IMG/VR virus record: IMGVR_UViG_3300037400_003188
Location: 1-57,013 of that record
DNA length: 57,013 nucleotides
Source: a virus
Lineage: Duplodnaviria > Heunggongvirae > Uroviricota > Caudoviricetes
Reading direction: 5' to 3' (one strand)
Part shown: one piece after another, positions 1-57,013 of the stretch
Layout: every line of letters begins with the position of its first letter
Numbering within the stretch: position 1 is the first letter of the stretch
Position numbers and translations under genes: made by a program
Notes under the pieces: generated by a model
Seen by the model: only the letters and a program-made list of their open reading frames with translations
Databases searched by the model: none
Told to the model about the DNA's origin: nothing

Positions 1-13
1 TATTGACATTTCT

Positions 14-47
14 TACCGAAGGCAACAAAAAGTCTTCGGTATTTTTT
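14..47 (+). terminator. Intrinsic terminator
   Basis: TACCGAAG...CTTCGGTA stem followed by a T run. Confidence 0.6.
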
Positions 48-704
48 GTTTATATAGGTCCTTTTTGAAAATATTGAAAATTTTTGGCCAAAATTTTTTT
101 GAGAGTAGGTACTACTTTTTGTAATGCGGGGGGGGGTCTAACAAAAAAATCAAAAAATTCCATGACGGATCACGCAGCAAACAGCCCGCCCCATATTGAT
201 ATAGGCGTAGCCAGGGAATACGTGGGGGAGATTACCGTAGGGGGGTGTCGGGTAGGTGGTACGTAGGTAGGCATAAGGTAGGGGGTTATGGGGGCTATCG
301 TAGGTAGTCCTACTTATCATACAAATCTATTCTTTGCCCATTTATTTGTGTTCTAAGCGCATTAAATTATTCAGCAGATACATTTACTATCTTTACAAAT
401 AAAATCGTTTAAAATCGAAATTATTTATATTAGTTTCATTATGGGTAATATATTATTAATAAACGAAGTTTATCAATGATATTTATATTACCTATAATGT
501 TTTGCTGATAAAATTGCGTTGCGTGTATGTATATGTCCTAAAATAAGAAAAATCTTCACATATAAAAATTTTGGGGCGATTTGCATTTTTTTCTCTAAAA
601 TTTTTATTATTGAAAAAATTATAGTACTTTTGCATCGTGTTTGATTGACAAGCACATTTGTTTTACCTAAAAAGTGTGGTCACACTATAAACGATTTTTG
701 CCTT

Positions 705-1280
705 ATGAACAAAACTATTCTTGCTGCAAGCGACATCATTAACTTTATGTCGAACATTAAGGGTTGCCGTCAAGGTGCAATTCACTACTTTTCTAAACTC
801 GCGTTCCCTAAAAAGAAATACGCGTATGCAGGTATCGTGGGCGAGGTAACCAAGTTCGTTGTTCGGCAGTGCCAATTCAATCGCGACTATGAAAATAGTG
901 TGAACAACCAATTAGTTCGCGAGGGCAAAGACGCAGCATTTGAGAGTGCTGGTCTAAAAGCGGGAGAGCGCTATATGCAAGGTCTTTACCGCAAGGTAAT
1001 CGAGAACACCATAACGGGGCAAAAGTATGTGGTGTGGTATCCTTATGAGGGTGCAAGTGTTAGCACGCAGTACTTTATTGACGGAGTTCCAGCGACTGCT
1101 GAACAAACTGCTATCATAGCAGAGTGGGAGAAAGCAAAGTACGCAAACGAAAAAATCGGCACGCAAGAAGCGGTCGGTGTTGAGAAAAAGGTGCTTTGGC
1201 GCTACACCAAGTTCGAGGGCATTACATACCTTGCGTGTGAGGGAGAGGTGCTAACTTGTGAAACCAAACCTGCCGCATAA
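705..1280 (+). CDS. Hypothetical phage protein (191 aa)
   Basis: Own promoter and terminator; ATG at 705 preferred over TTG at 645. Confidence 0.8.
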   Translation: MNKTILAASDIINFMSNIKGCRQGAIHYFSKLAFPKKKYAYAGIVGEVTKFVVRQCQFNRDYENSVNNQLVREGKDAAFESAGLKAGERYMQGLYRKVIENTITGQKYVVWYPYEGASVSTQYFIDGVPATAEQTAIIAEWEKAKYANEKIGTQEAVGVEKKVLWRYTKFEGITYLACEGEVLTCETKPAA

Positions 1281-1304
1281 CCAAGCGGTAGAGCACACCA
1301 AAGG

Positions 1305-1332
1305 ACAGACTGCAAAAGCGGTCTGTTTTTTT
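1305..1332 (+). terminator. Intrinsic terminator
   Basis: ACAGACTGC-AAAA-GCGGTCTGT then a T run. Confidence 0.8.
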
Positions 1333-1611
1333 GTACCTTTAACTTCACTATATGCCCTAAAATAAACTAATATTTGAATTATAAAAATTTTAGAGAGAAA
1401 TTATCAGTATAATTATGATATTTTTGCAAAATCTTTATTTTAAGAGGTTTTTATCTATTGGGTGGCACATTTATACTGTTTATGGATTTTCGTGTGTTAG
1501 AATTGAAATATGATGAAAAATTATTTTTATTCTCCAAAATTTTTATTATTGAGAATAATGTAGTATCTTTGCATTGTAATTAAAAAGATAACCTATAAAA
1601 CTTTTTAGAAT

Positions 1612-2007
1612 ATGAGCAACAAAGTACAAGAGTTTGCAGTAAAAAACGGAATTACAAACGTATTTCACTATGCAGCAGCAGAAGAAAAATGCGTGTTTGA
1701 GCGTCAGGCAGCAGAGTGTGGGTATGAGCGCAAAACTACTTTCTTCAGTGATTTAAGTATCGCAGAGTGGTATGGTGCAGATAGTGTACGCGACACATAC
1801 AAAAATGTTATGCGTTCGTGGGTAAAAGATGTTGTATATTTCACGGAATTTGTAATGTGTTTAAATTGGAAGATTTGGGAGCATAACGCACGCGGTAATG
1901 ACGAGTTGGCAAAAGTATATGATGAGTTGTGGCGCGAGGCTGATGAGTTGGCTTGCAACACATACAAAGGCGAAGACGCGGACTACTACTACAGCACGAC
2001 CGATTAA
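1612..2007 (+). CDS. Hypothetical protein
   Basis: ORF between promoter and terminator. Confidence 0.8.
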   Translation: MSNKVQEFAVKNGITNVFHYAAAEEKCVFERQAAECGYERKTTFFSDLSIAEWYGADSVRDTYKNVMRSWVKDVVYFTEFVMCLNWKIWEHNARGNDELAKVYDELWREADELACNTYKGEDADYYYSTTD

Positions 2008-2226
2008 GTGAGTAAATGTTATTTTGAATTCTTTCATAGTGGTAGCACTGGCTTGGGAAAGTCGGTGCTATTTTTTTGTGTTTCTCTATCAATATATGCT
2101 CTAAAATAGCAAAGTTTCTCGATAATAAAAATTTTTGGGAGTGATTTTGTTTTTATTCTCGAAAATTTTTATATATGGGAAAAATGTAGTACTTTTGCAT
2201 TGTAATTCAATAAAAAAATAGCAACT

Positions 2227-2631
2227 ATGGCAGTCAAAGTAAAACAAATCACAAACTACAAGGGTCGCTACTGCGCCGAACTTGAAAACGGGCTGTTCGT
2301 TTTAGAAAATGGGTCTATGGGTCTCCTGCTCTGCGAGAAAGTGGATGAGGGAATGAAAGTTATGGAAAGTAACATCTGCTGCGGAATGATGTCCAAGACG
2401 GAAGATGATTTTCGTTGGAACGTCGAGAACGCAAACTATATGACCGATATGTCTCCTTACGGAATGACGATTAAGGATGAGGATGATGACGAACAAGTCA
2501 AAATTTCCGTTACAATTACAAAAGGTCATATCGTGGAGGAACTGCGTAAACTTGCCGACGCGATAGAGGATAACGACTATGAAGAAATTCCTTATTATGA
2601 AACCTACCATTGTGCAGCAGAGTTTCACTAA
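2227..2631 (+). CDS. Hypothetical acidic protein
   Basis: ORF after promoter, ACAACTATG-type start context. Confidence 0.8.
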   Translation: MAVKVKQITNYKGRYCAELENGLFVLENGSMGLLLCEKVDEGMKVMESNICCGMMSKTEDDFRWNVENANYMTDMSPYGMTIKDEDDDEQVKISVTITKGHIVEELRKLADAIEDNDYEEIPYYETYHCAAEFH

Positions 2632-2647
2632 AAAAACTATTACTATT

Positions 2648-2872
2648 ATGGAAATCAAAGCAACTGACATTCGTGTTTGTGAGCAAGGTTTACTCACGCA
2701 CCAACCGATTACAATTTGTGAAAGCGGTGTTTTAATGAAATTCCAAAACGCAAAACCTCGTGACATAACTTTATATGTGGATGGCAATATGTGTATCATC
2801 AAAGAAAATGGTATTAAGACACACATTATAACCGCGCCTTTCAAAATTAAGATAGAGAAAGGTATCGAATAA
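2648..2872 (+). CDS. Hypothetical protein
   Basis: ATG at 2648 follows the previous stop; terminator downstream. Confidence 0.7.
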   Translation: MEIKATDIRVCEQGLLTHQPITICESGVLMKFQNAKPRDITLYVDGNMCIIKENGIKTHIITAPFKIKIEKGIE

Positions 2873-3089
2873 CGTTTATCTAAAAGCGAGATTGAAAGTG
2901 AGGGCAACTTGTTGTCCTCATTTTTTTATGCTTTAAAATTTTTATATGCAGCGGAAAAGTTTATTTTAGGGAATATAGTAAGACGATGAGTGATGATTTA
3001 TTTTTTATTCTCCAAAATTTTTATAATTCAAATAATTGTAGTACTTTTGCATTGTAATTAAAAGTTTAACAAATAAAACTATTAAGATT

Positions 3090-3512
3090 ATGGGTTACAC
3101 ACACTATTGGACATTTAAGAAGAAAGTAAAAGACATTACGAACGGCGAAAGTGGTTTCAAGTACGCCGTTGAGTTATTCAAACGCGGTTTGGAAATCGCC
3201 AGCGACAAACACAATCTCTACTATCCCGATTTGCTCGGTAACGGCGTGGGAGTGGATGAGCCGATTATTGAAGATGACAAACTTATCTTCAACGGTAAGC
3301 GACCCGATGACTATGAGACATTTGCAATCACGACCGAAAGCGAGGGTTTTGACTTTTGCAAGACTGCGAGGTGTCCGTATGATGTATTTGTCTGCCTTGC
3401 CCTGCTCTGCTTTGAGGATGTATTCGGAGACCAAATCGAGGTTAGCAGCGATGGCGATAGAAACAATGATGAGGGTTGGGTTGTTGCAAGGCAAATCTTC
3501 AACGAACTTTAA
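3090..3512 (+). CDS. Conserved phage hypothetical protein (MGYTHYW N-terminus)
   Basis: MGYTHYW start and C-terminal TARxPYD pattern recalled from an uncharacterised phage family. Confidence 0.8.
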   Translation: MGYTHYWTFKKKVKDITNGESGFKYAVELFKRGLEIASDKHNLYYPDLLGNGVGVDEPIIEDDKLIFNGKRPDDYETFAITTESEGFDFCKTARCPYDVFVCLALLCFEDVFGDQIEVSSDGDRNNDEGWVVARQIFNEL

Positions 3513-3696
3513 GAGTGAGGGCATTGCCCTCATTTTTTTTGTGCTTTGCAGGTAGTATATGGCCTAAAATACACGATTCCGTTAATTATAAAAATTTTAG
3601 GGGCGTAAAATTGGGGTACCATATTTTTATTCTCCAAAATTTTTATATTCCAAATAATTATAGTACTTTTGCATTGTAATTAAAAAACTAAACATT

Positions 3697-4074
3697 ATGG
3701 CAAGTGTAAAGAGTTACAAAGGACAACATTTTGAAAGCAGTTGTTGTCGCACCGAGCAATACGCAGAGTTTGAAAGAACCTGCAAGCGCGAACTCAAAAA
3801 GCAATGTGCAAAACTTGGTATCAACATACACAAGTTTTATCCAAACCACTTTGAGTGGTCGGCGGTATTGGAGAAAGGCGGCAAGTTCGTATATGTGTCC
3901 ATGAGTGATGTGCGCTATTGGGATTGGTACAACGATATTCTTATTCGCACAATGGCACACGCAGAAGATTGGCGAGGTGGCAGCAATAATAGTTGTTCGT
4001 TCGACAAGATTGGCGAAATGGCAAATAGATTATTAGGTTTTATTCCTTTGTCGGAATATTTGTCTAACGATTAA
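3697..4074 (+). CDS. Conserved hypothetical protein
   Basis: ORF after promoter; ILIRT...DWRGGSN motif. Confidence 0.8.
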   Translation: MASVKSYKGQHFESSCCRTEQYAEFERTCKRELKKQCAKLGINIHKFYPNHFEWSAVLEKGGKFVYVSMSDVRYWDWYNDILIRTMAHAEDWRGGSNNSCSFDKIGEMANRLLGFIPLSEYLSND

Positions 4075-4232
4075 AATACAAACATTATGTACGAAAGAGA
4101 ATACAATGAAAAAGATTTGAACGAAATCATAGACAAAGGTATGTATGATTGTTATTCGATGTGTGGTATTTGGTAAAAACTTTTTCTCTCCAAAATTTTT
4201 ATAAATGAAAAAATTGTTGTACCTTTGCAATG

Positions 4233-4761
4233 TCAAATTAAAAACGATAAGCATATGAAGAAGAGCTAGGTTTAGCATTAAGCACATGAGCCGTGCAACA
4301 TAAGGGATTGTCGCGGCATGAGTTTTAAAATTAGTTCTTTGGCTTGTTACGCATGAGATGGGCAAATAGATTACACCTCGCGGAGCCATTCAAAATTTAA
4401 GAATTCCAAATTTAAGCAGAATTATGAGGACAAATAAACCTCCGCCCGATTATTAAGGTGGCAACGGAATTAGGCAGTTATTAAATCGCATGAGAGGTTG
4501 GCGAATTATACTCCTTGCGGCTGCCGAGAGACTATAGAAGATTTTATATTAGAATTGTAACCGCCCAAAGGTAGGGCACAAAATAGTGCAAGTGTATGAA
4601 ACATAAGCGCATAAGAGCCGAGACGAAACATTAAGGCATAACAAATAACATTTAGATATAGGATTTAACATTAAAATAAAACGTAGCAAAATCGAGCCGT
4701 AATTCCGTAAGCGGTGAGCAAGTGCAGCGTTATGGGCACACTGACGAGTGTGCTCTTTTTT
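4233..4761 (+). ncRNA. Candidate large structured non-coding RNA (~520 nt), class unidentified
   Basis: Own promoter (TACCTTTG 4220-4227), terminator 4734-4761, no ORF of 60 aa or more, long-range helix 4464-4475/4696-4708, seven CATRAG repeats. Confidence 0.7.
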
Positions 4762-4906
4762 GGTCTATTTTGGTATTATATGCTCTAAAATAAGAAAATC
4801 CGTGAGATATAAAAATTTTAGAGTTGAAAAAAGATTTATCCCCCAAAATTTTTATATATGGAAGAAATGTAGTACTTTTGCATTGTGATTAAAAGAAAGG
4901 GACAAA

Positions 4907-5095
4907 ATGGAAGAGTTGGAATACAAAGGAGATAAAATCGTTAAGTATGGAGAAAACGATTATGTAGGTTTTTACCTTAATGCTGATGATGAGGTAAATA
5001 CTACCTATCATTGTAAGACATTAAAAGAAGCGCAAAAAGCGTTAGACAAGTATAATAAACTTGTGTCTATTATTAAAAATGAGAAAGGAGAATAA
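4907..5095 (+). CDS. Hypothetical protein
   Basis: ORF after promoter, AGAAAGGG upstream. Confidence 0.7.
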   Translation: MEELEYKGDKIVKYGENDYVGFYLNADDEVNTTYHCKTLKEAQKALDKYNKLVSIIKNEKGE

Positions 5096-5099
5096 CACT

Positions 5100-5495
5100 A
5101 TGAAACATTTAATTGAAAAGTTAATTCATCGTCTTTTGCGTAAGTGTCGCAAAAATCAGTTGCGTTATTTGTTTGCTCGTCTATTGGCGGAGATTGTTAA
5201 AGATAAAGAGAGTACAAATCACGTTCTTATATCAATCGCAAGTTACTTTATTAGGTATCACGGCGGAGAGAAATTTCAGTTCAATGACATTTTCGTAGTA
5301 GGTAACATTATCTATATCGACACATTGCGACCTGGCTATTGGATAGGCAAAGGTGGCTCGGAGGCAGATAGACTGCTTTTGGAGTGTAACTACAACACGG
5401 AAATGGAAAAAGTTGCCGATTATCAGTTGAGGTTCATTGAATTGTTAAATGACGCGCAGTCTGACATTGCAACGTATATTCACATAAATTCATAG
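5100..5495 (+). CDS. Putative type II KH-domain (uS3-like) RNA-binding protein
   Basis: IYIDTLRPGYWIGKGGSEADRL resembles the uS3 KH segment IHTARPGxVIGKKGxxIEKL with a GxxG loop. Confidence 0.55.
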   Translation: MKHLIEKLIHRLLRKCRKNQLRYLFARLLAEIVKDKESTNHVLISIASYFIRYHGGEKFQFNDIFVVGNIIYIDTLRPGYWIGKGGSEADRLLLECNYNTEMEKVADYQLRFIELLNDAQSDIATYIHINS

Positions 5496-5741
5496 CATAG
5501 TTATAAGGTTTTGGGTTATACAATTGTTGGTAGCATTGGCTTGTGAAAGTCGGTGCTATTTTTTTGTTCCAAAATTTTTATAATTGAAAGTTTTGTTTAT
5601 TTTAGGAGATATAGGAAGATGATTGCCCTCAAAACCGATAATTGTGTTTTTTATTCTCCAAAATTTTTATAAGTCAAATAATTGTTGTACTTTTGCAGTG
5701 TCAAACTTAAAAAACTAACCAAACAAAAGAAAGGAAACATT

Positions 5742-5846
5742 ATGGAAACTATTAAGAAAAACATTATTTCAATTGTCTTTGTAGGTACTATCATTATTTT
5801 TGTAACTCTTTGTATCACTCTCGCGAACTATTTCTTGTACGCATAA
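5742..5846 (+). CDS. Small membrane peptide (34 aa)
   Basis: After promoter and AGAAAGGA; one hydrophobic segment. Confidence 0.5.
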   Translation: METIKKNIISIVFVGTIIIFVTLCITLANYFLYA

Positions 5847-5866
5847 ATAAGATAGGAGAATAGGTT

Positions 5867-6028
5867 ATGAAAAAGAATAGTTTGAAAACACTTATAGAGT
5901 TTTTCGCTCTTTGTGGGGCAATAGCATTCTTTTGCGGACTTGCTGACCCGTGGGCATTCATTGCTTGTATGATATTCGGTTGTGCAGCCGCAGTAACTAA
6001 ATTGTTTTACAATATAGCAGAAGATTAA
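5867..6028 (+). CDS. Small membrane protein (53 aa)
   Basis: AGGAG upstream; two hydrophobic segments. Confidence 0.5.
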   Translation: MKKNSLKTLIEFFALCGAIAFFCGLADPWAFIACMIFGCAAAVTKLFYNIAED

Positions 6029-6032
6029 AGTT

Positions 6033-6227
6033 ATGGTAGATATAGAATTATTAAGTGTTGGCGACATTGTTAAGGTTGTCGATAGGAAGACGAGTAAGTT
6101 TGCATTCGGTCAAGTATCATTTAAGACAGATAACGGAGTTAGTGTCCGTCTTGGTTTTGACGAGAATTGCATTGTTACCTTATGTGATGATAGGTATTAC
6201 ATAGATTGTCTATTAGAAAAAGTATAA
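6033..6227 (+). CDS. Hypothetical protein
   Basis: Tightly packed ORF, terminator downstream. Confidence 0.65.
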   Translation: MVDIELLSVGDIVKVVDRKTSKFAFGQVSFKTDNGVSVRLGFDENCIVTLCDDRYYIDCLLEKV

Positions 6228-6443
6228 GGAAATAATAGGTTCATAGGGTTTAATGGGTTAATTGGATAGCATTGCGTTGGGAAACGCGGTGCTATTTTTT
6301 TTGTACCTTAAAATTTTTATATATGAAAAGTTTTCTTATTTTAGGACATATAGATATGGGTTATTTTTTTATTCCCAAAAATTTTTATAATTCAAATAAA
6401 AGCAGTACCTTTGTATCGTAATTCAAATAAACACTATAACATT

Positions 6444-7103
6444 ATGGAACAAATCAACAAACAAGAAATTCTCAATGCCGTAGCAAATTATTCACGCGCT
6501 GACATTAACTACGGAGAGTGTACAACAATGGGTGGCATTGTAAACGGACACCGCCAACATATTCACAAGTACTATTGGGTAGAAATTGGGGGCACACGCA
6601 TTCAAGACAATGGAGAGTTCAAAACAATGTTCTCATTCGTGCAAGCATTGCAAAAGCAGTTCGCTGCGATTGAAGAAGAATTGCGCAAAGAGAACGTGAT
6701 TTACGTTAAAGAGAAGAAAGACATTGTATGTGGCACCGACTACGTTTGGCATTGCGACAAATATGCAGAGTTGGAGTGTGTATTGGGACTTGTAAAAATA
6801 GTTCCGTGTGCAGAGTTCAAGGAGTTGCAAGAGTGGTTGAAAGAGAATGCAAACTTTGAGTTGGGTGTAACAGACTTGTACACTTGCGACATTTGCCAAA
6901 AGCGCAGTAGCAAATCGTATAGTAACTTTGAATACACCGCTACACATTTTAGTGTTTGCCAAAGATTGCTCAATGACTTAAAAGCGAAAGGTAAGGTTGT
7001 TGTGGAGATAAAGGAAGATGAAGAGATTGACAATGACCCCTATCGTTATGAGTATGAGCAGTATGGTTATAAGCGAGTGTACTTGTCAGCGACTGCTGCA
7101 TAG
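6444..7103 (+). CDS. Hypothetical protein
   Basis: ATG at 6444 after promoter; ends in TAG. Confidence 0.8.
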   Translation: MEQINKQEILNAVANYSRADINYGECTTMGGIVNGHRQHIHKYYWVEIGGTRIQDNGEFKTMFSFVQALQKQFAAIEEELRKENVIYVKEKKDIVCGTDYVWHCDKYAELECVLGLVKIVPCAEFKELQEWLKENANFELGVTDLYTCDICQKRSSKSYSNFEYTATHFSVCQRLLNDLKAKGKVVVEIKEDEEIDNDPYRYEYEQYGYKRVYLSATAA

Positions 7104-7204
7104 TATATATACTCAAATGAGTACCTATTTATTTCCCTAAAATTTTTATATGTGAAATAATTGTTGTACTTTTGTATCGTTAAACAATTAAAAACAATAA
7201 CACT

Positions 7205-7765
7205 ATGAACTATCAAGTAAAAACTATTGAGAATGGGCGCGGTATTTCGTTGCAATCGTATCAAAATCATTTGTCTTTGTATGAGAGTGATTTGAAAGAT
7301 TTAATCTTCTACAATGAAACGGAAGATACTTTCATCCGCAGAGTAGAGAGTTGGTTATGGGACATCGTTTGTGATGAGTATGACCGCGACAATTTCAAAT
7401 ACAATCAAAGCGACTTGGAGAAATCACTGCGAGTAGTATTCAAGAACTTGTATAAGGACTTTGAGCAGAGCGCAGAGTTTGAAACAAAGAAAGCAGAAAG
7501 ACTTGCCGAATTGGCAAAAGCAGACTTGGAGAAAAAAGTAAATCTTCGCACAATTACCGATTATGTTTGGAAAAAGCAAAACTTTGATAGAAAGTGTTAT
7601 GCTTGGAGTGCTTTCTCTTGCACAAAAGAATACAATGCCTATTGCAAAATGCAAGAATACATAAAAGAACACTTGGCAGAGTTTGCAGAGTTGGGCGAAA
7701 ACGAAAGAAACGAAAAAGGAAACGAGATATACTTGCAAAAGTTGAAAGAGATTAGGGGGTGGTAA
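7205..7765 (+). CDS. Hypothetical protein
   Basis: ORF between promoter and terminator. Confidence 0.8.
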   Translation: MNYQVKTIENGRGISLQSYQNHLSLYESDLKDLIFYNETEDTFIRRVESWLWDIVCDEYDRDNFKYNQSDLEKSLRVVFKNLYKDFEQSAEFETKKAERLAELAKADLEKKVNLRTITDYVWKKQNFDRKCYAWSAFSCTKEYNAYCKMQEYIKEHLAEFAELGENERNEKGNEIYLQKLKEIRGW

Positions 7766-7976
7766 GAATAGTATAGTGGCTATGGTAGCACTGGGTTGAA
7801 AAACTCGGTGCTATTTTTTTTTATACTTAAAATTTTTATAACTGAAAACTTTTTTTATTTTAGGGCATATGATCTTTTTTCAGTTACAAAAGATCTTTTT
7901 GTTTTTTATTTCCCTAAAATTTTTATGTTCTAAATAATTGTAGTACTTTTGCATTGTAATTAAAATAATAACAACT

Positions 7977-8231
7977 ATGGTATCCTATTACATTACAATT
8001 GCTTTTTATAGCGAGCCGAATTATCGAGGAAATTGCAGTATTTATTACCTCAAAGGTATAAAAGGTAACAAAATCTCTTATGGCGGCACAATGTACAAGA
8101 AATTGTATCTACAAAAAAGTGCGGCATTAAAAGCCGCTAAAAAAATAAAAAATGCTTTTACCACCGCAAAAGTTGAGGTAAATGAAATCATTCCGATAAA
8201 CGGAGTATTTAATACAATTGTAATTCAATAA
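7977..8231 (+). CDS. Hypothetical basic protein, paralog of 11382..11603
   Basis: Shared FYSEPN..GN...GNKISYGG. Confidence 0.75.
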   Translation: MVSYYITIAFYSEPNYRGNCSIYYLKGIKGNKISYGGTMYKKLYLQKSAALKAAKKIKNAFTTAKVEVNEIIPINGVFNTIVIQ

Positions 8232-8533
8232 AAAAAGGAGAATAAGAAGAAACTGCAAGCGCGAATTAACGAACTCAAAGGAGAGGGATACGTTGAGCGC
8301 AGAGGTTTAATAGTTGTTCATAGGTTTAGGTTTAAGGGTTGGTAGCACATAGTCGTGAGGATTAGGTGCTACTTTTTTTATTTTTTTTTTGCTTTGCGGG
8401 TACTATATGCCCTAAAATAAACTAATTCTTGGAACATAAAAATTTTAGAGTCAAAAAAAATTATTCCCAAAAATTTTTATATATCAAATAATTATAGTAC
8501 TTTTGCATTGTGAAACTTAAAAACAAGACAACT

Positions 8534-8806
8534 ATGATACTTTCAAAGAAAGACAAAGAGCAACTGCTTGATTGGGGCTACAAGCCCGAAGATATACCTG
8601 TGATTGAGGACGCAATCAACAATGGTATGGAGTTTATTACCTTATTTCCAAATGGCGAAAACCGAAATCATATAACGGCAGAGGGCGCAAAACGACTGCT
8701 TGGCACGAAAGAGTTTTTAAGCGGTGTAAGCCGTTCAACTTTCCACTCATCTGCTATTCGTGAGAACAACAAAAAGCAAGTGTATTTTTACTATAAATGG
8801 TGGTAA
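8534..8806 (+). CDS. Hypothetical protein
   Basis: ACAACTATG start after promoter. Confidence 0.75.
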   Translation: MILSKKDKEQLLDWGYKPEDIPVIEDAINNGMEFITLFPNGENRNHITAEGAKRLLGTKEFLSGVSRSTFHSSAIRENNKKQVYFYYKWW

Positions 8807-8807
8807 A

Positions 8808-8969
8808 ATGAAAAATAAAAACAATGACATATTAGAAGCATTAAAGGCAGCAAGAAAGCAGAGTAGAGAAATGGAGATTGCTCTCTATGGCAAACCTATA
8901 TGCCATGCCAATGTGTATAAGAATAAAAAGAAATACACAAGAAAAAATAAACATAAAAATAACTATTAA
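8808..8969 (+). CDS. Small basic protein (KAARKxSRE...KKKYTRK type)
   Basis: Starts 1 nt after the previous stop; pattern recalled from small Bacteroidales proteins. Confidence 0.65.
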   Translation: MKNKNNDILEALKAARKQSREMEIALYGKPICHANVYKNKKKYTRKNKHKNNY

Positions 8970-8984
8970 AATAAAGGAACAACT

Positions 8985-9197
8985 ATGGCAGCAAAAGTAG
9001 TAAAAACGAGTGGTATTAACGCACCGATTGGTTTAAATCGCTTCAAAATTACGGAAGAAGATTGCGGTGATAAAAAGGAATATCTTATAGAGTGTTCCAG
9101 AAATGGCATATCTTGGTCTGGTATCGGAGAATTAAGTCTTTGCGACCTTGCGGAATTATCATATATTCTACGCGAGGTTGTAGGTGGGGCAAAGTAG
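8985..9197 (+). CDS. Hypothetical protein
   Basis: AAAGGA plus ACAACTATG start. Confidence 0.7.
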   Translation: MAAKVVKTSGINAPIGLNRFKITEEDCGDKKEYLIECSRNGISWSGIGELSLCDLAELSYILREVVGGAK

Positions 9198-9217
9198 CAA
9201 AAGAAAGGAGAAATAAT

Positions 9218-9532
9218 ATGAATATGTTAGAATTATTACCAAAGTGCATTGACTATAAGGGAGATAGTTTTTTCCTCCAAGTATGTGTAACCGTGTGTGG
9301 CAGACTTGCGGTATGTTACAAACAACTTGCTGGAGATAAGAAAATCTTATCTTATGTAGTTGAGAAAGAAAAGGAAAAGTACATTCCAAATATCATTGAG
9401 GAAACCGAAACAAGCGGCTTAAATGAGCACATTGGCAATTGCAAAACTCTTGATGAGTGTATCACGGCAATGATATACAAAATCAACGAGATGACTTTGA
9501 GTGGAGAGATGAGGGCAAGTTACGGCGGTTAA
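9218..9532 (+). CDS. Hypothetical protein
   Basis: AGAAAGGAG 7 nt upstream of ATG 9218. Confidence 0.7.
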   Translation: MNMLELLPKCIDYKGDSFFLQVCVTVCGRLAVCYKQLAGDKKILSYVVEKEKEKYIPNIIEETETSGLNEHIGNCKTLDECITAMIYKINEMTLSGEMRASYGG

Positions 9533-9731
9533 GTTTTCATAGTGTTTAGTGGGTGCTGGTTGCAGAAATGCAGCCAGCATTTTTTATGCTCTAAAATTTT
9601 TATAGCCGAAGTTTTTTCTTATTTTAGGACATATAGTTCCAGAAATGTGATTTGTATTTTTTATTCCCCAAAATTTTTATATGTTAAAGAAATGTAGTAC
9701 TTTTGTATCGTAATTAAAAAACTACACAACT

Positions 9732-10010
9732 ATGGCAAATAAAATTTATCTTTGGAGTGCGCACGAAAAAAATAATTGTCTAAAACATTCTTATTGTTAT
9801 GCGCGCAAGGAGTACACAACCGAGCAGGTTGCAAGCATACTGAAAGAAAGTGATAAATTCAAAGATTGCACAGAACCGATTGTGGTTCGTCCAATTGCTG
9901 AACACGAAATTGCAGGTGTATGCGCCTATCAGCGTGTAATAAACTTGCAGCCGAGCGAAGACGAAATGTGGCTTGTGCGTAAATTGATTAACAAAAGTAA
10001 AAATTTATAA
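9732..10010 (+). CDS. Hypothetical protein
   Basis: ORF after promoter. Confidence 0.7.
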   Translation: MANKIYLWSAHEKNNCLKHSYCYARKEYTTEQVASILKESDKFKDCTEPIVVRPIAEHEIAGVCAYQRVINLQPSEDEMWLVRKLINKSKNL

Positions 10011-10014
10011 AAAT

Positions 10015-10188
10015 ATGACACGAATTATTGAAACCTCTTATGGCGAGGTAAAAGTAGAAACTACCAACGAAAAGGGTTATTTAGATTGCTACATTGGCGA
10101 CAACTATGATGACTATGTAGGCACTATCGAGGGCACTATCGGTATGAGTGAGGTAACTCTTTGCAAACGAGTAGAAAACATTTTATAA
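10015..10188 (+). CDS. Small acidic protein (57 aa)
   Basis: Fills the gap between packed genes. Confidence 0.55.
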   Translation: MTRIIETSYGEVKVETTNEKGYLDCYIGDNYDDYVGTIEGTIGMSEVTLCKRVENIL

Positions 10189-10209
10189 CACTAAAAACAC
10201 TATAACACT

Positions 10210-10689
10210 ATGGAGAAAGTAAGTTTAAAAGAATTGTATCAGCGTTTTACTGCTGACAAAAAAGGAACACAAAAGTTATTCATCACGCACGAGAGTTTTT
10301 ATGGTGCTCGTGATTGTGAGATTTGCCAAATAAAAGATATTGCACCGAACCCACGAAAGGCAGAAGCAATACGCACTCACGATGAGTACGAAGATTATGT
10401 GCCCGATTTTAATTTTGAGGTAGTAAACCCAAATGACAAAAAGGACATTGCCTCTTGGGACGGACACGCAGGTTATTATTGGTATGTATCAACCGACATA
10501 AACGAGTTAAAAGCACTCAATGATAAGCGATTAGAGGACTATTATATTAAAGAGGTAGGTCGCTCTATGGAGAGAATTGCAGTTCCACGAATTAAAGTAG
10601 TAGGCGAAAGAACCGCACACCTAAACGAATTGATTAGTGAATTTAGGACTACGATTGAAAAGATTACGAACTACACAAATGCAGCATAA
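10210..10689 (+). CDS. Hypothetical protein
   Basis: ACACTATG start; packed operon. Confidence 0.8.
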   Translation: MEKVSLKELYQRFTADKKGTQKLFITHESFYGARDCEICQIKDIAPNPRKAEAIRTHDEYEDYVPDFNFEVVNPNDKKDIASWDGHAGYYWYVSTDINELKALNDKRLEDYYIKEVGRSMERIAVPRIKVVGERTAHLNELISEFRTTIEKITNYTNAA

Positions 10690-10691
10690 CT

Positions 10692-11081
10692 ATGGCAAAG
10701 AAAGTTATTGGGTATCAAATTACAAATCGAAATCAAGACATTCCAAATAGTTTGTTTAGTTTCCAAATTTTCAAGACCGAAGAACAAGCATTTGAGTATG
10801 CAAGAGAACACGGAGTAGTGTTCGATTGGGACAAAGGTTGGTTTGTTCGACAAGTTCGCGAGGGCGACATTGAAAACCCCACATATATCGGTGGTGAAAA
10901 GAAAATTTATAACGTAACATTTTATTATCAAACCAAATTGACGGTGAGTGTAGAGGCAGAGAGTGAGAAAGAGGCGATTGCACTTGCGGATTTGGAGAGC
11001 GAGAAAGAGTGTTACAAACAAAACTTGCTTAACGGCTTGCGTGAAAGCCATTATCCATACGTTGAGTTAGATGAGGAGTAA
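10692..11081 (+). CDS. Hypothetical protein
   Basis: Packed operon; terminator-like hairpin downstream. Confidence 0.75.
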   Translation: MAKKVIGYQITNRNQDIPNSLFSFQIFKTEEQAFEYAREHGVVFDWDKGWFVRQVREGDIENPTYIGGEKKIYNVTFYYQTKLTVSVEAESEKEAIALADLESEKECYKQNLLNGLRESHYPYVELDEE

Positions 11082-11381
11082 ATCAAAAATTCGGCAGTAA
11101 GTAAAATTATTGCCGTTTTTTTGTGCCTTTATAGAACTATATACCATAAAATAAACAATTCCGTGAATAATAAAAATTTTGGAGTATAATTTTGTTTTTT
11201 TTCCCTAAAATTTGTATAATTCAATTTTTTTCTTTTATTTGGCCATATATATATGCGCATACACTTTTTCAAATGAATAATGGTATGATGATTACATTTT
11301 TTTGAACGAATTATTCCCTAAAATTTTTATATATCAAATCTTTTTAGTATCTTTGCAGCGTAATTCAAAACAAATAAAATT

Positions 11382-11603
11382 ATGAACACTTATTCTATTG
11401 CAATTGATTTTTATAGCGAGCCGAATTTTTGTGGAAATATGAGCCGTTATTGGTTCAAATCAAAACGTGGTAATAAAATATCTTATGGCGGTTTCTTATT
11501 TGCCAAGCGGTATTTATCTTTGGCTTGTGCAAACAAAATGGCTAAACGTTTGGCTGAAATACCAATGTTCAAAACTGCTAACATTAGTGTAGTAAATCGT
11601 TAA
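11382..11603 (+). CDS. Hypothetical basic protein, paralog of 7977..8231
   Basis: Shared FYSEPN and GNKISYGG motifs. Confidence 0.75.
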   Translation: MNTYSIAIDFYSEPNFCGNMSRYWFKSKRGNKISYGGFLFAKRYLSLACANKMAKRLAEIPMFKTANISVVNR

Positions 11604-11616
11604 ATCAAATAAAACT

Positions 11617-11871
11617 ATGGCAAATGAACTTTGGGGTGCAAAAACCCGTAGTACGAAATGGGTGTTAGAACACCTTTCGAGAAAAGACTTAAAGGAGTTA
11701 AGAGAACACATTAAGCAAATCAATCTGATTGCTAAAAATAGCGGTATGTGGGACTTTCAACGCACAGGTTTCTTTAAGCAAACCTACAAAATGGAAGATA
11801 CACTAATAGAAGCAATAGATGACAATGTGTATGAGAAAAAACTTGAAAAATCATTAGGGCATAAACTATGA
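11617..11871 (+). CDS. Hypothetical protein
   Basis: Packed operon. Confidence 0.7.
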   Translation: MANELWGAKTRSTKWVLEHLSRKDLKELREHIKQINLIAKNSGMWDFQRTGFFKQTYKMEDTLIEAIDDNVYEKKLEKSLGHKL

Positions 11872-12263
11872 AACCTATTAAATTATACAAAGTAGAGGTT
11901 GGCGTCTTGTTAAAGAAAGACAATCACGATTACGAAAGTTATTCGCAAGCCTACGACAAGCAGCACGGCTATTATGACGAAAACGTGGCATTTTTCCGCA
12001 ATAAGAAGAACGCAAAGGAATACCTTAAAAACTACGTGTTCTTTGGTGTAGTTGGCACGTATGGCATTTTGAGTGAGTTGGTGTATAACCAAAATGAGAT
12101 TGGCTACACCGATGAAGATACAAAACGTATTCTTAAAGACATTGATGAGTGTGGTATCTTTGATGATTATATAGACATTTTCGGAGAAGATTTGTATGAC
12201 ACCAAAAACGTGATTTTCACGCACTACAAGAAAAGCCAAAAAGTATTCAAAAAAATCTTTTAA
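11868..12263 (+). CDS. Hypothetical protein
   Basis: ATGA overlap with the previous gene. Confidence 0.75.
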   Translation: MKPIKLYKVEVGVLLKKDNHDYESYSQAYDKQHGYYDENVAFFRNKKNAKEYLKNYVFFGVVGTYGILSELVYNQNEIGYTDEDTKRILKDIDECGIFDDYIDIFGEDLYDTKNVIFTHYKKSQKVFKKIF

Positions 12264-12265
12264 TT

Positions 12266-12655
12266 ATGGCAAAGAAACTTTATAAAGACATTGAGAAAGT
12301 ATTCGTATCACCTTACGGCAGTTGTACGATTAGTCGTTTAGATTACGAAGATTTAATAATACCGATGATTGCAGAGGAGTTAAGCGATGAGCAAATGCAA
12401 AAGTTGGTAGATGAAATAAATCTCTCTATGCGCAGCGATTATAGCGATGAGGAGTTAGGCTGGCTACAAAAGTACCGAGATTTGGGCGCAGAGAACGGAT
12501 TGACACCAGAGCAGTTGAACTTTGCCGACAAGATGAGCGAGATTGAGTTCATGTATTTTGAAACTTGTGCAAGAAAATTCGGTATGCGTTATTGGGAAGA
12601 TTTAGATGAAGATGAATACAACGAACTCCAAAAAGAATTGGAATACGCAGCATAG
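12266..12655 (+). CDS. Hypothetical acidic protein
   Basis: Packed operon, terminator downstream. Confidence 0.75.
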   Translation: MAKKLYKDIEKVFVSPYGSCTISRLDYEDLIIPMIAEELSDEQMQKLVDEINLSMRSDYSDEELGWLQKYRDLGAENGLTPEQLNFADKMSEIEFMYFETCARKFGMRYWEDLDEDEYNELQKELEYAA

Positions 12656-12865
12656 TGTTTAATGTTTAATAGTTAGTGGTGGCACTGGGTGAAAACTCAG
12701 TGCTATTTTTTTGTTCTCTAAAATTTTTATAACTGAAGATTTTTCTTATTTTAGGACATATAGTAGGCTGTAAACTTTTTTTCTCCAAAATTTTTATAAT
12801 CCAAAGAAAAGCAGTATCTTTGCAGCAGATTTGATTAACCAACTAAAATAGAAAGGAACACTATT

Positions 12866-13129
12866 ATGACTATCGAAACAAAATTTAATCTTGGCGATGT
12901 TGTTTACTTATTAAAAGGAGAAAAAGTACACAATGCCCAAATCATCAAAATCAATGTACAATTTGGCAATCAAATAGATTGTGTGAATAATAAGCAATGC
13001 AATGGCTTTACGCGCACGACACCAACGCAATATGTATCTTATCGTATTAAATACCAGAGCGGTGGAGAAGAAGAATTTGGCGAAGAAAGATTTTTCAAAA
13101 CAAAGGAAGAATTATTAAAATCACTCTAA
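12866..13129 (+). CDS. Conserved phage hypothetical protein (ETKFNLGDxV N-terminus)
   Basis: After promoter and AGAAAGGA. Confidence 0.75.
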   Translation: MTIETKFNLGDVVYLLKGEKVHNAQIIKINVQFGNQIDCVNNKQCNGFTRTTPTQYVSYRIKYQSGGEEEFGEERFFKTKEELLKSL

Positions 13130-13152
13130 CTAAAATAGAAAGGAAAACAACT

Positions 13153-13509
13153 ATGACAATTAACGAAATGCGTAAACTGATTGAGCAAGCGGCAGCCATT
13201 AGCAACGACATTAAGGCAGCCGTAAAAGAGTGTCTGGTAAAGTTGGGTGCAACGGATGAGGAACACGGAATTGTGTTTGATTGGGAAGACGGAAGTGCGC
13301 CAAGCATTTGTAGTCTGCAATTTGGCGATGACGTAGCCGACAGTTATGTTACCAAAATCTGGTATGACAAAGGTTTAATTAAAGTAAATCTCCACGCTTA
13401 TTATGTAGGCGATGACCGAGAGAACATTGACTTGGCAAGTGAGTGTAATGTAGATTATGAAGATATTCTTGACTATCTTGCTTGTGAGTTAGAGGAGAGA
13501 GGTCTGTAA
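13153..13509 (+). CDS. Hypothetical acidic protein
   Basis: AGAAAGGA plus ACAACTATG. Confidence 0.75.
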   Translation: MTINEMRKLIEQAAAISNDIKAAVKECLVKLGATDEEHGIVFDWEDGSAPSICSLQFGDDVADSYVTKIWYDKGLIKVNLHAYYVGDDRENIDLASECNVDYEDILDYLACELEERGL

Positions 13510-13614
13510 CAATATAGGTACTCGATTGAGTACCTATCTACAAAGAGATTGCATTTTATTTCCCCAAAATTTTTATAATTGAAAAAAATATAGTACTTTT
13601 GCAGCAGAAATTGA

Positions 13615-13702
13615 AAAGGAGATTGAGTAGGCATTAACGATGAACCCTGCGCATTGGCTGAAAGACTGAATACAAAGCGGGTTGAGTATTCTACACCTTT
13701 TT
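13615..13702 (+). ncRNA. Candidate structured leader or small RNA (~85 nt)
   Basis: Directly after promoter; AAAAGG/CCTTTT, GTAG/CTAC and AACCCTGC/GCGGGTT pairings. Confidence 0.4.
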
Positions 13703-13745
13703 AATATATAACATTATTAACAATTAAATAAGAAAGGGAAAAATT

Positions 13746-14351
13746 ATGAGCACACGTAGTAACATTTACCTTAAACTCAAAGATAAGAGTAAGGGAAAAA
13801 CAATTAAATTCAATTTTTCTAAACTCCCGCGAGGAAACGGAGAACGGCACGCAGAATTGGAATTTCCGATTAACGATGTAACAATTCCACAAGACGCGGA
13901 GTATATCGGTGTATATCATCATTGGGATGGCTATATCACAGGCGTAGGAAAAACCCTGCTGGAGAGTTACACCGATTATGGCACAATTCTCAATCTGCTT
14001 ATTATGGGCGATATTAGTACCATAAATGGGGGTGTTATCTCTTATCAAGGTTGGCGCAACGAAGACACACCGCCGCAGTTCATCAATAAATCGACTAAGT
14101 TCGGTCATTGGATTTGGAACGAGGAAAAACAATGCGGAGAGGTCAAAAAGTTTGAAATGTGCAACGCAGAGGGCGAGTTAGACCCGAAAGCAGCAGTATG
14201 CGAGGAATACGCATATCTCTTTGACGGAAAGAAATGGTGGGTGTCGTACTACACTTATGACAATAACGACAAGCGTGTCGATACTGGGTGGCTTGACCTA
14301 AAAGAGGAACTTGCTAAATGGGAAGAGCGAGAGAATAAGGCAAACGCATAA
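13746..14351 (+). CDS. Conserved phage hypothetical protein (STRS...YxHWDGY family)
   Basis: MSTRS start, YHHWDGY and EEYAYLF motifs. Confidence 0.8.
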   Translation: MSTRSNIYLKLKDKSKGKTIKFNFSKLPRGNGERHAELEFPINDVTIPQDAEYIGVYHHWDGYITGVGKTLLESYTDYGTILNLLIMGDISTINGGVISYQGWRNEDTPPQFINKSTKFGHWIWNEEKQCGEVKKFEMCNAEGELDPKAAVCEEYAYLFDGKKWWVSYYTYDNNDKRVDTGWLDLKEELAKWEERENKANA

Positions 14352-14369
14352 AAGAAAGGAAAAAAGAAT

Positions 14370-14537
14370 ATGAAAAACTTTTTGATTGGTATGGTAGTTG
14401 GCATTATATTTGCTACGACTGGTACTTACGCGGTCATTGAGCAAAAGGCAAAGAAAGCGGCTACAAAGGAGAATGTAGAGAAAGTAACAAAGGCGGCGCA
14501 GAACTTTACCGATACGATTAAGAGTGTGTTTGAGTAA
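14370..14537 (+). CDS. Small membrane-anchored protein (55 aa)
   Basis: AGAAAGGA upstream, N-terminal hydrophobic helix. Confidence 0.55.
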   Translation: MKNFLIGMVVGIIFATTGTYAVIEQKAKKAATKENVEKVTKAAQNFTDTIKSVFE

Positions 14538-14742
14538 AGGTTGTTAATAATGTTAGTGGTGCGACTGGTTATAACGACTGGTCGCATTTTTTTATTTTCT
14601 GCGGGTATTATATGCCCTAAAATAACATTTCCAGCAACATATAAAAATTTTAGGGGCGTAAATAACTTTTTTTCTCCAAAATTTTTATATACCAAATAAT
14701 TGTAGTACTTTTGCATTGTCAAATATTAAAACACATAACACT

Positions 14743-14970
14743 ATGGCAAGAAAAAATGAGTTTAGTAATGGTCATATAGACATTGACCGAGAGATTTCAG
14801 CAGTAGAACTTATGCGCCTTTGCAAAATTGCGTTAAACCACGATTTAGGCGCGGTTGTAACAATTCGTCAAACTGAGGGTACTGACTTTCCTCCGTTCAT
14901 TACCATTGAAACGCAAGAGGTTCACGATATGACGGATGCAGAGGGTATTGCAGTAAACCAGTTAGCATAA
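14743..14970 (+). CDS. Hypothetical protein
   Basis: ACACTATG start after promoter. Confidence 0.7.
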   Translation: MARKNEFSNGHIDIDREISAVELMRLCKIALNHDLGAVVTIRQTEGTDFPPFITIETQEVHDMTDAEGIAVNQLA

Positions 14971-14988
14971 AAAGAAAGGAGCACAATT

Positions 14989-15324
14989 ATGAAAAAGAGT
15001 AAAAGATTTTTCCGCATTGGAGAGCGCGTATTTAACTGCGACTACAATGATACCGACCTATTCGGTTTTGGTAAGATAGTACTTATCAATGGTAAAGCAC
15101 AAGATAAGGAAATCTTTGATGATGACATTGTTACGCTTGATATGAGCGAGAACGGCAATGGCGAAACTGAAAGTGAGGGTAGTATTATCTATAAGATTGC
15201 ACCGCGTATCAGCAAAAAGATTGGCGAGGTTGTTTGCTACGAACACCACACTACAATCGGAAACTATCCGTTCTATATGCCGAGTAATGATGAGAATTAC
15301 TATCGGGTTGAGTTAGGGTTGTAA
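14989..15324 (+). CDS. Hypothetical protein
   Basis: AGAAAGGAG upstream; terminator downstream. Confidence 0.75.
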   Translation: MKKSKRFFRIGERVFNCDYNDTDLFGFGKIVLINGKAQDKEIFDDDIVTLDMSENGNGETESEGSIIYKIAPRISKKIGEVVCYEHHTTIGNYPFYMPSNDENYYRVELGL

Positions 15325-15451
15325 AAACAAGTTGTTAATAATGCGGCGACTGGCTATTCGGCTGGTCGCTTTTTTATTCCCAAAAATTTTTATATGTCAA
15401 ATAAAAGCAGTACCTTTGCACCAGAATTAACAATTAAAAAATATCAACACT

Positions 15452-15841
15452 ATGAGTAAACTAAACGACAATGTGAAAGCAGTTGTGGAACTGAACGAAA
15501 AAATGCACGAAGACATTGTAGAATTTTTGAAACAACACAATGGATTTGTGCGTACTGACAACACCGAGCGCAGGGATGAGGGATTACTATTGTGTGGAAA
15601 TATCTACACAATCTCTATGGACGGCGATGATGAGCCGAACACCGAAAAGCGAGTATTAGCCGTAATGCTTGATGAAGATGAGCAGGTATGCGTACTGCCC
15701 GATATGGGCGAGGAAACAATTAGTGGTCTAACCGACCAAGAGGTGAAAGACTGCGATAATTGGGAGTGGATAAATGGTGGCTATGTATTGCAAAATGCTA
15801 CACTATTAAGTATCTGCGAATGTATTGAGGAATACGTTTAA
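15452..15841 (+). CDS. Hypothetical acidic protein
   Basis: ORF after promoter. Confidence 0.75.
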   Translation: MSKLNDNVKAVVELNEKMHEDIVEFLKQHNGFVRTDNTERRDEGLLLCGNIYTISMDGDDEPNTEKRVLAVMLDEDEQVCVLPDMGEETISGLTDQEVKDCDNWEWINGGYVLQNATLLSICECIEEYV

Positions 15842-15867
15842 TTAACTAAAAGAAAGGAAAAACAACT

Positions 15868-16128
15868 ATGGCAAAAGATAAGTTGTATAATCAGTTACTT
15901 GAAAAAGTACATCAAAAAGGTGGTTTTGTTAAATTTGAAGCAAAAACAAGACCTTTTGTATATCTAACTGACGAGAAACGAAACACAAAAGGTACTATCG
16001 TTGCAGCATTATTTGTTAGTGACGATGAGAGTAGCCCACTAAAATTTATCACTAATCGGTTTACGGCATTTGATGTAGATGACTATCTCAATGCGGAAGA
16101 TATTGAACATTTGTTAAGCCGAATTTAA
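15868..16128 (+). CDS. Hypothetical protein
   Basis: AGAAAGGA plus ACAACTATG. Confidence 0.7.
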   Translation: MAKDKLYNQLLEKVHQKGGFVKFEAKTRPFVYLTDEKRNTKGTIVAALFVSDDESSPLKFITNRFTAFDVDDYLNAEDIEHLLSRI

Positions 16129-16147
16129 TAGAAAGGAGAATAAGATT

Positions 16148-16345
16148 ATGACAAGAGTATATGGAGTAGAAATAGAGAATGTAACAAAAGCATTTTACGA
16201 TTTGACTCACGATGATAAAGTCGAATTAGCAAAAAAGTATAGTGAGCCTAACGGAGATGTTTATACACTTGACGCTTGGTTTCACTACCTCAATCAAGAC
16301 GGAATTGATACGGAGAATTACTTTTGGTTTCCATTAGATTTTTAG
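16148..16345 (+). CDS. Hypothetical protein
   Basis: AGAAAGGAG 9 nt upstream. Confidence 0.7.
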   Translation: MTRVYGVEIENVTKAFYDLTHDDKVELAKKYSEPNGDVYTLDAWFHYLNQDGIDTENYFWFPLDF

Positions 16346-16564
16346 AGTGTTTCCTTTCATAGATGGTTTAGTCGGTGCTGGTGCAGGAATGTGCCAGCAT
16401 TTTTTTTGCCTGCTGGTATCCTATATGTCCTAAAATAAACTAATTATTCAATAATAAAAATTTTAGGGAAGCAAATAACTTTTTTTCTCCAAAATTTTTA
16501 TATTCAAATTATTTGTCGTACCTTTGTACCAGATTTGATTAACAACATTAAATACCTATTTACT

Positions 16565-16897
16565 ATGGCAAAGAAAACTTATGCTGAAATGCAAATGGCG
16601 ATTGAGAACGCCTACAAAAAAGAACTGACAACAGACGGTATCGAACTGGGTGTAATTATGGAGAACTTCCTCAATAGTTACGGCGATGACAGGATTGATG
16701 ACTTCTTGCAGTATATGACACAATGTGCCCACAGAACACTTCAACAGAAGTACTTCGGGCTTGTGCTGAAAAGCATAGAGAAATTCGCCGAAATGCAGTA
16801 TTATGACGGCAGAAACGAAAGTAGTGTTGAGAAAGCGAAGAAACTGGTATCGCTTATGCAGGAAAACAATATAGGCACTCGGATGCCGTTGATTTAA
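16565..16897 (+). CDS. Hypothetical protein
   Basis: ATG at 16565 after promoter. Confidence 0.75.
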   Translation: MAKKTYAEMQMAIENAYKKELTTDGIELGVIMENFLNSYGDDRIDDFLQYMTQCAHRTLQQKYFGLVLKSIEKFAEMQYYDGRNESSVEKAKKLVSLMQENNIGTRMPLI

Positions 16898-17003
16898 TGA
16901 GGTTTATGACTGGTTGCTTTTTTTCTCCAAAATTTTTATATATAAATTATTTATAGTACCTTTGCACCAGAATTGATTACTAACACTAAAAAATAACAAC
17001 ACT

Positions 17004-17543
17004 ATGGCAACAACAAAAAAACAAAACGTAATTACGTTATTTAACAATTATTGTGGCGAAGGCTACGACTTCGAGGAAGAAAAGGCTATGCTCGAAGAAT
17101 GCAATGGTCGTGAGTTTAGCGATGAGGCAGTCTGGGAACACATAGGTGATATGGAACGCGAGGACTACGACAATGCTCTCTATGAACTGAAAAAGGTATT
17201 CGGCAGCCGAAAGGTGATTGCTGCTGGCAGCGCAGGAACTTGGCGAGGCAACTTTGAGGCAGCAAAGATATTCGACAATGTAGAGGCAGCCGTCAGGGCC
17301 ATCACCAAAGATTGTGACTACATTAAGATTGAGTCTTTGAATGGTCGCGTGAAAGTAACCGCCAGTCATCACGACGGAACAAACTGCTTCGACTTGAAAG
17401 TACTGACCGAACGGGGCGAAATACTTTATGGAAACTGGGATTTTAATTATCATACAAAGTTTGGTAACCTCACTGAATACCAGATACTGGACAAGATTTG
17501 GAACGATAGTCACTATTCTAAACTGGCTGGGAAGATAGTCTGA
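17004..17543 (+). CDS. Conserved hypothetical protein
   Basis: GTWRG and HHDGTN motifs; after promoter. Confidence 0.8.
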   Translation: MATTKKQNVITLFNNYCGEGYDFEEEKAMLEECNGREFSDEAVWEHIGDMEREDYDNALYELKKVFGSRKVIAAGSAGTWRGNFEAAKIFDNVEAAVRAITKDCDYIKIESLNGRVKVTASHHDGTNCFDLKVLTERGEILYGNWDFNYHTKFGNLTEYQILDKIWNDSHYSKLAGKIV

Positions 17544-17594
17544 TAAGAAATATATATACTCGAATGAGTACCTAATTAAAATAAAGGAGATAAT

Positions 17595-17774
17595 ATGAAA
17601 CAAACATTTGAAAACTTATTACGGTTTATTAACGCGGCGATGATATTCGGAGTTAATTATATCTTTATTGACAAAGGTATGATTACCGATGAAACAATAG
17701 AAAAATTAAAAAATTGTAGTTATTCGGTTGTGGTCGGTCAGGGTGAGGCTGCCAGAATTAAAATATCTTGGTAA
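17595..17774 (+). CDS. Small protein (59 aa)
   Basis: AAAGGAG upstream. Confidence 0.5.
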   Translation: MKQTFENLLRFINAAMIFGVNYIFIDKGMITDETIEKLKNCSYSVVVGQGEAARIKISW

Positions 17775-17869
17775 AATCCATTTTATTTCCCCAAAATTTT
17801 TATATGTGAAAGTTTTATAGTACTTTTGCACCGAGTTTCAGATATTTATACTTTGAAATAGGTTAGATT

Positions 17870-18562
17870 ATGAACGAGCAATTAAAAAAAAGTTTAGGCT
17901 TAATGGAACGCATTGATGAGATTTCTCCAAACAAGAAAAAGCAAATTAAGAATAATGCGCTCAACATTTTGGCTGGAAAAGAGGACAATGTAAAAACTTT
18001 CCTTATTATAACAGCAGAGAACCCAATGGGCGAAAAGGGCACGAACAATCTTAATCGTACCTCGAATAATAGTCTTGTTAATTACTTGAAAGCGGGTAAT
18101 TATGCTTGGCAGCCTATTAGGGGAAAATATGGTTCTACTGAAAATAGTAAGATTGTATTCAATATCTCGGTTGATGAGGCAATTCGTCTTGGATTGTTAT
18201 TCCAGCAAGAGAGTTTTATCTTTGGAGAGAAAAACGAGGACAAGACTTTGTTCCACCTCTATGTGATTAACGAAAAGCGCAATGGTTACGACTTGGTTGA
18301 AACACAAGACACTTATGACAAAGTTATTGGTGATGATTTCTATACTGCCATTGACGGAAAAAATAAGTTTAGTGTTCCATTTGAGTATTTCAATGAGAGT
18401 TGTGAGAACTTTAACAAAATCATAAACGAAACAAAAGAGAACTCGGAGAAATACCGCGAAAAATATGACCGCTTCCTTAATGAGTGTTTAACAAGAGGTA
18501 AAACGCCAAAATCCTACTATACAAATAGGTGTTTAATCTACGGCGGGTTATTCAATAAGTAA
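17870..18562 (+). CDS. DUF3293-like protein
   Basis: IITAENP...GKYG..E.S....GxxFQQES pattern. Confidence 0.55.
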   Translation: MNEQLKKSLGLMERIDEISPNKKKQIKNNALNILAGKEDNVKTFLIITAENPMGEKGTNNLNRTSNNSLVNYLKAGNYAWQPIRGKYGSTENSKIVFNISVDEAIRLGLLFQQESFIFGEKNEDKTLFHLYVINEKRNGYDLVETQDTYDKVIGDDFYTAIDGKNKFSVPFEYFNESCENFNKIINETKENSEKYREKYDRFLNECLTRGKTPKSYYTNRCLIYGGLFNK

Positions 18563-18806
18563 GTTGTGGGTTGTTAATAATGTGGCGACTGGCTATTCGG
18601 CTGGTCGCTTTTTTTATGCCTTAAAATTTTTATAATTGCCAGACTTTTTTATTTTAGGGCATATAGTACGGACTTCACACTATATTCTCCGTAGCCTAAT
18701 ATGCACTTTTATTCCCTAAAATTTTTATATATGATTTTTTTATAGTATCTTTGCAGCAGATTTAAACGACAAACATTTATTAACCATTAAAATAGGAGAT
18801 ATAACT

Positions 18807-19088
18807 ATGGCAGAAGAATTTAAGAAAGTTACCTCGTTAAAACAATTACACGAGATTTTGAAGAAAGGCACGAGCGAGTTTTTCGTTCAGTTAAACTTTG
18901 GTGTCCGTTCTTGGAAAACAATCGGCTATGCAGATGAAAATGACCGCTATGGTAATTCTAAATTTGAAATTCTGAATGAGATTGACGAAAGCCGTCAAGT
19001 TCTTACGGAGAAAAACTTGTTTAACGAACGGCTTACCGTTATTGGTAGGGCAATCAACAATGGTTCGTTTTACTACGCTTGGACTTAA
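18807..19088 (+). CDS. Hypothetical protein
   Basis: After promoter, AGGAG upstream. Confidence 0.75.
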   Translation: MAEEFKKVTSLKQLHEILKKGTSEFFVQLNFGVRSWKTIGYADENDRYGNSKFEILNEIDESRQVLTEKNLFNERLTVIGRAINNGSFYYAWT

Positions 19089-19186
19089 TTTTTCTTCCGC
19101 AAAATTTTTATATGTGAAAGTTTTATAGTACTTTTGCATTGTCAAACGATAAAAAGCATTTATTAACAACTAAAAACAATACTACT

Positions 19187-19648
19187 ATGATTGAGAAACT
19201 GAAAACATTGATTAGCGAACATTGCTATGATGAGTTGGTAGAGAAACTGACCAAGCAAGTTGGAGAGAACAACGCAAAGGTTATGTTGCCTGCAATTGCA
19301 AAGGCACTTGTAGAGGGCGGCAGAGAGGAACGTGAGCGTATTCTTAATGATTGGCTCGATATGGATAGTTGCCGCGTATGCACCACTTGTGGCAAGATTA
19401 TGGAAGAGGGTTGGTATCTCAATGACGCTGGCTATGCTTGCAGCGATGAGTGCGCAGCCAAGAGTGAGGGTATCACAATGGAGCAATTCAAAAAGTGGAA
19501 AATATACAAAGATGATATTATTGATTATCTGCGCGGAGAGGGCAAAGGTCGCACCATTGATGAGTTGTCCGAAGATGAGTGTACAGACATTATCAATGAC
19601 CTCATTGATATGCAGAACTTGGAGTATTATTGGACTGAATGGTATTAA
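19187..19648 (+). CDS. Hypothetical protein with putative Zn finger
   Basis: CxxC (CTTC) and CSDEC motifs. Confidence 0.75.
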   Translation: MIEKLKTLISEHCYDELVEKLTKQVGENNAKVMLPAIAKALVEGGREERERILNDWLDMDSCRVCTTCGKIMEEGWYLNDAGYACSDECAAKSEGITMEQFKKWKIYKDDIIDYLRGEGKGRTIDELSEDECTDIINDLIDMQNLEYYWTEWY

Positions 19649-19651
19649 GAT

Positions 19652-19993
19652 ATGAAACCTGCATACATTCCAGATACGGTTATCTATGGTGTAACCGATA
19701 AAATTCCTAACATTAAATTCAAAAAGAGTATGAAGAAAGTATATGTACTTGTATTCGACAGCGTATGTCGCGGCGAACAGGAAATCAATGTAAAAACATT
19801 TGGCACGAAAACAAAGGCACGAGCCGAAATGAAGAAATGCTATGCTGCCGAACTGACCGATTGGAAATTCACATTCGAGGATGATGAGTTCTTCGAGGTA
19901 GAAACAGGAAAAGAGAGTTGCTCTATCTGGGAGAAAGGCGAGTATTGCCAGAACCACGTTAGTTGGACTATTCACGAACAAGAGGTACTTTAA
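19652..19993 (+). CDS. Hypothetical protein
   Basis: Packed ORF; start could be ATG 19730. Confidence 0.7.
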   Translation: MKPAYIPDTVIYGVTDKIPNIKFKKSMKKVYVLVFDSVCRGEQEINVKTFGTKTKARAEMKKCYAAELTDWKFTFEDDEFFEVETGKESCSIWEKGEYCQNHVSWTIHEQEVL

Positions 19994-20039
19994 TATACTC
20001 AATTGAGTGCATAATATCAAAAGAAAGGAGAATAAGATT

Positions 20040-20315
20040 ATGAGTAAAGGTAAAAAGATATTAAACTACGCCGCAATGGCTTGCGCAATAATGGCAATTA
20101 TAGTTTTCTATATTGACAAAAATTGGGATGCTGTTATATGGGCAATAATCGCTCTTATCTGGATAGTCAATTGTCATTTAGCCGAAGATACTTGTTATGG
20201 CTTCAAAGAAAGCTTAGACAAATTGACAGACGATTACTGCAATACGCTAATTAAGCACGGAAAAGAGGTAAAAGAATTGAGGAATGAAATCGAAAAACTG
20301 AATAAGGGACAATAA
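20040..20315 (+). CDS. Membrane protein with C-terminal coiled coil
   Basis: Two hydrophobic helices; AGAAAGGAG upstream. Confidence 0.7.
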   Translation: MSKGKKILNYAAMACAIMAIIVFYIDKNWDAVIWAIIALIWIVNCHLAEDTCYGFKESLDKLTDDYCNTLIKHGKEVKELRNEIEKLNKGQ

Positions 20316-20319
20316 GATT

Positions 20320-20505
20320 ATGTTTGGAGCAGACTCATACGAAACATTTTTATTACATAATGCATATAGTGCAGCCGAACGTGCTGTCTATACTGATGAC
20401 TATTTTGGTCGAGGTAATTCAACAAAGCGTGGTGCGCACAATTCAAATGTACACACGAAAAATCGTAAAGCAAAACGTAGGTTAAACAAAAAACATAATA
20501 AATAA
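20320..20505 (+). CDS. Small basic protein
   Basis: K/R/H-rich tail; packed operon. Confidence 0.6.
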   Translation: MFGADSYETFLLHNAYSAAERAVYTDDYFGRGNSTKRGAHNSNVHTKNRKAKRRLNKKHNK

Positions 20506-20506
20506 T

Positions 20507-20782
20507 ATGGAAGCAGACGTATTTGTAGAAAAAATTGAAAATCTTGTTGATGAATTCACAAAAAACATTGATAAAGATTGTATGGAAATAAATGGTAAAA
20601 ATTGTCGAATTCTTTTCAAGAAAAAAGAAATTATAAATGAAACACAATATGGAAATAGGTGGGGCGGTGCTAAGATGAAGCCAGGTTATAAAGTAACATA
20701 TTGTTGTAGTTGTGGTAAACCAATCTACTATAAAGGGGAATTGACATTTATGCCAACACTTTGTGGAGATTGTGAAAATTAA
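20507..20782 (+). CDS. Hypothetical protein with C-terminal Cys motifs
   Basis: CCSCG...LCGDC. Confidence 0.65.
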   Translation: MEADVFVEKIENLVDEFTKNIDKDCMEINGKNCRILFKKKEIINETQYGNRWGGAKMKPGYKVTYCCSCGKPIYYKGELTFMPTLCGDCEN

Positions 20783-20793
20783 AAAAGTTTAAT

Positions 20794-21327
20794 ATGGAAG
20801 ATAAAGAATTTAGTTTAACATTGTTTCACCTTTCTCAATTCTTCGGTGATAAATATGTTTGGGGCTGCCGCACACACGAGGCTGTTGGCTATGATAAAGA
20901 GGCAAACCGCTTTGTAATTATAGAGGGCGGAATATGCAAAGGTAGCGAGTGGATGTACCAGATTTGGGATTTCAATGGTGCTGAAATGACCGCCGAGGAT
21001 TGGTTTTTCAAAAACTATAAGTGGGGATGTGATGAAGCTGGCGCAACATTTGTTTGCGAAAAGTTGTTCAATGGATTTGAAGAACTTATTTTCGTAAATG
21101 TGAATGGTCACTTTGACCATATAACCAAATCGGAAATTGGTGAGTTGCAATCGAAAGGTGAAAAATGTTTCATTGTTAAACAATTTGAGTTTGAGGGTTG
21201 TGAGTGTGAACAATATGATGAGGATGATTTCTTTGCAACCGTTCAAACAAAGAGTGGTAAATATGAAGGCGTAGAAGCAAAATCTCTTTCTGAATTGAGA
21301 GATAAAATCGCAGAAATGCGGTCATAG
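20794..21327 (+). CDS. Hypothetical acidic protein
   Basis: Packed operon; terminator downstream. Confidence 0.75.
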   Translation: MEDKEFSLTLFHLSQFFGDKYVWGCRTHEAVGYDKEANRFVIIEGGICKGSEWMYQIWDFNGAEMTAEDWFFKNYKWGCDEAGATFVCEKLFNGFEELIFVNVNGHFDHITKSEIGELQSKGEKCFIVKQFEFEGCECEQYDEDDFFATVQTKSGKYEGVEAKSLSELRDKIAEMRS

Positions 21328-21527
21328 TTGTAGTTAGTAAATGTTTAGTGGTGGCACTGGCTTGTGAAAGTCGGTGCTATTTTTTTAATCTCGATTTCCT
21401 ATATGCCCAAAAATAAACTTTTCTGCGACATATAAAAATTTTAAGGATATTATTTTTCTTTCTCCAAAATTTTTATAACTCAAATAAATATAGTATCTTT
21501 GCACCAGAAATTAAAAACAATACGACT

Positions 21528-21770
21528 ATGACAAGAGTTATATTTAGAAAGTGGAAAGGAGATAATGAGATTATCGCGGTCTTTCCTGATGAGATTGTAA
21601 ATGAATTCAATGAGTGTCAATCATATACGCATTGGGGACAGCATTCACCAGCGGACTATAATGCAGTTATCCGCCACACAAAGGCGGCTACCGAAGATGA
21701 ATATGCACCGCTGCTCGAAGAGTTAAAGTACATTGGTTACGATGACCTTAAAATATATAAAAGAAAATAA
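21528..21770 (+). CDS. Conserved phage/ICE hypothetical protein (VIFRK...AVFP...SY..GQH)
   Basis: Recognisable motif pattern; after promoter. Confidence 0.75.
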   Translation: MTRVIFRKWKGDNEIIAVFPDEIVNEFNECQSYTHWGQHSPADYNAVIRHTKAATEDEYAPLLEELKYIGYDDLKIYKRK

Positions 21771-21790
21771 CAACTAAAAATACTAACATC

Positions 21791-21973
21791 ATGATTATTA
21801 AAATTGAAGTTCAAAATTGGAAACACATTCCAAGTGAATTAGCATTACAATTCGTGTTAAAAGAGGTAGCAAAAGACGCTGCTAATGGTACACTTGCTTC
21901 TGGAAAAACAGTAACTGCTAACTACTACGATATGAATGGTATTGAGTATCGGGCGACAGTTTCGTACAAGTGA
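21791..21973 (+). CDS. Hypothetical protein
   Basis: Packed ORF. Confidence 0.6.
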   Translation: MIIKIEVQNWKHIPSELALQFVLKEVAKDAANGTLASGKTVTANYYDMNGIEYRATVSYK

Positions 21974-22059
21974 CGTTTATTTCCCTAAAATTTTTATATA
22001 CGGAATAAATGTAGTATCTTTGTATCGTAATTCATTAACAACTAAAAACAACACACATT

Positions 22060-23091
22060 ATGACACAACTTGAAAGACTTGCACAAAACATTCTCTTCGG
22101 CTATAATGGCGAAGATATGCAAAAGGTAATTACTACTATTACTAATGGTGGCGTAGTAGGCGTAGAAACGATTATTCGCTGGAAAGACAGCGGAGAAATC
22201 TGCCAACGAGATATTGCTATAAGCAAACACGAAACAACCGAAGACTTTTGGTTCGATGAGGACTTTTTGTTCAATGTGAATGACGTACCTCAATTCCTCT
22301 CATTGCTTGCTAATCTTGATTTTATCAATGGTGAGTTCGACAATGAGGAACAATGGTTAGAGGAAATCCACAAATATGAGGGAGAGGACAAAGATGACTA
22401 TTTTCATAGCGGAGAGGACTTTGATATTATCGACGTTATTGGTAAATACTTTATTGAACCCGACCAATTTGATGAGCCGATGATTGGCACGAAAGAGGTC
22501 GTAGAGGGTGGAGTAAAATATACACCTGACCATACTGACCAAGGTTATGTCTTTAAGGACTTAAATGCTATCAAAAAGAAAGAGGGTATCTGCTATATTG
22601 CAGAGTGTGGTTTTGAAGACAATGAAGAAGGCACATTGTTACTGACGCCCGATAATACTTGGGAACATATCTACACAGGGGCAGTAGTAACTTATGAGAG
22701 CGCAAGACAGCAAGTGAAAGATTTAGTCAATGACCGCTTCCCTAAATTCCGTGTAGCAAATTTCACCAATCTAAATAACGATTTATTCTATGAATTTGTT
22801 GAGAAGATTACGGACTATATTCTTCAAGAGGTAGATTGGCAATGCTTCAGTACTATGCTGAACGAAATGGACTTGGAAGAGGAGTTGGATTATTTCCTCC
22901 AAGATAAGTTCGCAGAGTTCGCAAAGAAGAGATTTGAAGAAGACGGAGATGACACAGAGTACGCGGACAATGAGGATTTGTTCGATAAGTTGTCTAATTA
23001 TCTCGGACACTACTGCTATCGTAATGATGACTATTCCCTGACAGATTGGGACAGCCTGATTGATAGGTGGGAGAACGAGCCGAACTATTAA
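22060..23091 (+). CDS. Highly acidic hypothetical protein (343 aa)
   Basis: Long ORF after promoter; D/E-rich throughout. Confidence 0.85.
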   Translation: MTQLERLAQNILFGYNGEDMQKVITTITNGGVVGVETIIRWKDSGEICQRDIAISKHETTEDFWFDEDFLFNVNDVPQFLSLLANLDFINGEFDNEEQWLEEIHKYEGEDKDDYFHSGEDFDIIDVIGKYFIEPDQFDEPMIGTKEVVEGGVKYTPDHTDQGYVFKDLNAIKKKEGICYIAECGFEDNEEGTLLLTPDNTWEHIYTGAVVTYESARQQVKDLVNDRFPKFRVANFTNLNNDLFYEFVEKITDYILQEVDWQCFSTMLNEMDLEEELDYFLQDKFAEFAKKRFEEDGDDTEYADNEDLFDKLSNYLGHYCYRNDDYSLTDWDSLIDRWENEPNY

Positions 23092-23145
23092 GAATGTATA
23101 TACTCAATTGAGTACCTAATTACAAAAGAAAGGAGAATAAGAATT

Positions 23146-23322
23146 ATGACAGAACTTGAATTAGCAAAATTTCGCGACGACACTTACAATCGTCTTGTAG
23201 AAACATTCGATATGAGCCACGAACAAGCGAATTTCGTGATTGCTCTTGAACAGCATACACATTCAACACTTGGGGCTGCCCTGTATGAAATTAACGATTT
23301 TTTGGATCATTGCGGGCTATAA
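23146..23322 (+). CDS. Small protein (58 aa)
   Basis: AGAAAGGAG upstream. Confidence 0.55.
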   Translation: MTELELAKFRDDTYNRLVETFDMSHEQANFVIALEQHTHSTLGAALYEINDFLDHCGL

Positions 23323-23443
23323 TATAATGGGTTTCGATTTAGCCGAATAGTAAACAATATTTAATAAAAAATAAAAAAATTATGGGTTTCGATTGACTTT
23401 TTACACCTTTCATTTATATTTATATATAGAAAGGATTAGTAAA

Positions 23444-24154
23444 ATGAAAAAGAAATTTATAATTTACAAATACACATCACCGAGTGGCGGCGTATACATT
23501 GGGCAAACCTGTGCTACTAAACTATCATATAGACAGGGCATAGACGGGTCGAGATATTTACAAGTAGATAAAACAACTGGTGAATATTTACAACCAGCAA
23601 TTGCAAGAGCAATTATTAAATACGGCTTCGATAATTTCAAAAAAGAGATATTATTTGAGGGTTTATCGTCTGAAGAGGCTGATGAAAAAGAAATCGAACT
23701 AATTAAATATTATAAAGAGAATGGCGAATGCTATAATGTAACCTCTGGCGGAAAGGGTATTCCAGGCGTTAATTATACTAAGATAAAACAATATACATTA
23801 TCTGGCAACTTTGTAAAAAACTGGGATAGTGTAGAAGAAGCTGCGGTATCATTAGGTAATAAACAATATAGTAGTAATATAAGTGCTTGCTGTGCGGGTA
23901 AAAAACATAGGGCATATGGCTTTATTTGGAGATACGCTGATGACAATTCTATTGTAGAGCCGCTTAGCCCATATAGGGAAAGAGTGTGCCAATTAACTAA
24001 AGACGGAAAATATGTAGCAACATATAATTCAGTTAAATATGCTAGTAAAATGACTGGTATTAAAGAAAGAACAATTAGTAATGCACTTGAAGGAAGGTGG
24101 GCTAAAACTGCTGGCGGATATATATGGAGATTTGAACGTTTTATAAAAAAATAG
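23444..24154 (+). CDS. Free-standing GIY-YIG homing endonuclease with two NUMOD1-type repeats
   Basis: IIYKYTSPSGGVYIGQT, E..LI and YN motifs; repeated QY/QL..G.YV....S...A...G.IWR units. Confidence 0.85.
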   Translation: MKKKFIIYKYTSPSGGVYIGQTCATKLSYRQGIDGSRYLQVDKTTGEYLQPAIARAIIKYGFDNFKKEILFEGLSSEEADEKEIELIKYYKENGECYNVTSGGKGIPGVNYTKIKQYTLSGNFVKNWDSVEEAAVSLGNKQYSSNISACCAGKKHRAYGFIWRYADDNSIVEPLSPYRERVCQLTKDGKYVATYNSVKYASKMTGIKERTISNALEGRWAKTAGGYIWRFERFIKK

Positions 24155-24276
24155 TATTTTTATGCCCTAAAATTTTTATAATCCAAAAAATTGTTGTACT
24201 TTTGCATTGTCATTTAAAAAATAACTTTATTAACAATTTAAAAATGAGGGCGCATTGAAAACAATGCGATACAACT

Positions 24277-25041
24277 ATCGGATTAGATGTTTATTTCGAG
24301 AAAGTAAAACCGAGTAAGGGTGTTAACGTAAATTCAGTTGAGGAACTTTCTGCTGACCGCACTGCGCAGCACAAGAAAGCATTCAACAAAGTGGTTAACC
24401 AATACGTTAAGCGTATTAAACAGGCAATCGCTGACGATAATTTCGAGGAGCGTAATAAGGCTATCGCAGAGTTACGCGAATATATTAAGGAGACAATGGT
24501 CTACGATTGGTATTGGAAGGCTGTCTCTGAAGAGAAATCCAATAAGGAGATTTTGGACGAGGTTAAGCACCTGAAGAAGATGTTCTACCCGCACGAAGAT
24601 GTGTATTTCCGCAAAGCAAACTTTGTGTATCGCTTCTTCCACCCCTATCTTGTAGACGAGGTGTGCATCGTAACCAAAGATATGGTAAACGACCTTTTGG
24701 AACGCTGTGACGAGGTTATCGCCGCTGCTAAAGAGGACGGAGTTATCGACGAGAACGGAGAAATTGACAAGCGATATTTCTATTGTCGAAATTTCTATGA
24801 CCTAACGAAAGAGGAACAAGAGAAAGAAAGAAAGCGTGTGGCTAAGGAAACCGCGAAAATGCCACGAGTATGGGCTGAAACGGCTGAAAATCAACTCCCT
24901 ACACAAGACGGCTTCTTCTTCGGCAGCACAGAGTACGATGTCTACTACTTGGAAGATATTCTGTCCTGCAAACACCAATTCGAGAAACTGCTTGCCGATT
25001 GGAAAAACAACGAGGTAGTGTACAACATAATGAGTTGGTAA
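24277..25041 (+). CDS. MGLD...YxRK-family hypothetical protein with apparent ATC start
   Basis: Frame is open from ATC-GGA-TTA-GAT (GLDVYF) and contains YFRKANFV; the ORF track starts only at GTG 24391. Confidence 0.7.
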   Translation: MGLDVYFEKVKPSKGVNVNSVEELSADRTAQHKKAFNKVVNQYVKRIKQAIADDNFEERNKAIAELREYIKETMVYDWYWKAVSEEKSNKEILDEVKHLKKMFYPHEDVYFRKANFVYRFFHPYLVDEVCIVTKDMVNDLLERCDEVIAAAKEDGVIDENGEIDKRYFYCRNFYDLTKEEQEKERKRVAKETAKMPRVWAETAENQLPTQDGFFFGSTEYDVYYLEDILSCKHQFEKLLADWKNNEVVYNIMSW

Positions 25042-25155
25042 CCAATGAGTTGAGAGTGTGGTAGTGAAACAATCTACCACATTCTCTCCCTAAAATTTTT
25101 ATATGTCAAAAATTATTTGTATATTTGCAGTCGGATTTAAAAAGAAAGGAAATAT

Positions 25156-25449
25156 ATGACTTACGAAAAGTATCTTAAACTATCGACATTATTTATGGTG
25201 CTCCTGCCAATTGGATTAATATTGGTGCAATCATTTCTATCAATGTTGTTGGTGACACAAGTCATTGTCCCGTGGATTTCGAGTTTTGACGAAGCCAGTA
25301 TGTTGGGGGCATTCAATTTCGGTATGATATACTGCATATTACTTATTGCTGTGTGCACAGGTATTGATTATGTTGTTTTGGGCCTATACAGAAAACACGT
25401 GGAAAAAAAAGAGTTTAAATTACTTAATAAAGAACTAGGGGTGATATGA
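25156..25449 (+). CDS. Membrane protein
   Basis: Two long hydrophobic segments; after promoter and AGAAAGGA. Confidence 0.7.
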   Translation: MTYEKYLKLSTLFMVLLPIGLILVQSFLSMLLVTQVIVPWISSFDEASMLGAFNFGMIYCILLIAVCTGIDYVVLGLYRKHVEKKEFKLLNKELGVI

Positions 25450-25721
25450 TGTATTGCATTGGGTTAGGTGAGCCAGATAAATCGCCAAGATATATTAGTA
25501 CGTGTGATGACCATTGGTATACAACTACCAGTGTGAAACTGTTTCAGTTCACACAGAACCAGGTGAATACTATCATTACACAGTTGCGCAGTCACTTTCA
25601 GAAGAAGATATTTGTGCTTGACCAGAATGGCGAAGTAATTTTTAATACTACAAAACAAAAAAATATTCCAGCAAAGGCGGAGTCAAAAACAACTGGTTTG
25701 GTAATTAAAATACGTGTGTAA
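25446..25721 (+). CDS. Hypothetical protein
   Basis: ATGA overlap with the previous gene. Confidence 0.65.
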   Translation: MMYCIGLGEPDKSPRYISTCDDHWYTTTSVKLFQFTQNQVNTIITQLRSHFQKKIFVLDQNGEVIFNTTKQKNIPAKAESKTTGLVIKIRV

Positions 25722-25771
25722 TAAAAATATGTATACTCGATTGAGTACCTAATTAGAAGAAAGAATATAAT

Positions 25772-26674
25772 ATGTTTGAAATAGAAAGAGGAAAACTGTC
25801 CAAGACAAAGATTAAAGAAATACTGTTTAAGGAACTCGAAGACAATGGGTTCCATGTAACTAATGTGGAAGTTGGTAACGGTTACTTCCTGTTCGACCTT
25901 GGGCGGAACTCTGTAGTTCACTTCAAAATTAAGGAAATCCCTTACTGGAAGTTCGGATTCTGGATTCGAAAGGATAACGACAAGAAAGAATATACTATCG
26001 AGTTCTTCGGTGAAAAGATTGACTGGATAGATAAGTTCAAACCGTCTCGCTGTACTATCTCTTCTTCAAAAGATGACGAAGATAAAATTTATTACCGTGC
26101 ACCATTCGTCTGGACAAAGGATAGCCAGTGCCATTATTCAGCACCTTATATGGCTGTATTCCACGAAATGAATACACTTCAACGCCTGAAGAAGAACCGT
26201 CGTATTGCAGAGTACGGGCTGTCTGATACAAGCCGTAGTTTCCTGAAGTGGCTCTGGGATGAAATCTGGTTCTATGACATTGAGAAACCTGTCACAGACT
26301 TCTATGAGGCTCACATCCAGGGACTGTTGTATAAAGCAGCACTGTGGCTCGTAGGCCTGAAGTATCGTAAGTACGTTATTACTCGTCCTGTGATTGACCT
26401 GACAGAGCCAGGATGGATGACTTCACCTCGTTACGAGACAGGCGTTGAATACCGTCCAGGACTTCCTGAAGAAACTGTGAAGAAAATCTGGTATAAGATT
26501 GAAGACAGTATACTTGCGAAGTTCATGCGTGGTAACTCACACTTCAACCAGTATTCTGACAGTGAAGCACGGCGTGGCTTCTACTATCCAGAGTACTACG
26601 AGGAAAAACGTAAAAAGGAAGAGGCGGAGCGTGCTGCTCGACTCGAAAAAATGAAACAGAAAAATAATAAATGA
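25772..26674 (+). CDS. Hypothetical protein (300 aa)
   Basis: Long ORF. Confidence 0.85.
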   Translation: MFEIERGKLSKTKIKEILFKELEDNGFHVTNVEVGNGYFLFDLGRNSVVHFKIKEIPYWKFGFWIRKDNDKKEYTIEFFGEKIDWIDKFKPSRCTISSSKDDEDKIYYRAPFVWTKDSQCHYSAPYMAVFHEMNTLQRLKKNRRIAEYGLSDTSRSFLKWLWDEIWFYDIEKPVTDFYEAHIQGLLYKAALWLVGLKYRKYVITRPVIDLTEPGWMTSPRYETGVEYRPGLPEETVKKIWYKIEDSILAKFMRGNSHFNQYSDSEARRGFYYPEYYEEKRKKEEAERAARLEKMKQKNNK

Positions 26675-26865
26675 TAATTATGGAAAATCCGAATGACATT
26701 AAAAATATAGATCTTTCACAATTAACAGATACTGAACTATCATATTTACATTTGCATGCAAATTCTTTTTATGGAAATCCAGAAAAATATATTAATACGC
26801 CTGAATATGGAGAAATATATCGAAAAATTATAGCAGAAATGAAAAAACGTTCTAATATGAATTAA
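26671..26865 (+). CDS. Hypothetical protein
   Basis: Packed ORF. Confidence 0.55.
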   Translation: MIIMENPNDIKNIDLSQLTDTELSYLHLHANSFYGNPEKYINTPEYGEIYRKIIAEMKKRSNMN

Positions 26866-26878
26866 AACAAAATTGATT

Positions 26879-27739
26879 ATGGAAAAGAATAAAACTACTA
26901 AATCTGACATTTATAAAATAGACCCCAGGAACATTGTTGTAACAGACGGTTTTAACTCACGCTGTAATTTCGGCGACCTGGATGAATTGGCTCGACAGAT
27001 TAAAGAACAGGGTGTATTGAACCCTATTACTGTTCAGGTCTTTAAGGATGAGAACGGTGAAGAGAAGTATCGCCTGATTGACGGTGAACGTCGTTACAGG
27101 GCTGTTATGAAACTTATCGACGAGGGACACGAGATATCCAGGGTTCCAGCACTGTTTGTTTCTAAGAGTTGTTCTGAAGAGGAACTTCTTATCCAACAGG
27201 CAATGCGTAATGAGGGTAAGAACTTCAATGAATATGAGTGGGGTATCCTGGCTCGTAAACTTATGGAGCGCTGTGGACTCACGAAGTCTGAAGTAGCCAA
27301 GAAACTCGGTAAGAACCCAGGAATGGTTTCATACTGGTTACAGTTACTGGAAATGAAGCCAGAACTTCAGGCTCTGGTACGTGACGGTGTGGTGACCGCT
27401 GTTGATGTACGTAAAATTCTCCAGGCTAATAATAAAAATGAGGAGATAGCGTATCGTGAGATTGTAAAGGCTCAGAAGAAGGCAGAGACTCGTGGCGATA
27501 AGAAAATCACCCTGAAGGACTTGGATATTAACAGTCGTACAATTTCCTTTAAGGACAGTAAGGAGATTAAGTTTGGTCTTCGTCGTCTCTTCAGTTATAT
27601 TGACAAATATAATAATCCAGACGGTGAGTTCGAGGCTGTTATTGACCTCAGAAATGTCCTGGATAAATTAAATAAGGATATGACTATCACCGAAATTCTG
27701 GATGATATTAAGAAATCTGCTTACGCAAAGGCGGAGTAG
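26879..27739 (+). CDS. parB: ParB/Srx-family protein with central HTH
   Basis: LARQIKEQGVLNPI and LIDGERRYRA (GxxR CTPase motif), followed by EVAKKLGKNPGMVS HTH. Confidence 0.85.
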   Translation: MEKNKTTKSDIYKIDPRNIVVTDGFNSRCNFGDLDELARQIKEQGVLNPITVQVFKDENGEEKYRLIDGERRYRAVMKLIDEGHEISRVPALFVSKSCSEEELLIQQAMRNEGKNFNEYEWGILARKLMERCGLTKSEVAKKLGKNPGMVSYWLQLLEMKPELQALVRDGVVTAVDVRKILQANNKNEEIAYREIVKAQKKAETRGDKKITLKDLDINSRTISFKDSKEIKFGLRRLFSYIDKYNNPDGEFEAVIDLRNVLDKLNKDMTITEILDDIKKSAYAKAE

Positions 27740-27959
27740 TACATAGTGTTAGGTTTTTAGTTGGGTGGTACCTGCTCGTGAGAGTCGGTACCATTTTTTA
27801 TCAGTTGTTCATCTATATGTCCTAAAATAAACTTTTTTCTCACATATAAAAATTTTAAGGGATATTTTTTACTATTTTGCATTTTTTCTCCCCAAAATTT
27901 TTATATGTCATTTTTTTTTACTACCTTTGCATCAGTTTTTTTAAAAATATAATAACACT

Positions 27960-28610
27960 ATGAGTAAAATTACATGTAAAGTAAATGACGATTTAACCAT
28001 TGCATTGGTCAACGTACAAAAAACTTATGGACATGACGATAGTCTGCCGTTTCAAGCAGATGTCCACGTGAAGAGTAGGAAACTAGGTTTTCCTAAGTTG
28101 ACTTATGTTGGATATGCTCATAACGACGGTTGGGGCGGAGATACTGTTATCGAGAGTGCACTACATCAGTACATCCTTAATACTATAAATGGTATATTAA
28201 TGAATGGTTATCAAATTCATATCAAGAGGCCTGAAATCAGTTGGGCTGTACGTTTAGACTATCTGGTTTCTATTATGGCGGAGCGTTCTATATACGGGCA
28301 CAAAACAAACATGGATATCATGGACATGGAGGACTGCGAAAAAGTAGAAACGCTTTTATATCCTAAGGCGGATGGACAAAAGTATACATACGTAGCATGT
28401 GTCATCCAAACAGCGCTCGATACTAAGGAGGTAACAATTGCATTAGCATCAAGAGACAAACTGGGTATTAAAAAGAATAGCCCTGAAGACAAAACAATAT
28501 TTGCATATTGTGACGGCGGATATGAACAATTTATAGAGATGGTCGCAAAGGATCCTGTATTCACTTCCGCTGAAGACTTTAATATTAAATCGATTTTAAA
28601 ACTTATTTAA
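27960..28610 (+). CDS. Hypothetical protein (HNDGWGG motif)
   Basis: ORF after promoter. Confidence 0.8.
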   Translation: MSKITCKVNDDLTIALVNVQKTYGHDDSLPFQADVHVKSRKLGFPKLTYVGYAHNDGWGGDTVIESALHQYILNTINGILMNGYQIHIKRPEISWAVRLDYLVSIMAERSIYGHKTNMDIMDMEDCEKVETLLYPKADGQKYTYVACVIQTALDTKEVTIALASRDKLGIKKNSPEDKTIFAYCDGGYEQFIEMVAKDPVFTSAEDFNIKSILKLI

Positions 28611-28634
28611 TAACTAATAAAATTTATTGAAATT

Positions 28635-29258
28635 ATGAAAAAGAGACTTTTTATCTTAGTGGCATTATTTGCCGTAACGTTCACATCTATTTACGCCGAA
28701 ACTTATTAGGTCCGTCGTAATCCAGGTTCTGAAGAGTATTTCCTCGATCGTAAGATTCGAGAGGCTAAAGAAAACAGATTAAATAAACCAAATAGTTATG
28801 CTGGCTTAATTACTAGGTTTGGGTATGGATTCAATTATGACGCCTTTACTTATGGAGCCTCCCTTCTTTATCACTTCGACGGGGCCCTGGGTGTCACTGT
28901 AGGATTCGACGGCTATTACATTCCGAATATGTATACAGAGTTATCGGATGGAACCTTGGTAAAGATCACAGATTATAAATTCCCACTGTGGAACCTCCGT
29001 GCTGGCCTGATGCTCGGTAAATACTTCGCATTCGGTGGACTTTGTGGAAAGTGGATGATTGATAACCCAAATGTCATCAATATGAAGGAGAATGCATGGT
29101 TCGTATCTAATAAGGAAAGCAAAGTAATGTATGGAGGATGGATCACATTCCTGCTACCTATCGGAAAGCACTTCGGATTCAATCTTGACTTCGCCGTCAC
29201 CAATAAAACGGGCTTCAATGTCGGTGCTGGAATAAATGTAACAATTCCTGTAAAATAA
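28635..29258 (+). pseudogene. Outer-membrane beta-barrel protein gene interrupted by in-frame TAG (28707-28709)
   Basis: Signal peptide MKKRLFILVALFAVTFTSIYA; open frame resumes after TAG with alternating Gly/aromatic strands ending FNVGAGINVTIPVK. Confidence 0.7.
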
Positions 29259-29431
29259 TTACAAAAAACAGGTATTATTGATCATATCAAAACTATTTAT
29301 TAACAAAAGGATATAATACAAATATAGACTCGATTGAGTACCTATTTCAAAAAAAGGCCCCGAAAATTTGTATATATCAAATAAAAGTTGTATCTTTGTA
29401 TTGGATTTATATATTAATTTTTTCATGATTG

Positions 29432-29533
29432 GCTTCGGGTGGTGAGTAATTCTCAAACAAGTCTCTTAGACAGCATATTTATTTGCGGGGGGAGAAGCAA
29501 TTAACATCACGGGAATCAACCCCACCCCAGGCC
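29432..29533 (+). ncRNA. Candidate small structured RNA (~100 nt)
   Basis: After promoter; GGCTTCGGGTGG pairs with CCACCCCAGGCC; internal hairpins; T run follows. Confidence 0.5.
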
Positions 29534-29567
29534 TCTTTTTTTAACACGCTTAATTTAAATTAATTAT

Positions 29568-29753
29568 ATGGTATATTGGTATTTATTTGCAACAATCCTA
29601 GCAGCGGTAGCATGCGTATTATGTACTAGTCAAGCATTAACTAGATGGACCGAAGGTGAAGACATGAACTGGTACCTGTTGATCTTTGGCATCCTTAATG
29701 GAATCTTATGTGTCATCGATTGTTGTTTCCTTATTAATGCACTTACACTGTAA
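29568..29753 (+). CDS. Small membrane protein
   Basis: Two hydrophobic helices. Confidence 0.65.
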   Translation: MVYWYLFATILAAVACVLCTSQALTRWTEGEDMNWYLLIFGILNGILCVIDCCFLINALTL

Positions 29754-30100
29754 TGAACCAGGATATCGTTACGTACCAGCATCTATTCACCAAAGATCTG
29801 AAGGATGCGTTTGATAATATAAAGGATGATTCTGTGAAGAGAATATATGCCGTAATGGAATTCAATACTGAGTTTGAATTAGGCCTTTCCTGTAAACCTT
29901 ATGAATGGGTTAACTCAAATACCTTCGTAACTCTTGATGGAGTAGAGGCGTTGCATAAGTATGTATTTAATACTAACCCAATGGTTGAGATTATTGACGC
30001 TAGTTCATTCGACGAACTAAATAAGAAGATGATCAAAATGGCTAATAACTTTAAAACCCCAGAATATGTAAATACTAAAATAGAATCGAGGTTCTATTGA
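29753..30100 (+). CDS. Hypothetical protein
   Basis: TAATG overlap; terminator downstream. Confidence 0.75.
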   Translation: MNQDIVTYQHLFTKDLKDAFDNIKDDSVKRIYAVMEFNTEFELGLSCKPYEWVNSNTFVTLDGVEALHKYVFNTNPMVEIIDASSFDELNKKMIKMANNFKTPEYVNTKIESRFY

Positions 30101-30301
30101 TTCTATTAATTAATTTTATCATATATTAAATACTTATTTGGAAGCACTGGCTCGTGAGAGTAGGTGCTTTTTTGTTATGTAATCCACGTAAAAAACATAA
30201 CATTATATCCCTAAAATTTTTATATATCAAATATTTTTTTATTTTTGGCCATATATAAATATACATATACTCAATTGAGTACCTATTTCATATACAGGCA
30301 T

Positions 30302-30531
30302 AAAAAAAGAATCGCACTTCACAATGCTTAATCTTATGTATTCAACTCCCTACACAGAGAGTAATTAGAGTCTGTTGCCAGAAAGAAATTACAACCCCTT
30401 TCAGAAGAGCACTACAGAAAGTCCTTTTTATTAAGGCAAGTAAATGAAACCATCCGCATGAGATTCTGTTACATCACCCGTTGTACCCTTAACATAAGTA
30501 ACCTGTCAGCACAGAAAAGTAACGATCCTTT
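30302..30531 (-). ncRNA. Candidate structured non-coding RNA (~230 nt)
   Basis: No ORF; minus-strand ends pair (AAAGGAUCGU/GCGAUUCUUU with G.U); CUCUCU-GUGU-AGGGAG hairpin; U tail. Confidence 0.5.
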
Positions 30532-30564
30532 ATTCTATATATAAATACAAATAAAATTCAAAAA

Positions 30565-30810
30565 CTATAAATAACTGTCATTACAAAAATAACTACCAGC
30601 ACAACAATTCCAAAAATAATTGTTCCGTCTATCATCATACTTCAACATATAACAACTATTACGAGATTCTAATATCTCAAAGGCTTCCTTATTATTATCA
30701 GGATCTAATATAAGTTCAACGGAATGCTTACTACCATCATAATCTTTATCCTGACTAAGGGTATAGCCATCCATTAATATATCATTTCGAAAATTTACAC
30801 TTTTACTCAT
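30565..30810 (-). CDS. Hypothetical protein
   Basis: Packed minus-strand run. Confidence 0.55.
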   Translation of the reverse strand: MSKSVNFRNDILMDGYTLSQDKDYDGSKHSVELILDPDNNKEAFEILESRNSCYMLKYDDRRNNYFWNCCAGSYFCNDSYL

Positions 30811-31070
30811 ATATCCCTGTCTTTAAGAACTACATGATCATTACTGTGGCTATCAGCAAAGTCAGACCATATTAACAGAGCACAGTCAATATCACCTTCT
30901 TTTAAATCGTCAGCATGTATATCATCATCTGCTATACGAGGAGATATTTTATACATCATCCCATCTACAATCTTACAACTGTTATCCATCATACTATCAT
31001 AACCACCACGCATGCTAAACGGGTATAACATACGGCCATGACTAATTGACCTACTTGCTAACTTATCCAT
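30807..31070 (-). CDS. Hypothetical acidic protein
   Basis: ATGA overlap. Confidence 0.55.
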   Translation of the reverse strand: MDKLASRSISHGRMLYPFSMRGGYDSMMDNSCKIVDGMMYKISPRIADDDIHADDLKEGDIDCALLIWSDFADSHSNDHVVLKDRDI

Positions 31071-31072
31071 AT

Positions 31073-31363
31073 CTATATCTCTACATATTCAGAAAATAAT
31101 ATAATCTCACTATCATTTAATGACTCACTCAACTCTTCATCCGCATCAATATGATCACTAACACTTAAATCGTTAGCCTCTAAATCATCATTATATAAAA
31201 CATCCTCAACCTCTCTATAATAATGCATTATCTTACCATCATGATACTTCATCCCAAGTTTCTTTACGTCATTGCAATCAAGAATACCACGACTTTCTAA
31301 CTGTAACTTACTAACCTTACGAATGTCAAATAAATAATCCATGTCTAACTCTATCTCTACCAT
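31073..31363 (-). CDS. Highly acidic hypothetical protein
   Basis: 26 D/E in 96 aa. Confidence 0.6.
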   Translation of the reverse strand: MVEIELDMDYLFDIRKVSKLQLESRGILDCNDVKKLGMKYHDGKIMHYYREVEDVLYNDDLEANDLSVSDHIDADEELSESLNDSEIILFSEYVEI

Positions 31364-31460
31364 TACCCATATATCAGGTAAATAATTATTTTTACCCTAC
31401 AATCCTAAATACTTATTATTCTCTAATTTAATAACATTATCAGGTAAAATCAGGCAATTT

Positions 31461-31685
31461 TTATATACACCTACAGGATATCAATTCATATTGAGTATCT
31501 TCCTGTATAGCACAACTCTCCTCATCCTCTTCGTCAATTATAACCATCACACTCTTGTCTTCATCACATAATAAATCACCATCACAAGTCTTATCTATAT
31601 TACTTATCATGTGTGATATCTCACCATCCATGTCCTTGTAATTACTAACACAAGTCTCAGTTATATAACTCTCTTTTATAAACAT
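31461..31685 (-). CDS. Highly acidic Cys-containing protein
   Basis: 20 D/E in 74 aa. Confidence 0.5.
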   Translation of the reverse strand: MFIKESYITETCVSNYKDMDGEISHMISNIDKTCDGDLLCDEDKSVMVIIDEEDEESCAIQEDTQYELISCRCI

Positions 31686-31804
31686 AATTGTTCCACGATC
31701 TTAAAATTTGATATGCTATTTTAGATTTTGCCTATAGGGAAATTTTTATTTTATCGGTTTTAATCTTAACGAGAGATCATTTTTGGGGTAAATTGTTCCA
31801 CGAT
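31686..31804 (+). repeat. 14-bp direct repeat AATTGTTCCACGAT
   Basis: Exact copies at 31686-31699 and 31791-31804. Confidence 0.8.
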
Positions 31805-31953
31805 ACGTCCCACATTGGTATGGGTTGTTGGCCATTTTTGAAAATTTTCTGAAAAATTTTTGGGAAAAATTATTGCCAAGTCGCAATCAAAACTGCAATT
31901 TTTCTGTGAAAAAACGCCAATATTATTAACGATTTCACATACCACCTATATTT

Positions 31954-32145
31954 TCAAAATACTTTTGCCCAATTTGCCTTTCCTTGTCGTTTAAATCCTA
32001 GAAATGAATACTCCGCATCGTGATCTTCTATGCAATCATGGTCTTTGAATTCTTGGGTAAAAAGCATCCCGTCACAATTTTTATTAAAGAAGCCAAGATC
32101 GGGTACTAAATATGTTCCTTGATATATATCGATTACGTTGTCCAT
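31954..32145 (-). CDS. Hypothetical protein
   Basis: TAATG overlap with the upstream gene. Confidence 0.6.
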   Translation of the reverse strand: MDNVIDIYQGTYLVPDLGFFNKNCDGMLFTQEFKDHDCIEDHDAEYSFLGFKRQGKANWAKVF

Positions 32146-32519
32146 TAAAATCCATATTTTTTTTTTAATTTTCTACAGGTTGCCTCACAAACCTTTATGC
32201 CTTGTTTTTTGGATAGTTCGCATATTTCGTGGATAGTATAGTTACTATTATTTAATAGGTTAATCGTATATTCATATTTATCATAGATTTTATCTCTTTT
32301 GCTTTTTGCTGATAATAGGTCTGTTACTATACCAGTTTCGTTATTGATTGTTATGTCACAAGCCTTACGGTACATATATCCGTCTTTGAATATTTGTTTA
32401 TTACCGTTAATAACTCGGTATATATCTCTATCTGGTGTAATATCGCTAACCTTATTATAAGTAGCAATGATTGACATAGAAGAAACGTTTATTTTATATA
32501 TTTTTTTATCTTTTGTCAT
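32145..32519 (-). CDS. Basic protein with possible C-terminal HTH
   Basis: YTIHEICELSKKQGIKVCEATCRKL resembles an HTH; ATG 32519 preferred. Confidence 0.6.
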   Translation of the reverse strand: MTKDKKIYKINVSSMSIIATYNKVSDITPDRDIYRVINGNKQIFKDGYMYRKACDITINNETGIVTDLLSAKSKRDKIYDKYEYTINLLNNSNYTIHEICELSKKQGIKVCEATCRKLKKKYGF

Positions 32520-32544
32520 ATTTATTCCGTCTCTTTCCAAAGAA

Positions 32545-32763
32545 TTAATTGACGATTTCATTGAAGGTTTCTCCACATTCGCAGTACCATTCTTTCATGC
32601 CGTTCATACACAGATTAGATGGCCTGGTACACTGAGCGCATAGTTTTTTCTTACACGCTTTCATGTGTCTTTTCAGTGGGCCGATGCCATATATTTGTCT
32701 ATTACAGAATGGGCAAAACTGCAATGCTTTATTTCCTTCTTCTCCTATAAGACTATTTTTCAT
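32545..32763 (-). CDS. Small Cys-rich Zn-finger-like protein
   Basis: CPFC, HxxxC, CAQC and CECG motifs. Confidence 0.6.
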   Translation of the reverse strand: MKNSLIGEEGNKALQFCPFCNRQIYGIGPLKRHMKACKKKLCAQCTRPSNLCMNGMKEWYCECGETFNEIVN

Positions 32764-32930
32764 ATTATATTTTCTTTAGTGGCTAACTCATAGCCATACA
32801 TTACCGCATTATAAATATCTCCTGGCGTAATTTCGAATTTATAATTACCTGTACTTCTATGGTATTCAAGTTCGTCAGCAAATTGTTTTTTTAATTCCTT
32901 TGCTTTTTGTTTTGCTTGTTCGATGTCCAT
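32760..32930 (-). CDS. Small protein (56 aa)
   Basis: MDIEQAKQ... ORF with ATGA overlap. Confidence 0.5.
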   Translation of the reverse strand: MDIEQAKQKAKELKKQFADELEYHRSTGNYKFEITPGDIYNAVMYGYELATKENII

Positions 32931-32953
32931 TTTCAATCTATTATTTGTTAATT

Positions 32954-33550
32954 TTAATCATCGCACTCTGCGTACCATCCTCTTTGTTCTATTTGTGCTT
33001 TTTGTACATATGCAAGTTCTTCGCTGTTAAGCATCAAATCGTTAAATAGTTGTTTTTCATATTTAGACCCAGAGCCATCGTGAATTCTCCAATAGTCCAT
33101 ATATAGTAAAGCAGAAGTATCTTGTTCTCCTAAATCGATGCTTGTAACAATAACATTGAAGTAATCAAAAAGACGCTTTCCTTCTGAGTCATCTAACAAT
33201 ACATTTCGGAATACAACATCCCATTTATGAGGCTGTGCTTTTGGATTACACGTTGCTTCAATTTGTGACATAAACTTATTTTTCAACTCTTCGTTGTGAA
33301 AGTTTACGGCGACATCAAAGTATTCCTCTGGCATATATCTGTGTGAGATATGCACGCCATCAATTTGATAAGGAGTACCATCTATATCAAGAGTCAATTT
33401 ATCCTTGATATCTGTTTGTTTGATGATAGGTTTAAATTGATCAGTTTTTTCTTCATTCTTTTTATTGAAAAAGTTACATAGTCTTTCTGCTGCAGAAAGG
33501 CGTGTTTCTAAATCTTGTGATAATTTATTTTCCATATTGTAATAATTCAA
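32954..33550 (-). CDS. Hypothetical protein
   Basis: Long ORF. Confidence 0.75.
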   Translation of the reverse strand: MNYYNMENKLSQDLETRLSAAERLCNFFNKKNEEKTDQFKPIIKQTDIKDKLTLDIDGTPYQIDGVHISHRYMPEEYFDVAVNFHNEELKNKFMSQIEATCNPKAQPHKWDVVFRNVLLDDSEGKRLFDYFNVIVTSIDLGEQDTSALLYMDYWRIHDGSGSKYEKQLFNDLMLNSEELAYVQKAQIEQRGWYAECDD

Positions 33551-33657
33551 TTATTTGCTGATTTTGCTTTTGTATTTTTATAGCAGTATCTAACAAGCCA
33601 AACAAAAATAATGATATAATAGCGAGTATAAATAACTTCAAAAAATCACTCATATTC

Positions 33658-33921
33658 TTATTCCTCCAATTTAGTTAAACCACCGCTGTATCCATTCTTA
33701 TAGAAAAGATACTTATTTCCTGTTTCTTTATCATAGATAATAGATATAACACCCAAATTAACATTTTGTGAATATGTAATTTGGAATCGTGCACGGCTGT
33801 TATCTATCGGATATTCTGTTCCATTTTTACGACAACCAGTAAATACCATTACCAATGCAAACAAAATTGCAATTATGCATGATATAAGAAAAATTTTTGC
33901 TATTGTAAAAATATCTTTCAT
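33658..33921 (-). CDS. Putative lipoprotein, DUF6440-like
   Basis: Signal peptide with FTGC lipobox; DKETG.KYL...GGLT motif. Confidence 0.6.
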   Translation of the reverse strand: MKDIFTIAKIFLISCIIAILFALVMVFTGCRKNGTEYPIDNSRARFQITYSQNVNLGVISIIYDKETGNKYLFYKNGYSGGLTKLEE

Positions 33922-34090
33922 AATATTTTATTTTTTAAATAATTCTTTCCATCTATTCCAGCACGCAACTGTTTGTTCTGTATTTAGAATAAACGGACAT
34001 TTTCCCCATCCAGACTTCCACATTAGGTCAGCAACGAGTCTTCCAAATTTTTGATTATTTGTCATAACATTAATAATTTAAATGAATGGT

Positions 34091-34294
34091 TTAGAATTCC
34101 ACTGTTATTTCCGTATTATCTTTATCTTTCCACAATATATTTTTCACTACAGCGTATTTGTCTATTCCTTTATCTCCATATCCAAGTGCTGTTAGTTCGA
34201 TTAAGTCGTCTTTTCTAGGAATGATGTTTACGTAATTCCAGTCCCAGAGGAATGTTCTTTCGCCCTTTATGTATATAATAAATGTTATTTTCAT
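34091..34294 (-). CDS. Hypothetical protein
   Basis: Packed ORF. Confidence 0.6.
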   Translation of the reverse strand: MKITFIIYIKGERTFLWDWNYVNIIPRKDDLIELTALGYGDKGIDKYAVVKNILWKDKDNTEITVEF

Positions 34295-34297
34295 GAT

Positions 34298-34543
34298 TTA
34301 TAATATTTCAAAATCTATTATTTTTGCAGCATCTTCACAATACATGGTTTCACAATCCATAGTGTTATCATTTTCTATTAGGTCAGTATGTGATATATCT
34401 TTATCGACCAATAGTAACCTATTTCCTGTCTGTCCGTCCCATTGTTTATTGTTGTCGATGTATAGGTAACTTTCTATTATTCTTTTTACGCCAGGCCCAA
34501 AATAGTAAGTGTATGTATTTTCTATTTTCATATTAGCACTCAT
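34298..34543 (-). CDS. Hypothetical protein
   Basis: Packed ORF. Confidence 0.6.
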   Translation of the reverse strand: MSANMKIENTYTYYFGPGVKRIIESYLYIDNNKQWDGQTGNRLLLVDKDISHTDLIENDNTMDCETMYCEDAAKIIDFEIL

Positions 34544-34763
34544 GTTGTTGGTTCAGTTTTATTGTTTATTTTTTACCAATTTTACTTTTTTACATTTAAT
34601 CTTCTTCAACATTCATACTTAATGATATATCTGATTTTACTAAATCCCAGAAAGATGGTTTATCACTATTATAGTAGTCTATATACCATTGACCGTCCGC
34701 GTGATCAAGATATCCTTTCGTAAGGTCCTTTATTTTTTCATCTGCATTAATGAAATCCATATT

Positions 34764-34997
34764 TTATAAAAATTTACCCCGTGTTATTTTGGTGCTTGAA
34801 TCAAGATCTCTATAAGAGTCGTCGTTGACTAGGAACCAGTGTGTTAAATCATTGTCCAGTAATTGTGGTATAGTTACTGTGCTTCCGTCGACCCATTTAT
34901 GTGTGTAAAGACATTTTTCTACAGCCACGACGTCGCTACCCCAGTTATCATTTACTTCTTGGATGCATGATTGTCCATCTTCTTCTATATTAGCCAT
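34764..34997 (-). CDS. Hypothetical protein
   Basis: Packed ORF. Confidence 0.6.
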   Translation of the reverse strand: MANIEEDGQSCIQEVNDNWGSDVVAVEKCLYTHKWVDGSTVTIPQLLDNDLTHWFLVNDDSYRDLDSSTKITRGKFL

Positions 34998-35051
34998 AGT
35001 TATTATTCTATTCTTGTAAACCAGGGAGATAATCAGTCTCCCCGATCCTAT

Positions 35052-36083
35052 TTACCCTTCTTTTGTTTCGTCTTTGCAGCCACAATCATCGTTATTGATT
35101 TCATTTGGATCAGCAAAATATACACCTAATGTTTTTACTATAGACAGTATTTGATCTGCAATGCTTTCGCCTATATTAAAATTCCTGCGTATATTGATAC
35201 TTTCTGTACAAGATTTTATGGCATATTTAGTGCGTTTCTCGTACAGGGAAACATTGACTGAATTATTATCAATAAATTCGAAGATCAGGGCAAATCCAAT
35301 GCCTTCTGTTTTATCTATACCTCCTTGTTCGGTGTCAACCACAAATCCATAAGTATCAACGACATTTGGTATTACTGTAATATACGATTTAGGCTCGTCT
35401 CTTAATCCTTTAACATTGCGATAACATCCGTCAGTAGTTTCTATGATATATTTAGAAACATTATTAATTATATTACCGACTCTTTCTTCAAAAATACTTT
35501 GTTCCAGATATGCAGGTGATATATGTATTTCTTTTGATAAGCAATAGTTATTACTGATATTACATATATTTAGTTTGTCAAAGTCTATTACCCAATTTTT
35601 TGCTTCTCCTCTGTCTATTATCTTTACTGGAATATAGTCTTTTGTTAGATCGGTTACATCGTATATATCATCATAGATACCTATTCTTTTGCAATATTTA
35701 GGGCCGTCGTGATGATATGCTGTAAATGTTCCCTTGTTTTTATCATAATTAACGGCAAATGAAGATAGACAGTTACCTGGGAACGTAGTATCATCTGATA
35801 CACCATCGAATAGGAACCATGAGATTGTATCGTTTACCTCATAGAAAGGTTTCGCGTCTTTTTCGCTGTATTTTTTATTTCCATAGCATCCTATTAGTGG
35901 GGTAAATCCATTGTTTAGAAAATGTTCAATAATTTTCTCTTCTGTAGTATACTTAAATCTACTGTCATAACTGTTAGTGTTTTCTTTCAGCCATGATGTT
36001 AGGCTGCGTCGTTTTAATTCAACAACAATGTTGTCATTAATGAGCCATTCTCTTGCTCCTGGTTTTTGAATTTTGTAACTCAT
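35052..36083 (-). CDS. Hypothetical protein (343 aa)
   Basis: Long ORF. Confidence 0.85.
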   Translation of the reverse strand: MSYKIQKPGAREWLINDNIVVELKRRSLTSWLKENTNSYDSRFKYTTEEKIIEHFLNNGFTPLIGCYGNKKYSEKDAKPFYEVNDTISWFLFDGVSDDTTFPGNCLSSFAVNYDKNKGTFTAYHHDGPKYCKRIGIYDDIYDVTDLTKDYIPVKIIDRGEAKNWVIDFDKLNICNISNNYCLSKEIHISPAYLEQSIFEERVGNIINNVSKYIIETTDGCYRNVKGLRDEPKSYITVIPNVVDTYGFVVDTEQGGIDKTEGIGFALIFEFIDNNSVNVSLYEKRTKYAIKSCTESINIRRNFNIGESIADQILSIVKTLGVYFADPNEINNDDCGCKDETKEG

Positions 36084-36175
36084 AATAATTTTGTAATGTT
36101 TATAGTTTTATATTATTTATATAGTTCTGCGTTACCTCTAACATTCGTTATGATTTGCGGTATTCATTTCCATAA

Positions 36176-36478
36176 TCAGAATCTACTTATAAGTTCATCA
36201 ATACAAATATAATAGAAGAACCCACATGCTATAATTGTTATAACTGATAGTATATCAATAACGATAGTCATAATTCTACATTCCATATCAACACCATATC
36301 TAGTATTTGTGAATTCATCTTTAGTCATAAAATATGTTCCTGTACAAATTAAAACTAATAGCAAAGTTACTACAAGCATTAATACTGAGATAACCCATGT
36401 TGGTAATAAACTAATATCAATTCCTCCTCCATAATAAGGGACAATTATTGGTGCTACTACTGCGGCTAAATTATTCAT
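36176..36478 (-). CDS. Membrane protein
   Basis: Hydrophobic helices. Confidence 0.7.
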   Translation of the reverse strand: MNNLAAVVAPIIVPYYGGGIDISLLPTWVISVLMLVVTLLLVLICTGTYFMTKDEFTNTRYGVDMECRIMTIVIDILSVITIIACGFFYYICIDELISRF

Positions 36479-36480
36479 AA

Positions 36481-36717
36481 TTATAAATGTATTTTATTTT
36501 GTTGGTTATCAAATCCTAATTCAGTTAATTTATCTTCGAGCCACATTACGTAGTCGGCCAACCATATTTCCAATCTACTATCTTTGCCATCTATCATTAC
36601 GGAATATTCGTAGGTTTCATCACACTCTTGTGTTCGTAGTCCTTCGAATTTTACTTCTCCGAGAGGTTGTAGTTTTAGACTCTCTTTTATATATTGTTCT
36701 ACGTATTTCATTCCCAC
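36481..36717 (-). CDS. Hypothetical protein
   Basis: Packed ORF. Confidence 0.65.
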   Translation of the reverse strand: MGMKYVEQYIKESLKLQPLGEVKFEGLRTQECDETYEYSVMIDGKDSRLEIWLADYVMWLEDKLTELGFDNQQNKIHL

Positions 36718-36782
36718 ACAAATTTTATAGTTTTAATATATTGTTTTTCTAAATATACAATTTTTTATTTTATTGGTTACGA

Positions 36783-37484
36783 TCATAACTTTAACTCCTC
36801 CTGTCCTACACAAAATACTATATCGCCAGTTAAATAATTTAGTGGCCAATCGCAACCAAAATGCCCGAAGTGATAAACCCTGTCACAAGGATTTACACGT
36901 GTATTCCATTTCTCTATCTTTCTCCAGTCATCTTGCTCCATAAAAGAGCCAGCAAATTTATCTTCTATTCTTTTTTCAAACTCTGCGTTGTTCACATTAT
37001 ACACTCGTGTGTCACTTTCGCACATAGAAGTATATATCTTAAGTGCATTTACACATTCATCAAGTGTTTTAAATACTGTTCCGTGTATGGTTTCATATTT
37101 CCTAACCTTGTACTCAAGATATTGTCTACCAGGAAAGTCTTCATAAGCACCAAGTATAATACGTTTCCCTCGACCAAGGTTTTCACCTAATTCAAATCGA
37201 GTTGTTTGTGCATATCCACGGCCTTCTACATGTTCTACCTCTTCTGGAATCCAGAATAGAATAATATTGGCAGCGCGTAATGCTTGTGTTTCCCATTCCA
37301 TTTGTTGTTTATGGGTTTCGTCGTTAAGAACTGCACCGTCATCTCTACGTGGGGATATCCAGACTACATTATCAAGGTCTGGTAATTGGTCTTGCCATTT
37401 TGGTGCTCCTTGTATTGGGCCAGCGAGGAATACTTTCCACTTATCATTGTGGCCGCTAAAATCATTTGGGCATTTAATTATCAT
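36783..37484 (-). CDS. Nucleoside 2-deoxyribosyltransferase-like protein fused to a degenerate metallophosphoesterase fragment
   Basis: KVFLAGPI...WQ...PRR...EWE...ILFW...TRFELG; C-terminal WNTRVNPCDRVYHFGHF. Confidence 0.75.
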   Translation of the reverse strand: MIIKCPNDFSGHNDKWKVFLAGPIQGAPKWQDQLPDLDNVVWISPRRDDGAVLNDETHKQQMEWETQALRAANIILFWIPEEVEHVEGRGYAQTTRFELGENLGRGKRIILGAYEDFPGRQYLEYKVRKYETIHGTVFKTLDECVNALKIYTSMCESDTRVYNVNNAEFEKRIEDKFAGSFMEQDDWRKIEKWNTRVNPCDRVYHFGHFGCDWPLNYLTGDIVFCVGQEELKL

Positions 37485-37489
37485 AATAT

Positions 37490-37705
37490 CTATATTTTTT
37501 GTACGTTTTTTCTATGTTTAAATGGGCTATTATCGTCAAATTCCTTTAAATCATTATAGTCCTGTTCATCTATATATCTAAGAAGATCTACTGGGAATAA
37601 ATCTATGTCTTCATAGTCTTCGTATTTGTAGTCTGCTTTTCCGTCAGCGAAAACTCGTTTTGAACCATCCCCTTTTTTTGTATGATTAAAAATATATGTT
37701 GGCAT
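37490..37705 (-). CDS. Hypothetical protein
   Basis: Packed ORF. Confidence 0.6.
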   Translation of the reverse strand: MPTYIFNHTKKGDGSKRVFADGKADYKYEDYEDIDLFPVDLLRYIDEQDYNDLKEFDDNSPFKHRKNVQKI

Positions 37706-37754
37706 ATTATATCAATTTATTTTCCATATCCCATTCAACGGTAATATACTTTCA

Positions 37755-38087
37755 TTATAATCTTTGATTTTTATTTTTATAGTGTGGGTCAATAAGTGAT
37801 GTATCTTCAATACTCCAACAGTATAAAAATGGGCGGAACAACGCGTCTTCATCGTATTGTAGAAGGTTATTAAGGAAGTCATCTCTCATTTTTATATCGG
37901 TAGTGGTTTCTGGTTGATGTTTGAAGTCCTCATCAGTATGTCTTTGTTCATTGTATGATGTTGTATAGTCATTACTTTCAATGAAGCCAAGATAACTTTC
38001 TATGCGGCCATCAAAATATTTACCAGTATCAAGATATGGTGTTTTAACTTTTTTATCTTCCACAACTTTCTCCATCACTATCCCCAA
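37755..38087 (-). CDS. Hypothetical acidic protein, paralog of the adjacent gene
   Basis: VKTPYL..xKYFDG motif shared. Confidence 0.65.
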   Translation of the reverse strand: MGIVMEKVVEDKKVKTPYLDTGKYFDGRIESYLGFIESNDYTTSYNEQRHTDEDFKHQPETTTDIKMRDDFLNNLLQYDEDALFRPFLYCWSIEDTSLIDPHYKNKNQRL

Positions 38088-38165
38088 ATATATACATTGT
38101 TTTATTTTCGTCTCTTCTTTTTAGGACATCAGTTGTTAATGTTGGATCAACTCTATAATTGTTTT

Positions 38166-38468
38166 TCATAGTTTCATTTGTTTGAATTTCTCACGTGGGG
38201 TATAGAAGGCCCGTGTTTCTCCGTCTTTTGTATCAAGGGAATACCAGGAAGGGCCATCACCATCTTCGTTTAGTTCATTTGTCATTATCCAGTCTTGCAG
38301 ATATAATTCCATTGGTGTATCATTATACCAGTCTGGTAATTTATCTACTGTATGAATTCCATAATCTGTTATGTAGTCAGAATCCTCCAAATTAGCATTG
38401 TGCTTATTTATACAACCGTCATAATACTTTGATGATTCTAGATATGGTGTTTTAACTGTTTTGTCCAT
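38166..38468 (-). CDS. Hypothetical acidic protein, paralog of the adjacent gene
   Basis: VKTPYL..xKYYDG; promoter TATATTTG upstream (~38500). Confidence 0.65.
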   Translation of the reverse strand: MDKTVKTPYLESSKYYDGCINKHNANLEDSDYITDYGIHTVDKLPDWYNDTPMELYLQDWIMTNELNEDGDGPSWYSLDTKDGETRAFYTPREKFKQMKL

Positions 38469-38563
38469 TTTTGACTTATGTATGTTAATCCTAGTGCAAA
38501 TATACAAATAAAAATCGAATAGCACATAGCCATTCCGAATATTGTTAGTATTTCTCCCATGTC

Positions 38564-39169
38564 TTATTCAAAATCTAAATCTAATTCAAGTTGTTTTGGC
38601 ATTTTATTTTCCTCGCCGAATCTGAAATAAGAAAACACAAATCCCTTATATTGTTTATATATCCCGTTACAACATCTTGATATTCCAGAACTATCAAATC
38701 CATATCTCTGAGCATCTTTTGTACTCTTATAAACACGAATTAATTCATTTGTTTTCTTGTCGTATTGGTAAACGTGTCTGCGTAGAGTTAAGTTTTTTGT
38801 CGAGTTTTTGATATAATTACCATGTTTTTTATTCTCCTTCTCTGTACACCACTCTAGATTATCTATGGCATTGTTTGATGGGTTTTCGTCTATGTGATTA
38901 ATTTGCAATTTATCAACAGATATATCCTTTAGCCTATCTGGTATAGGGATAAAATTCATTGCAATGAGTCTGTGATAACGAGGCCTTGTTATTTTTCCAG
39001 CGTCAGTAATCATCTCATTTATTATTACATATCCTTCTGGAGTTTTATGTGTTTTAACAGCCTTTTCCTTTAGACAGTCATATACTACCGAACCATCCTT
39101 CTTGATGCAGTACCTTTTGCTGTATGGAGGTGCGCATCTTACAAAATCAAATAAAAATAAATCTTCCAT
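38564..39169 (-). CDS. HNH homing endonuclease with NUMOD1-like tail
   Basis: HRLIA..F...INHIDENPSNNAIDNLEWCT..EN; C-terminal VYQYD...YKGFVF. Confidence 0.85.
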   Translation of the reverse strand: MEDLFLFDFVRCAPPYSKRYCIKKDGSVVYDCLKEKAVKTHKTPEGYVIINEMITDAGKITRPRYHRLIAMNFIPIPDRLKDISVDKLQINHIDENPSNNAIDNLEWCTEKENKKHGNYIKNSTKNLTLRRHVYQYDKKTNELIRVYKSTKDAQRYGFDSSGISRCCNGIYKQYKGFVFSYFRFGEENKMPKQLELDLDFE

Positions 39170-39171
39170 AA

Positions 39172-39921
39172 TTAAATTTTAATAGTGTCGGACATTTTCA
39201 TTTTGAATAAGTTATTTTCATGCATTCGTTTAATTGCTTTATCAGCAACTTCGTCTCCACTACTACCTATACGAATATATTTGTCAAGTTTCTCATAATT
39301 GAACCCCATTTTTTCAAATTTCTCATCATCTGGTAGACTATGTGGAAGTCCGTCGTCAGGCACTTTATAAGTCCATTTTTTTGGAATTCCTAACTCATCA
39401 CCAATCTGATAAATCTCATGTACGGTTAATTCTGCAATAGGCTCAAAATCAGAAGCGCCATCTCCATATTTTGTAAAATAACCGATATAATTCTCACTTG
39501 CGTTACACGTACCAATAACACGGCCGTTATTTGATTGTGAAATCGCATACATTATGAGCATACGAACACGAGGTGGTATGTTCTGTTCTGTTTGATCAGA
39601 TAAATTAGCAAATCCACCAAAATAAAGTTGTCTTTTAATTGTGTTTGTGATTTTGGATATATCTACTGTCTTAAAGGCAATACCAAGATATTTGGCTATC
39701 TCATCGGCCTCATTTAATCCCTGACCATTATCAGGAATACCGACGCCAATTACTCTATCGGCACCAAGTGCTTCAACGCATAGTTTTGTTACAATAGTCG
39801 AATCTTTTCCGCCGCTCATTGCAACACATGCCTTGCACCCGTTTCCATTCTCTTTAAACCATTCTTGTATGCCACTGATTATTTTTTTTGTAGCCTCTTT
39901 AGCGTCAAATATGTAGTCCAT
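39172..39921 (-). CDS. nadE: NH3-dependent NAD+ synthetase
   Basis: SGGKDS, NIPPRVRM, GYFTKYGDG..D..PIA.L, KxPxDGL motifs; no glutaminase domain. Confidence 0.92.
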   Translation of the reverse strand: MDYIFDAKEATKKIISGIQEWFKENGNGCKACVAMSGGKDSTIVTKLCVEALGADRVIGVGIPDNGQGLNEADEIAKYLGIAFKTVDISKITNTIKRQLYFGGFANLSDQTEQNIPPRVRMLIMYAISQSNNGRVIGTCNASENYIGYFTKYGDGASDFEPIAELTVHEIYQIGDELGIPKKWTYKVPDDGLPHSLPDDEKFEKMGFNYEKLDKYIRIGSSGDEVADKAIKRMHENNLFKMKMSDTIKI

Positions 39922-39923
39922 TT

Positions 39924-40790
39924 TTAATAATTTTTGATCAAAAGTTCGCTTATCTTTCCTCTCTTATCTCCTTTCGAGTTTATATTTCTTTTAGCAAAGA
40001 CTCGTTCAATAGTATAATCTTTGTATAACTCGTCGAAAAAGCCATCTGGGCAATCTGAGTTTGACAATAAAAACTTAGCACCTATTTTATTTATTTCATC
40101 ACAAAATTCTTTTAGTTCAATTTGTTCTTTATTGCCAAATCCGCCTGCATTATAGTTAGTAAAACTACTAGTTGCATCTAATGGTCTATATGGTGGATCC
40201 AAATATACAAAACTATCTTCGGTTATATACTTCAAACACTCTTTATAGTCAAGATTTTTAATAACTACGTTCTTTGTATTGCATAAGTGGTTGAACTCTT
40301 TCATTCCGTCGTAGTTGATAGCGAGACTTTTTTTCTCTCCGCCGTAAGGTGTGTTAAATTCACCTTTCTTATTTTCTCTATACAAACCATTAAAACATGC
40401 TTTATTTAGTATAAGAAATTCAGCGGCCTTTGCCCTGATAGTTAAATCATCATTGTTGAACTCGTTTCTTAAATCATGATATAGTTTTTTCTGTTCTTCT
40501 CCTTCAGTGCCTGTATAATTTCCATCTAGTAATGAAAGTATAACATTAAACCTATAAAAAGTTTCTTCATCGCCGCCTAATACACTATACAATTCATATA
40601 AATGTTTATTGAGATCATTTATTGTGTACTTTGTAAATTGTTCGTTATCCAATTGGTTTAAAAATAATGCACCTCCACCTACAAATAACTCAACATATTC
40701 TTTCTTATCTGTTGGTATTCGTGATATTAATTCATCTAGTAATTGTGTTTTTCCTCCTGCCCATTTAATGAATGGTTTTAAATTGTTCAT
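39924..40790 (-). CDS. dam: DNA adenine methyltransferase (Dam/D12 class)
   Basis: KWAGGK, ELFVGGG, FNGLYRxN, YLDPPY, LSNS motifs. Confidence 0.92.
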   Translation of the reverse strand: MNNLKPFIKWAGGKTQLLDELISRIPTDKKEYVELFVGGGALFLNQLDNEQFTKYTINDLNKHLYELYSVLGGDEETFYRFNVILSLLDGNYTGTEGEEQKKLYHDLRNEFNNDDLTIRAKAAEFLILNKACFNGLYRENKKGEFNTPYGGEKKSLAINYDGMKEFNHLCNTKNVVIKNLDYKECLKYITEDSFVYLDPPYRPLDATSSFTNYNAGGFGNKEQIELKEFCDEINKIGAKFLLSNSDCPDGFFDELYKDYTIERVFAKRNINSKGDKRGKISELLIKNY

Positions 40791-40825
40791 AAATCAAATA
40801 TATTTCCTAACTAAATATACAAAAA

Positions 40826-40850
40826 AATACCGATATATATCGGTATTATT
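40826..40850. terminator. Palindromic terminator
   Basis: TACCGATATATATCGGTA flanked by A/T runs. Confidence 0.6.
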
Positions 40851-40853
40851 TGA

Positions 40854-41384
40854 TCAAAATTTTTCAATTATGCTGTGTGATATTTTTATTATGTCGCTGT
40901 ATGGTACTAATACGCTTATATCTAAGTTACCGTAATTTTTCCTCTGATACTGTATATATGGAGTTAAATCTCTATTGCTGTATAGGATTGGCTCTTTCTT
41001 ATTTTCAACGGCCAGGTTTAACAGTTTAATCCTATCAACTATTATAAATGAATTTCCTTTCTCGAATGCCAGGTATTTCTCACTACCGTATATCCATCCC
41101 TTACCACCGTAATTATTCTGTAACTCAACCCAGGTATATACATCAGACGGCTTATCGTCATATCTGTGTAGTTTCTTTTGTTCTTTTACGTCGAAAGTAA
41201 CAGTGGCATTTCCACGAGAACATACCACATCTATATGTTTGTTTTTATCTTCATATAGAGTGGATGTTCTTATATTTGTGCCTGGATAGTCTTTAAGGTA
41301 TTTGTTGAGCGAATTAATAAATACGTCTTGTACGGCTAATCCTCTACTAACACTTTCATCATAATCACCATATTGTTTTGGCAC
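40854..41384 (-). CDS. Putative PD-(D/E)xK-fold nuclease
   Basis: HIDVV...FDVK catalytic-like pattern; WVELQN..G.KGW. Confidence 0.55.
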   Translation of the reverse strand: MPKQYGDYDESVSRGLAVQDVFINSLNKYLKDYPGTNIRTSTLYEDKNKHIDVVCSRGNATVTFDVKEQKKLHRYDDKPSDVYTWVELQNNYGGKGWIYGSEKYLAFEKGNSFIIVDRIKLLNLAVENKKEPILYSNRDLTPYIQYQRKNYGNLDISVLVPYSDIIKISHSIIEKF

Positions 41385-41399
41385 TTACTTCATGGTATT

Positions 41400-42569
41400 T
41401 CAACTTTTAGTTATTTTCAAATCATGGAAGCATTGTTCAATTTCTATTGTATCTCCCATCACTTTGCCAGCATCGTCGCTAACCTTGATACAGTTAACCC
41501 ACTGACGGTTTGCATTCATTCGGCACTTCATCAACTTCATTACGATATTTTGACTTGGTGTTCCAGTATCGCATGTAAGATTTGTACCGATACCTGCAGA
41601 ACATTTAATCTTACCTTCACAATAATCTGCAATTTCCTTGTACTTCGGGAACGTTAATGCGTTGGAGAATACGATGGTTTTTGTCTTTGGATCAACACCA
41701 AGTTTCTTATATGCGTCTATCGTCATTTGAACAAATTCGTATTCATCTCCAGAATCGTGACGGACGCCATCAAATAACTTTGCTTGTTTGAGACTGAACG
41801 TATCAAAGAATGCTTTACTCCCGTAAGTGTCTGTTAACGCTACCCCTAATGCGCCCTGATATACATCAACCCAATCCTCATAAGATTTATAGTTAGCATT
41901 ACGATAGCCGAATTGAGCACCATGGAACATAATCCACTCATGAGCAACAGTACCGATTGGTTTCATGTTGTATTTCATTGCTAAGTGTACGTTACTTGTA
42001 CCCACACAGTAGTTCGAAGATTCTTTCAATCGTCTAACAACCGCATCTTGTACTGCATAACTAAAACGACGTCGTGTTCCAAATTCACTGAAGACAAGAT
42101 GATTCTCATTCGACAATTTAATCTTCTCGTCAAGCCGATTAAGCACATCGCTCATACTGATAACGTGTACGCTATTAGCTACCTCAGATACAATTGCTAA
42201 GCATGCAATCTCCCATAGCGTAAGGCGATATAGTTTATCCTGAACAGTAATGTGGAGAACCTTATTATCGTCAAGCCAAACATTTACCAAAGAAGGATCA
42301 AATCGGAATCCACGAAGCCACTCCCAGTAGAACTGTGGAATATATGGGATATGTGTTATACACCACTCATACTCATCCTCTGTAAGTTGCAATTCATACA
42401 AACGATCAAGTTCGCTTCGGATTTTACCTAACTCAGCCTGTGTGCGTTTTACTTTGTTACGGTCACAGAATTCAAACTCGCCCTCTGCTTCTGGGTAGAG
42501 GCGCATGTATGCATAACTCATTGAGAGTTTATACAAATCTGTATCAAGTATACTTTTAATAAGTGCCAT
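41400..42569 (-). CDS. pncB: Nicotinate phosphoribosyltransferase
   Basis: LDTDLYKLSM, EFGTRRRFS, GTSNV, GTVAHEW, ALTDT, GVRHDSG, GIGTNLT. Confidence 0.95.
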   Translation of the reverse strand: MALIKSILDTDLYKLSMSYAYMRLYPEAEGEFEFCDRNKVKRTQAELGKIRSELDRLYELQLTEDEYEWCITHIPYIPQFYWEWLRGFRFDPSLVNVWLDDNKVLHITVQDKLYRLTLWEIACLAIVSEVANSVHVISMSDVLNRLDEKIKLSNENHLVFSEFGTRRRFSYAVQDAVVRRLKESSNYCVGTSNVHLAMKYNMKPIGTVAHEWIMFHGAQFGYRNANYKSYEDWVDVYQGALGVALTDTYGSKAFFDTFSLKQAKLFDGVRHDSGDEYEFVQMTIDAYKKLGVDPKTKTIVFSNALTFPKYKEIADYCEGKIKCSAGIGTNLTCDTGTPSQNIVMKLMKCRMNANRQWVNCIKVSDDAGKVMGDTIEIEQCFHDLKITKS

Positions 42570-42596
42570 ATATCAACTAAAATTTTATTCTATAAA

Positions 42597-42821
42597 TTAC
42601 TTAAAAAGGTCATTAAAAAAATCTTTGATATGAATTACATTGTGGCCAATATGCCATACAGGAATAAACAGTAAGCCAGTTATTGTTGCTCCTGTTAAGA
42701 AACCACCAAATCCCTCCTCTTTCGTTACGATAACTGTGGCATAAGCACATGATACCCCAAAAATCAAATAGAGTATGAATAACAATATCATGCCAACTAA
42801 TTTCCAATCTTCTTTATTCAT
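42597..42821 (-). CDS. Small membrane protein
   Basis: Two hydrophobic helices. Confidence 0.7.
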   Translation of the reverse strand: MNKEDWKLVGMILLFILYLIFGVSCAYATVIVTKEEGFGGFLTGATITGLLFIPVWHIGHNVIHIKDFFNDLFK

Positions 42822-42834
42822 GTTGTTTTTAAAT

Positions 42835-43452
42835 TTAAATTACTTTTATTTGACAACTTTTCATTACTTCTAGAGCGGCCTTATGCTTCTCTGGTGTTAC
42901 GCCTGCACAGCATTTACTATCTACAGTAATTTCTGCATAATCATAAGCAGCCGCTTTTAATGCCAACACATTTGATACTACGCAGATGTCAGTGCAAAAA
43001 CCACAACATTCAATATCAATATTTTTACCTTCCATTGTGTGTAGGGTGTCAATACAATCAACAAGCGATTTATGTATCATGTGGCTACCAAGATAATCAT
43101 AGGTTGGTATAAGTTTGTCTGCATATATTGATCCGAAAGTATTCTTTGGGACAAATACAACACGCATTCCATTCTCCATTTTCCTTTTTAAGACAGTTTG
43201 CACTTTATCGTCAATTTTCCATCCTAATGTATTATATACACAATGTTTTACAGGGAGCATTTTGCCTTCTGGCGTGTCGAGATAATCTTCTCCATGTGTA
43301 TCCATGGTTAAGAAGATAATGTCGCCATCGAAATTATCAACCTTATCTACAATGTCAGGAATACATGCTTGGGCATCTGGGTTTGCGAGGCTCACGTCAA
43401 TAAAGTCTCGCTGTACATCTACTAGTACCAATACTTTTAAATTATGATTCAT
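42835..43452 (-). CDS. pncA: Nicotinamidase (isochorismatase family)
   Basis: VDVQxDF, DTH, HC...GW, KNTFGS, GFCTDICV motifs. Confidence 0.88.
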   Translation of the reverse strand: MNHNLKVLVLVDVQRDFIDVSLANPDAQACIPDIVDKVDNFDGDIIFLTMDTHGEDYLDTPEGKMLPVKHCVYNTLGWKIDDKVQTVLKRKMENGMRVVFVPKNTFGSIYADKLIPTYDYLGSHMIHKSLVDCIDTLHTMEGKNIDIECCGFCTDICVVSNVLALKAAAYDYAEITVDSKCCAGVTPEKHKAALEVMKSCQIKVI

Positions 43453-43810
43453 ATCCATAAACTGATAATGCGTGTACTTTTACTCCGTTAATTTCTCTTT
43501 CTGCGTGTTCAATATCCATTCTATTTTCATCGAAATCGTATTTTACGCCGTCATACCATGCTTTCCAGTAACTGTCGAAACTTTCGTGGTATTTCTTAGC
43601 ATACTCACTTGTCTCATAAGACTTGCGTGCTTTCTCGCGCTCAATCTGATAGCGTTTCAGATAATCCTCATTCGTAATAATCTCACCATTTCTAGAGATA
43701 CGAATTTCACGATTGCGATATTTTTGATATTGATCATCAGTAAGAATAGCAACAGCGTGTGTTGAACTACTGTTGGTCTCAAATACCCCTTGTCTAATTT
43801 GTCTTTTCAT
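43442..43810 (-). CDS. ETNSS-motif protein 5
   Basis: MKRQIRQGVFETNSSSTH; own promoter upstream. Confidence 0.85.
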   Translation of the reverse strand: MKRQIRQGVFETNSSSTHAVAILTDDQYQKYRNREIRISRNGEIITNEDYLKRYQIEREKARKSYETSEYAKKYHESFDSYWKAWYDGVKYDFDENRMDIEHAEREINGVKVHALSVYGYES

Positions 43811-43825
43811 ATTGTTCTTATTTTT

Positions 43826-43880
43826 AAAATCTGCTGCAAAGATACAACTTTTTTTTTGAAATATAAAAATTTTAGAGAAG
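43826..43880 (-). promoter_or_regulatory. Promoter of the same family as the + block
   Basis: Reverse complement reads CTCTAAATTTTTATA-N-GTTGTATCTTTGCAGC. Confidence 0.8.
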
Positions 43881-43885
43881 AAAAA

Positions 43886-44332
43886 TCACAAAGGTGATTC
43901 TTCAACTACACATGTCGGATCGAAAATAAAAGTTAAAAATTTTGATTCACTAGAGAATATGTCTTCTATCAACTCCTTATCAATATAGCGATAGTAGTGA
44001 CGCAATTCTTGACTATAAAACGGCTCTACCAACTTAATTTCTACACCGAGTTTACTCATATAGTCCATGAGTTTCAGCAAGTACCATCTCACCTCAACCT
44101 CTTCACTATTCAGTAATACACCTATCAACCAGTTTAATCTGTCACAAGGCAATGCACTCTCACTTGTCTCGGCTTCCTCAACTTCGGCAAAATAACCAAC
44201 TAACAATCGGCCGTACTTTCCATGTTCGTCAAGATAGTCTTCGATATTCATATACTTAGGCCATCTATACGATAGGGAATGTACAGAACTACTATTTGTT
44301 TCAAATACACTATATCTAATTTGTTTTTTCAT
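43886..44332 (-). CDS. ETNSS-motif protein 4
   Basis: MKKQIRYSVFETNSSSVH. Confidence 0.85.
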   Translation of the reverse strand: MKKQIRYSVFETNSSSVHSLSYRWPKYMNIEDYLDEHGKYGRLLVGYFAEVEEAETSESALPCDRLNWLIGVLLNSEEVEVRWYLLKLMDYMSKLGVEIKLVEPFYSQELRHYYRYIDKELIEDIFSSESKFLTFIFDPTCVVEESPL

Positions 44333-44333
44333 A

Positions 44334-44942
44334 TTAACAAGGAAATAATTCGTCTTTTATTGTATACTTTCCAAAAATAACGTCTTTGAAGAATTGAACC
44401 AAATCTTCATTCTTACTAACGGTTTCGTGATAACTATTGAATAGTGTAATAAACGCGTCGTCGTCATTTAGCGAATCCAATTCATAAAGGCCATTAACAA
44501 AAACTAAGTCAGTGTTTCGTTCTTCTTTAACCGCCTGGATTAGATCTTTGAAAAATGGTTTATCTTTTACAGCATCATTGAGTGTTGTACCATTATCCTC
44601 ATCTACCTCATCCCAATAATCCCAGAAATAATGCCCGCTAGTCTTAGCCTGTTCGTTATCGTAGAGATTAAAGCAAAGTGCAACACACAAGGCCAACTTG
44701 TCAATTTCCTTATGGAAAATGAAAATATCTAAATACTCTTTATCTTTCTCCTTGCAATCAACAGCCAGGTCATCTATATCCTCCACCATTGAGTTGCAGA
44801 ATTTAAAGGTAGTATTTGACGGTATCATGCTACCGTCAAAAAACCTACCAATATCATTATCATCAATGATGCGTTGAATCGTTAATGTGTGTGACGTGCT
44901 ACTATTAGTTTCAAACACGCCTTTTCTTATTTTATAACGCAT
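44334..44942 (-). CDS. ETNSS-motif protein 3
   Basis: MRYKIRKGVFETNSSTSH. Confidence 0.85.
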   Translation of the reverse strand: MRYKIRKGVFETNSSTSHTLTIQRIIDDNDIGRFFDGSMIPSNTTFKFCNSMVEDIDDLAVDCKEKDKEYLDIFIFHKEIDKLALCVALCFNLYDNEQAKTSGHYFWDYWDEVDEDNGTTLNDAVKDKPFFKDLIQAVKEERNTDLVFVNGLYELDSLNDDDAFITLFNSYHETVSKNEDLVQFFKDVIFGKYTIKDELFPC

Positions 44943-44944
44943 AA

Positions 44945-45529
44945 TTAATTTCCTTTATAAAATTCAATATTATCTTCGTCTTTAATATTCCTAAGGCGCT
45001 CATAGTAGTAATCTGAGCCATCTCCATTATCATTTCCAGTTGCTACGTATGAGTTAGAGTTGAAGAGATATTCAAGCAAAAGTTCCTCGTCGATATCTTC
45101 ACCCTTATTTGGGAACATAGCATCTAACCAAGTATCCAACTCATTGCCATGATCAACATAAGCAAAGTTATCGAATGTTAGATAGAAACGTTTTTCGCCA
45201 CCCCAGTCATAAGAATCTTCTTTATAAGGTTCAAAACTAGGAGAGATACCATACTTGTTGAGAACAGTTTTAATATTCTCTTTGATTTTCTCAACCTCAT
45301 CTTTCTTGTAGTAATCAGATTTGATAATACCTGTCCATAGATAACTGGCCTTATCCCACGTGTTACTATGTACGTCGTATTCCCAACCGAATTCTCCACT
45401 TGTAAAAGCAATGCCTTCGCCACTCATTTTTTCAAGTACGCTTTTGTACTCGTCTGACCTACTAATAGAAATAGTGTGTGTTGAACTACTATTAGTTTCA
45501 AATACACCTTGTCTAATTTGTTTCTTCAT
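44945..45529 (-). CDS. ETNSS-motif protein 2
   Basis: MKKQIRQGVFETNSSSTH at 45529; GEFGWE, KASYLWT, VDH, GNDN. Confidence 0.85.
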   Translation of the reverse strand: MKKQIRQGVFETNSSSTHTISISRSDEYKSVLEKMSGEGIAFTSGEFGWEYDVHSNTWDKASYLWTGIIKSDYYKKDEVEKIKENIKTVLNKYGISPSFEPYKEDSYDWGGEKRFYLTFDNFAYVDHGNELDTWLDAMFPNKGEDIDEELLLEYLFNSNSYVATGNDNGDGSDYYYERLRNIKDEDNIEFYKGN

Positions 45530-45530
45530 A

Positions 45531-46214
45531 TTAATTTCCTTTATAAAATTTTTTATGTGTACAATCAAATGACCAATGCTCATCTTCGGTACAAAGAGAG
45601 ATATCACAATCAACATTATCATTACCTGTTTTAATGAAACTATCACCAAATAGATAATTAAAAAGATTATTCTTACGTGAAATCACATATAATACGAAAT
45701 CTTCAGCGTCATCAGCGTGGTCGACATAAAACCATTTATCTTCTTCTTCATCATCACCAGGAATGAGTTTAACGTGAGACGGGAGATAAGAACACTCGTC
45801 CAAATATGAATAATCTGATCTCTCGTACTCTTGAAACTCAGGTATGATACCTTCTTCCTCAAACCATTTGGTAAAATGTTTAATTGCCTCATCAAATTCC
45901 TCATAGGATAGAAGTTCACTCATCAATGTCCAAAGGTATGAAGCCTTAGCCTCATAATTATCGGAAGTATACGTTCTAACCTCCCAACCAAACTCGCCAC
46001 CATGAAATTTAATTACCGCTGGTAAGTCGCTCTTATGTAGTATTTTACAACGCCATCCGTTTTTAACATCGTCTTGTTCATTATACTTGTCGATATCCTC
46101 ATCTGACATATTGGTATAGATACCATACAGTACGTTGGGGGCCGTCTGAACAGCCATTGCATGTGTTGAACTACTATTTGTTTCAAATACTCCTTGTCTA
46201 ATTTGTCTTTTCAT
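45531..46214 (-). CDS. ETNSS-motif protein 1
   Basis: MKRQIRQGVFETNSSSTH; GEFGWE, KASYLWT, VDH, GNDN. Confidence 0.85.
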   Translation of the reverse strand: MKRQIRQGVFETNSSSTHAMAVQTAPNVLYGIYTNMSDEDIDKYNEQDDVKNGWRCKILHKSDLPAVIKFHGGEFGWEVRTYTSDNYEAKASYLWTLMSELLSYEEFDEAIKHFTKWFEEEGIIPEFQEYERSDYSYLDECSYLPSHVKLIPGDDEEEDKWFYVDHADDAEDFVLYVISRKNNLFNYLFGDSFIKTGNDNVDCDISLCTEDEHWSFDCTHKKFYKGN

Positions 46215-46215
46215 A

Positions 46216-47175
46216 TTAGCATGCTTTTTTTACCGCGTATTTATCACGGATAAAGTTAAACATTTCATCCATTGTCTTATCCTCAATTGGGAAACGTTCA
46301 CTGATACATGAGTTTTTAGCAAATGTTCCAGCAACGAGATCAATATAGAATGTATAGTTACCGTCGTCACCCATGTAGAATGTATCCCAATCTTCACCAA
46401 CTACCTGGTGGATGTTTTGAAGTTGCTCGATAGCAAGGTTATCAAAACTAAGAACCAACACATGTTTTGCAATATCTTCGAGATTGTTATTCAACTCTTG
46501 GATGTTGTTATAGATATCCTTATTGTTCTTTTCAAGGTAGTCTACGCCACGGCCACGATTCTTGTAACCGAGAACCAGCACTTTAACTCGATGATTGTAG
46601 AGTTTCTTGTATTCGTTAACCGTACAGATACCAGCAATTGTGTGAATAACCGCATTCTTAACTGGCTCAATCAACTTAATAAACTCGTCGTCGAAAGAGT
46701 TTGCCGAGATACCAATACCGTAAAGCATCTTATCTTTTTGATATTGAAGGATCTTATCGTAGTTTGTAATAAACTGAGATTTGCTTACAGTGATGTTAGC
46801 AAATACACCCTTCTCCTTAAGTTTTGTAAGCAACTCGGTAAGTTGTGGATGGTCCATGTCGTTACCGTTAAGTGCAACCTCAGTACCTGCGTGCAGCGTA
46901 TCAAGGAATTTATAGTCGATACGGCCATGTTCTCCATCCTTTGTGCAGCCCTCATAACAGAATACACAACCACAGCCGCACTTGTTCGTGAGTTTCACAT
47001 CTGTGTTCTCGCTAAATGCTGGAATAAAATCATCTTCCTCTGTCTCACGAACCTTGGTTCCATCATCAAACATGTAAACCATATAGTTACCATTCTGATA
47101 ACTAGCCAAAAGTTTGCGAATAGTGAATTTGTCAATTACTCCGTAAGTTTCTCCGTTTTTCTCAAAAAGTTTCAT
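46216..47175 (-). CDS. Radical SAM enzyme
   Basis: CxxxCxxC (CGCGCVFC) cluster motif, TIM-barrel-like core, no SPASM Cys cluster. Confidence 0.88.
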   Translation of the reverse strand: MKLFEKNGETYGVIDKFTIRKLLASYQNGNYMVYMFDDGTKVRETEEDDFIPAFSENTDVKLTNKCGCGCVFCYEGCTKDGEHGRIDYKFLDTLHAGTEVALNGNDMDHPQLTELLTKLKEKGVFANITVSKSQFITNYDKILQYQKDKMLYGIGISANSFDDEFIKLIEPVKNAVIHTIAGICTVNEYKKLYNHRVKVLVLGYKNRGRGVDYLEKNNKDIYNNIQELNNNLEDIAKHVLVLSFDNLAIEQLQNIHQVVGEDWDTFYMGDDGNYTFYIDLVAGTFAKNSCISERFPIEDKTMDEMFNFIRDKYAVKKAC

Positions 47176-47211
47176 TTCAATATAAGTTTTTTAAATTGTT
47201 AAATTTTCAAA

Positions 47212-47262
47212 TCTGCTGCAAAGGTACAACTTTTTTTTCAATTATAAAAATTTTAGGGAAAC
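47212..47262 (-). promoter_or_regulatory. Promoter of the radical-SAM/ETNSS operon
   Basis: Reverse complement reads CCCTAAAATTTTTATA-N-GTTGTACCTTTGCAGC. Confidence 0.85.
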
Positions 47263-47266
47263 TTTT

Positions 47267-47953
47267 TTACTTTCCAATGTATTTTTTCCATTCGGAGCAT
47301 GGATAGGTGAAATCTTGTTCATTTGTATATGCCTCCGCCTCGAAAGGTATGTGATAATACGAAGCGTTGTTCTTAACGCCGTACTTAAACAACCCAATAA
47401 ACCAGTACCAAAGATATAATAAATAGAAGGTAAAATATCCAAGTTTAAACGATTTGCCCTGGAGTGTATGTATGCGTTCATGATTAACCATTACTACACC
47501 AGTATATGTTCCAAGGAATGTTCTCAACTCATCTTTTGACTTAACGTCAAATATGTGGCCGAATAATGTTATTGCTTCAAATCCTTTCGGCAAAAGTTTG
47601 AAATTCCAATGTACTTTAAGTCCATCGACTAAAAAGTAATGTTTATGTTCTTCAATTTCTGAGTTTTGTTTCTTAATGTTATTTTTATTTCTCATATTAT
47701 CTGTTGTATTTTTGATATTATCTAGTACTTCGTTAAATTGTTTAACAATCTTTTTATATTCATTCTTTGGAATATACCGTGGATTTAACACTTCAACTCT
47801 TGACGTTTCTTCTACTGGTATGAATATTGGCCTAACAGAATTGTCAAACTCGAAGGCATATCTTACATTCTCCATATACGCAGGAACATCTGTTTTATGT
47901 AAGTTTGACACATCTATGTAAAACACTACTATTATTTTATCACTGTCTTTCAT
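47267..47953 (-). CDS. Two-part protein with C-terminal HExxH zinc-metallopeptidase-like domain
   Basis: AITLFG...NHERIHTLQ...FEAEAY. Confidence 0.65.
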   Translation of the reverse strand: MKDSDKIIVVFYIDVSNLHKTDVPAYMENVRYAFEFDNSVRPIFIPVEETSRVEVLNPRYIPKNEYKKIVKQFNEVLDNIKNTTDNMRNKNNIKKQNSEIEEHKHYFLVDGLKVHWNFKLLPKGFEAITLFGHIFDVKSKDELRTFLGTYTGVVMVNHERIHTLQGKSFKLGYFTFYLLYLWYWFIGLFKYGVKNNASYYHIPFEAEAYTNEQDFTYPCSEWKKYIGK

Positions 47954-47963
47954 AATGTATTAT

Positions 47964-48200
47964 TTAAAATTCGTCTATTATTATTTCCTCAATGTATAGA
48001 GGATAATTATCTCGTATCTCTTTTGCAATATCCACTTGATTTATTATTTCTTCTGGACCATATTCCCATTCTTCTTCATAATATGGCTCACCATGCTCAT
48101 CTTCGTATTCAACATTTTCTGCCATTACTTTAAATTTACATGGTATCCTTAAGTTAATCGTTATATGGCCGTCTATTTCTTTTTCGTGCTTATTTCCCAT
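47964..48200 (-). CDS. Hypothetical acidic protein
   Basis: Packed ORF. Confidence 0.65.
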   Translation of the reverse strand: MGNKHEKEIDGHITINLRIPCKFKVMAENVEYEDEHGEPYYEEEWEYGPEEIINQVDIAKEIRDNYPLYIEEIIIDEF

Positions 48201-48700
48201 TATTTTAATTTTGTAACATTTGGAGTGTTAAAATCTTTGAATTTTTTAGCACATTTCTCACAATAATAACCTATCCATCTTCTAGTCATATACTCCGTTG
48301 GACGGCCACAGATCTGACAATTATCATGACTTAAGATAGTATACTTTTCAATGATCTCATGAGTATTCCTATTTCCGCCTTCGTCATACCAGCAAAGATC
48401 TCCCCATTTCTCTTTTACCTGATGAACAGTGTAGTCTTTAAGGTTATCATCTTTGATAGCCTTCTTAAGTTCTTTACAAAGATTAAGGCTAAAAGATTTC
48501 CTCCATCCTTTTGGCAGGCAGTCTAACCATGTTTCTTCGTATCTATATTTATAACCAGGTTTATGATAGTGCATATTACAACCATATCCTAGTGACGGTC
48601 TCAAAAATGGATACTTTTTAACTAAAAAATAATTTCGTATTATTTCAAATAATTTAATTTTCATTTTCCTTGTGTATTTGAACAAATTCTTCCATGCCAC
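48200..48700 (-). CDS. Conserved phage protein (QxKEKxG family) with C-terminal Zn finger
   Basis: GW...QVKEKWGDLCWY...CQICG...CEKC. Confidence 0.75.
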   Translation of the reverse strand: MAWKNLFKYTRKMKIKLFEIIRNYFLVKKYPFLRPSLGYGCNMHYHKPGYKYRYEETWLDCLPKGWRKSFSLNLCKELKKAIKDDNLKDYTVHQVKEKWGDLCWYDEGGNRNTHEIIEKYTILSHDNCQICGRPTEYMTRRWIGYYCEKCAKKFKDFNTPNVTKLK

Positions 48701-48881
48701 CTATCACTGCATCTGGATGAAATCCAATTCCAATCATTGCGGTATAAAATGCATCTGCAAAATCACTCATATTAGCATCCCAGTGCAAATCTTGCTCAAT
48801 AGTCTTATCGGTAGTTTTTACTATCAATTTACTAGGTAGCATTGTGTCGTTGCCTAAATAATATGGATCGTTATATCTCAT
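48654..48881 (-). CDS. Hypothetical protein
   Basis: Packed ORF. Confidence 0.6.
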   Translation of the reverse strand: MRYNDPYYLGNDTMLPSKLIVKTTDKTIEQDLHWDANMSDFADAFYTAMIGIGFHPDAVIGGMEEFVQIHKENEN

Positions 48882-48883
48882 AA

Positions 48884-49306
48884 TTAATCAACATTTACTA
48901 AATACTTTTCAACATTTATTATTGGATCCTCATCATCATAACTGCCATAACTGGCTTCTTGAACTAATGATTTCAAGAACTCTAACTCTTGTATAGCCTT
49001 TTCGGCATACTTTAATTCTTCCTTAAATTCAATAATACATTGAATATAGCCTTCGTTTTCTCCAGCGTGCTTTTCATATTCTTCCAAGTATGCTTTTGAC
49101 TTTTTATTATTACTATTAATTTCTTCAATGGCATTATTGATCAAATCTTCTGTAAGGTCACTGAATTGCCATTCATCTCCATTTCCGATATATGCAACGT
49201 TGCGATACATCGCCTGGTATACATCATTATTTCTACTCCATGAGATAATCGGAGCAGGTTTTTCTACGTTTTTTAATTTAACGTAAACAGTTAAATAACT
49301 ACTCAT
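48884..49306 (-). CDS. Hypothetical protein
   Basis: Promoter TATATTTG upstream (~49335). Confidence 0.75.
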   Translation of the reverse strand: MSSYLTVYVKLKNVEKPAPIISWSRNNDVYQAMYRNVAYIGNGDEWQFSDLTEDLINNAIEEINSNNKKSKAYLEEYEKHAGENEGYIQCIIEFKEELKYAEKAIQELEFLKSLVQEASYGSYDDEDPIINVEKYLVNVD

Positions 49307-49539
49307 AATTCAAATATTTTTACTCCAAAGCAAATATACAAAAAAATTTTGATATGGTAAAAAAATGATCGCCTAAAAAACCATGCTTTTTTGCTTTAGT
49401 TAATTAGGCGATTTCAGGACCCTAGAAAATGTGTAAATGTGTTAAAAAAACTATCTTTAAGAATGCCTTGGTATATCAAGAAAAGTGTGGTAATTTTTCG
49501 CAAAAAATTATCTATTTACAAGTCCAATGACGGATACTG

Positions 49540-50289
49540 TTATTTTTCGCCATTTTCTTGTTCATTTTTCCCATATTTTTCGACTAAATAGTCAATCATC
49601 CAGTCCCAAGTTTCGTCCAAAGTCATCTTTGGGCCGTATTGTTCCACGTCCAAACCGCGCTTCTTATACTCATCTTCAGTAACAGACCAATCAGGGCATA
49701 CTCCTTGGAATAATTTGCTCAATGAATCATATAATTTTGCAATACGTTCCTTGTACTTAAGAGTTGGATCCTCGTCATTGAATACTGGATTTTTAAACAC
49801 TTTCAATTCGTGAGTATTGTAATCTTTAAATCCATACATAGTGGGGAAATGATCCTCCTCATATTGTACATAAGCAAATATACTGTGCTCATATCCAGAA
49901 CCACTTATAACATATGGTGCAATATATTCAATGAAGTTCTCAATCTGTCCAGTATAGTTTTTTAAATCGGCCCTAGTTGATATTTTGTATGAATCACTAA
50001 TATGGTCATATTCAAACCTTCGGACAGGATTTGCCGCTCCAAAATAATAAGAACACGAACAGAATAGTCGATAAAAGTCATATTCCTCTATAAACTTTTC
50101 TATCTCCTCAATTGGAGTTGTGCGTTCAATGTAGTCCTCGTTGAAACGCTTTTGTTCCCATCCATCTGGGTTCTCATACTTAGGCTGTTTCTCCTCGCCG
50201 TTAATTACGTAGTCCAAGGCATCAACGCATACCTTTGGGGTCTTTTTGGACAACTCGCATCCAAAAATGAATTCTGTGTACATTCCCAT
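49540..50289 (-). CDS. Conserved phage hypothetical protein (MGMYTE N-terminus)
   Basis: MGMYTEF...LKNY..xIExF..YI.PY pattern. Confidence 0.8.
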   Translation of the reverse strand: MGMYTEFIFGCELSKKTPKVCVDALDYVINGEEKQPKYENPDGWEQKRFNEDYIERTTPIEEIEKFIEEYDFYRLFCSCSYYFGAANPVRRFEYDHISDSYKISTRADLKNYTGQIENFIEYIAPYVISGSGYEHSIFAYVQYEEDHFPTMYGFKDYNTHELKVFKNPVFNDEDPTLKYKERIAKLYDSLSKLFQGVCPDWSVTEDEYKKRGLDVEQYGPKMTLDETWDWMIDYLVEKYGKNEQENGEK

Positions 50290-50300
50290 AATTTTAAAAT

Positions 50301-50473
50301 TTATTTTGTTATCCAATTAGTTAAACTTCCATTCTCAATATGATGTTTTTGTTTGCCGAAATAATATAATTGCGAATCAGTGAGATTTGCAAACCAAGGT
50401 TCAAAGTATTGTTGATATTTTGCATGGTTATCTCTATGCCAACGTTCTTGTAGCCAACATTTTAGTTCTTCCA
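50301..50473 (-). pseudogene. Probable small gene with a single-base frameshift
   Basis: MEEL(K) continues in a shifted frame as CWLQERWHRDNHAKYQQYFEPWF...; span is 173 nt. Confidence 0.35.
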
Positions 50474-50476
50474 TAA

Positions 50477-51820
50477 TCAATCTACTTCGTCAGTTGATTT
50501 AATATTAATTTTTGGTTTCATCATATACTTAATATCGCAAGTCTCTGTAATAAGATTCGCAATTTCATTGGTGTCCTTGTAAGCCATTGGAGACTCATCA
50601 AGAGTTCCAGCACATACACTGGTAGAGTATATACCCTCCATAGACTCCTTGAACTCATCAAGTGATACGTTCTTCTTTGCGGCGGAACGAGACATCTTAC
50701 GGCCAGCACCATGTGAGCATGAATTCAACCAGTCGGAGTTTGACTTACCTTCGCAGATTGCAACACCATCACGCATATTAAATGGTACAAGCATCTTTTC
50801 TCCTACATAAGAACGAATAGCACCTTTTCTAATAATAGGCGTTTCTTCTGAGAAGTCTATGTAATTGTGTACTGATACAATTTCCTCTACAACCTTACAC
50901 CCATATTTAGCAACCATGCCGTCTATTACTCTGTGAATGACAATATGATTGAACATTGCATAGCAACGAGCTACATACATATCACAGAAATAGCCTTTCA
51001 TCTTTTCTCCAGTTAAGAAACCTTCGATGTGATCTTTCTGTAAAAAATCTAAGTGTGCTTTTAGGGCATCTTTAAAGCCAGTCATATCTCTAGAACCGTT
51101 TGAATTTGTATGTTCTTTGATATACTTTTGCTTAAAAATCTCCGTGGCTTCTTTTATTTGTGTTTTAGAAAGAGAACCGCCTTTAGATTTATTCTCCCAG
51201 TAATTACATACCTTCACTCCGAAATTACGAGAGCCACAATGTACCGATATTCCGTATAATCCAGCATCCTCGTTTACATCATATTCACAGTAGTGATTAC
51301 CCGAACCGAACGAATTTATAGAATAATACCACGTTTTTTCATCCATTCCTATACGGTCAAGCATATCAGTTACCCATTTTTCTGTTACAGTATCTGGCAA
51401 TCCATAAAAAATATCTGGATGAGCAGATTTGGCCTTACGAAACTCGGTTGATAAAAAACGATACAATTCCTTGTCATCGTACATTTTCTTTGGTGATAAA
51501 TTGAATCCCCATCCGCACTCCTTAAGAATACGATGATTTAACTCAGCGTATTTATCCTCAGGAATTGGCTTATCATAAAGGTGCATAGATATTTCGCAAC
51601 CAATATCGACACCAACCGTTCTTGGATCAACATAGTTTCCTATTTTGCAGCAGAAACCGATTACAGAACCTTTACCGCAATGGGCATCTGGCTGTATTAC
51701 TATTTTACAACCGTCATATGCCTTACAATTCACAATTGAATATATTTGAGCAATTGCTTCTGCCTCTGTGTTGTCGTTCGTAACAAGAGCAGAGGTATAT
51801 TTACCTTTTATTTCTATCAT
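50477..51820 (-). CDS. rtcB: RtcB family RNA ligase
   Basis: PDAHxG, VGVDIGC, GSGNHY, HCGSR, HNY, RKGA, SHGAGR, DESPMAYK. Confidence 0.95.
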   Translation of the reverse strand: MIEIKGKYTSALVTNDNTEAEAIAQIYSIVNCKAYDGCKIVIQPDAHCGKGSVIGFCCKIGNYVDPRTVGVDIGCEISMHLYDKPIPEDKYAELNHRILKECGWGFNLSPKKMYDDKELYRFLSTEFRKAKSAHPDIFYGLPDTVTEKWVTDMLDRIGMDEKTWYYSINSFGSGNHYCEYDVNEDAGLYGISVHCGSRNFGVKVCNYWENKSKGGSLSKTQIKEATEIFKQKYIKEHTNSNGSRDMTGFKDALKAHLDFLQKDHIEGFLTGEKMKGYFCDMYVARCYAMFNHIVIHRVIDGMVAKYGCKVVEEIVSVHNYIDFSEETPIIRKGAIRSYVGEKMLVPFNMRDGVAICEGKSNSDWLNSCSHGAGRKMSRSAAKKNVSLDEFKESMEGIYSTSVCAGTLDESPMAYKDTNEIANLITETCDIKYMMKPKINIKSTDEVD

Positions 51821-51941
51821 TTTTTATTTTTTTTATATATTCTACCTAACACCCAACCATTTTCTAAAAAACTAGCAACAAGTTCTTTATCAATCATTTT
51901 AGATATAATACCATTATTCATATTATTAATGTTTAAAATTA

Positions 51942-52511
51942 TTATTCAAAATAGCGCATTCTGCTAAAATTAAAATTTCCTATCACATTGCTATGATTGA
52001 TACCATCGTTGTTTAATATTGATAGCCAATTACTTAAAGGAACATTAGATTCCAAGAAGTCATGAAGCATCTTGCTAAAATAAGTTCCGTAATGTGTAAT
52101 ATCTATGCTAATATCATCATAATCGGATTGTGCAAAAGTTATTCCATGCTGTTCAGACTCACTTTCATTGGAAATAAACATTCCAGTAAAAAATCCGCGT
52201 AAATGATGTGTTTCTGCGAACTCAGAAGCGTAACACCAACTTGCAATTACATTCTGCGCATGAATTAAATGTACGTTATTTTCATGAATAATATATTGAC
52301 CTGAATTCAAATTTGGATGCAATAATCCTTGTGTAGTTCCATGCCCACACATAATCAATGTGTCGTTTTCATTAGCGATTGCATTATCAACAATTTCTTC
52401 GAAATCGTCCATGTCATGAGTTATCTCAATCACTCTACAATCGAGATTCGCCCATATTTGCTGCAAAAGCAATGTGTCCTGATCCCAAAAATTTGAATAT
52501 ATAACCGTCAT
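51942..52511 (-). CDS. Hypothetical protein, possible caspase/gingipain-like fold
   Basis: CGHGT followed by SWCYA (possible His-Cys dyad). Confidence 0.4.
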   Translation of the reverse strand: MTVIYSNFWDQDTLLLQQIWANLDCRVIEITHDMDDFEEIVDNAIANENDTLIMCGHGTTQGLLHPNLNSGQYIIHENNVHLIHAQNVIASWCYASEFAETHHLRGFFTGMFISNESESEQHGITFAQSDYDDISIDITHYGTYFSKMLHDFLESNVPLSNWLSILNNDGINHSNVIGNFNFSRMRYFE

Positions 52512-52515
52512 GTTT

Positions 52516-52755
52516 TTACTTATTTATAATATAACTACCCTTTTTCATGTAATGAATCATTCCGTTTTGAAGTACAATGCGTGCAACTTGGTCTTCGTTC
52601 TTCACGCATGTACCATCATCGTATTGGGCCTTTGTCGGCATTTTACTGCCAATGGTCTCAGTGATTGACTTAATTCTATAATCATCACTATACAAGCCAC
52701 CAACCACTAAAATTTTCTTTGTAAATCGCTTTCTCATTACATCTTTATTTTTCAA
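52516..52755 (-). CDS. Hypothetical protein
   Basis: Directly after a family promoter. Confidence 0.65.
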   Translation of the reverse strand: MKNKDVMRKRFTKKILVVGGLYSDDYRIKSITETIGSKMPTKAQYDDGTCVKNEDQVARIVLQNGMIHYMKKGSYIINK

Positions 52756-52761
52756 ATCTGC

Positions 52762-52810
52762 TGCAAAAGTACAACTTTTTTTTGGAATATAAAAATTTTA
52801 GGGAGAAAAA
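52762..52810 (-). promoter_or_regulatory. Promoter of the same family
   Basis: Reverse complement reads CCCTAAAATTTTTATA-N-GTTGTACTTTTGCAGC. Confidence 0.85.
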
Positions 52811-52990
52811 ATGTTAATTATGCTATAAATTTTCCGTCGACATAGAAATCTCTATTATTTTTACACTCCCAATTCTTAATATATCCCATATGACACATAT
52901 AACAAACTAATGGGTAGTAAATTGTTTCATCATTATTAGAATAGTCTTTTACTGCATCAATAATATCTAATGCTTCTTCGTTTGTCATAA

Positions 52991-53203
52991 TTATTCACAA
53001 ATATTAATTGTTAACTCTACTTTAGTTGGTTCTTCGTCTTCCCATTTGACTTGCGGAAAATCATTTTTATCTAATTCTAAATAAGAATTATCGTATGATT
53101 TTGGGACCCATGTAGCACTTGCTTTGAACGGTGCATCAGTCATAAACAATGTTATTTCCCCATCTATATCTCTTGCTACCCAAGCAGTAATTTTCTTTTC
53201 CAT
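52991..53203 (-). CDS. Conserved Bacteroidales-phage hypothetical protein
   Basis: WVARD.DG...FP.VKWED.EP pattern. Confidence 0.7.
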   Translation of the reverse strand: MEKKITAWVARDIDGEITLFMTDAPFKASATWVPKSYDNSYLELDKNDFPQVKWEDEEPTKVELTINICE

Positions 53204-53221
53204 ATATTTACAATATAAAGT

Positions 53222-53659
53222 TTATTTTAACACCACATCATATACATTTGACCGCCAACCTGAAGATTGGAAAGCTGCAACTTCACGATTGATAATTGGG
53301 TCATCATCCCATTTCTCATAATAACCACCTCGCCCATTTGAGACTTCTGTCCAAATCTCTCTAATCTTTTTAGAATATGTGGTGTCAGAATAAATCATAT
53401 AACACCTCTCAGGAAAACCTGTTATTGTATCATTTAATTGTTTTAATGTCATAATTATTCCCTTTTTAAAATATTTGTTATATTCATCACATATTTCTTG
53501 TGCTTTTTCATATGTGGGATATAAGGTGCATTCGTTAAAATTGACATATTTACACCCATTAATTGCCATAAAATAGTTGAAAAGAAAGTAATCGTCATTG
53601 CCATTTTCTTTTGCTACATTATCAATAATGTAATATTTTTTATTTTTTAATTTTCCCAT
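53222..53659 (-). CDS. Hypothetical protein
   Basis: Packed ORF. Confidence 0.7.
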   Translation of the reverse strand: MGKLKNKKYYIIDNVAKENGNDDYFLFNYFMAINGCKYVNFNECTLYPTYEKAQEICDEYNKYFKKGIIMTLKQLNDTITGFPERCYMIYSDTTYSKKIREIWTEVSNGRGGYYEKWDDDPIINREVAAFQSSGWRSNVYDVVLK

Positions 53660-53679
53660 ATCTCTTAATCATTAAAATA

Positions 53680-53871
53680 TTAATTTAATTCCACAACTCT
53701 AAATTCCGTTTTATCCACAAAATCAATTCCAATATTTTTTATAGTATCTACAGCCTCTTCTATTGTTGAGTATATTTTGTCTCCAAATATTCTCCAATAT
53801 GACCAATAAGAATATTGAGGAGTGTACGGATTATATGCATAAAATCGTTTTTCTATTTGATATCTTTTCAT
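53680..53871 (-). CDS. Hypothetical protein
   Basis: ATG at 53871 preferred. Confidence 0.6.
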   Translation of the reverse strand: MKRYQIEKRFYAYNPYTPQYSYWSYWRIFGDKIYSTIEEAVDTIKNIGIDFVDKTEFRVVELN

Positions 53872-53884
53872 AATTTTTAATTTT

Positions 53885-54073
53885 TTAATCATTAAAATGT
53901 CCAATCGGTTCATACCAATCATCACCGCCATATTGACTTTCATCATCGTGGTGCATAACGGAAAACTCATACTCCTTCATTGAATCATGTTCATCATCGT
54001 CATGTGATAGGATTGACTTGTCATAACGTTTCAAGTCCTCCTCATGTTGTTCAATCCATTCCCTCTTTTTCAT
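53885..54073 (-). CDS. Small acidic His/Asp-rich protein
   Basis: Fills the gap in a packed run. Confidence 0.5.
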   Translation of the reverse strand: MKKREWIEQHEEDLKRYDKSILSHDDDEHDSMKEYEFSVMHHDDESQYGGDDWYEPIGHFND

Positions 54074-54473
54074 GCTTGCAAAATTCATTTAAATCTATTA
54101 CATGTAGTTTGCCTTGTTTTCTTGCCATTTCAGTAAAAAGTTCATAAAATTTCAATGAACCAATTTTTTCATTTTTCATAATCTATATGTCCATTTTCTT
54201 TATTAAAACTAGGCGGAAACTCCAATTCCCATTCATATAACATACGTTTATGCCCGAAAGCATCTTCTACATAATAATTTCCGTCAATACCAAGCGTTAC
54301 GCATTCGGCTAACGGAATATTTGGGTATACTCCTATTCTAATTGCCATATTACCTCATTTCCCAAATCCATTGGGCAATTTCTTCTTCTTTTATTTTTCT
54401 AAGTTCCTTTTGGATTCTATCTCTTTCGGCTGCTGCCCATAAATCTACTTTTTCCATAATTTTATCTACTGAC

Positions 54474-54689
54474 TTATCCGTGCATATATTGATTAATAAC
54501 CTCACCATATAAAGCCCTAATTATTTCGGCTTCATAGTCGATATTTGTAAAACACTGCGTCATAAAGTGATTATGTCTATCAATATCATTATTTACCCCA
54601 CCATAGGTTGCCTTATACTCTCTTTTACCGCCTTTATCCTCGACTTTAAGTATGAGAGTTAACTTTTTTGTTATGTCAAATGTTTTCAT
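54474..54689 (-). CDS. Hypothetical protein
   Basis: Packed ORF. Confidence 0.6.
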   Translation of the reverse strand: MKTFDITKKLTLILKVEDKGGKREYKATYGGVNNDIDRHNHFMTQCFTNIDYEAEIIRALYGEVINQYMHG

Positions 54690-54695
54690 TGTTTA

Positions 54696-54920
54696 TCAAT
54701 CTCCTACCATGTCTAAAAATTTACAAGCCAACCCTTCACTATAAAATGTGACATCATCACTAATAATACCCTTATTTCTTGTGTCACTTATTTCCTCTAA
54801 AAGAGTATGTGCCATCTCAACGGCTAAATCCATAACCTCGTGTAGGTTATGACCGTTAATGTTAACAGTAGTTTTTGTTTTAACTTCTGTCTGTATGTCT
54901 ATATCTGCGTGTCCGTTCAT
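54696..54920 (-). CDS. Hypothetical protein
   Basis: Packed ORF. Confidence 0.6.
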   Translation of the reverse strand: MNGHADIDIQTEVKTKTTVNINGHNLHEVMDLAVEMAHTLLEEISDTRNKGIISDDVTFYSEGLACKFLDMVGD

Positions 54921-54921
54921 A

Positions 54922-55173
54922 TTATTTCAAATTATTAACTGCTGCCTCTATGCAAAATTGTAATGTCTTCGCATGCTCAATACCTTTTCTAAATGCTCTT
55001 TCCGCAACAAAAAATTTCGAAGCGTCATCTGGGTAAAGTTGCATTGCATATTCGTAAGCGGCAATGTCTTTATCCGACAAACCAAATGTTTCTTTGGTTA
55101 CTTGCATGGGATATTTCTTGCCTTCTGCTTCCCACGTGTACCAGTCACCTATTTGTAATTCCGTTACTTTCAT
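54922..55173 (-). CDS. Hypothetical protein (MKxTELQIGDW N-terminus)
   Basis: Packed ORF. Confidence 0.6.
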   Translation of the reverse strand: MKVTELQIGDWYTWEAEGKKYPMQVTKETFGLSDKDIAAYEYAMQLYPDDASKFFVAERAFRKGIEHAKTLQFCIEAAVNNLK

Positions 55174-55175
55174 AA

Positions 55176-55367
55176 TTATTTATCTTTCTTTGGGTCAAAT
55201 ACTATTTTCCCAATTTTATTTTTTATAAATTCTTTAAATCTTATATCTACGGCTTTTTCAATACATTCTTTAAAACGTGCTGTCCAATCAATAGACATAT
55301 CAAATTTGCTTTCAATTATTTCATCAAGTGTTAATTGAAATGCTTTTATATAATCTTGTTCTTTCAT
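55176..55367 (-). CDS. Hypothetical protein
   Basis: C-terminus duplicated with the upstream gene. Confidence 0.6.
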   Translation of the reverse strand: MKEQDYIKAFQLTLDEIIESKFDMSIDWTARFKECIEKAVDIRFKEFIKNKIGKIVFDPKKDK

Positions 55368-55369
55368 AA

Positions 55370-55708
55370 TTATTTATCTTTTTTAGAGTCATAAACTATT
55401 TTTCCAACCTTATGTTTCCATTCTGGATGAACTTGAATTACTAGTTTTCCAATATATAATGAATTCGCATACTTATCATATTTAATTCCACGATTAAAAT
55501 CTGACATCCATACTCTAAGATTAAATCCACATTTAATTGGAATTAACTCAACAATAACAGTATCTTCTCTACAAAACCGTTTGCAATCTTCTAATGATTG
55601 GCTTTCAAAAGATATTGCGTGTAAATCACGCGTTCTAACTGAATAACCTCTTTGATAATCGTATAACATAAATCTTTGTTTTTTACAAATATACATATAA
55701 TTTCCCAA
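55370..55708 (-). CDS. Hypothetical protein
   Basis: Packed ORF. Confidence 0.65.
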   Translation of the reverse strand: MGNYMYICKKQRFMLYDYQRGYSVRTRDLHAISFESQSLEDCKRFCREDTVIVELIPIKCGFNLRVWMSDFNRGIKYDKYANSLYIGKLVIQVHPEWKHKVGKIVYDSKKDK

Positions 55709-55745
55709 ATGTGCCGTTGAAAGATAAGATTTGGGAAAAAATAAC

Positions 55746-56360
55746 TTACTTCAAATTATCTAATGATTTTCTATTTTTATAGTATACCATTACCCAACCA
55801 AAATCATCGATGATACACGCAAGGCCCCATATGAATAGTGCAAGTTTTAATGATGGCATTGCAAATAATGCAACACTAAATCCTAATACTGATACAATAC
55901 CGCCGACTATTGATGCGTTGTTATCATATATCTCACGCCCTTTATCGTTCCATAATACGGCCTTAAACGCCATTATACATTTTCCGACGAATATGCTCAC
56001 AAACGACGTGTATAACAATGATACAATTGCAAATATCCATACATTATAGTATACGAAACATAGGAACATGGCAAGTGAAAACGATAAAACCGATTCGGCA
56101 ATTGCTAACCACATAAAAAACTTTGTGGCAAATTCTCTTGTTTTTCCCTTCCATATAACGCCAATTATTAAACCAGATATGGAACCAAACAACGACTCAA
56201 ACGCAATCCACTCGGCTGGCAAATCGGAAATAATTGCCTTCATTATTGCAGGAGATACATACGTGAAAAACAGACCACTTATAAATAACGATATTAAAAT
56301 GTATTTTTGATTCTTATCTGGATGAATATTTAATAAATTTAAAATTTTACTCATGTACAA
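55746..56360 (-). CDS. Polytopic membrane protein (~6 TM, half-MFS-like)
   Basis: About six hydrophobic helices. Confidence 0.75.
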   Translation of the reverse strand: MYMSKILNLLNIHPDKNQKYILISLFISGLFFTYVSPAIMKAIISDLPAEWIAFESLFGSISGLIIGVIWKGKTREFATKFFMWLAIAESVLSFSLAMFLCFVYYNVWIFAIVSLLYTSFVSIFVGKCIMAFKAVLWNDKGREIYDNNASIVGGIVSVLGFSVALFAMPSLKLALFIWGLACIIDDFGWVMVYYKNRKSLDNLK

Positions 56361-56365
56361 AAAAA

Positions 56366-57013
56366 TTATTTCCCACTTTTTCTCGCATTAGCCGTTTTGG
56401 AAATCATTTGTAAATTATCCAATACCGTTTTACCACCTTTCCACCATGGAACAATGTGGTCAGCCTGCATGTCTTTAATATCAAAATGCTCACCTGTTAT
56501 AGGGCAAATACCTTTCTGTCTCTCATACGCAGTTCTTTTATCAACCTCGCTAAATAAGCGTTTGGATAATCTATATGCCAAATCTTCATCTTCACCACTT
56601 AAAATATATTCGTACACACCTTTCTTATCCGTAACCTCTTCATTGGCCATCAATTCGTTCACTCTTCTTTCAACCTCTGAGGCATCATATATATTATTGT
56701 GATAGGTATTATACAATCTACCCCAATCCAAACCTAGCATTTCTTTCCTATAGTTGTTAGGCCCAAACGTTGTGTCAATCCAGTTAATTACACTTTGGAA
56801 ATATAACCACAATTCGTTAGCATTTATGTCGTGTTGGTGTTTTGACATATAATCAGCGATGTTTCCATCACTAATCCATTTCAATGCAGTTTCAAGATAC
56901 TCCTGTCTAATAGGCGTACCTTTAACAAACCTACTACCTAACTTAAATGCCACGCAATTCGTCTTTGAGAATTTTCTTTTTGCATCAGCAAGCCATGGAC
57001 CAATATAGTTAAT
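56366..57013 (-). CDS. GmrSD-like (DUF262 + HNH) nuclease, 5'-truncated by the window
   Basis: Frame is open to the window edge (INYIGPWLADAKRKFSK); C-terminal CPITG...MQADHIVPWWKGGKT..NLQM..K..N HNH. Confidence 0.75.
   Translation of the reverse strand: MNYIGPWLADAKRKFSKTNCVAFKLGSRFVKGTPIRQEYLETALKWISDGNIADYMSKHQHDINANELWLYFQSVINWIDTTFGPNNYRKEMLGLDWGRLYNTYHNNIYDASEVERRVNELMANEEVTDKKGVYEYILSGEDEDLAYRLSKRLFSEVDKRTAYERQKGICPITGEHFDIKDMQADHIVPWWKGGKTVLDNLQMISKTANARKSGK

Follow-up and report, generated by a model that had tools for sequence, protein, structure and literature searches.

What is the role of a 45-bp element that recurs between the genes of a phage array and faces in either direction? 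The window, meaning the whole stretch of 57,013 nucleotides of viral DNA that was analysed (IMGVR_UViG_3300037400_003188:1-57013), belongs to a 121,233-bp contig that represents roughly 32% of the complete genome of a large gut or rumen phage. The original prediction proposed that the element either mediates cassette capture, shuffling or inversion as a recombination site or serves as an orientation-independent binding site. Here the element is described in its cassette setting, compared with promoters and with related metagenome contigs, and weighed against several possible functions.

Copies of the element and their place in the cassette array

Exactly 20 copies of the bipartite element are recovered by a pattern search that tolerates up to six mismatches, and a weight matrix agrees. 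At three or fewer mismatches, the pattern search returns 17 copies and none in 100 shuffled sequences. Matrix scores of the 20 copies range from 43 to 61, and no match in the contig falls between 15 and 43. Mapping across the contig places all 20 copies within positions 530–30255 and none in the remaining 91 kb. Both searches reproduce the predicted counts exactly, with 11 copies carrying TATATG...TTTTAG on the + strand (F type) and nine carrying it on the - strand (R type). The 14-nt spacer noted earlier is present in 20 of 20 copies here and in 49 of 49 copies from relatives (69 altogether). Likewise, copy 530 differs from the reverse complement of copy 12718 at 3 of 45 positions, confirming the match at 42 positions.

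The promoters of the array form a family called P1, of which 29 copies of 50 nt each (matrix matches) are located on the + strand between 587 and 29402, in agreement with the earlier estimate of about 29 units. These copies start at positions 587, 1526, 2152, 3004, 3626, 4182, 4835, 5650, 6368, 7129, 7906, 8460, 9660, 11310, 12777, 13556, 14668, 15373, 16481, 16919, 17783, 18708, 19091, 21456, 21977, 24159, 25082, 27884 and 29353. Each comprises a T-run, a -33 box (AAAATTTTTATA), a fixed spacer and a -7 box (TAyyTTTG) followed by CA. P1 is present in every cassette, and ten further family members lie elsewhere in the contig. Because the same pattern occurs in bacterial genomes, singly in 83 genome stretches that are mostly from Bacteroidota, the P1 box is considered to be of host type. 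As had been predicted, half of the element corresponds to the promoter -33 box: one arm is its exact reverse complement, and the box common to both occurs nowhere else in the contig.

The + strand carries 19 intrinsic terminators, each a hairpin with a T-run (-11.9 to -21.1 kcal/mol), between 1285 and 30173. Their T-runs end at positions 1332, 2077, 2927, 3540, 4761, 5565, 6302, 7822, 8379, 9585, 11122, 12712, 14593, 15375, 16407, 18615, 21386, 27799 and 30173. An element follows 18 of the 19, and the sole exception is 15375, where the relative L019 does have an element. Among the P1 junctions, 17 have both element and terminator, ten have neither and two are mixed (p = 6e-6). The elements occupy 19 junctions, in line with the roughly 19 first reported, with copies 11138 and 11205 sharing one of them. 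Terminators and promoters are both members of repeat families. No Pfam or PHROG family was assigned to 19 of the 22 array proteins scanned, and the only DNA-binding gene recognized in the array is ParB-like, with no link to the element site.

In the F-type copies, the promoter-like reading described below runs on the - strand. The first unit of the array contains copy 530..574 (score 58.7), which has no terminator upstream and starts 67 nt from the P1 box; its orientation is the same in L009. Copy 1349..1393 (60.8) begins 16 nt past the terminator T-run and is a long outlier at 187 nt from the P1 box (L009 and L014 agree in orientation). Copy 2093..2137 (43.6), the forward copy that has diverged most, lies 15 nt past the T-run and 69 nt from the P1 box, and keeps its orientation in L009, L010 and L014. 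Copy 3556..3600 (53.3; 15 nt past the T-run and 80 nt from the P1 box) is F type in L009 and is replaced by an R-type junction module in L014, the only junction with an orientation difference. Copy 4777..4821 (59.2; 15 and 68 nt; same orientation in L009) follows an ORF-free cassette at 4232-4755, and copy 8404..8448 (58.1; 13 and 66 nt) is identical in L005 and L013. The first of the two copies that share a junction, 11138..11182 (50.1), is 15 nt past the T-run and 69 nt from the box of copy 11205, which stands in the place of P1; it is F type in L013, L015 and L018. Distances of 69 nt to the P1 box also apply to copies 14609..14653 (49.5; 15 nt past the T-run; F in L004 and L019) and 16422..16466 (57.2; 14 nt; F in L016 and L019). 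The remaining forward copies are 21400..21444 (53.8; 13 and 66 nt; F in L002, L003 and L019) and 27814..27858 (54.4; 14 and 80 nt; F in L007 and L019), the latter located after the ParB-like gene.

In the R-type copies, the promoter-like reading runs on the + strand, in tandem with P1, as seen for copy 2933..2977 (48.7; 5 nt past the T-run, with the P1 box 81 nt away; L009 agrees in orientation). Copy 5569..5613 (55.9; 3 and 91 nt) has the same orientation in L011 and L021. Copy 6308..6352 (55.2; 5 and 70 nt) resides upstream of an ORF at 6444-7103 and is also R type in L006 and L009; in L121 and L122, two distant arrays, the homologous gene likewise has an R-type copy before it. For copy 7827..7871 (54.4; 4 nt past the T-run), the distance to the P1 box is 89 nt here and 69 nt in L017, which is two steps of 10-11 nt fewer. 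Copy 9591..9635 (55.7; 5 and 79 nt) is R type in L005, L013 and L018, where unrelated linkers give 80, 80 and 111 nt. The degenerate copy 11205..11249 (43.2) sits exactly at the P1 position of the relatives L013, L015 and L018, from which it is missing, and belongs to a 115-nt extra segment flanked by direct repeats of the shared box. Copies 12718..12762 (60.1; 5 and 69 nt; R in L013, L015 and L018) and 18621..18665 (56.8; 5 nt past the T-run; R in L002 and L019) follow, the second at 97 nt from the P1 box and hence outside the distance series. The last unit holds copy 30211..30255 (54.8; R in L012), which is 37 nt past the T-run of the final terminator (30142-30173) and lacks a downstream P1.

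Promoter-like features of the element

The canonical promoter of the Bacteroidota sigma-A factor (sigma-ABfr) has TTTG near -33 and TAnnTTTG near -7 (PMC7366714). When the element is read from its CTAAAATTTTTATA end to its CATATA end, it exhibits the T-rich lead-in, the -33 box and the partly conserved spacer positions of P1. The reverse-read consensus of the 20 elements agrees with that of the 29 P1 copies over about 30 nt, encompassing the T-run, the -33 box and part of the spacer, after which the two have different 3' halves. The distance from TTT[T/G] to the TA of a -7-like box is 19 nt in the element and 20 nt in P1. The -33 box reads TTTT in the window copies; in L121 and L122 it is TTTG or TTTT. 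The gap to TA is 19 nt throughout, within the spacing of Bacteroidota sigma-A promoters, whose TTTG precedes the -7 box by roughly 19-21 nt. Where copies are R type, the T-run of the terminator lies 3-5 nt before the box, which is the geometry of the T-run of P1 itself. The conserved CATATA, a putative start region, comes after the -7-like box.

This -7-like box is TATTTTAG, one mismatch from TAnnTTTG, in 16 of the 20 window copies. The variants TATTTTTG or TATATTTG, which match TAnnTTTG perfectly, are carried by copies 21400 and 30211 and by L016, L011 and L021. In L121 and L122 combined, whose proteins are about 47% identical, 13 of 21 copies have TTT[T/G]-N19-TATATTTG, which is the canonical Bacteroidota form, and seven have TTTATTTG; 11 of these copies are F type and 10 are R type. 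A canonical -7 box at promoter spacing was not found in L124, the most distant array, which retains the box arrangement and in which 12 of 12 copies point backwards. The element, reverse-read as TTT[T/G], 19 nt and TAnnTT[A/T]G, partly resembles a Bacteroidota sigma-A promoter but differs in that most window copies have A for the third T of TTTG and about half of all copies face away from genes.

Over three lineages, P1 and the element show matching changes in the -33 box (TTTTTATA, TTTGTATA and TTTGCATAT). These changes fall at positions outside the four bases known to be required by the host sigma factor, and the proteins of the arrays concerned are only 43-47% identical. Gene conversion among the repeats, instead of a common binder, could account for the parallel change.

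Among orthologous copies, divergence per site is 3-5% in both boxes, 16% in the spacer and 44% at a free position, and the non-A/T positions G6, C8 and C9 show base-specific conservation. Both boxes are under purifying selection. Furthermore, the distances from element to P1 box fall into classes of about 58, 69, 80, 91 and 102 nt for both orientations. These classes are roughly 11 nt apart despite unrelated linker sequences, and L121 and L122 show the pattern again with period and phase preset (p ~1e-4), although the classes may partly reflect shared ancestry of the junctions.

Orientation and breakpoints among relatives

Arrays of terminator-promoter cassettes are a known means by which large phages keep and shuffle small accessory genes. 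Relatives of the present phage differ by whole cassettes, and cassette content and order vary. However, at orthologous junctions the element faces the same way in 34 of the 35 comparisons. The lone change, in L014 between the same two genes, reflects a swap of the whole junction module, linker included, for a module of the kind found at 2933. Ends of rearranged blocks coincide with P1 in 22 of 88 cases (8% expected, p ~1e-6) and with the element in 4 of 88 (3.9% expected), and gain or loss of R-type copies is flanked by direct repeats of the shared box.

This mode of change matches that of the PeSL (promoter-early stem-loop) cassettes of T4-type phages (Arbiol et al. 2010, PMC2839356; Comeau et al. 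2014, PMC4122927). In each system a hairpin terminator, A/T-rich DNA and a strong early promoter of host type make up the junction, copies of which separate small orphan genes in a plastic region, and indels or replacements between relatives end at the repeated promoter. Excised mini-circles between flanking motifs are another hallmark of PeSL cassettes; the window shows three others, namely a promoter beside a stem-loop, small orphan genes in a plastic region, and breakpoints at the repeated motif, and cassette order varies in the PeSL manner, via repeated promoters. The differences are that the promoter here is of Bacteroidota type, in a large phage of another lineage, and that the junctions carry an additional promoter-like unit, 45 bp long and constant in anatomy, facing either way. 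No such unit was found in the available text of the PeSL descriptions (PMC2839356, PMC4122927).

These data bear directly on the proposal that the element is a site-specific recombination site, either integron-like or invertase-like, which we now regard as highly improbable. The proposal draws on the variable content and order of cassettes, the two orientations and short inverted arms of the element, and the one junction whose orientation differs between relatives, and a recombinase could be encoded outside a fragment that covers about 32% of the genome. The original prediction named fixed orientation and breakpoints away from the element as grounds for refutation, and on both counts the proposal fails. 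Against it, the fixed orientations include a single change that involves an entire junction, block ends are concentrated at P1 rather than at the element, and element gain or loss between direct repeats of the shared box is as homologous exchange yields. The arms do not fold better than shuffled sequence: predicted energies are -1.3 to -3.3 kcal/mol, five of six strands are no better than shuffles, the sixth (copy 12718) has z = -2.0, and a stable hairpin was not found among these six strands. Tyrosine and serine recombinases (PF00589 and PF00239) have no match in the 121-kb record, which extends the earlier statement that the window lacks one.

The resemblance to integron attC sites is limited to a repeated site with inverted arms at cassette boundaries; here there is no stable fold, orientation is mixed (11 F and 9 R), every cassette has its own P1, no integrase was found and breakpoints lie elsewhere. 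The attractive reading of an integron-like system in this phage is largely refuted. An invertible DNA switch is not supported: the relatives compared agree in orientation in 34 of 35 cases, and the exception is a module replacement. REP- or BIME-type palindromes occupy a similar position after terminators but are likewise not supported, given that none of the six strands folded gives a stable hairpin.

A putative second promoter and its alternatives

The features above are most consistent with a model wherein the element is a second host-type promoter or RNA polymerase docking site (P2) within PeSL-like terminator-promoter junctions, to which we assign a probability of roughly 0.55. Its observed basis comprises homology to P1, a canonical form in relatives, selection, association with terminators, quantized spacing and fixed orientation, whereas polymerase binding or initiation at the element, and its purpose, are inferred. 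Because the T-rich lead-in, -33 box and spacer match P1 and the element has its own -7-like box, the host sigma-A RNA polymerase holoenzyme is the most likely candidate binder. The second half of the original prediction, an orientation-independent binding site, survives in its tie to the promoter box, with the amendment that the element is promoter-like and its binder probably RNA polymerase or some factor recognizing the -33 box. Repeated intergenic viral units that prove to be promoters have a precedent in the halovirus HF2 (PMC8707807), an archaeal virus with another promoter type, for which the available text of that report describes no paired second unit of variable orientation.

In this reading, the nine copies on the - strand aim along the genes in tandem with P1, and the eleven on the + strand aim back at the preceding terminator, divergent from P1. 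The preferred purpose is that of a polymerase docking site after the terminator, which would insulate each cassette against read-through, yield antisense or tandem transcripts, and cooperate with P1 on a fixed helix face. A more specific version is offered tentatively: dedicated docking in either orientation may catch or block polymerase after terminators, with the helical phase relative to P1 permitting handover to the next cassette, or with backward copies serving the antisense shut-off of early cassettes. Several observations weigh against P2. The element is never the sole promoter before a gene, since R copies with a gene ahead always have P1; more than half of the copies, including all 12 in L124, face backwards into sequence in which neither a gene nor a conserved ORF was seen; L124 lacks a canonical -7 box at promoter spacing; and the critical T of the consensus is replaced by a conserved A in 16 of 20 copies of the window lineage, which suggests weak or altered recognition.

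Some of the same observations can be accommodated by an auxiliary operator, a possible but rather doubtful alternative. A lineage-specific regulator of phage or host origin would bind both the element and the P1 -33 box, bridge the two sites on one helix face and switch the early cassettes jointly off or on. Such a role would fit an arm that is exactly the P1 box and occurs nowhere else in the contig, the parallel box change in three lineages beyond the four bases needed by sigma, the spacing to P1 quantized at about 11 nt in both orientations, the consistently accessory status of the element relative to P1 (it is never the lone promoter), and the box arrangement kept in L124 without a promoter-like -7 box. 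The operator does not account for a second arm of -7 type, placed at promoter spacing and canonical in L121 and L122, for the match of spacer positions and T-run to P1, or for copy 30211, which has no P1 at all. In addition, no candidate regulator was found; the ParB-like gene is the only DNA-binding gene recognized in the array, and nothing ties it to the site.

An architectural site, in which bent A/T-tract DNA or a target of a nucleoid-type protein (HU/IHF-like) shapes the junction regardless of orientation, appears improbable. Whole or half helical turns do separate the A4T5 and A-tract blocks of the element, its distance to P1 is phased, and IHF-type sites act in either orientation, as would this long (45 bp), asymmetric site. 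The SPO1 host-takeover module offers a parallel, with dense small early genes, strong host-type promoters, terminators and, at its early promoters, sites for the nucleoid-type protein TF1; the array shares the first three and a predicted extra protein-binding site. However, no gene of the HU/IHF family, such as a TF1-like gene, was found in the fragment, the logic of the element is that of a promoter rather than a TF1 site, and the conservation of G6, C8 and C9 and the match to the -7 consensus exceed the needs of bending. We also consider it improbable that the copies lack a function of their own and are promoter halves that unequal homologous recombination between the repeated junctions has duplicated and passed on. 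The 30 nt or so common to element and P1, the R-type gain or loss between direct repeats of the shared box and the repetitive nature of terminators and promoters would all be expected, but among orthologues the boxes, including the one not found in P1, both exceed the spacer 3-6-fold in conservation. Moreover, spacer length is constant in 69 copies, the arrangement persists where array proteins are only 43-47% identical, and simple unequal exchange cannot produce inverted copies.

Beyond what is established for cassette arrays, the junctions described here contain a second promoter-type unit of strict anatomy after almost every terminator, facing either way, held in fixed helical register with the main promoter and with a -33 box that has changed in step with that of P1. 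If the backward copies fire, they would constitute conserved antisense promoters directed against the early genes of the phage itself, and if the element only binds polymerase, its copies would be natural insulators. Should the docking model for P2 be correct, the early-gene arrays of very large Bacteroidota phages would possess a conserved insulator or antisense layer. To our knowledge, few expression parts of this kind have been characterized in Bacteroidota, and in either case the junctions would represent compact, portable expression parts for these bacteria.

The 45-bp element and the DNA that carries it

The 45-bp element described in the original prediction proved to be a discrete repeat of the array. 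Seventeen copies are recovered at three or fewer mismatches, with none in shuffled sequence, and a weight matrix returns exactly 20, beneath which lies a wide empty score gap. Both orientations are present as claimed (11 copies on the + strand, called F type, and nine on the − strand, called R type), and the 14-nt spacer holds in every window copy and in 49 of 49 copies in relatives. Weight-matrix mapping confines the copies to 530–30255, with none in the other 91 kb of the contig. The right arm is the reverse complement of the upstream box of P1, the main cassette promoter, and this 12-mer occurs only in P1 and the element; the left arm sequence is restricted to the element. Between orthologous copies the two boxes diverge at 3–5% of sites, compared with 16% for the spacer and 44% for a single free base, indicating that both boxes are under selection.

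The window forms the first 57 kb of a linear record of 121,233 bp, whose completeness is estimated by CheckV at about 32%. Its G+C content of 35%, a strand switch near 30.3 kb and promoters with a −7 box TAnnTTTG fit a large Bacteroidota phage. The first 30 kb carry about 60 small + strand ORFs, and a family could be assigned to three of 22 scanned array proteins (ParB-like, NUMOD1 homing-endonuclease-like and DUF3293). The NUMOD1-domain ORF lies inside the array at 23444–24154, and the surrounding 1.7 kb are replaced by 0.6 kb in the related contig L019, a pattern that fits a mobile endonuclease gene. Neither a sigma factor nor an HU/IHF-type protein was found in the contig; as this represents about 32% of a genome, their absence carries little weight. 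DNA searches of GenBank phages in near and distant modes gave nothing useful, the ParB-like protein had no matches other than distant ParB homologues from unrelated phages, no locus came from a ParB-based search, and Rfam returned no family over 1–31000.

Relatives came from metagenome contigs, in which a scan with the element pattern located 20 loci, all homologous to the array at 70–95% identity and with the element in both orientations. Three further, more distant arrays were reached through homologues of ORF 6444–7103: L121 and L122 (about 47% protein identity) and L124 (about 43%). Scans of IMG/VR yielded one chance match to the element and none to a strict promoter pattern. In Bacteroidales genomes, with three mismatches allowed, the element pattern was found in 0 of 301 and a P1 pattern matched to it in length in 1 of 121, numbers too low to separate the two.

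Orientation, breakpoints and junction geometry

The proposal that the element is a recombination site for cassette shuffling or inversion did not hold. Orientation is the same in 34 of 35 orthologous comparisons, which between them cover 18 of the 19 window junctions; a 36th comparison was left out as a mis-assignment within the double junction 11138/11205. The single difference, between L014 and window copy 3556, is an exchange of the whole terminator-to-P1 module for the 2933 type, linker included, rather than an in-place flip. Homologous-block ends fall at the element in 4 of 88 cases (3.9% expected), three of which represent one event, and in P1 in 22 of 88 (8% expected, p about 1 × 10⁻⁶). 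R-type copies do vary in presence at 15373, 16897 and 11205; direct repeats of the shared box or of the T-run flank every such difference, the pattern left by homologous exchange among repeats. Relatives also differ in cassette content, and their cassette order varies through the promoters in the manner of PeSL, the promoter-early stem-loop cassettes of T4-type phages. On orientation and breakpoints, this is the outcome that the original prediction named as refuting recombination. The inverted arms give no single-stranded DNA structure beyond that of shuffles, and no tyrosine or serine recombinase was found in the 121,233-bp contig, an absence that carries little weight in a record about 32% complete. 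An integron-like site is therefore very unlikely.

The element is linked more tightly to terminators than to P1. Among 29 P1 junctions, 17 have both a terminator and an element, ten have neither and two have only one of them (p = 6 × 10⁻⁶ for the association), and the last array terminator (30142–30173) is followed by a lone element copy with no P1. R-type copies start 3–5 nt past the terminator T-run, such that the T-run replaces the T-rich lead-in of P1; F-type copies start 13–16 nt past it.

Distances from element to P1 box cluster near 58, 69, 80, 91 and 102 nt in both orientations, across linkers that are mutually unrelated. This clustering departs from uniform lengths for R-type copies alone (p = 0.004, which shared junction ancestry may inflate), and the classes recur in L121 and L122 with period and phase set beforehand on the first data set (p about 1 × 10⁻⁴, again possibly inflated by shared ancestry). 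Flipping the element shifts its −33 box by 33 nt, or three distance steps, and thus the −33 boxes of element and P1 keep a common register in either orientation of the element. The 7-nt inverted arms were also considered as a dimer site centred between them, but F and R copies share distance classes when measured from the element edge or the −33 box, not from the arm centre.

The element as a candidate second promoter unit

Of the P1 family, 29 copies lie in the array and ten elsewhere in the contig. Read in reverse, the 20 element copies align with the 29 array copies over about 30 nt and then diverge. The common part comprises a C-rich triplet and the box AAAATTTTTATA behind a T-rich lead-in, along with two spacer positions that are conserved in part. 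Past this, P1 continues with TAyyTTTG and then CA, and the element with TTATTTTAGG, a single free base and CATATA. In the element, the −7-like box TATTTTAG starts 19 nt after TTTT and its P1 equivalent 20 nt after, and 19–20 nt is the expected spacing between the Bacteroidota promoter motifs near −33 and −7 (consensus summarised in PMC7366714). The commonest natural variants of TATTTTAG are perfect TAnnTTTG boxes (copies 21400 and 30211, and relatives L016, L011 and L021), and copy 11205 occupies the exact P1 position of relatives.

In the more distant arrays L121 and L122, the elements carry TTT(T/G), 19 nt, then TATATTTG or TTTATTTG, where the TATATTTG form is a canonical host promoter, and their orientation is also mixed (11 F, 10 R). 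The −33 box varies in parallel in P1 and element across lineages: TTTTTATA and TATAAAAA, respectively, in the window, TTTGTATA and TATACAAA, each mixed with the T form, in L121 and L122, and TTTGCATAT and ATATGCAAA in L124. In L122, all six R-type copies combine TTTG at −33 with TTTATTTG at −7; forward copies, in which TTTT predominates at −33, carry either −7 form. This hints that F and R copies may be tuned differently. Beyond phages, 83 stretches of bacterial genome, most of them from Bacteroidota, contain a single occurrence of the P1 pattern, where a rough chance estimate predicts few matches; being far above chance, it marks the box as a host-type signal. Bacteroides thetaiotaomicron has a near-palindromic second promoter motif, PM2 (PMC7366714). 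A search of the literature for Lak-type phage promoters brought up nothing relevant.

The most economical reading of these sequences makes the element either a second promoter of host type or a docking site for polymerase, here called P2. Several observations count against a simple promoter role. No gene has P2 as its only promoter, more than half of the copies face backwards (12 of 12 in L124), and neither a gene nor a conserved ORF was found that backward copies might drive. L124 has no canonical −7 box at the promoter spacing, and most window copies conserve A at a critical consensus T. Because of these points, we assign a probability of roughly 55% to P2 binding polymerase and probably initiating. 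The main rival reading makes the element an auxiliary operator, bound by a regulator that recognises the −33 box. As a promoter-type unit, P2 would share its 5′ half with P1; lying directly after terminators, it might insulate against read-through, exert antisense control of the upstream cassette, or couple supercoiling or polymerase with P1.

Neighbouring motifs and likeness to PeSL cassettes

Other conserved motifs share the junctions. One has an ATATATA-like prefix, the palindrome TACTC-N4-GAGTA and then CCTAATT, with 14-nt cores at 7110, 13519, 17557, 23101, 25734 and 30268. It sits between genes without a terminator, in some relatives directly after the CATATA end of R-type elements, and L124 has it as well. 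This motif may form an RNA hairpin that signals processing or stability, or may serve as the binding site of a dimer. Element–P1 linkers of L124 contain a further repeat of about 24 nt (TTTTGYAAAGTGTAGTTAGCAAAA; for example, 7753–7780 and 9850–9880) in both orientations, unlike the first element, which is always forward there. Terminators form repeat families, such as the GGTAGCACTGG...GTGCTAT hairpin (2041, 5529, 6264, 7784, 12678, 21350, 30143 and others), so that the whole junction is modular, with modules exchanged between cassettes. Promoters of another class, which have TTGTATATTTG but no AAAATTTTTATA box, lie upstream of several − strand genes and tRNA-region units in window 31–57 kb and in the remainder of the contig.

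At the left border of the array, a G-rich non-coding stretch (about 130–315), in which G runs and GGTAGG repeats are numerous, is prone to G-quadruplexes and is also found in L009. It is almost identical at L124:1850–2030, while L124 proteins are only about 43% identical. This far better conservation than that of the genes makes it a likely functional DNA or RNA element.

As a whole, the array extends PeSL-like systems to a new phage lineage. Its cassette order varies through the repeated promoters, as in PeSL (PMC2839356, PMC4122927); the putative second promoter unit, variable in orientation and phased in its spacing, is as far as could be checked no part of the PeSL description.

Follow-up and report, generated by a model that had tools for sequence, protein, structure and literature searches.

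Conserved few-codon reading frames in an early cassette of Bacteroidota jumbo phages: a candidate array of translated minigenes

Organization of the locus

The window, i.e. the whole stretch of 57,013 nucleotides that was analysed, comes from a linear virus record of 121 kb, of which it makes up the initial 57 kb; the completeness of the record is estimated at 32%. Among sequencing runs, the best match is a metagenome of bovine gut, possibly the source; the runs listed as containing the element included no RNA run, which has no bearing on its expression. The element under study lies on the + strand, between a promoter and an intrinsic terminator (Table 1). The family promoter put forward by the original prediction is present and is one of 30 + strand copies, found from 597 to 30213, most of which then lead into small genes. 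Its TAnnTTTG ending matches what we take, from Bacteroides promoters, to be the Bacteroidota-type −7 box, and transcription would start near 4233. The terminator, a hairpin followed by T6, was likewise confirmed, and the idea that the region occupies a cassette slot like a gene is borne out, the region being a predicted self-contained early transcription unit. Its neighbours are small cassettes of the early host-takeover type; the flanking proteins were without PHROG assignment.

The region had also been described as free of ORFs of 60 aa or more. This holds for the + strand but not for the minus strand, where a 118-aa ORF (4033-4389) overlaps the promoter and the 5' insert. That ORF was rejected as a gene, being broken into 51 and 39 aa in L043 and L173 (homologous loci are designated here by L numbers and genomes by G numbers). 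Nor is the region devoid of ORFs altogether, since conserved frames of 4-12 codons lie inside it.

Table 1 Features of the element in the window (positions in the window)
Feature	Position	Strand	Remarks
Phage family promoter	4190-4230 (motif at 4192-4227; −7 box TACCTTTG at 4220-4227)	+	TAnnTTTG-type −7 box
Minigene F1, MKKS-stop	4255-4269	+	Shortened form of the MKKxxW-stop of relatives; first-gene position of the cassette
Lineage-specific 5' insert, four CAURAG copies	4270-4400	+	Among the arrays read, confined to those of the window, L043 and L173
F2 initiation region, A/U-rich	4401-4423	+	Conserved with L179, L181, L191
Minigene F2, MRTNKPPPDY-stop	4424-4456	+	Universal core M-x-x-N-K-P-P-P; weak hairpin, GCC(C)/GG, spanning the stop
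Hairpin common to L191	4487-4519	+	ATG frame not conserved (ATG-TGA in L191); start context poor
42-nt conserved module with hairpin GCCC-loop-GGGC (4563-4577)	4541-4582	+	No start codon
Minigene F3, ending I-R-A-E-T-K-H-stop	4596-4634	+	Family I/A/V/T-R-x-x-T/P-(x0-2)-stop; CATAAG at 4602 and 4610 as codons
Intrinsic terminator	4734-4761	+	Hairpin and T run

The ATG of F1 lies 28 nt past the −7 box (median 31 for the phage genes) and its start context is at the 96th percentile of background ATGs; in the relatives, F1 (MKKxxW) has a GAAAGGAG ribosome-binding site. F2 consists of M-x-x-N-K-P-P-P followed by 0-4 residues, with an S-P-T variant in one lineage. The start context of F3 is moderate (63rd percentile in the window).

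Several other features of the window were recorded. A 45-60-bp element stands between terminator and promoter in many cassettes and in both orientations (window 500-14000; e.g. 4777-4826, 530-579 and 6298-6360). On the minus strand are encoded a nicotinate phosphoribosyltransferase (41400-42569), an Fe-S enzyme of the radical-SAM type (46216-47175) and an RtcB tRNA ligase (50477-51820). Two ORFs of equal length (343 aa) on opposite strands, 22060-23091 and 35052-36083, proved unrelated (E = 0.31).

CAURAG repeats and RNA folding

The original prediction was of a structured non-coding RNA carrying seven CAURAG repeats and a long-range helix. All seven CATRAG copies were found in place, against a mean of 0.43 in dinucleotide-shuffled sequences, and seven were reached in 0 of 2000 shuffles, the motif having been picked post hoc. 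Nowhere else in the 121-kb record do at least three copies occur per 500 nt. The element of the window holds 7 copies, those of its two closest relatives 4 and 3, and each of 15 further arrays 0-1. The CATAAG copies at 4602 and 4610 are the His-Lys and Ile-Arg codons of the F3 frame, and the segment 4279-4308 is a duplicate, now decayed, of the F3 end, 4604-4638 (alignment score 30; reached in 0 of 500 shuffles). The ATGs of the 5' insert have a poor start context. ORFs opening at the CAUGAG ATGs (4286, 4318, 4353 and 4490) were tried as genes and rejected, their start contexts lying at the 3rd-29th percentile and their start or frame being lost in the relatives.

The claimed hairpin GCAC-ATGAGCC-GTGC can form (4282-4296) and exposes one CAURAG in its loop. 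For the long-range pairing between 4464-4475 and 4696-4708, the complementarity exists but is not significant: its perfect core is 9 bp long, and at least 9 bp were obtained in 184 of 500 shuffles (37%). Neither arm was found in any of 17 other arrays. Moreover, contigs of two sequencing runs from other studies carry 6 letters in place of 4453-4634, and a contig of a third run, from another study, carries 33 letters in place of 4448-4541, so that these internal replacements remove the 5' arm of the claimed helix. Scans with patterns taken from the helix arm, from the hairpin with CAUGAG and from that at 4563 returned unrelated matches or none.

Folding compared with shuffled sequences gave z = −1.12 with the terminator and −0.38 without it, and z ranged from −2.7 to +1.6 over eight arrays. 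The Rfam search that had been recommended gave, for the window and ten homolog loci and tRNAs aside, no match at the gathering score, only chance E-values above 1. As for covariation, extensive covarying structure was not found, while the single small hairpin at 4563-4577 shows one compensatory change (in L160) and has a longer stem in L179/L181.

A large structured ncRNA of the ROOL/GOLLD kind, or a CsrB-like sponge built on CAURAG, is thus largely refuted and very improbable. Seven CATRAG copies, one of them in a hairpin loop, are far above chance, but the helix and the CAURAG cluster are lost beyond the closest relatives, there is neither a global folding signal nor an Rfam match, and arrays differ in length, between about 200 and 560 nt, through gain and loss of modules. 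The original prediction had itself named a set of small translated ORFs as the finding that would speak against it, and comparative genomics points to such a set. The feature is real, but it was misread as a structured ncRNA.

Conservation of the minigenes in homologous arrays

Homolog loci were gathered first via the flanking proteins and then via DNA patterns, and about 20 distinct arrays were read, in Bacteroidota jumbo phages of 24-38% GC. Their sources are rumen-type and pig-gut assemblies as well as phages of 215-380 kb from the IMG/VR set 3300045988, which is presumably human gut. Three array-bearing genomes have proteins at a median of ~40% identity to each other. The arrays are modular, with tiny reading frames and the non-coding hairpin 4563-4577 as their common modules; each of them ends in a hairpin with a T run or at the next cassette, and some come after a protein gene.

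Five F2 relatives (L043, L044, L156, L160 and L173) were obtained by synteny and are therefore free of pattern bias. Among these, the first Pro occurs in all four codons and the Lys in both, and the start always stands 3 codons before the Asn. Most other F2 matches were retrieved with patterns that fix the peptide, and they document spread, not selection. The F3/F4 motif, never used as a query, was found in 12 of the 18 arrays tested and in L270 and L271 (14/20), at a shuffle frequency of 0-2%, its regular expression having been set after the data were seen. Within it, synonymous codons are exchanged for Arg (AGA/CGT/CGA), Ile (ATA/ATT) and Thr (ACG/ACC/ACT). Six arrays lack F3 by deletion.

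The distance from the −7 box to the first minigene is 26-30 nt in 8 of 10 arrays, as for normal genes (median 31). The starts of F1 and F2 have gene-like contexts: values above the 90th percentile of the background were obtained for 71% of F1 and 45% of F2 starts, compared to 7% of other ATGs. Two copies of F2 are present in some arrays, namely L181, L191 and L215/L217.

The cassette layout and the conservation, at the peptide level, of M-x-x-N-K-P-P-P and of x-R-x-x-T/P near the stop are established by sequence comparison. These data make it very probable that the element is an array of translated minigenes. The arrays would be, with a fair chance, a new class of phage gene. A non-functional relic of decayed genes is scarcely credible: parts are eroded or deleted in L043, L156 and L190, but the 8-codon motif has been kept across phages of ~40% protein identity and very different GC.

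The F2 pattern had no match among 400 other Bacteroidales genomes. In 185,579 species genomes the sole credible match (L204) is a phage-like contig in a MAG named Onthovivens (L204/L215/L217, G002:C118), which carries two minigene arrays 7 kb apart and is probably mis-binned phage DNA; L203 was discarded as an F2 homolog, as it looks like a chance terminator hairpin. BLAST against GenBank phages gave no match for the window element or for the L225 array.

Other arrays presented features of their own. Minigenes of 3-4 codons (MRK, MRKK or MRY, then stop), which have the classical drop-off length, close the arrays behind a GGAGGACAAA/GGGACAAA ribosome-binding site in L044 (6397-6408 region), L160, L156, L190 and L192. 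In L172 (7990-8900), F2 is preceded by a tandem duplication of ~59 nt and followed by GC-rich non-coding DNA that leads into an intron-containing tRNA-Ile-like gene. In L048 and L177 phage cassette genes adjoin host-like genes (translation GTPase, ribosome recycling factor), by chimeric assembly or integration.

Codon choice, tRNAs and rescue genes

All 15 distinct F2 cores, including those from scans with the third positions left free, have CCG as the second Pro codon; the third is nearly always CCC, while the first drifts. Similarly, a Pro or Thr codon ending in G or C closes 16 of 17 distinct F3/F4 motifs, these copies being related and representing about six lineages. Usage of CCG+CCC is 5-15% and that of ACG+ACC 8-26% in the phages, compared to 43% and 39% in a Bacteroidales sample that stands in for the true host. 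The only phage-encoded isoacceptors for these residues are tRNA-Pro(UGG) and tRNA-Thr(UGU). Relative to expectation, PP dipeptides reach 0.64 in the proteomes of three phages and 0.84 in a Bacteroidales sample, again a stand-in for the host (z = −2.1), which is a modest depletion. Minigenes of the F1 type (...W-stop) and MRK-stop minigenes consist of codons readable by the phage tRNAs.

The CCGCCC of F2 can pair with a GG(G) situated 4-12 nt downstream, and the same core is found in the non-coding hairpin 4563-4577. Since it pairs downstream and recurs out of frame, the codon constraint on F2 may be partly exerted at the RNA level.

Beyond the window, the 121-kb record contains 29 tRNA genes. 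Rescue genes accompany the arrays in some genomes, with Pth2 in G004/G006 and tmRNA in G001; Pth1, an RF-1-domain protein, EF-P and ThiF were not found in five phage records, two of them near-complete and the window's own 32% complete. G001 (L276-L291), a 317-kb phage, encodes a tmRNA of its own as well as a tRNA whose anticodon is CUA (156892-157262 and 154846-154923). Alternative genetic codes with TAG or TGA read-through were considered and rejected, the coding density not being notably raised, TAG in G001 included.

Proposed mechanism and alternative explanations

In all the minigene families, a Pro or Thr near the stop is preceded, three positions earlier, by a basic residue (K-P-P-P, R-x-x-P or R-x-x-T). 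Translation of PPP requires EF-P, and in a ribosome paused at PPP the second and third Pro codons of F2 would lie in the P and A sites. In E. coli, termination stalls at Pro-stop and at WILFxxT-stop, and bacterial C-termini are depleted in Thr (PMC7246954). Peptidyl-tRNA can drop off when its chain is shorter than about 7 residues, and the bar minigenes of lambda starve cells of tRNA (PMC8012679). R-x-x-P cores also define the RAPP-type arrest peptides (PMC12992588). The UGG isoacceptor of E. coli reads all four Pro codons (PMC12856214).

Considering these properties, the transcript would be an early, promoter-driven polycistronic mRNA whose payload is the conserved minigenes. Host ribosomes would initiate on the minigene frames and, at a nascent chain of 5-8 residues, in the range of peptidyl-tRNA drop-off, would come to a pause on PPP, Pro-stop or xxT-stop. 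Such pausing would tie up ribosomes, EF-P and the tRNAs for CCG/CCC/ACG/ACC. As the phage rarely uses these codons and carries only tRNA-Pro(UGG) and tRNA-Thr(UGU), host mRNAs would be hit harder than phage mRNAs, and translation in early infection would tilt to the phage. The retention of the motifs in distant giant gut phages suggests a deliberate tie-up of the host translation machinery, and the element probably acts in trans on host machinery, in line with the trans-acting roles of the original prediction. A stall or sink for ribosomes, EF-P or host tRNA-Pro/Thr is the mechanism that we tentatively favour. It is also favoured by the scarcity of PP pairs in the phage proteomes and by the Pth2 and tmRNA genes of array-bearing phages. 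Several observations qualify it: many copies have 1-4 residues past PPP or xxT and are therefore not pure termination stalls, and the Trp- and Lys-ending minigenes fit selective tRNA depletion poorly. Further points against it are the reading of all Pro codons by the UGG isoacceptor in E. coli, the possible RNA-level constraint on the F2 codons, the moderate start context of F3 and its loss from six arrays, and the small size of the PP depletion.

It is unlikely that the minigenes are ordinary tiny genes whose released peptides (fM-x-x-NKPPP and ..IRxxT) target some host or phage protein in trans; candidates are the ribosome tunnel, as for proline-rich antimicrobial peptides, a protease or a defence sensor. 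Conservation at the peptide level, the invariant N-terminal length of F2 with its variable C-terminus and the doubling of F2 are in line with released peptides. Nevertheless, released peptides would not account for the Thr/Pro codons that end in G/C in genomes of 24% GC, nor for the fixed CCG-CCC; a peptide of 7-10 residues usually has a short life, and a maturase of the MccB/ThiF type was not found in the five records, two of which are near-complete.

Rather unlikely, too, is that the RNA is the agent, with repeated A-rich and CCGCCC mini-hairpins binding a protein or RNA as a sponge or decoy and with frames that merely recruit ribosomes to protect or unfold it, which is the originally predicted sponge with another motif. 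This would agree with the occurrence of CCGCCC both in and out of frame, with the compensatory change and the longer stems of the 4563-4577 hairpin, and with the tails of F2, all 24 of which can pair with CCGCCC. The F2 hairpins are, however, of 3-5 bp and mostly no better than in shuffled tails, the AT-rich lineages L217, L221 and L225 keep the F3/F4 peptide without a hairpin, an AGA/CGT swap preserves Arg, and there is no global folding signal.

We consider it improbable that the array serves as a counter-defence decoy, i.e. a ribosome-loaded RNA, present in large amounts, that would soak up rescue factors, toxins dependent on the ribosome or defences that sense tRNAs or stalling, host translation as such not being the aim. 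Its position among host-takeover-type cassettes, in a phage carrying RtcB and at least 29 tRNAs, speaks in favour of a decoy; against it, no target could be identified, and the F2 minigene is absent from the 400 Bacteroidales genomes searched.

Returning to stalling on the minigenes, these polycistronic RNAs may possibly constitute an undescribed class of early genes in Bacteroidota jumbo phages, which sequesters EF-P or specific tRNA isoacceptors through stall motifs and host-type codons. A literature search found no description of such minigene arrays, and the Jug-phage paper mentions neither non-coding regions nor small ORFs (PMC12880540). A conserved 8-codon gene family in jumbo phages of the rumen, the pig gut and probably the human gut offers a small and testable handle on the role of the tRNA sets, Pth and tmRNA of large phages and on their redirection of host ribosomes. 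If the stalling is true, selection would have put minigene toxicity to a natural use in these arrays, with new stall motifs (x-R-x-x-T), and translation takeover or counter-defence would be achieved through the act of translation, not via a protein or a folded RNA. More generally, phage cassettes that seem non-coding can hide genes far under the thresholds of gene callers.

Comparison with known systems

In their action, the arrays would come closest to toxic minigenes and stall peptides. With the CsrB/RsmZ sponges, ROOL and GOLLD they share their own promoter and terminator, a short motif repeated in one lineage and a length of 300-550 nt, but they conserve reading frames and not a motif or a fold. 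The conservation of a loop motif among homologs that characterizes CsrB-type RNAs was not observed, CATRAG being frequent in one lineage, and neither were the Rfam match and the extensive covarying structure expected of ROOL or GOLLD.

F2 of the window resembles mccA of microcin C, a 7-codon ORF, as a very short ORF starting with M-R-T; it differs in that a C-terminal Asn is not conserved and that ThiF/MccB is absent from the five records, the window's own being 32% complete. The relatives of F1, MKKxxW and MKKIWW, resemble Trp leader peptides (Bacteroid-trp RNA, trpL). Unlike these amino-acid attenuators, they have no Rfam match and no biosynthetic operon is regulated downstream.

The basic residue three positions before Pro or Thr, at the end of a short ORF, recalls the RAPP/RGPP/RAGP arrest peptides (SecM, ApdA, ApdP and ApcA; PMC12992588) and the stall motifs PPP, Pro-stop and WILFxxT-stop (PMC7246954). 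However, an exact RAPP/RGPP/RAGP/RAPG core is absent, the cores being KPPP, RxxT and RxxP variants. Moreover, peptides as short as these cannot fill the exit tunnel, and no regulated gene follows the minigenes, as the unit closes with a terminator.

The lambda bar and synthetic toxic minigenes (PMC8012679, PMC2490762) are likewise few-codon frames from start to stop, phage-encoded in the case of bar, for which drop-off and tRNA starvation were proposed. Whereas bar has two codons (Met-Ile) and is toxic in Pth-deficient cells, the arrays combine several frames of 4-18 codons, with conserved motifs and a dedicated promoter-terminator unit, in many phages, and drop-off is here a proposal. As in toxic minigenes, these very short ORFs appear to possess a functional initiation region and to lie on a transcribed unit.
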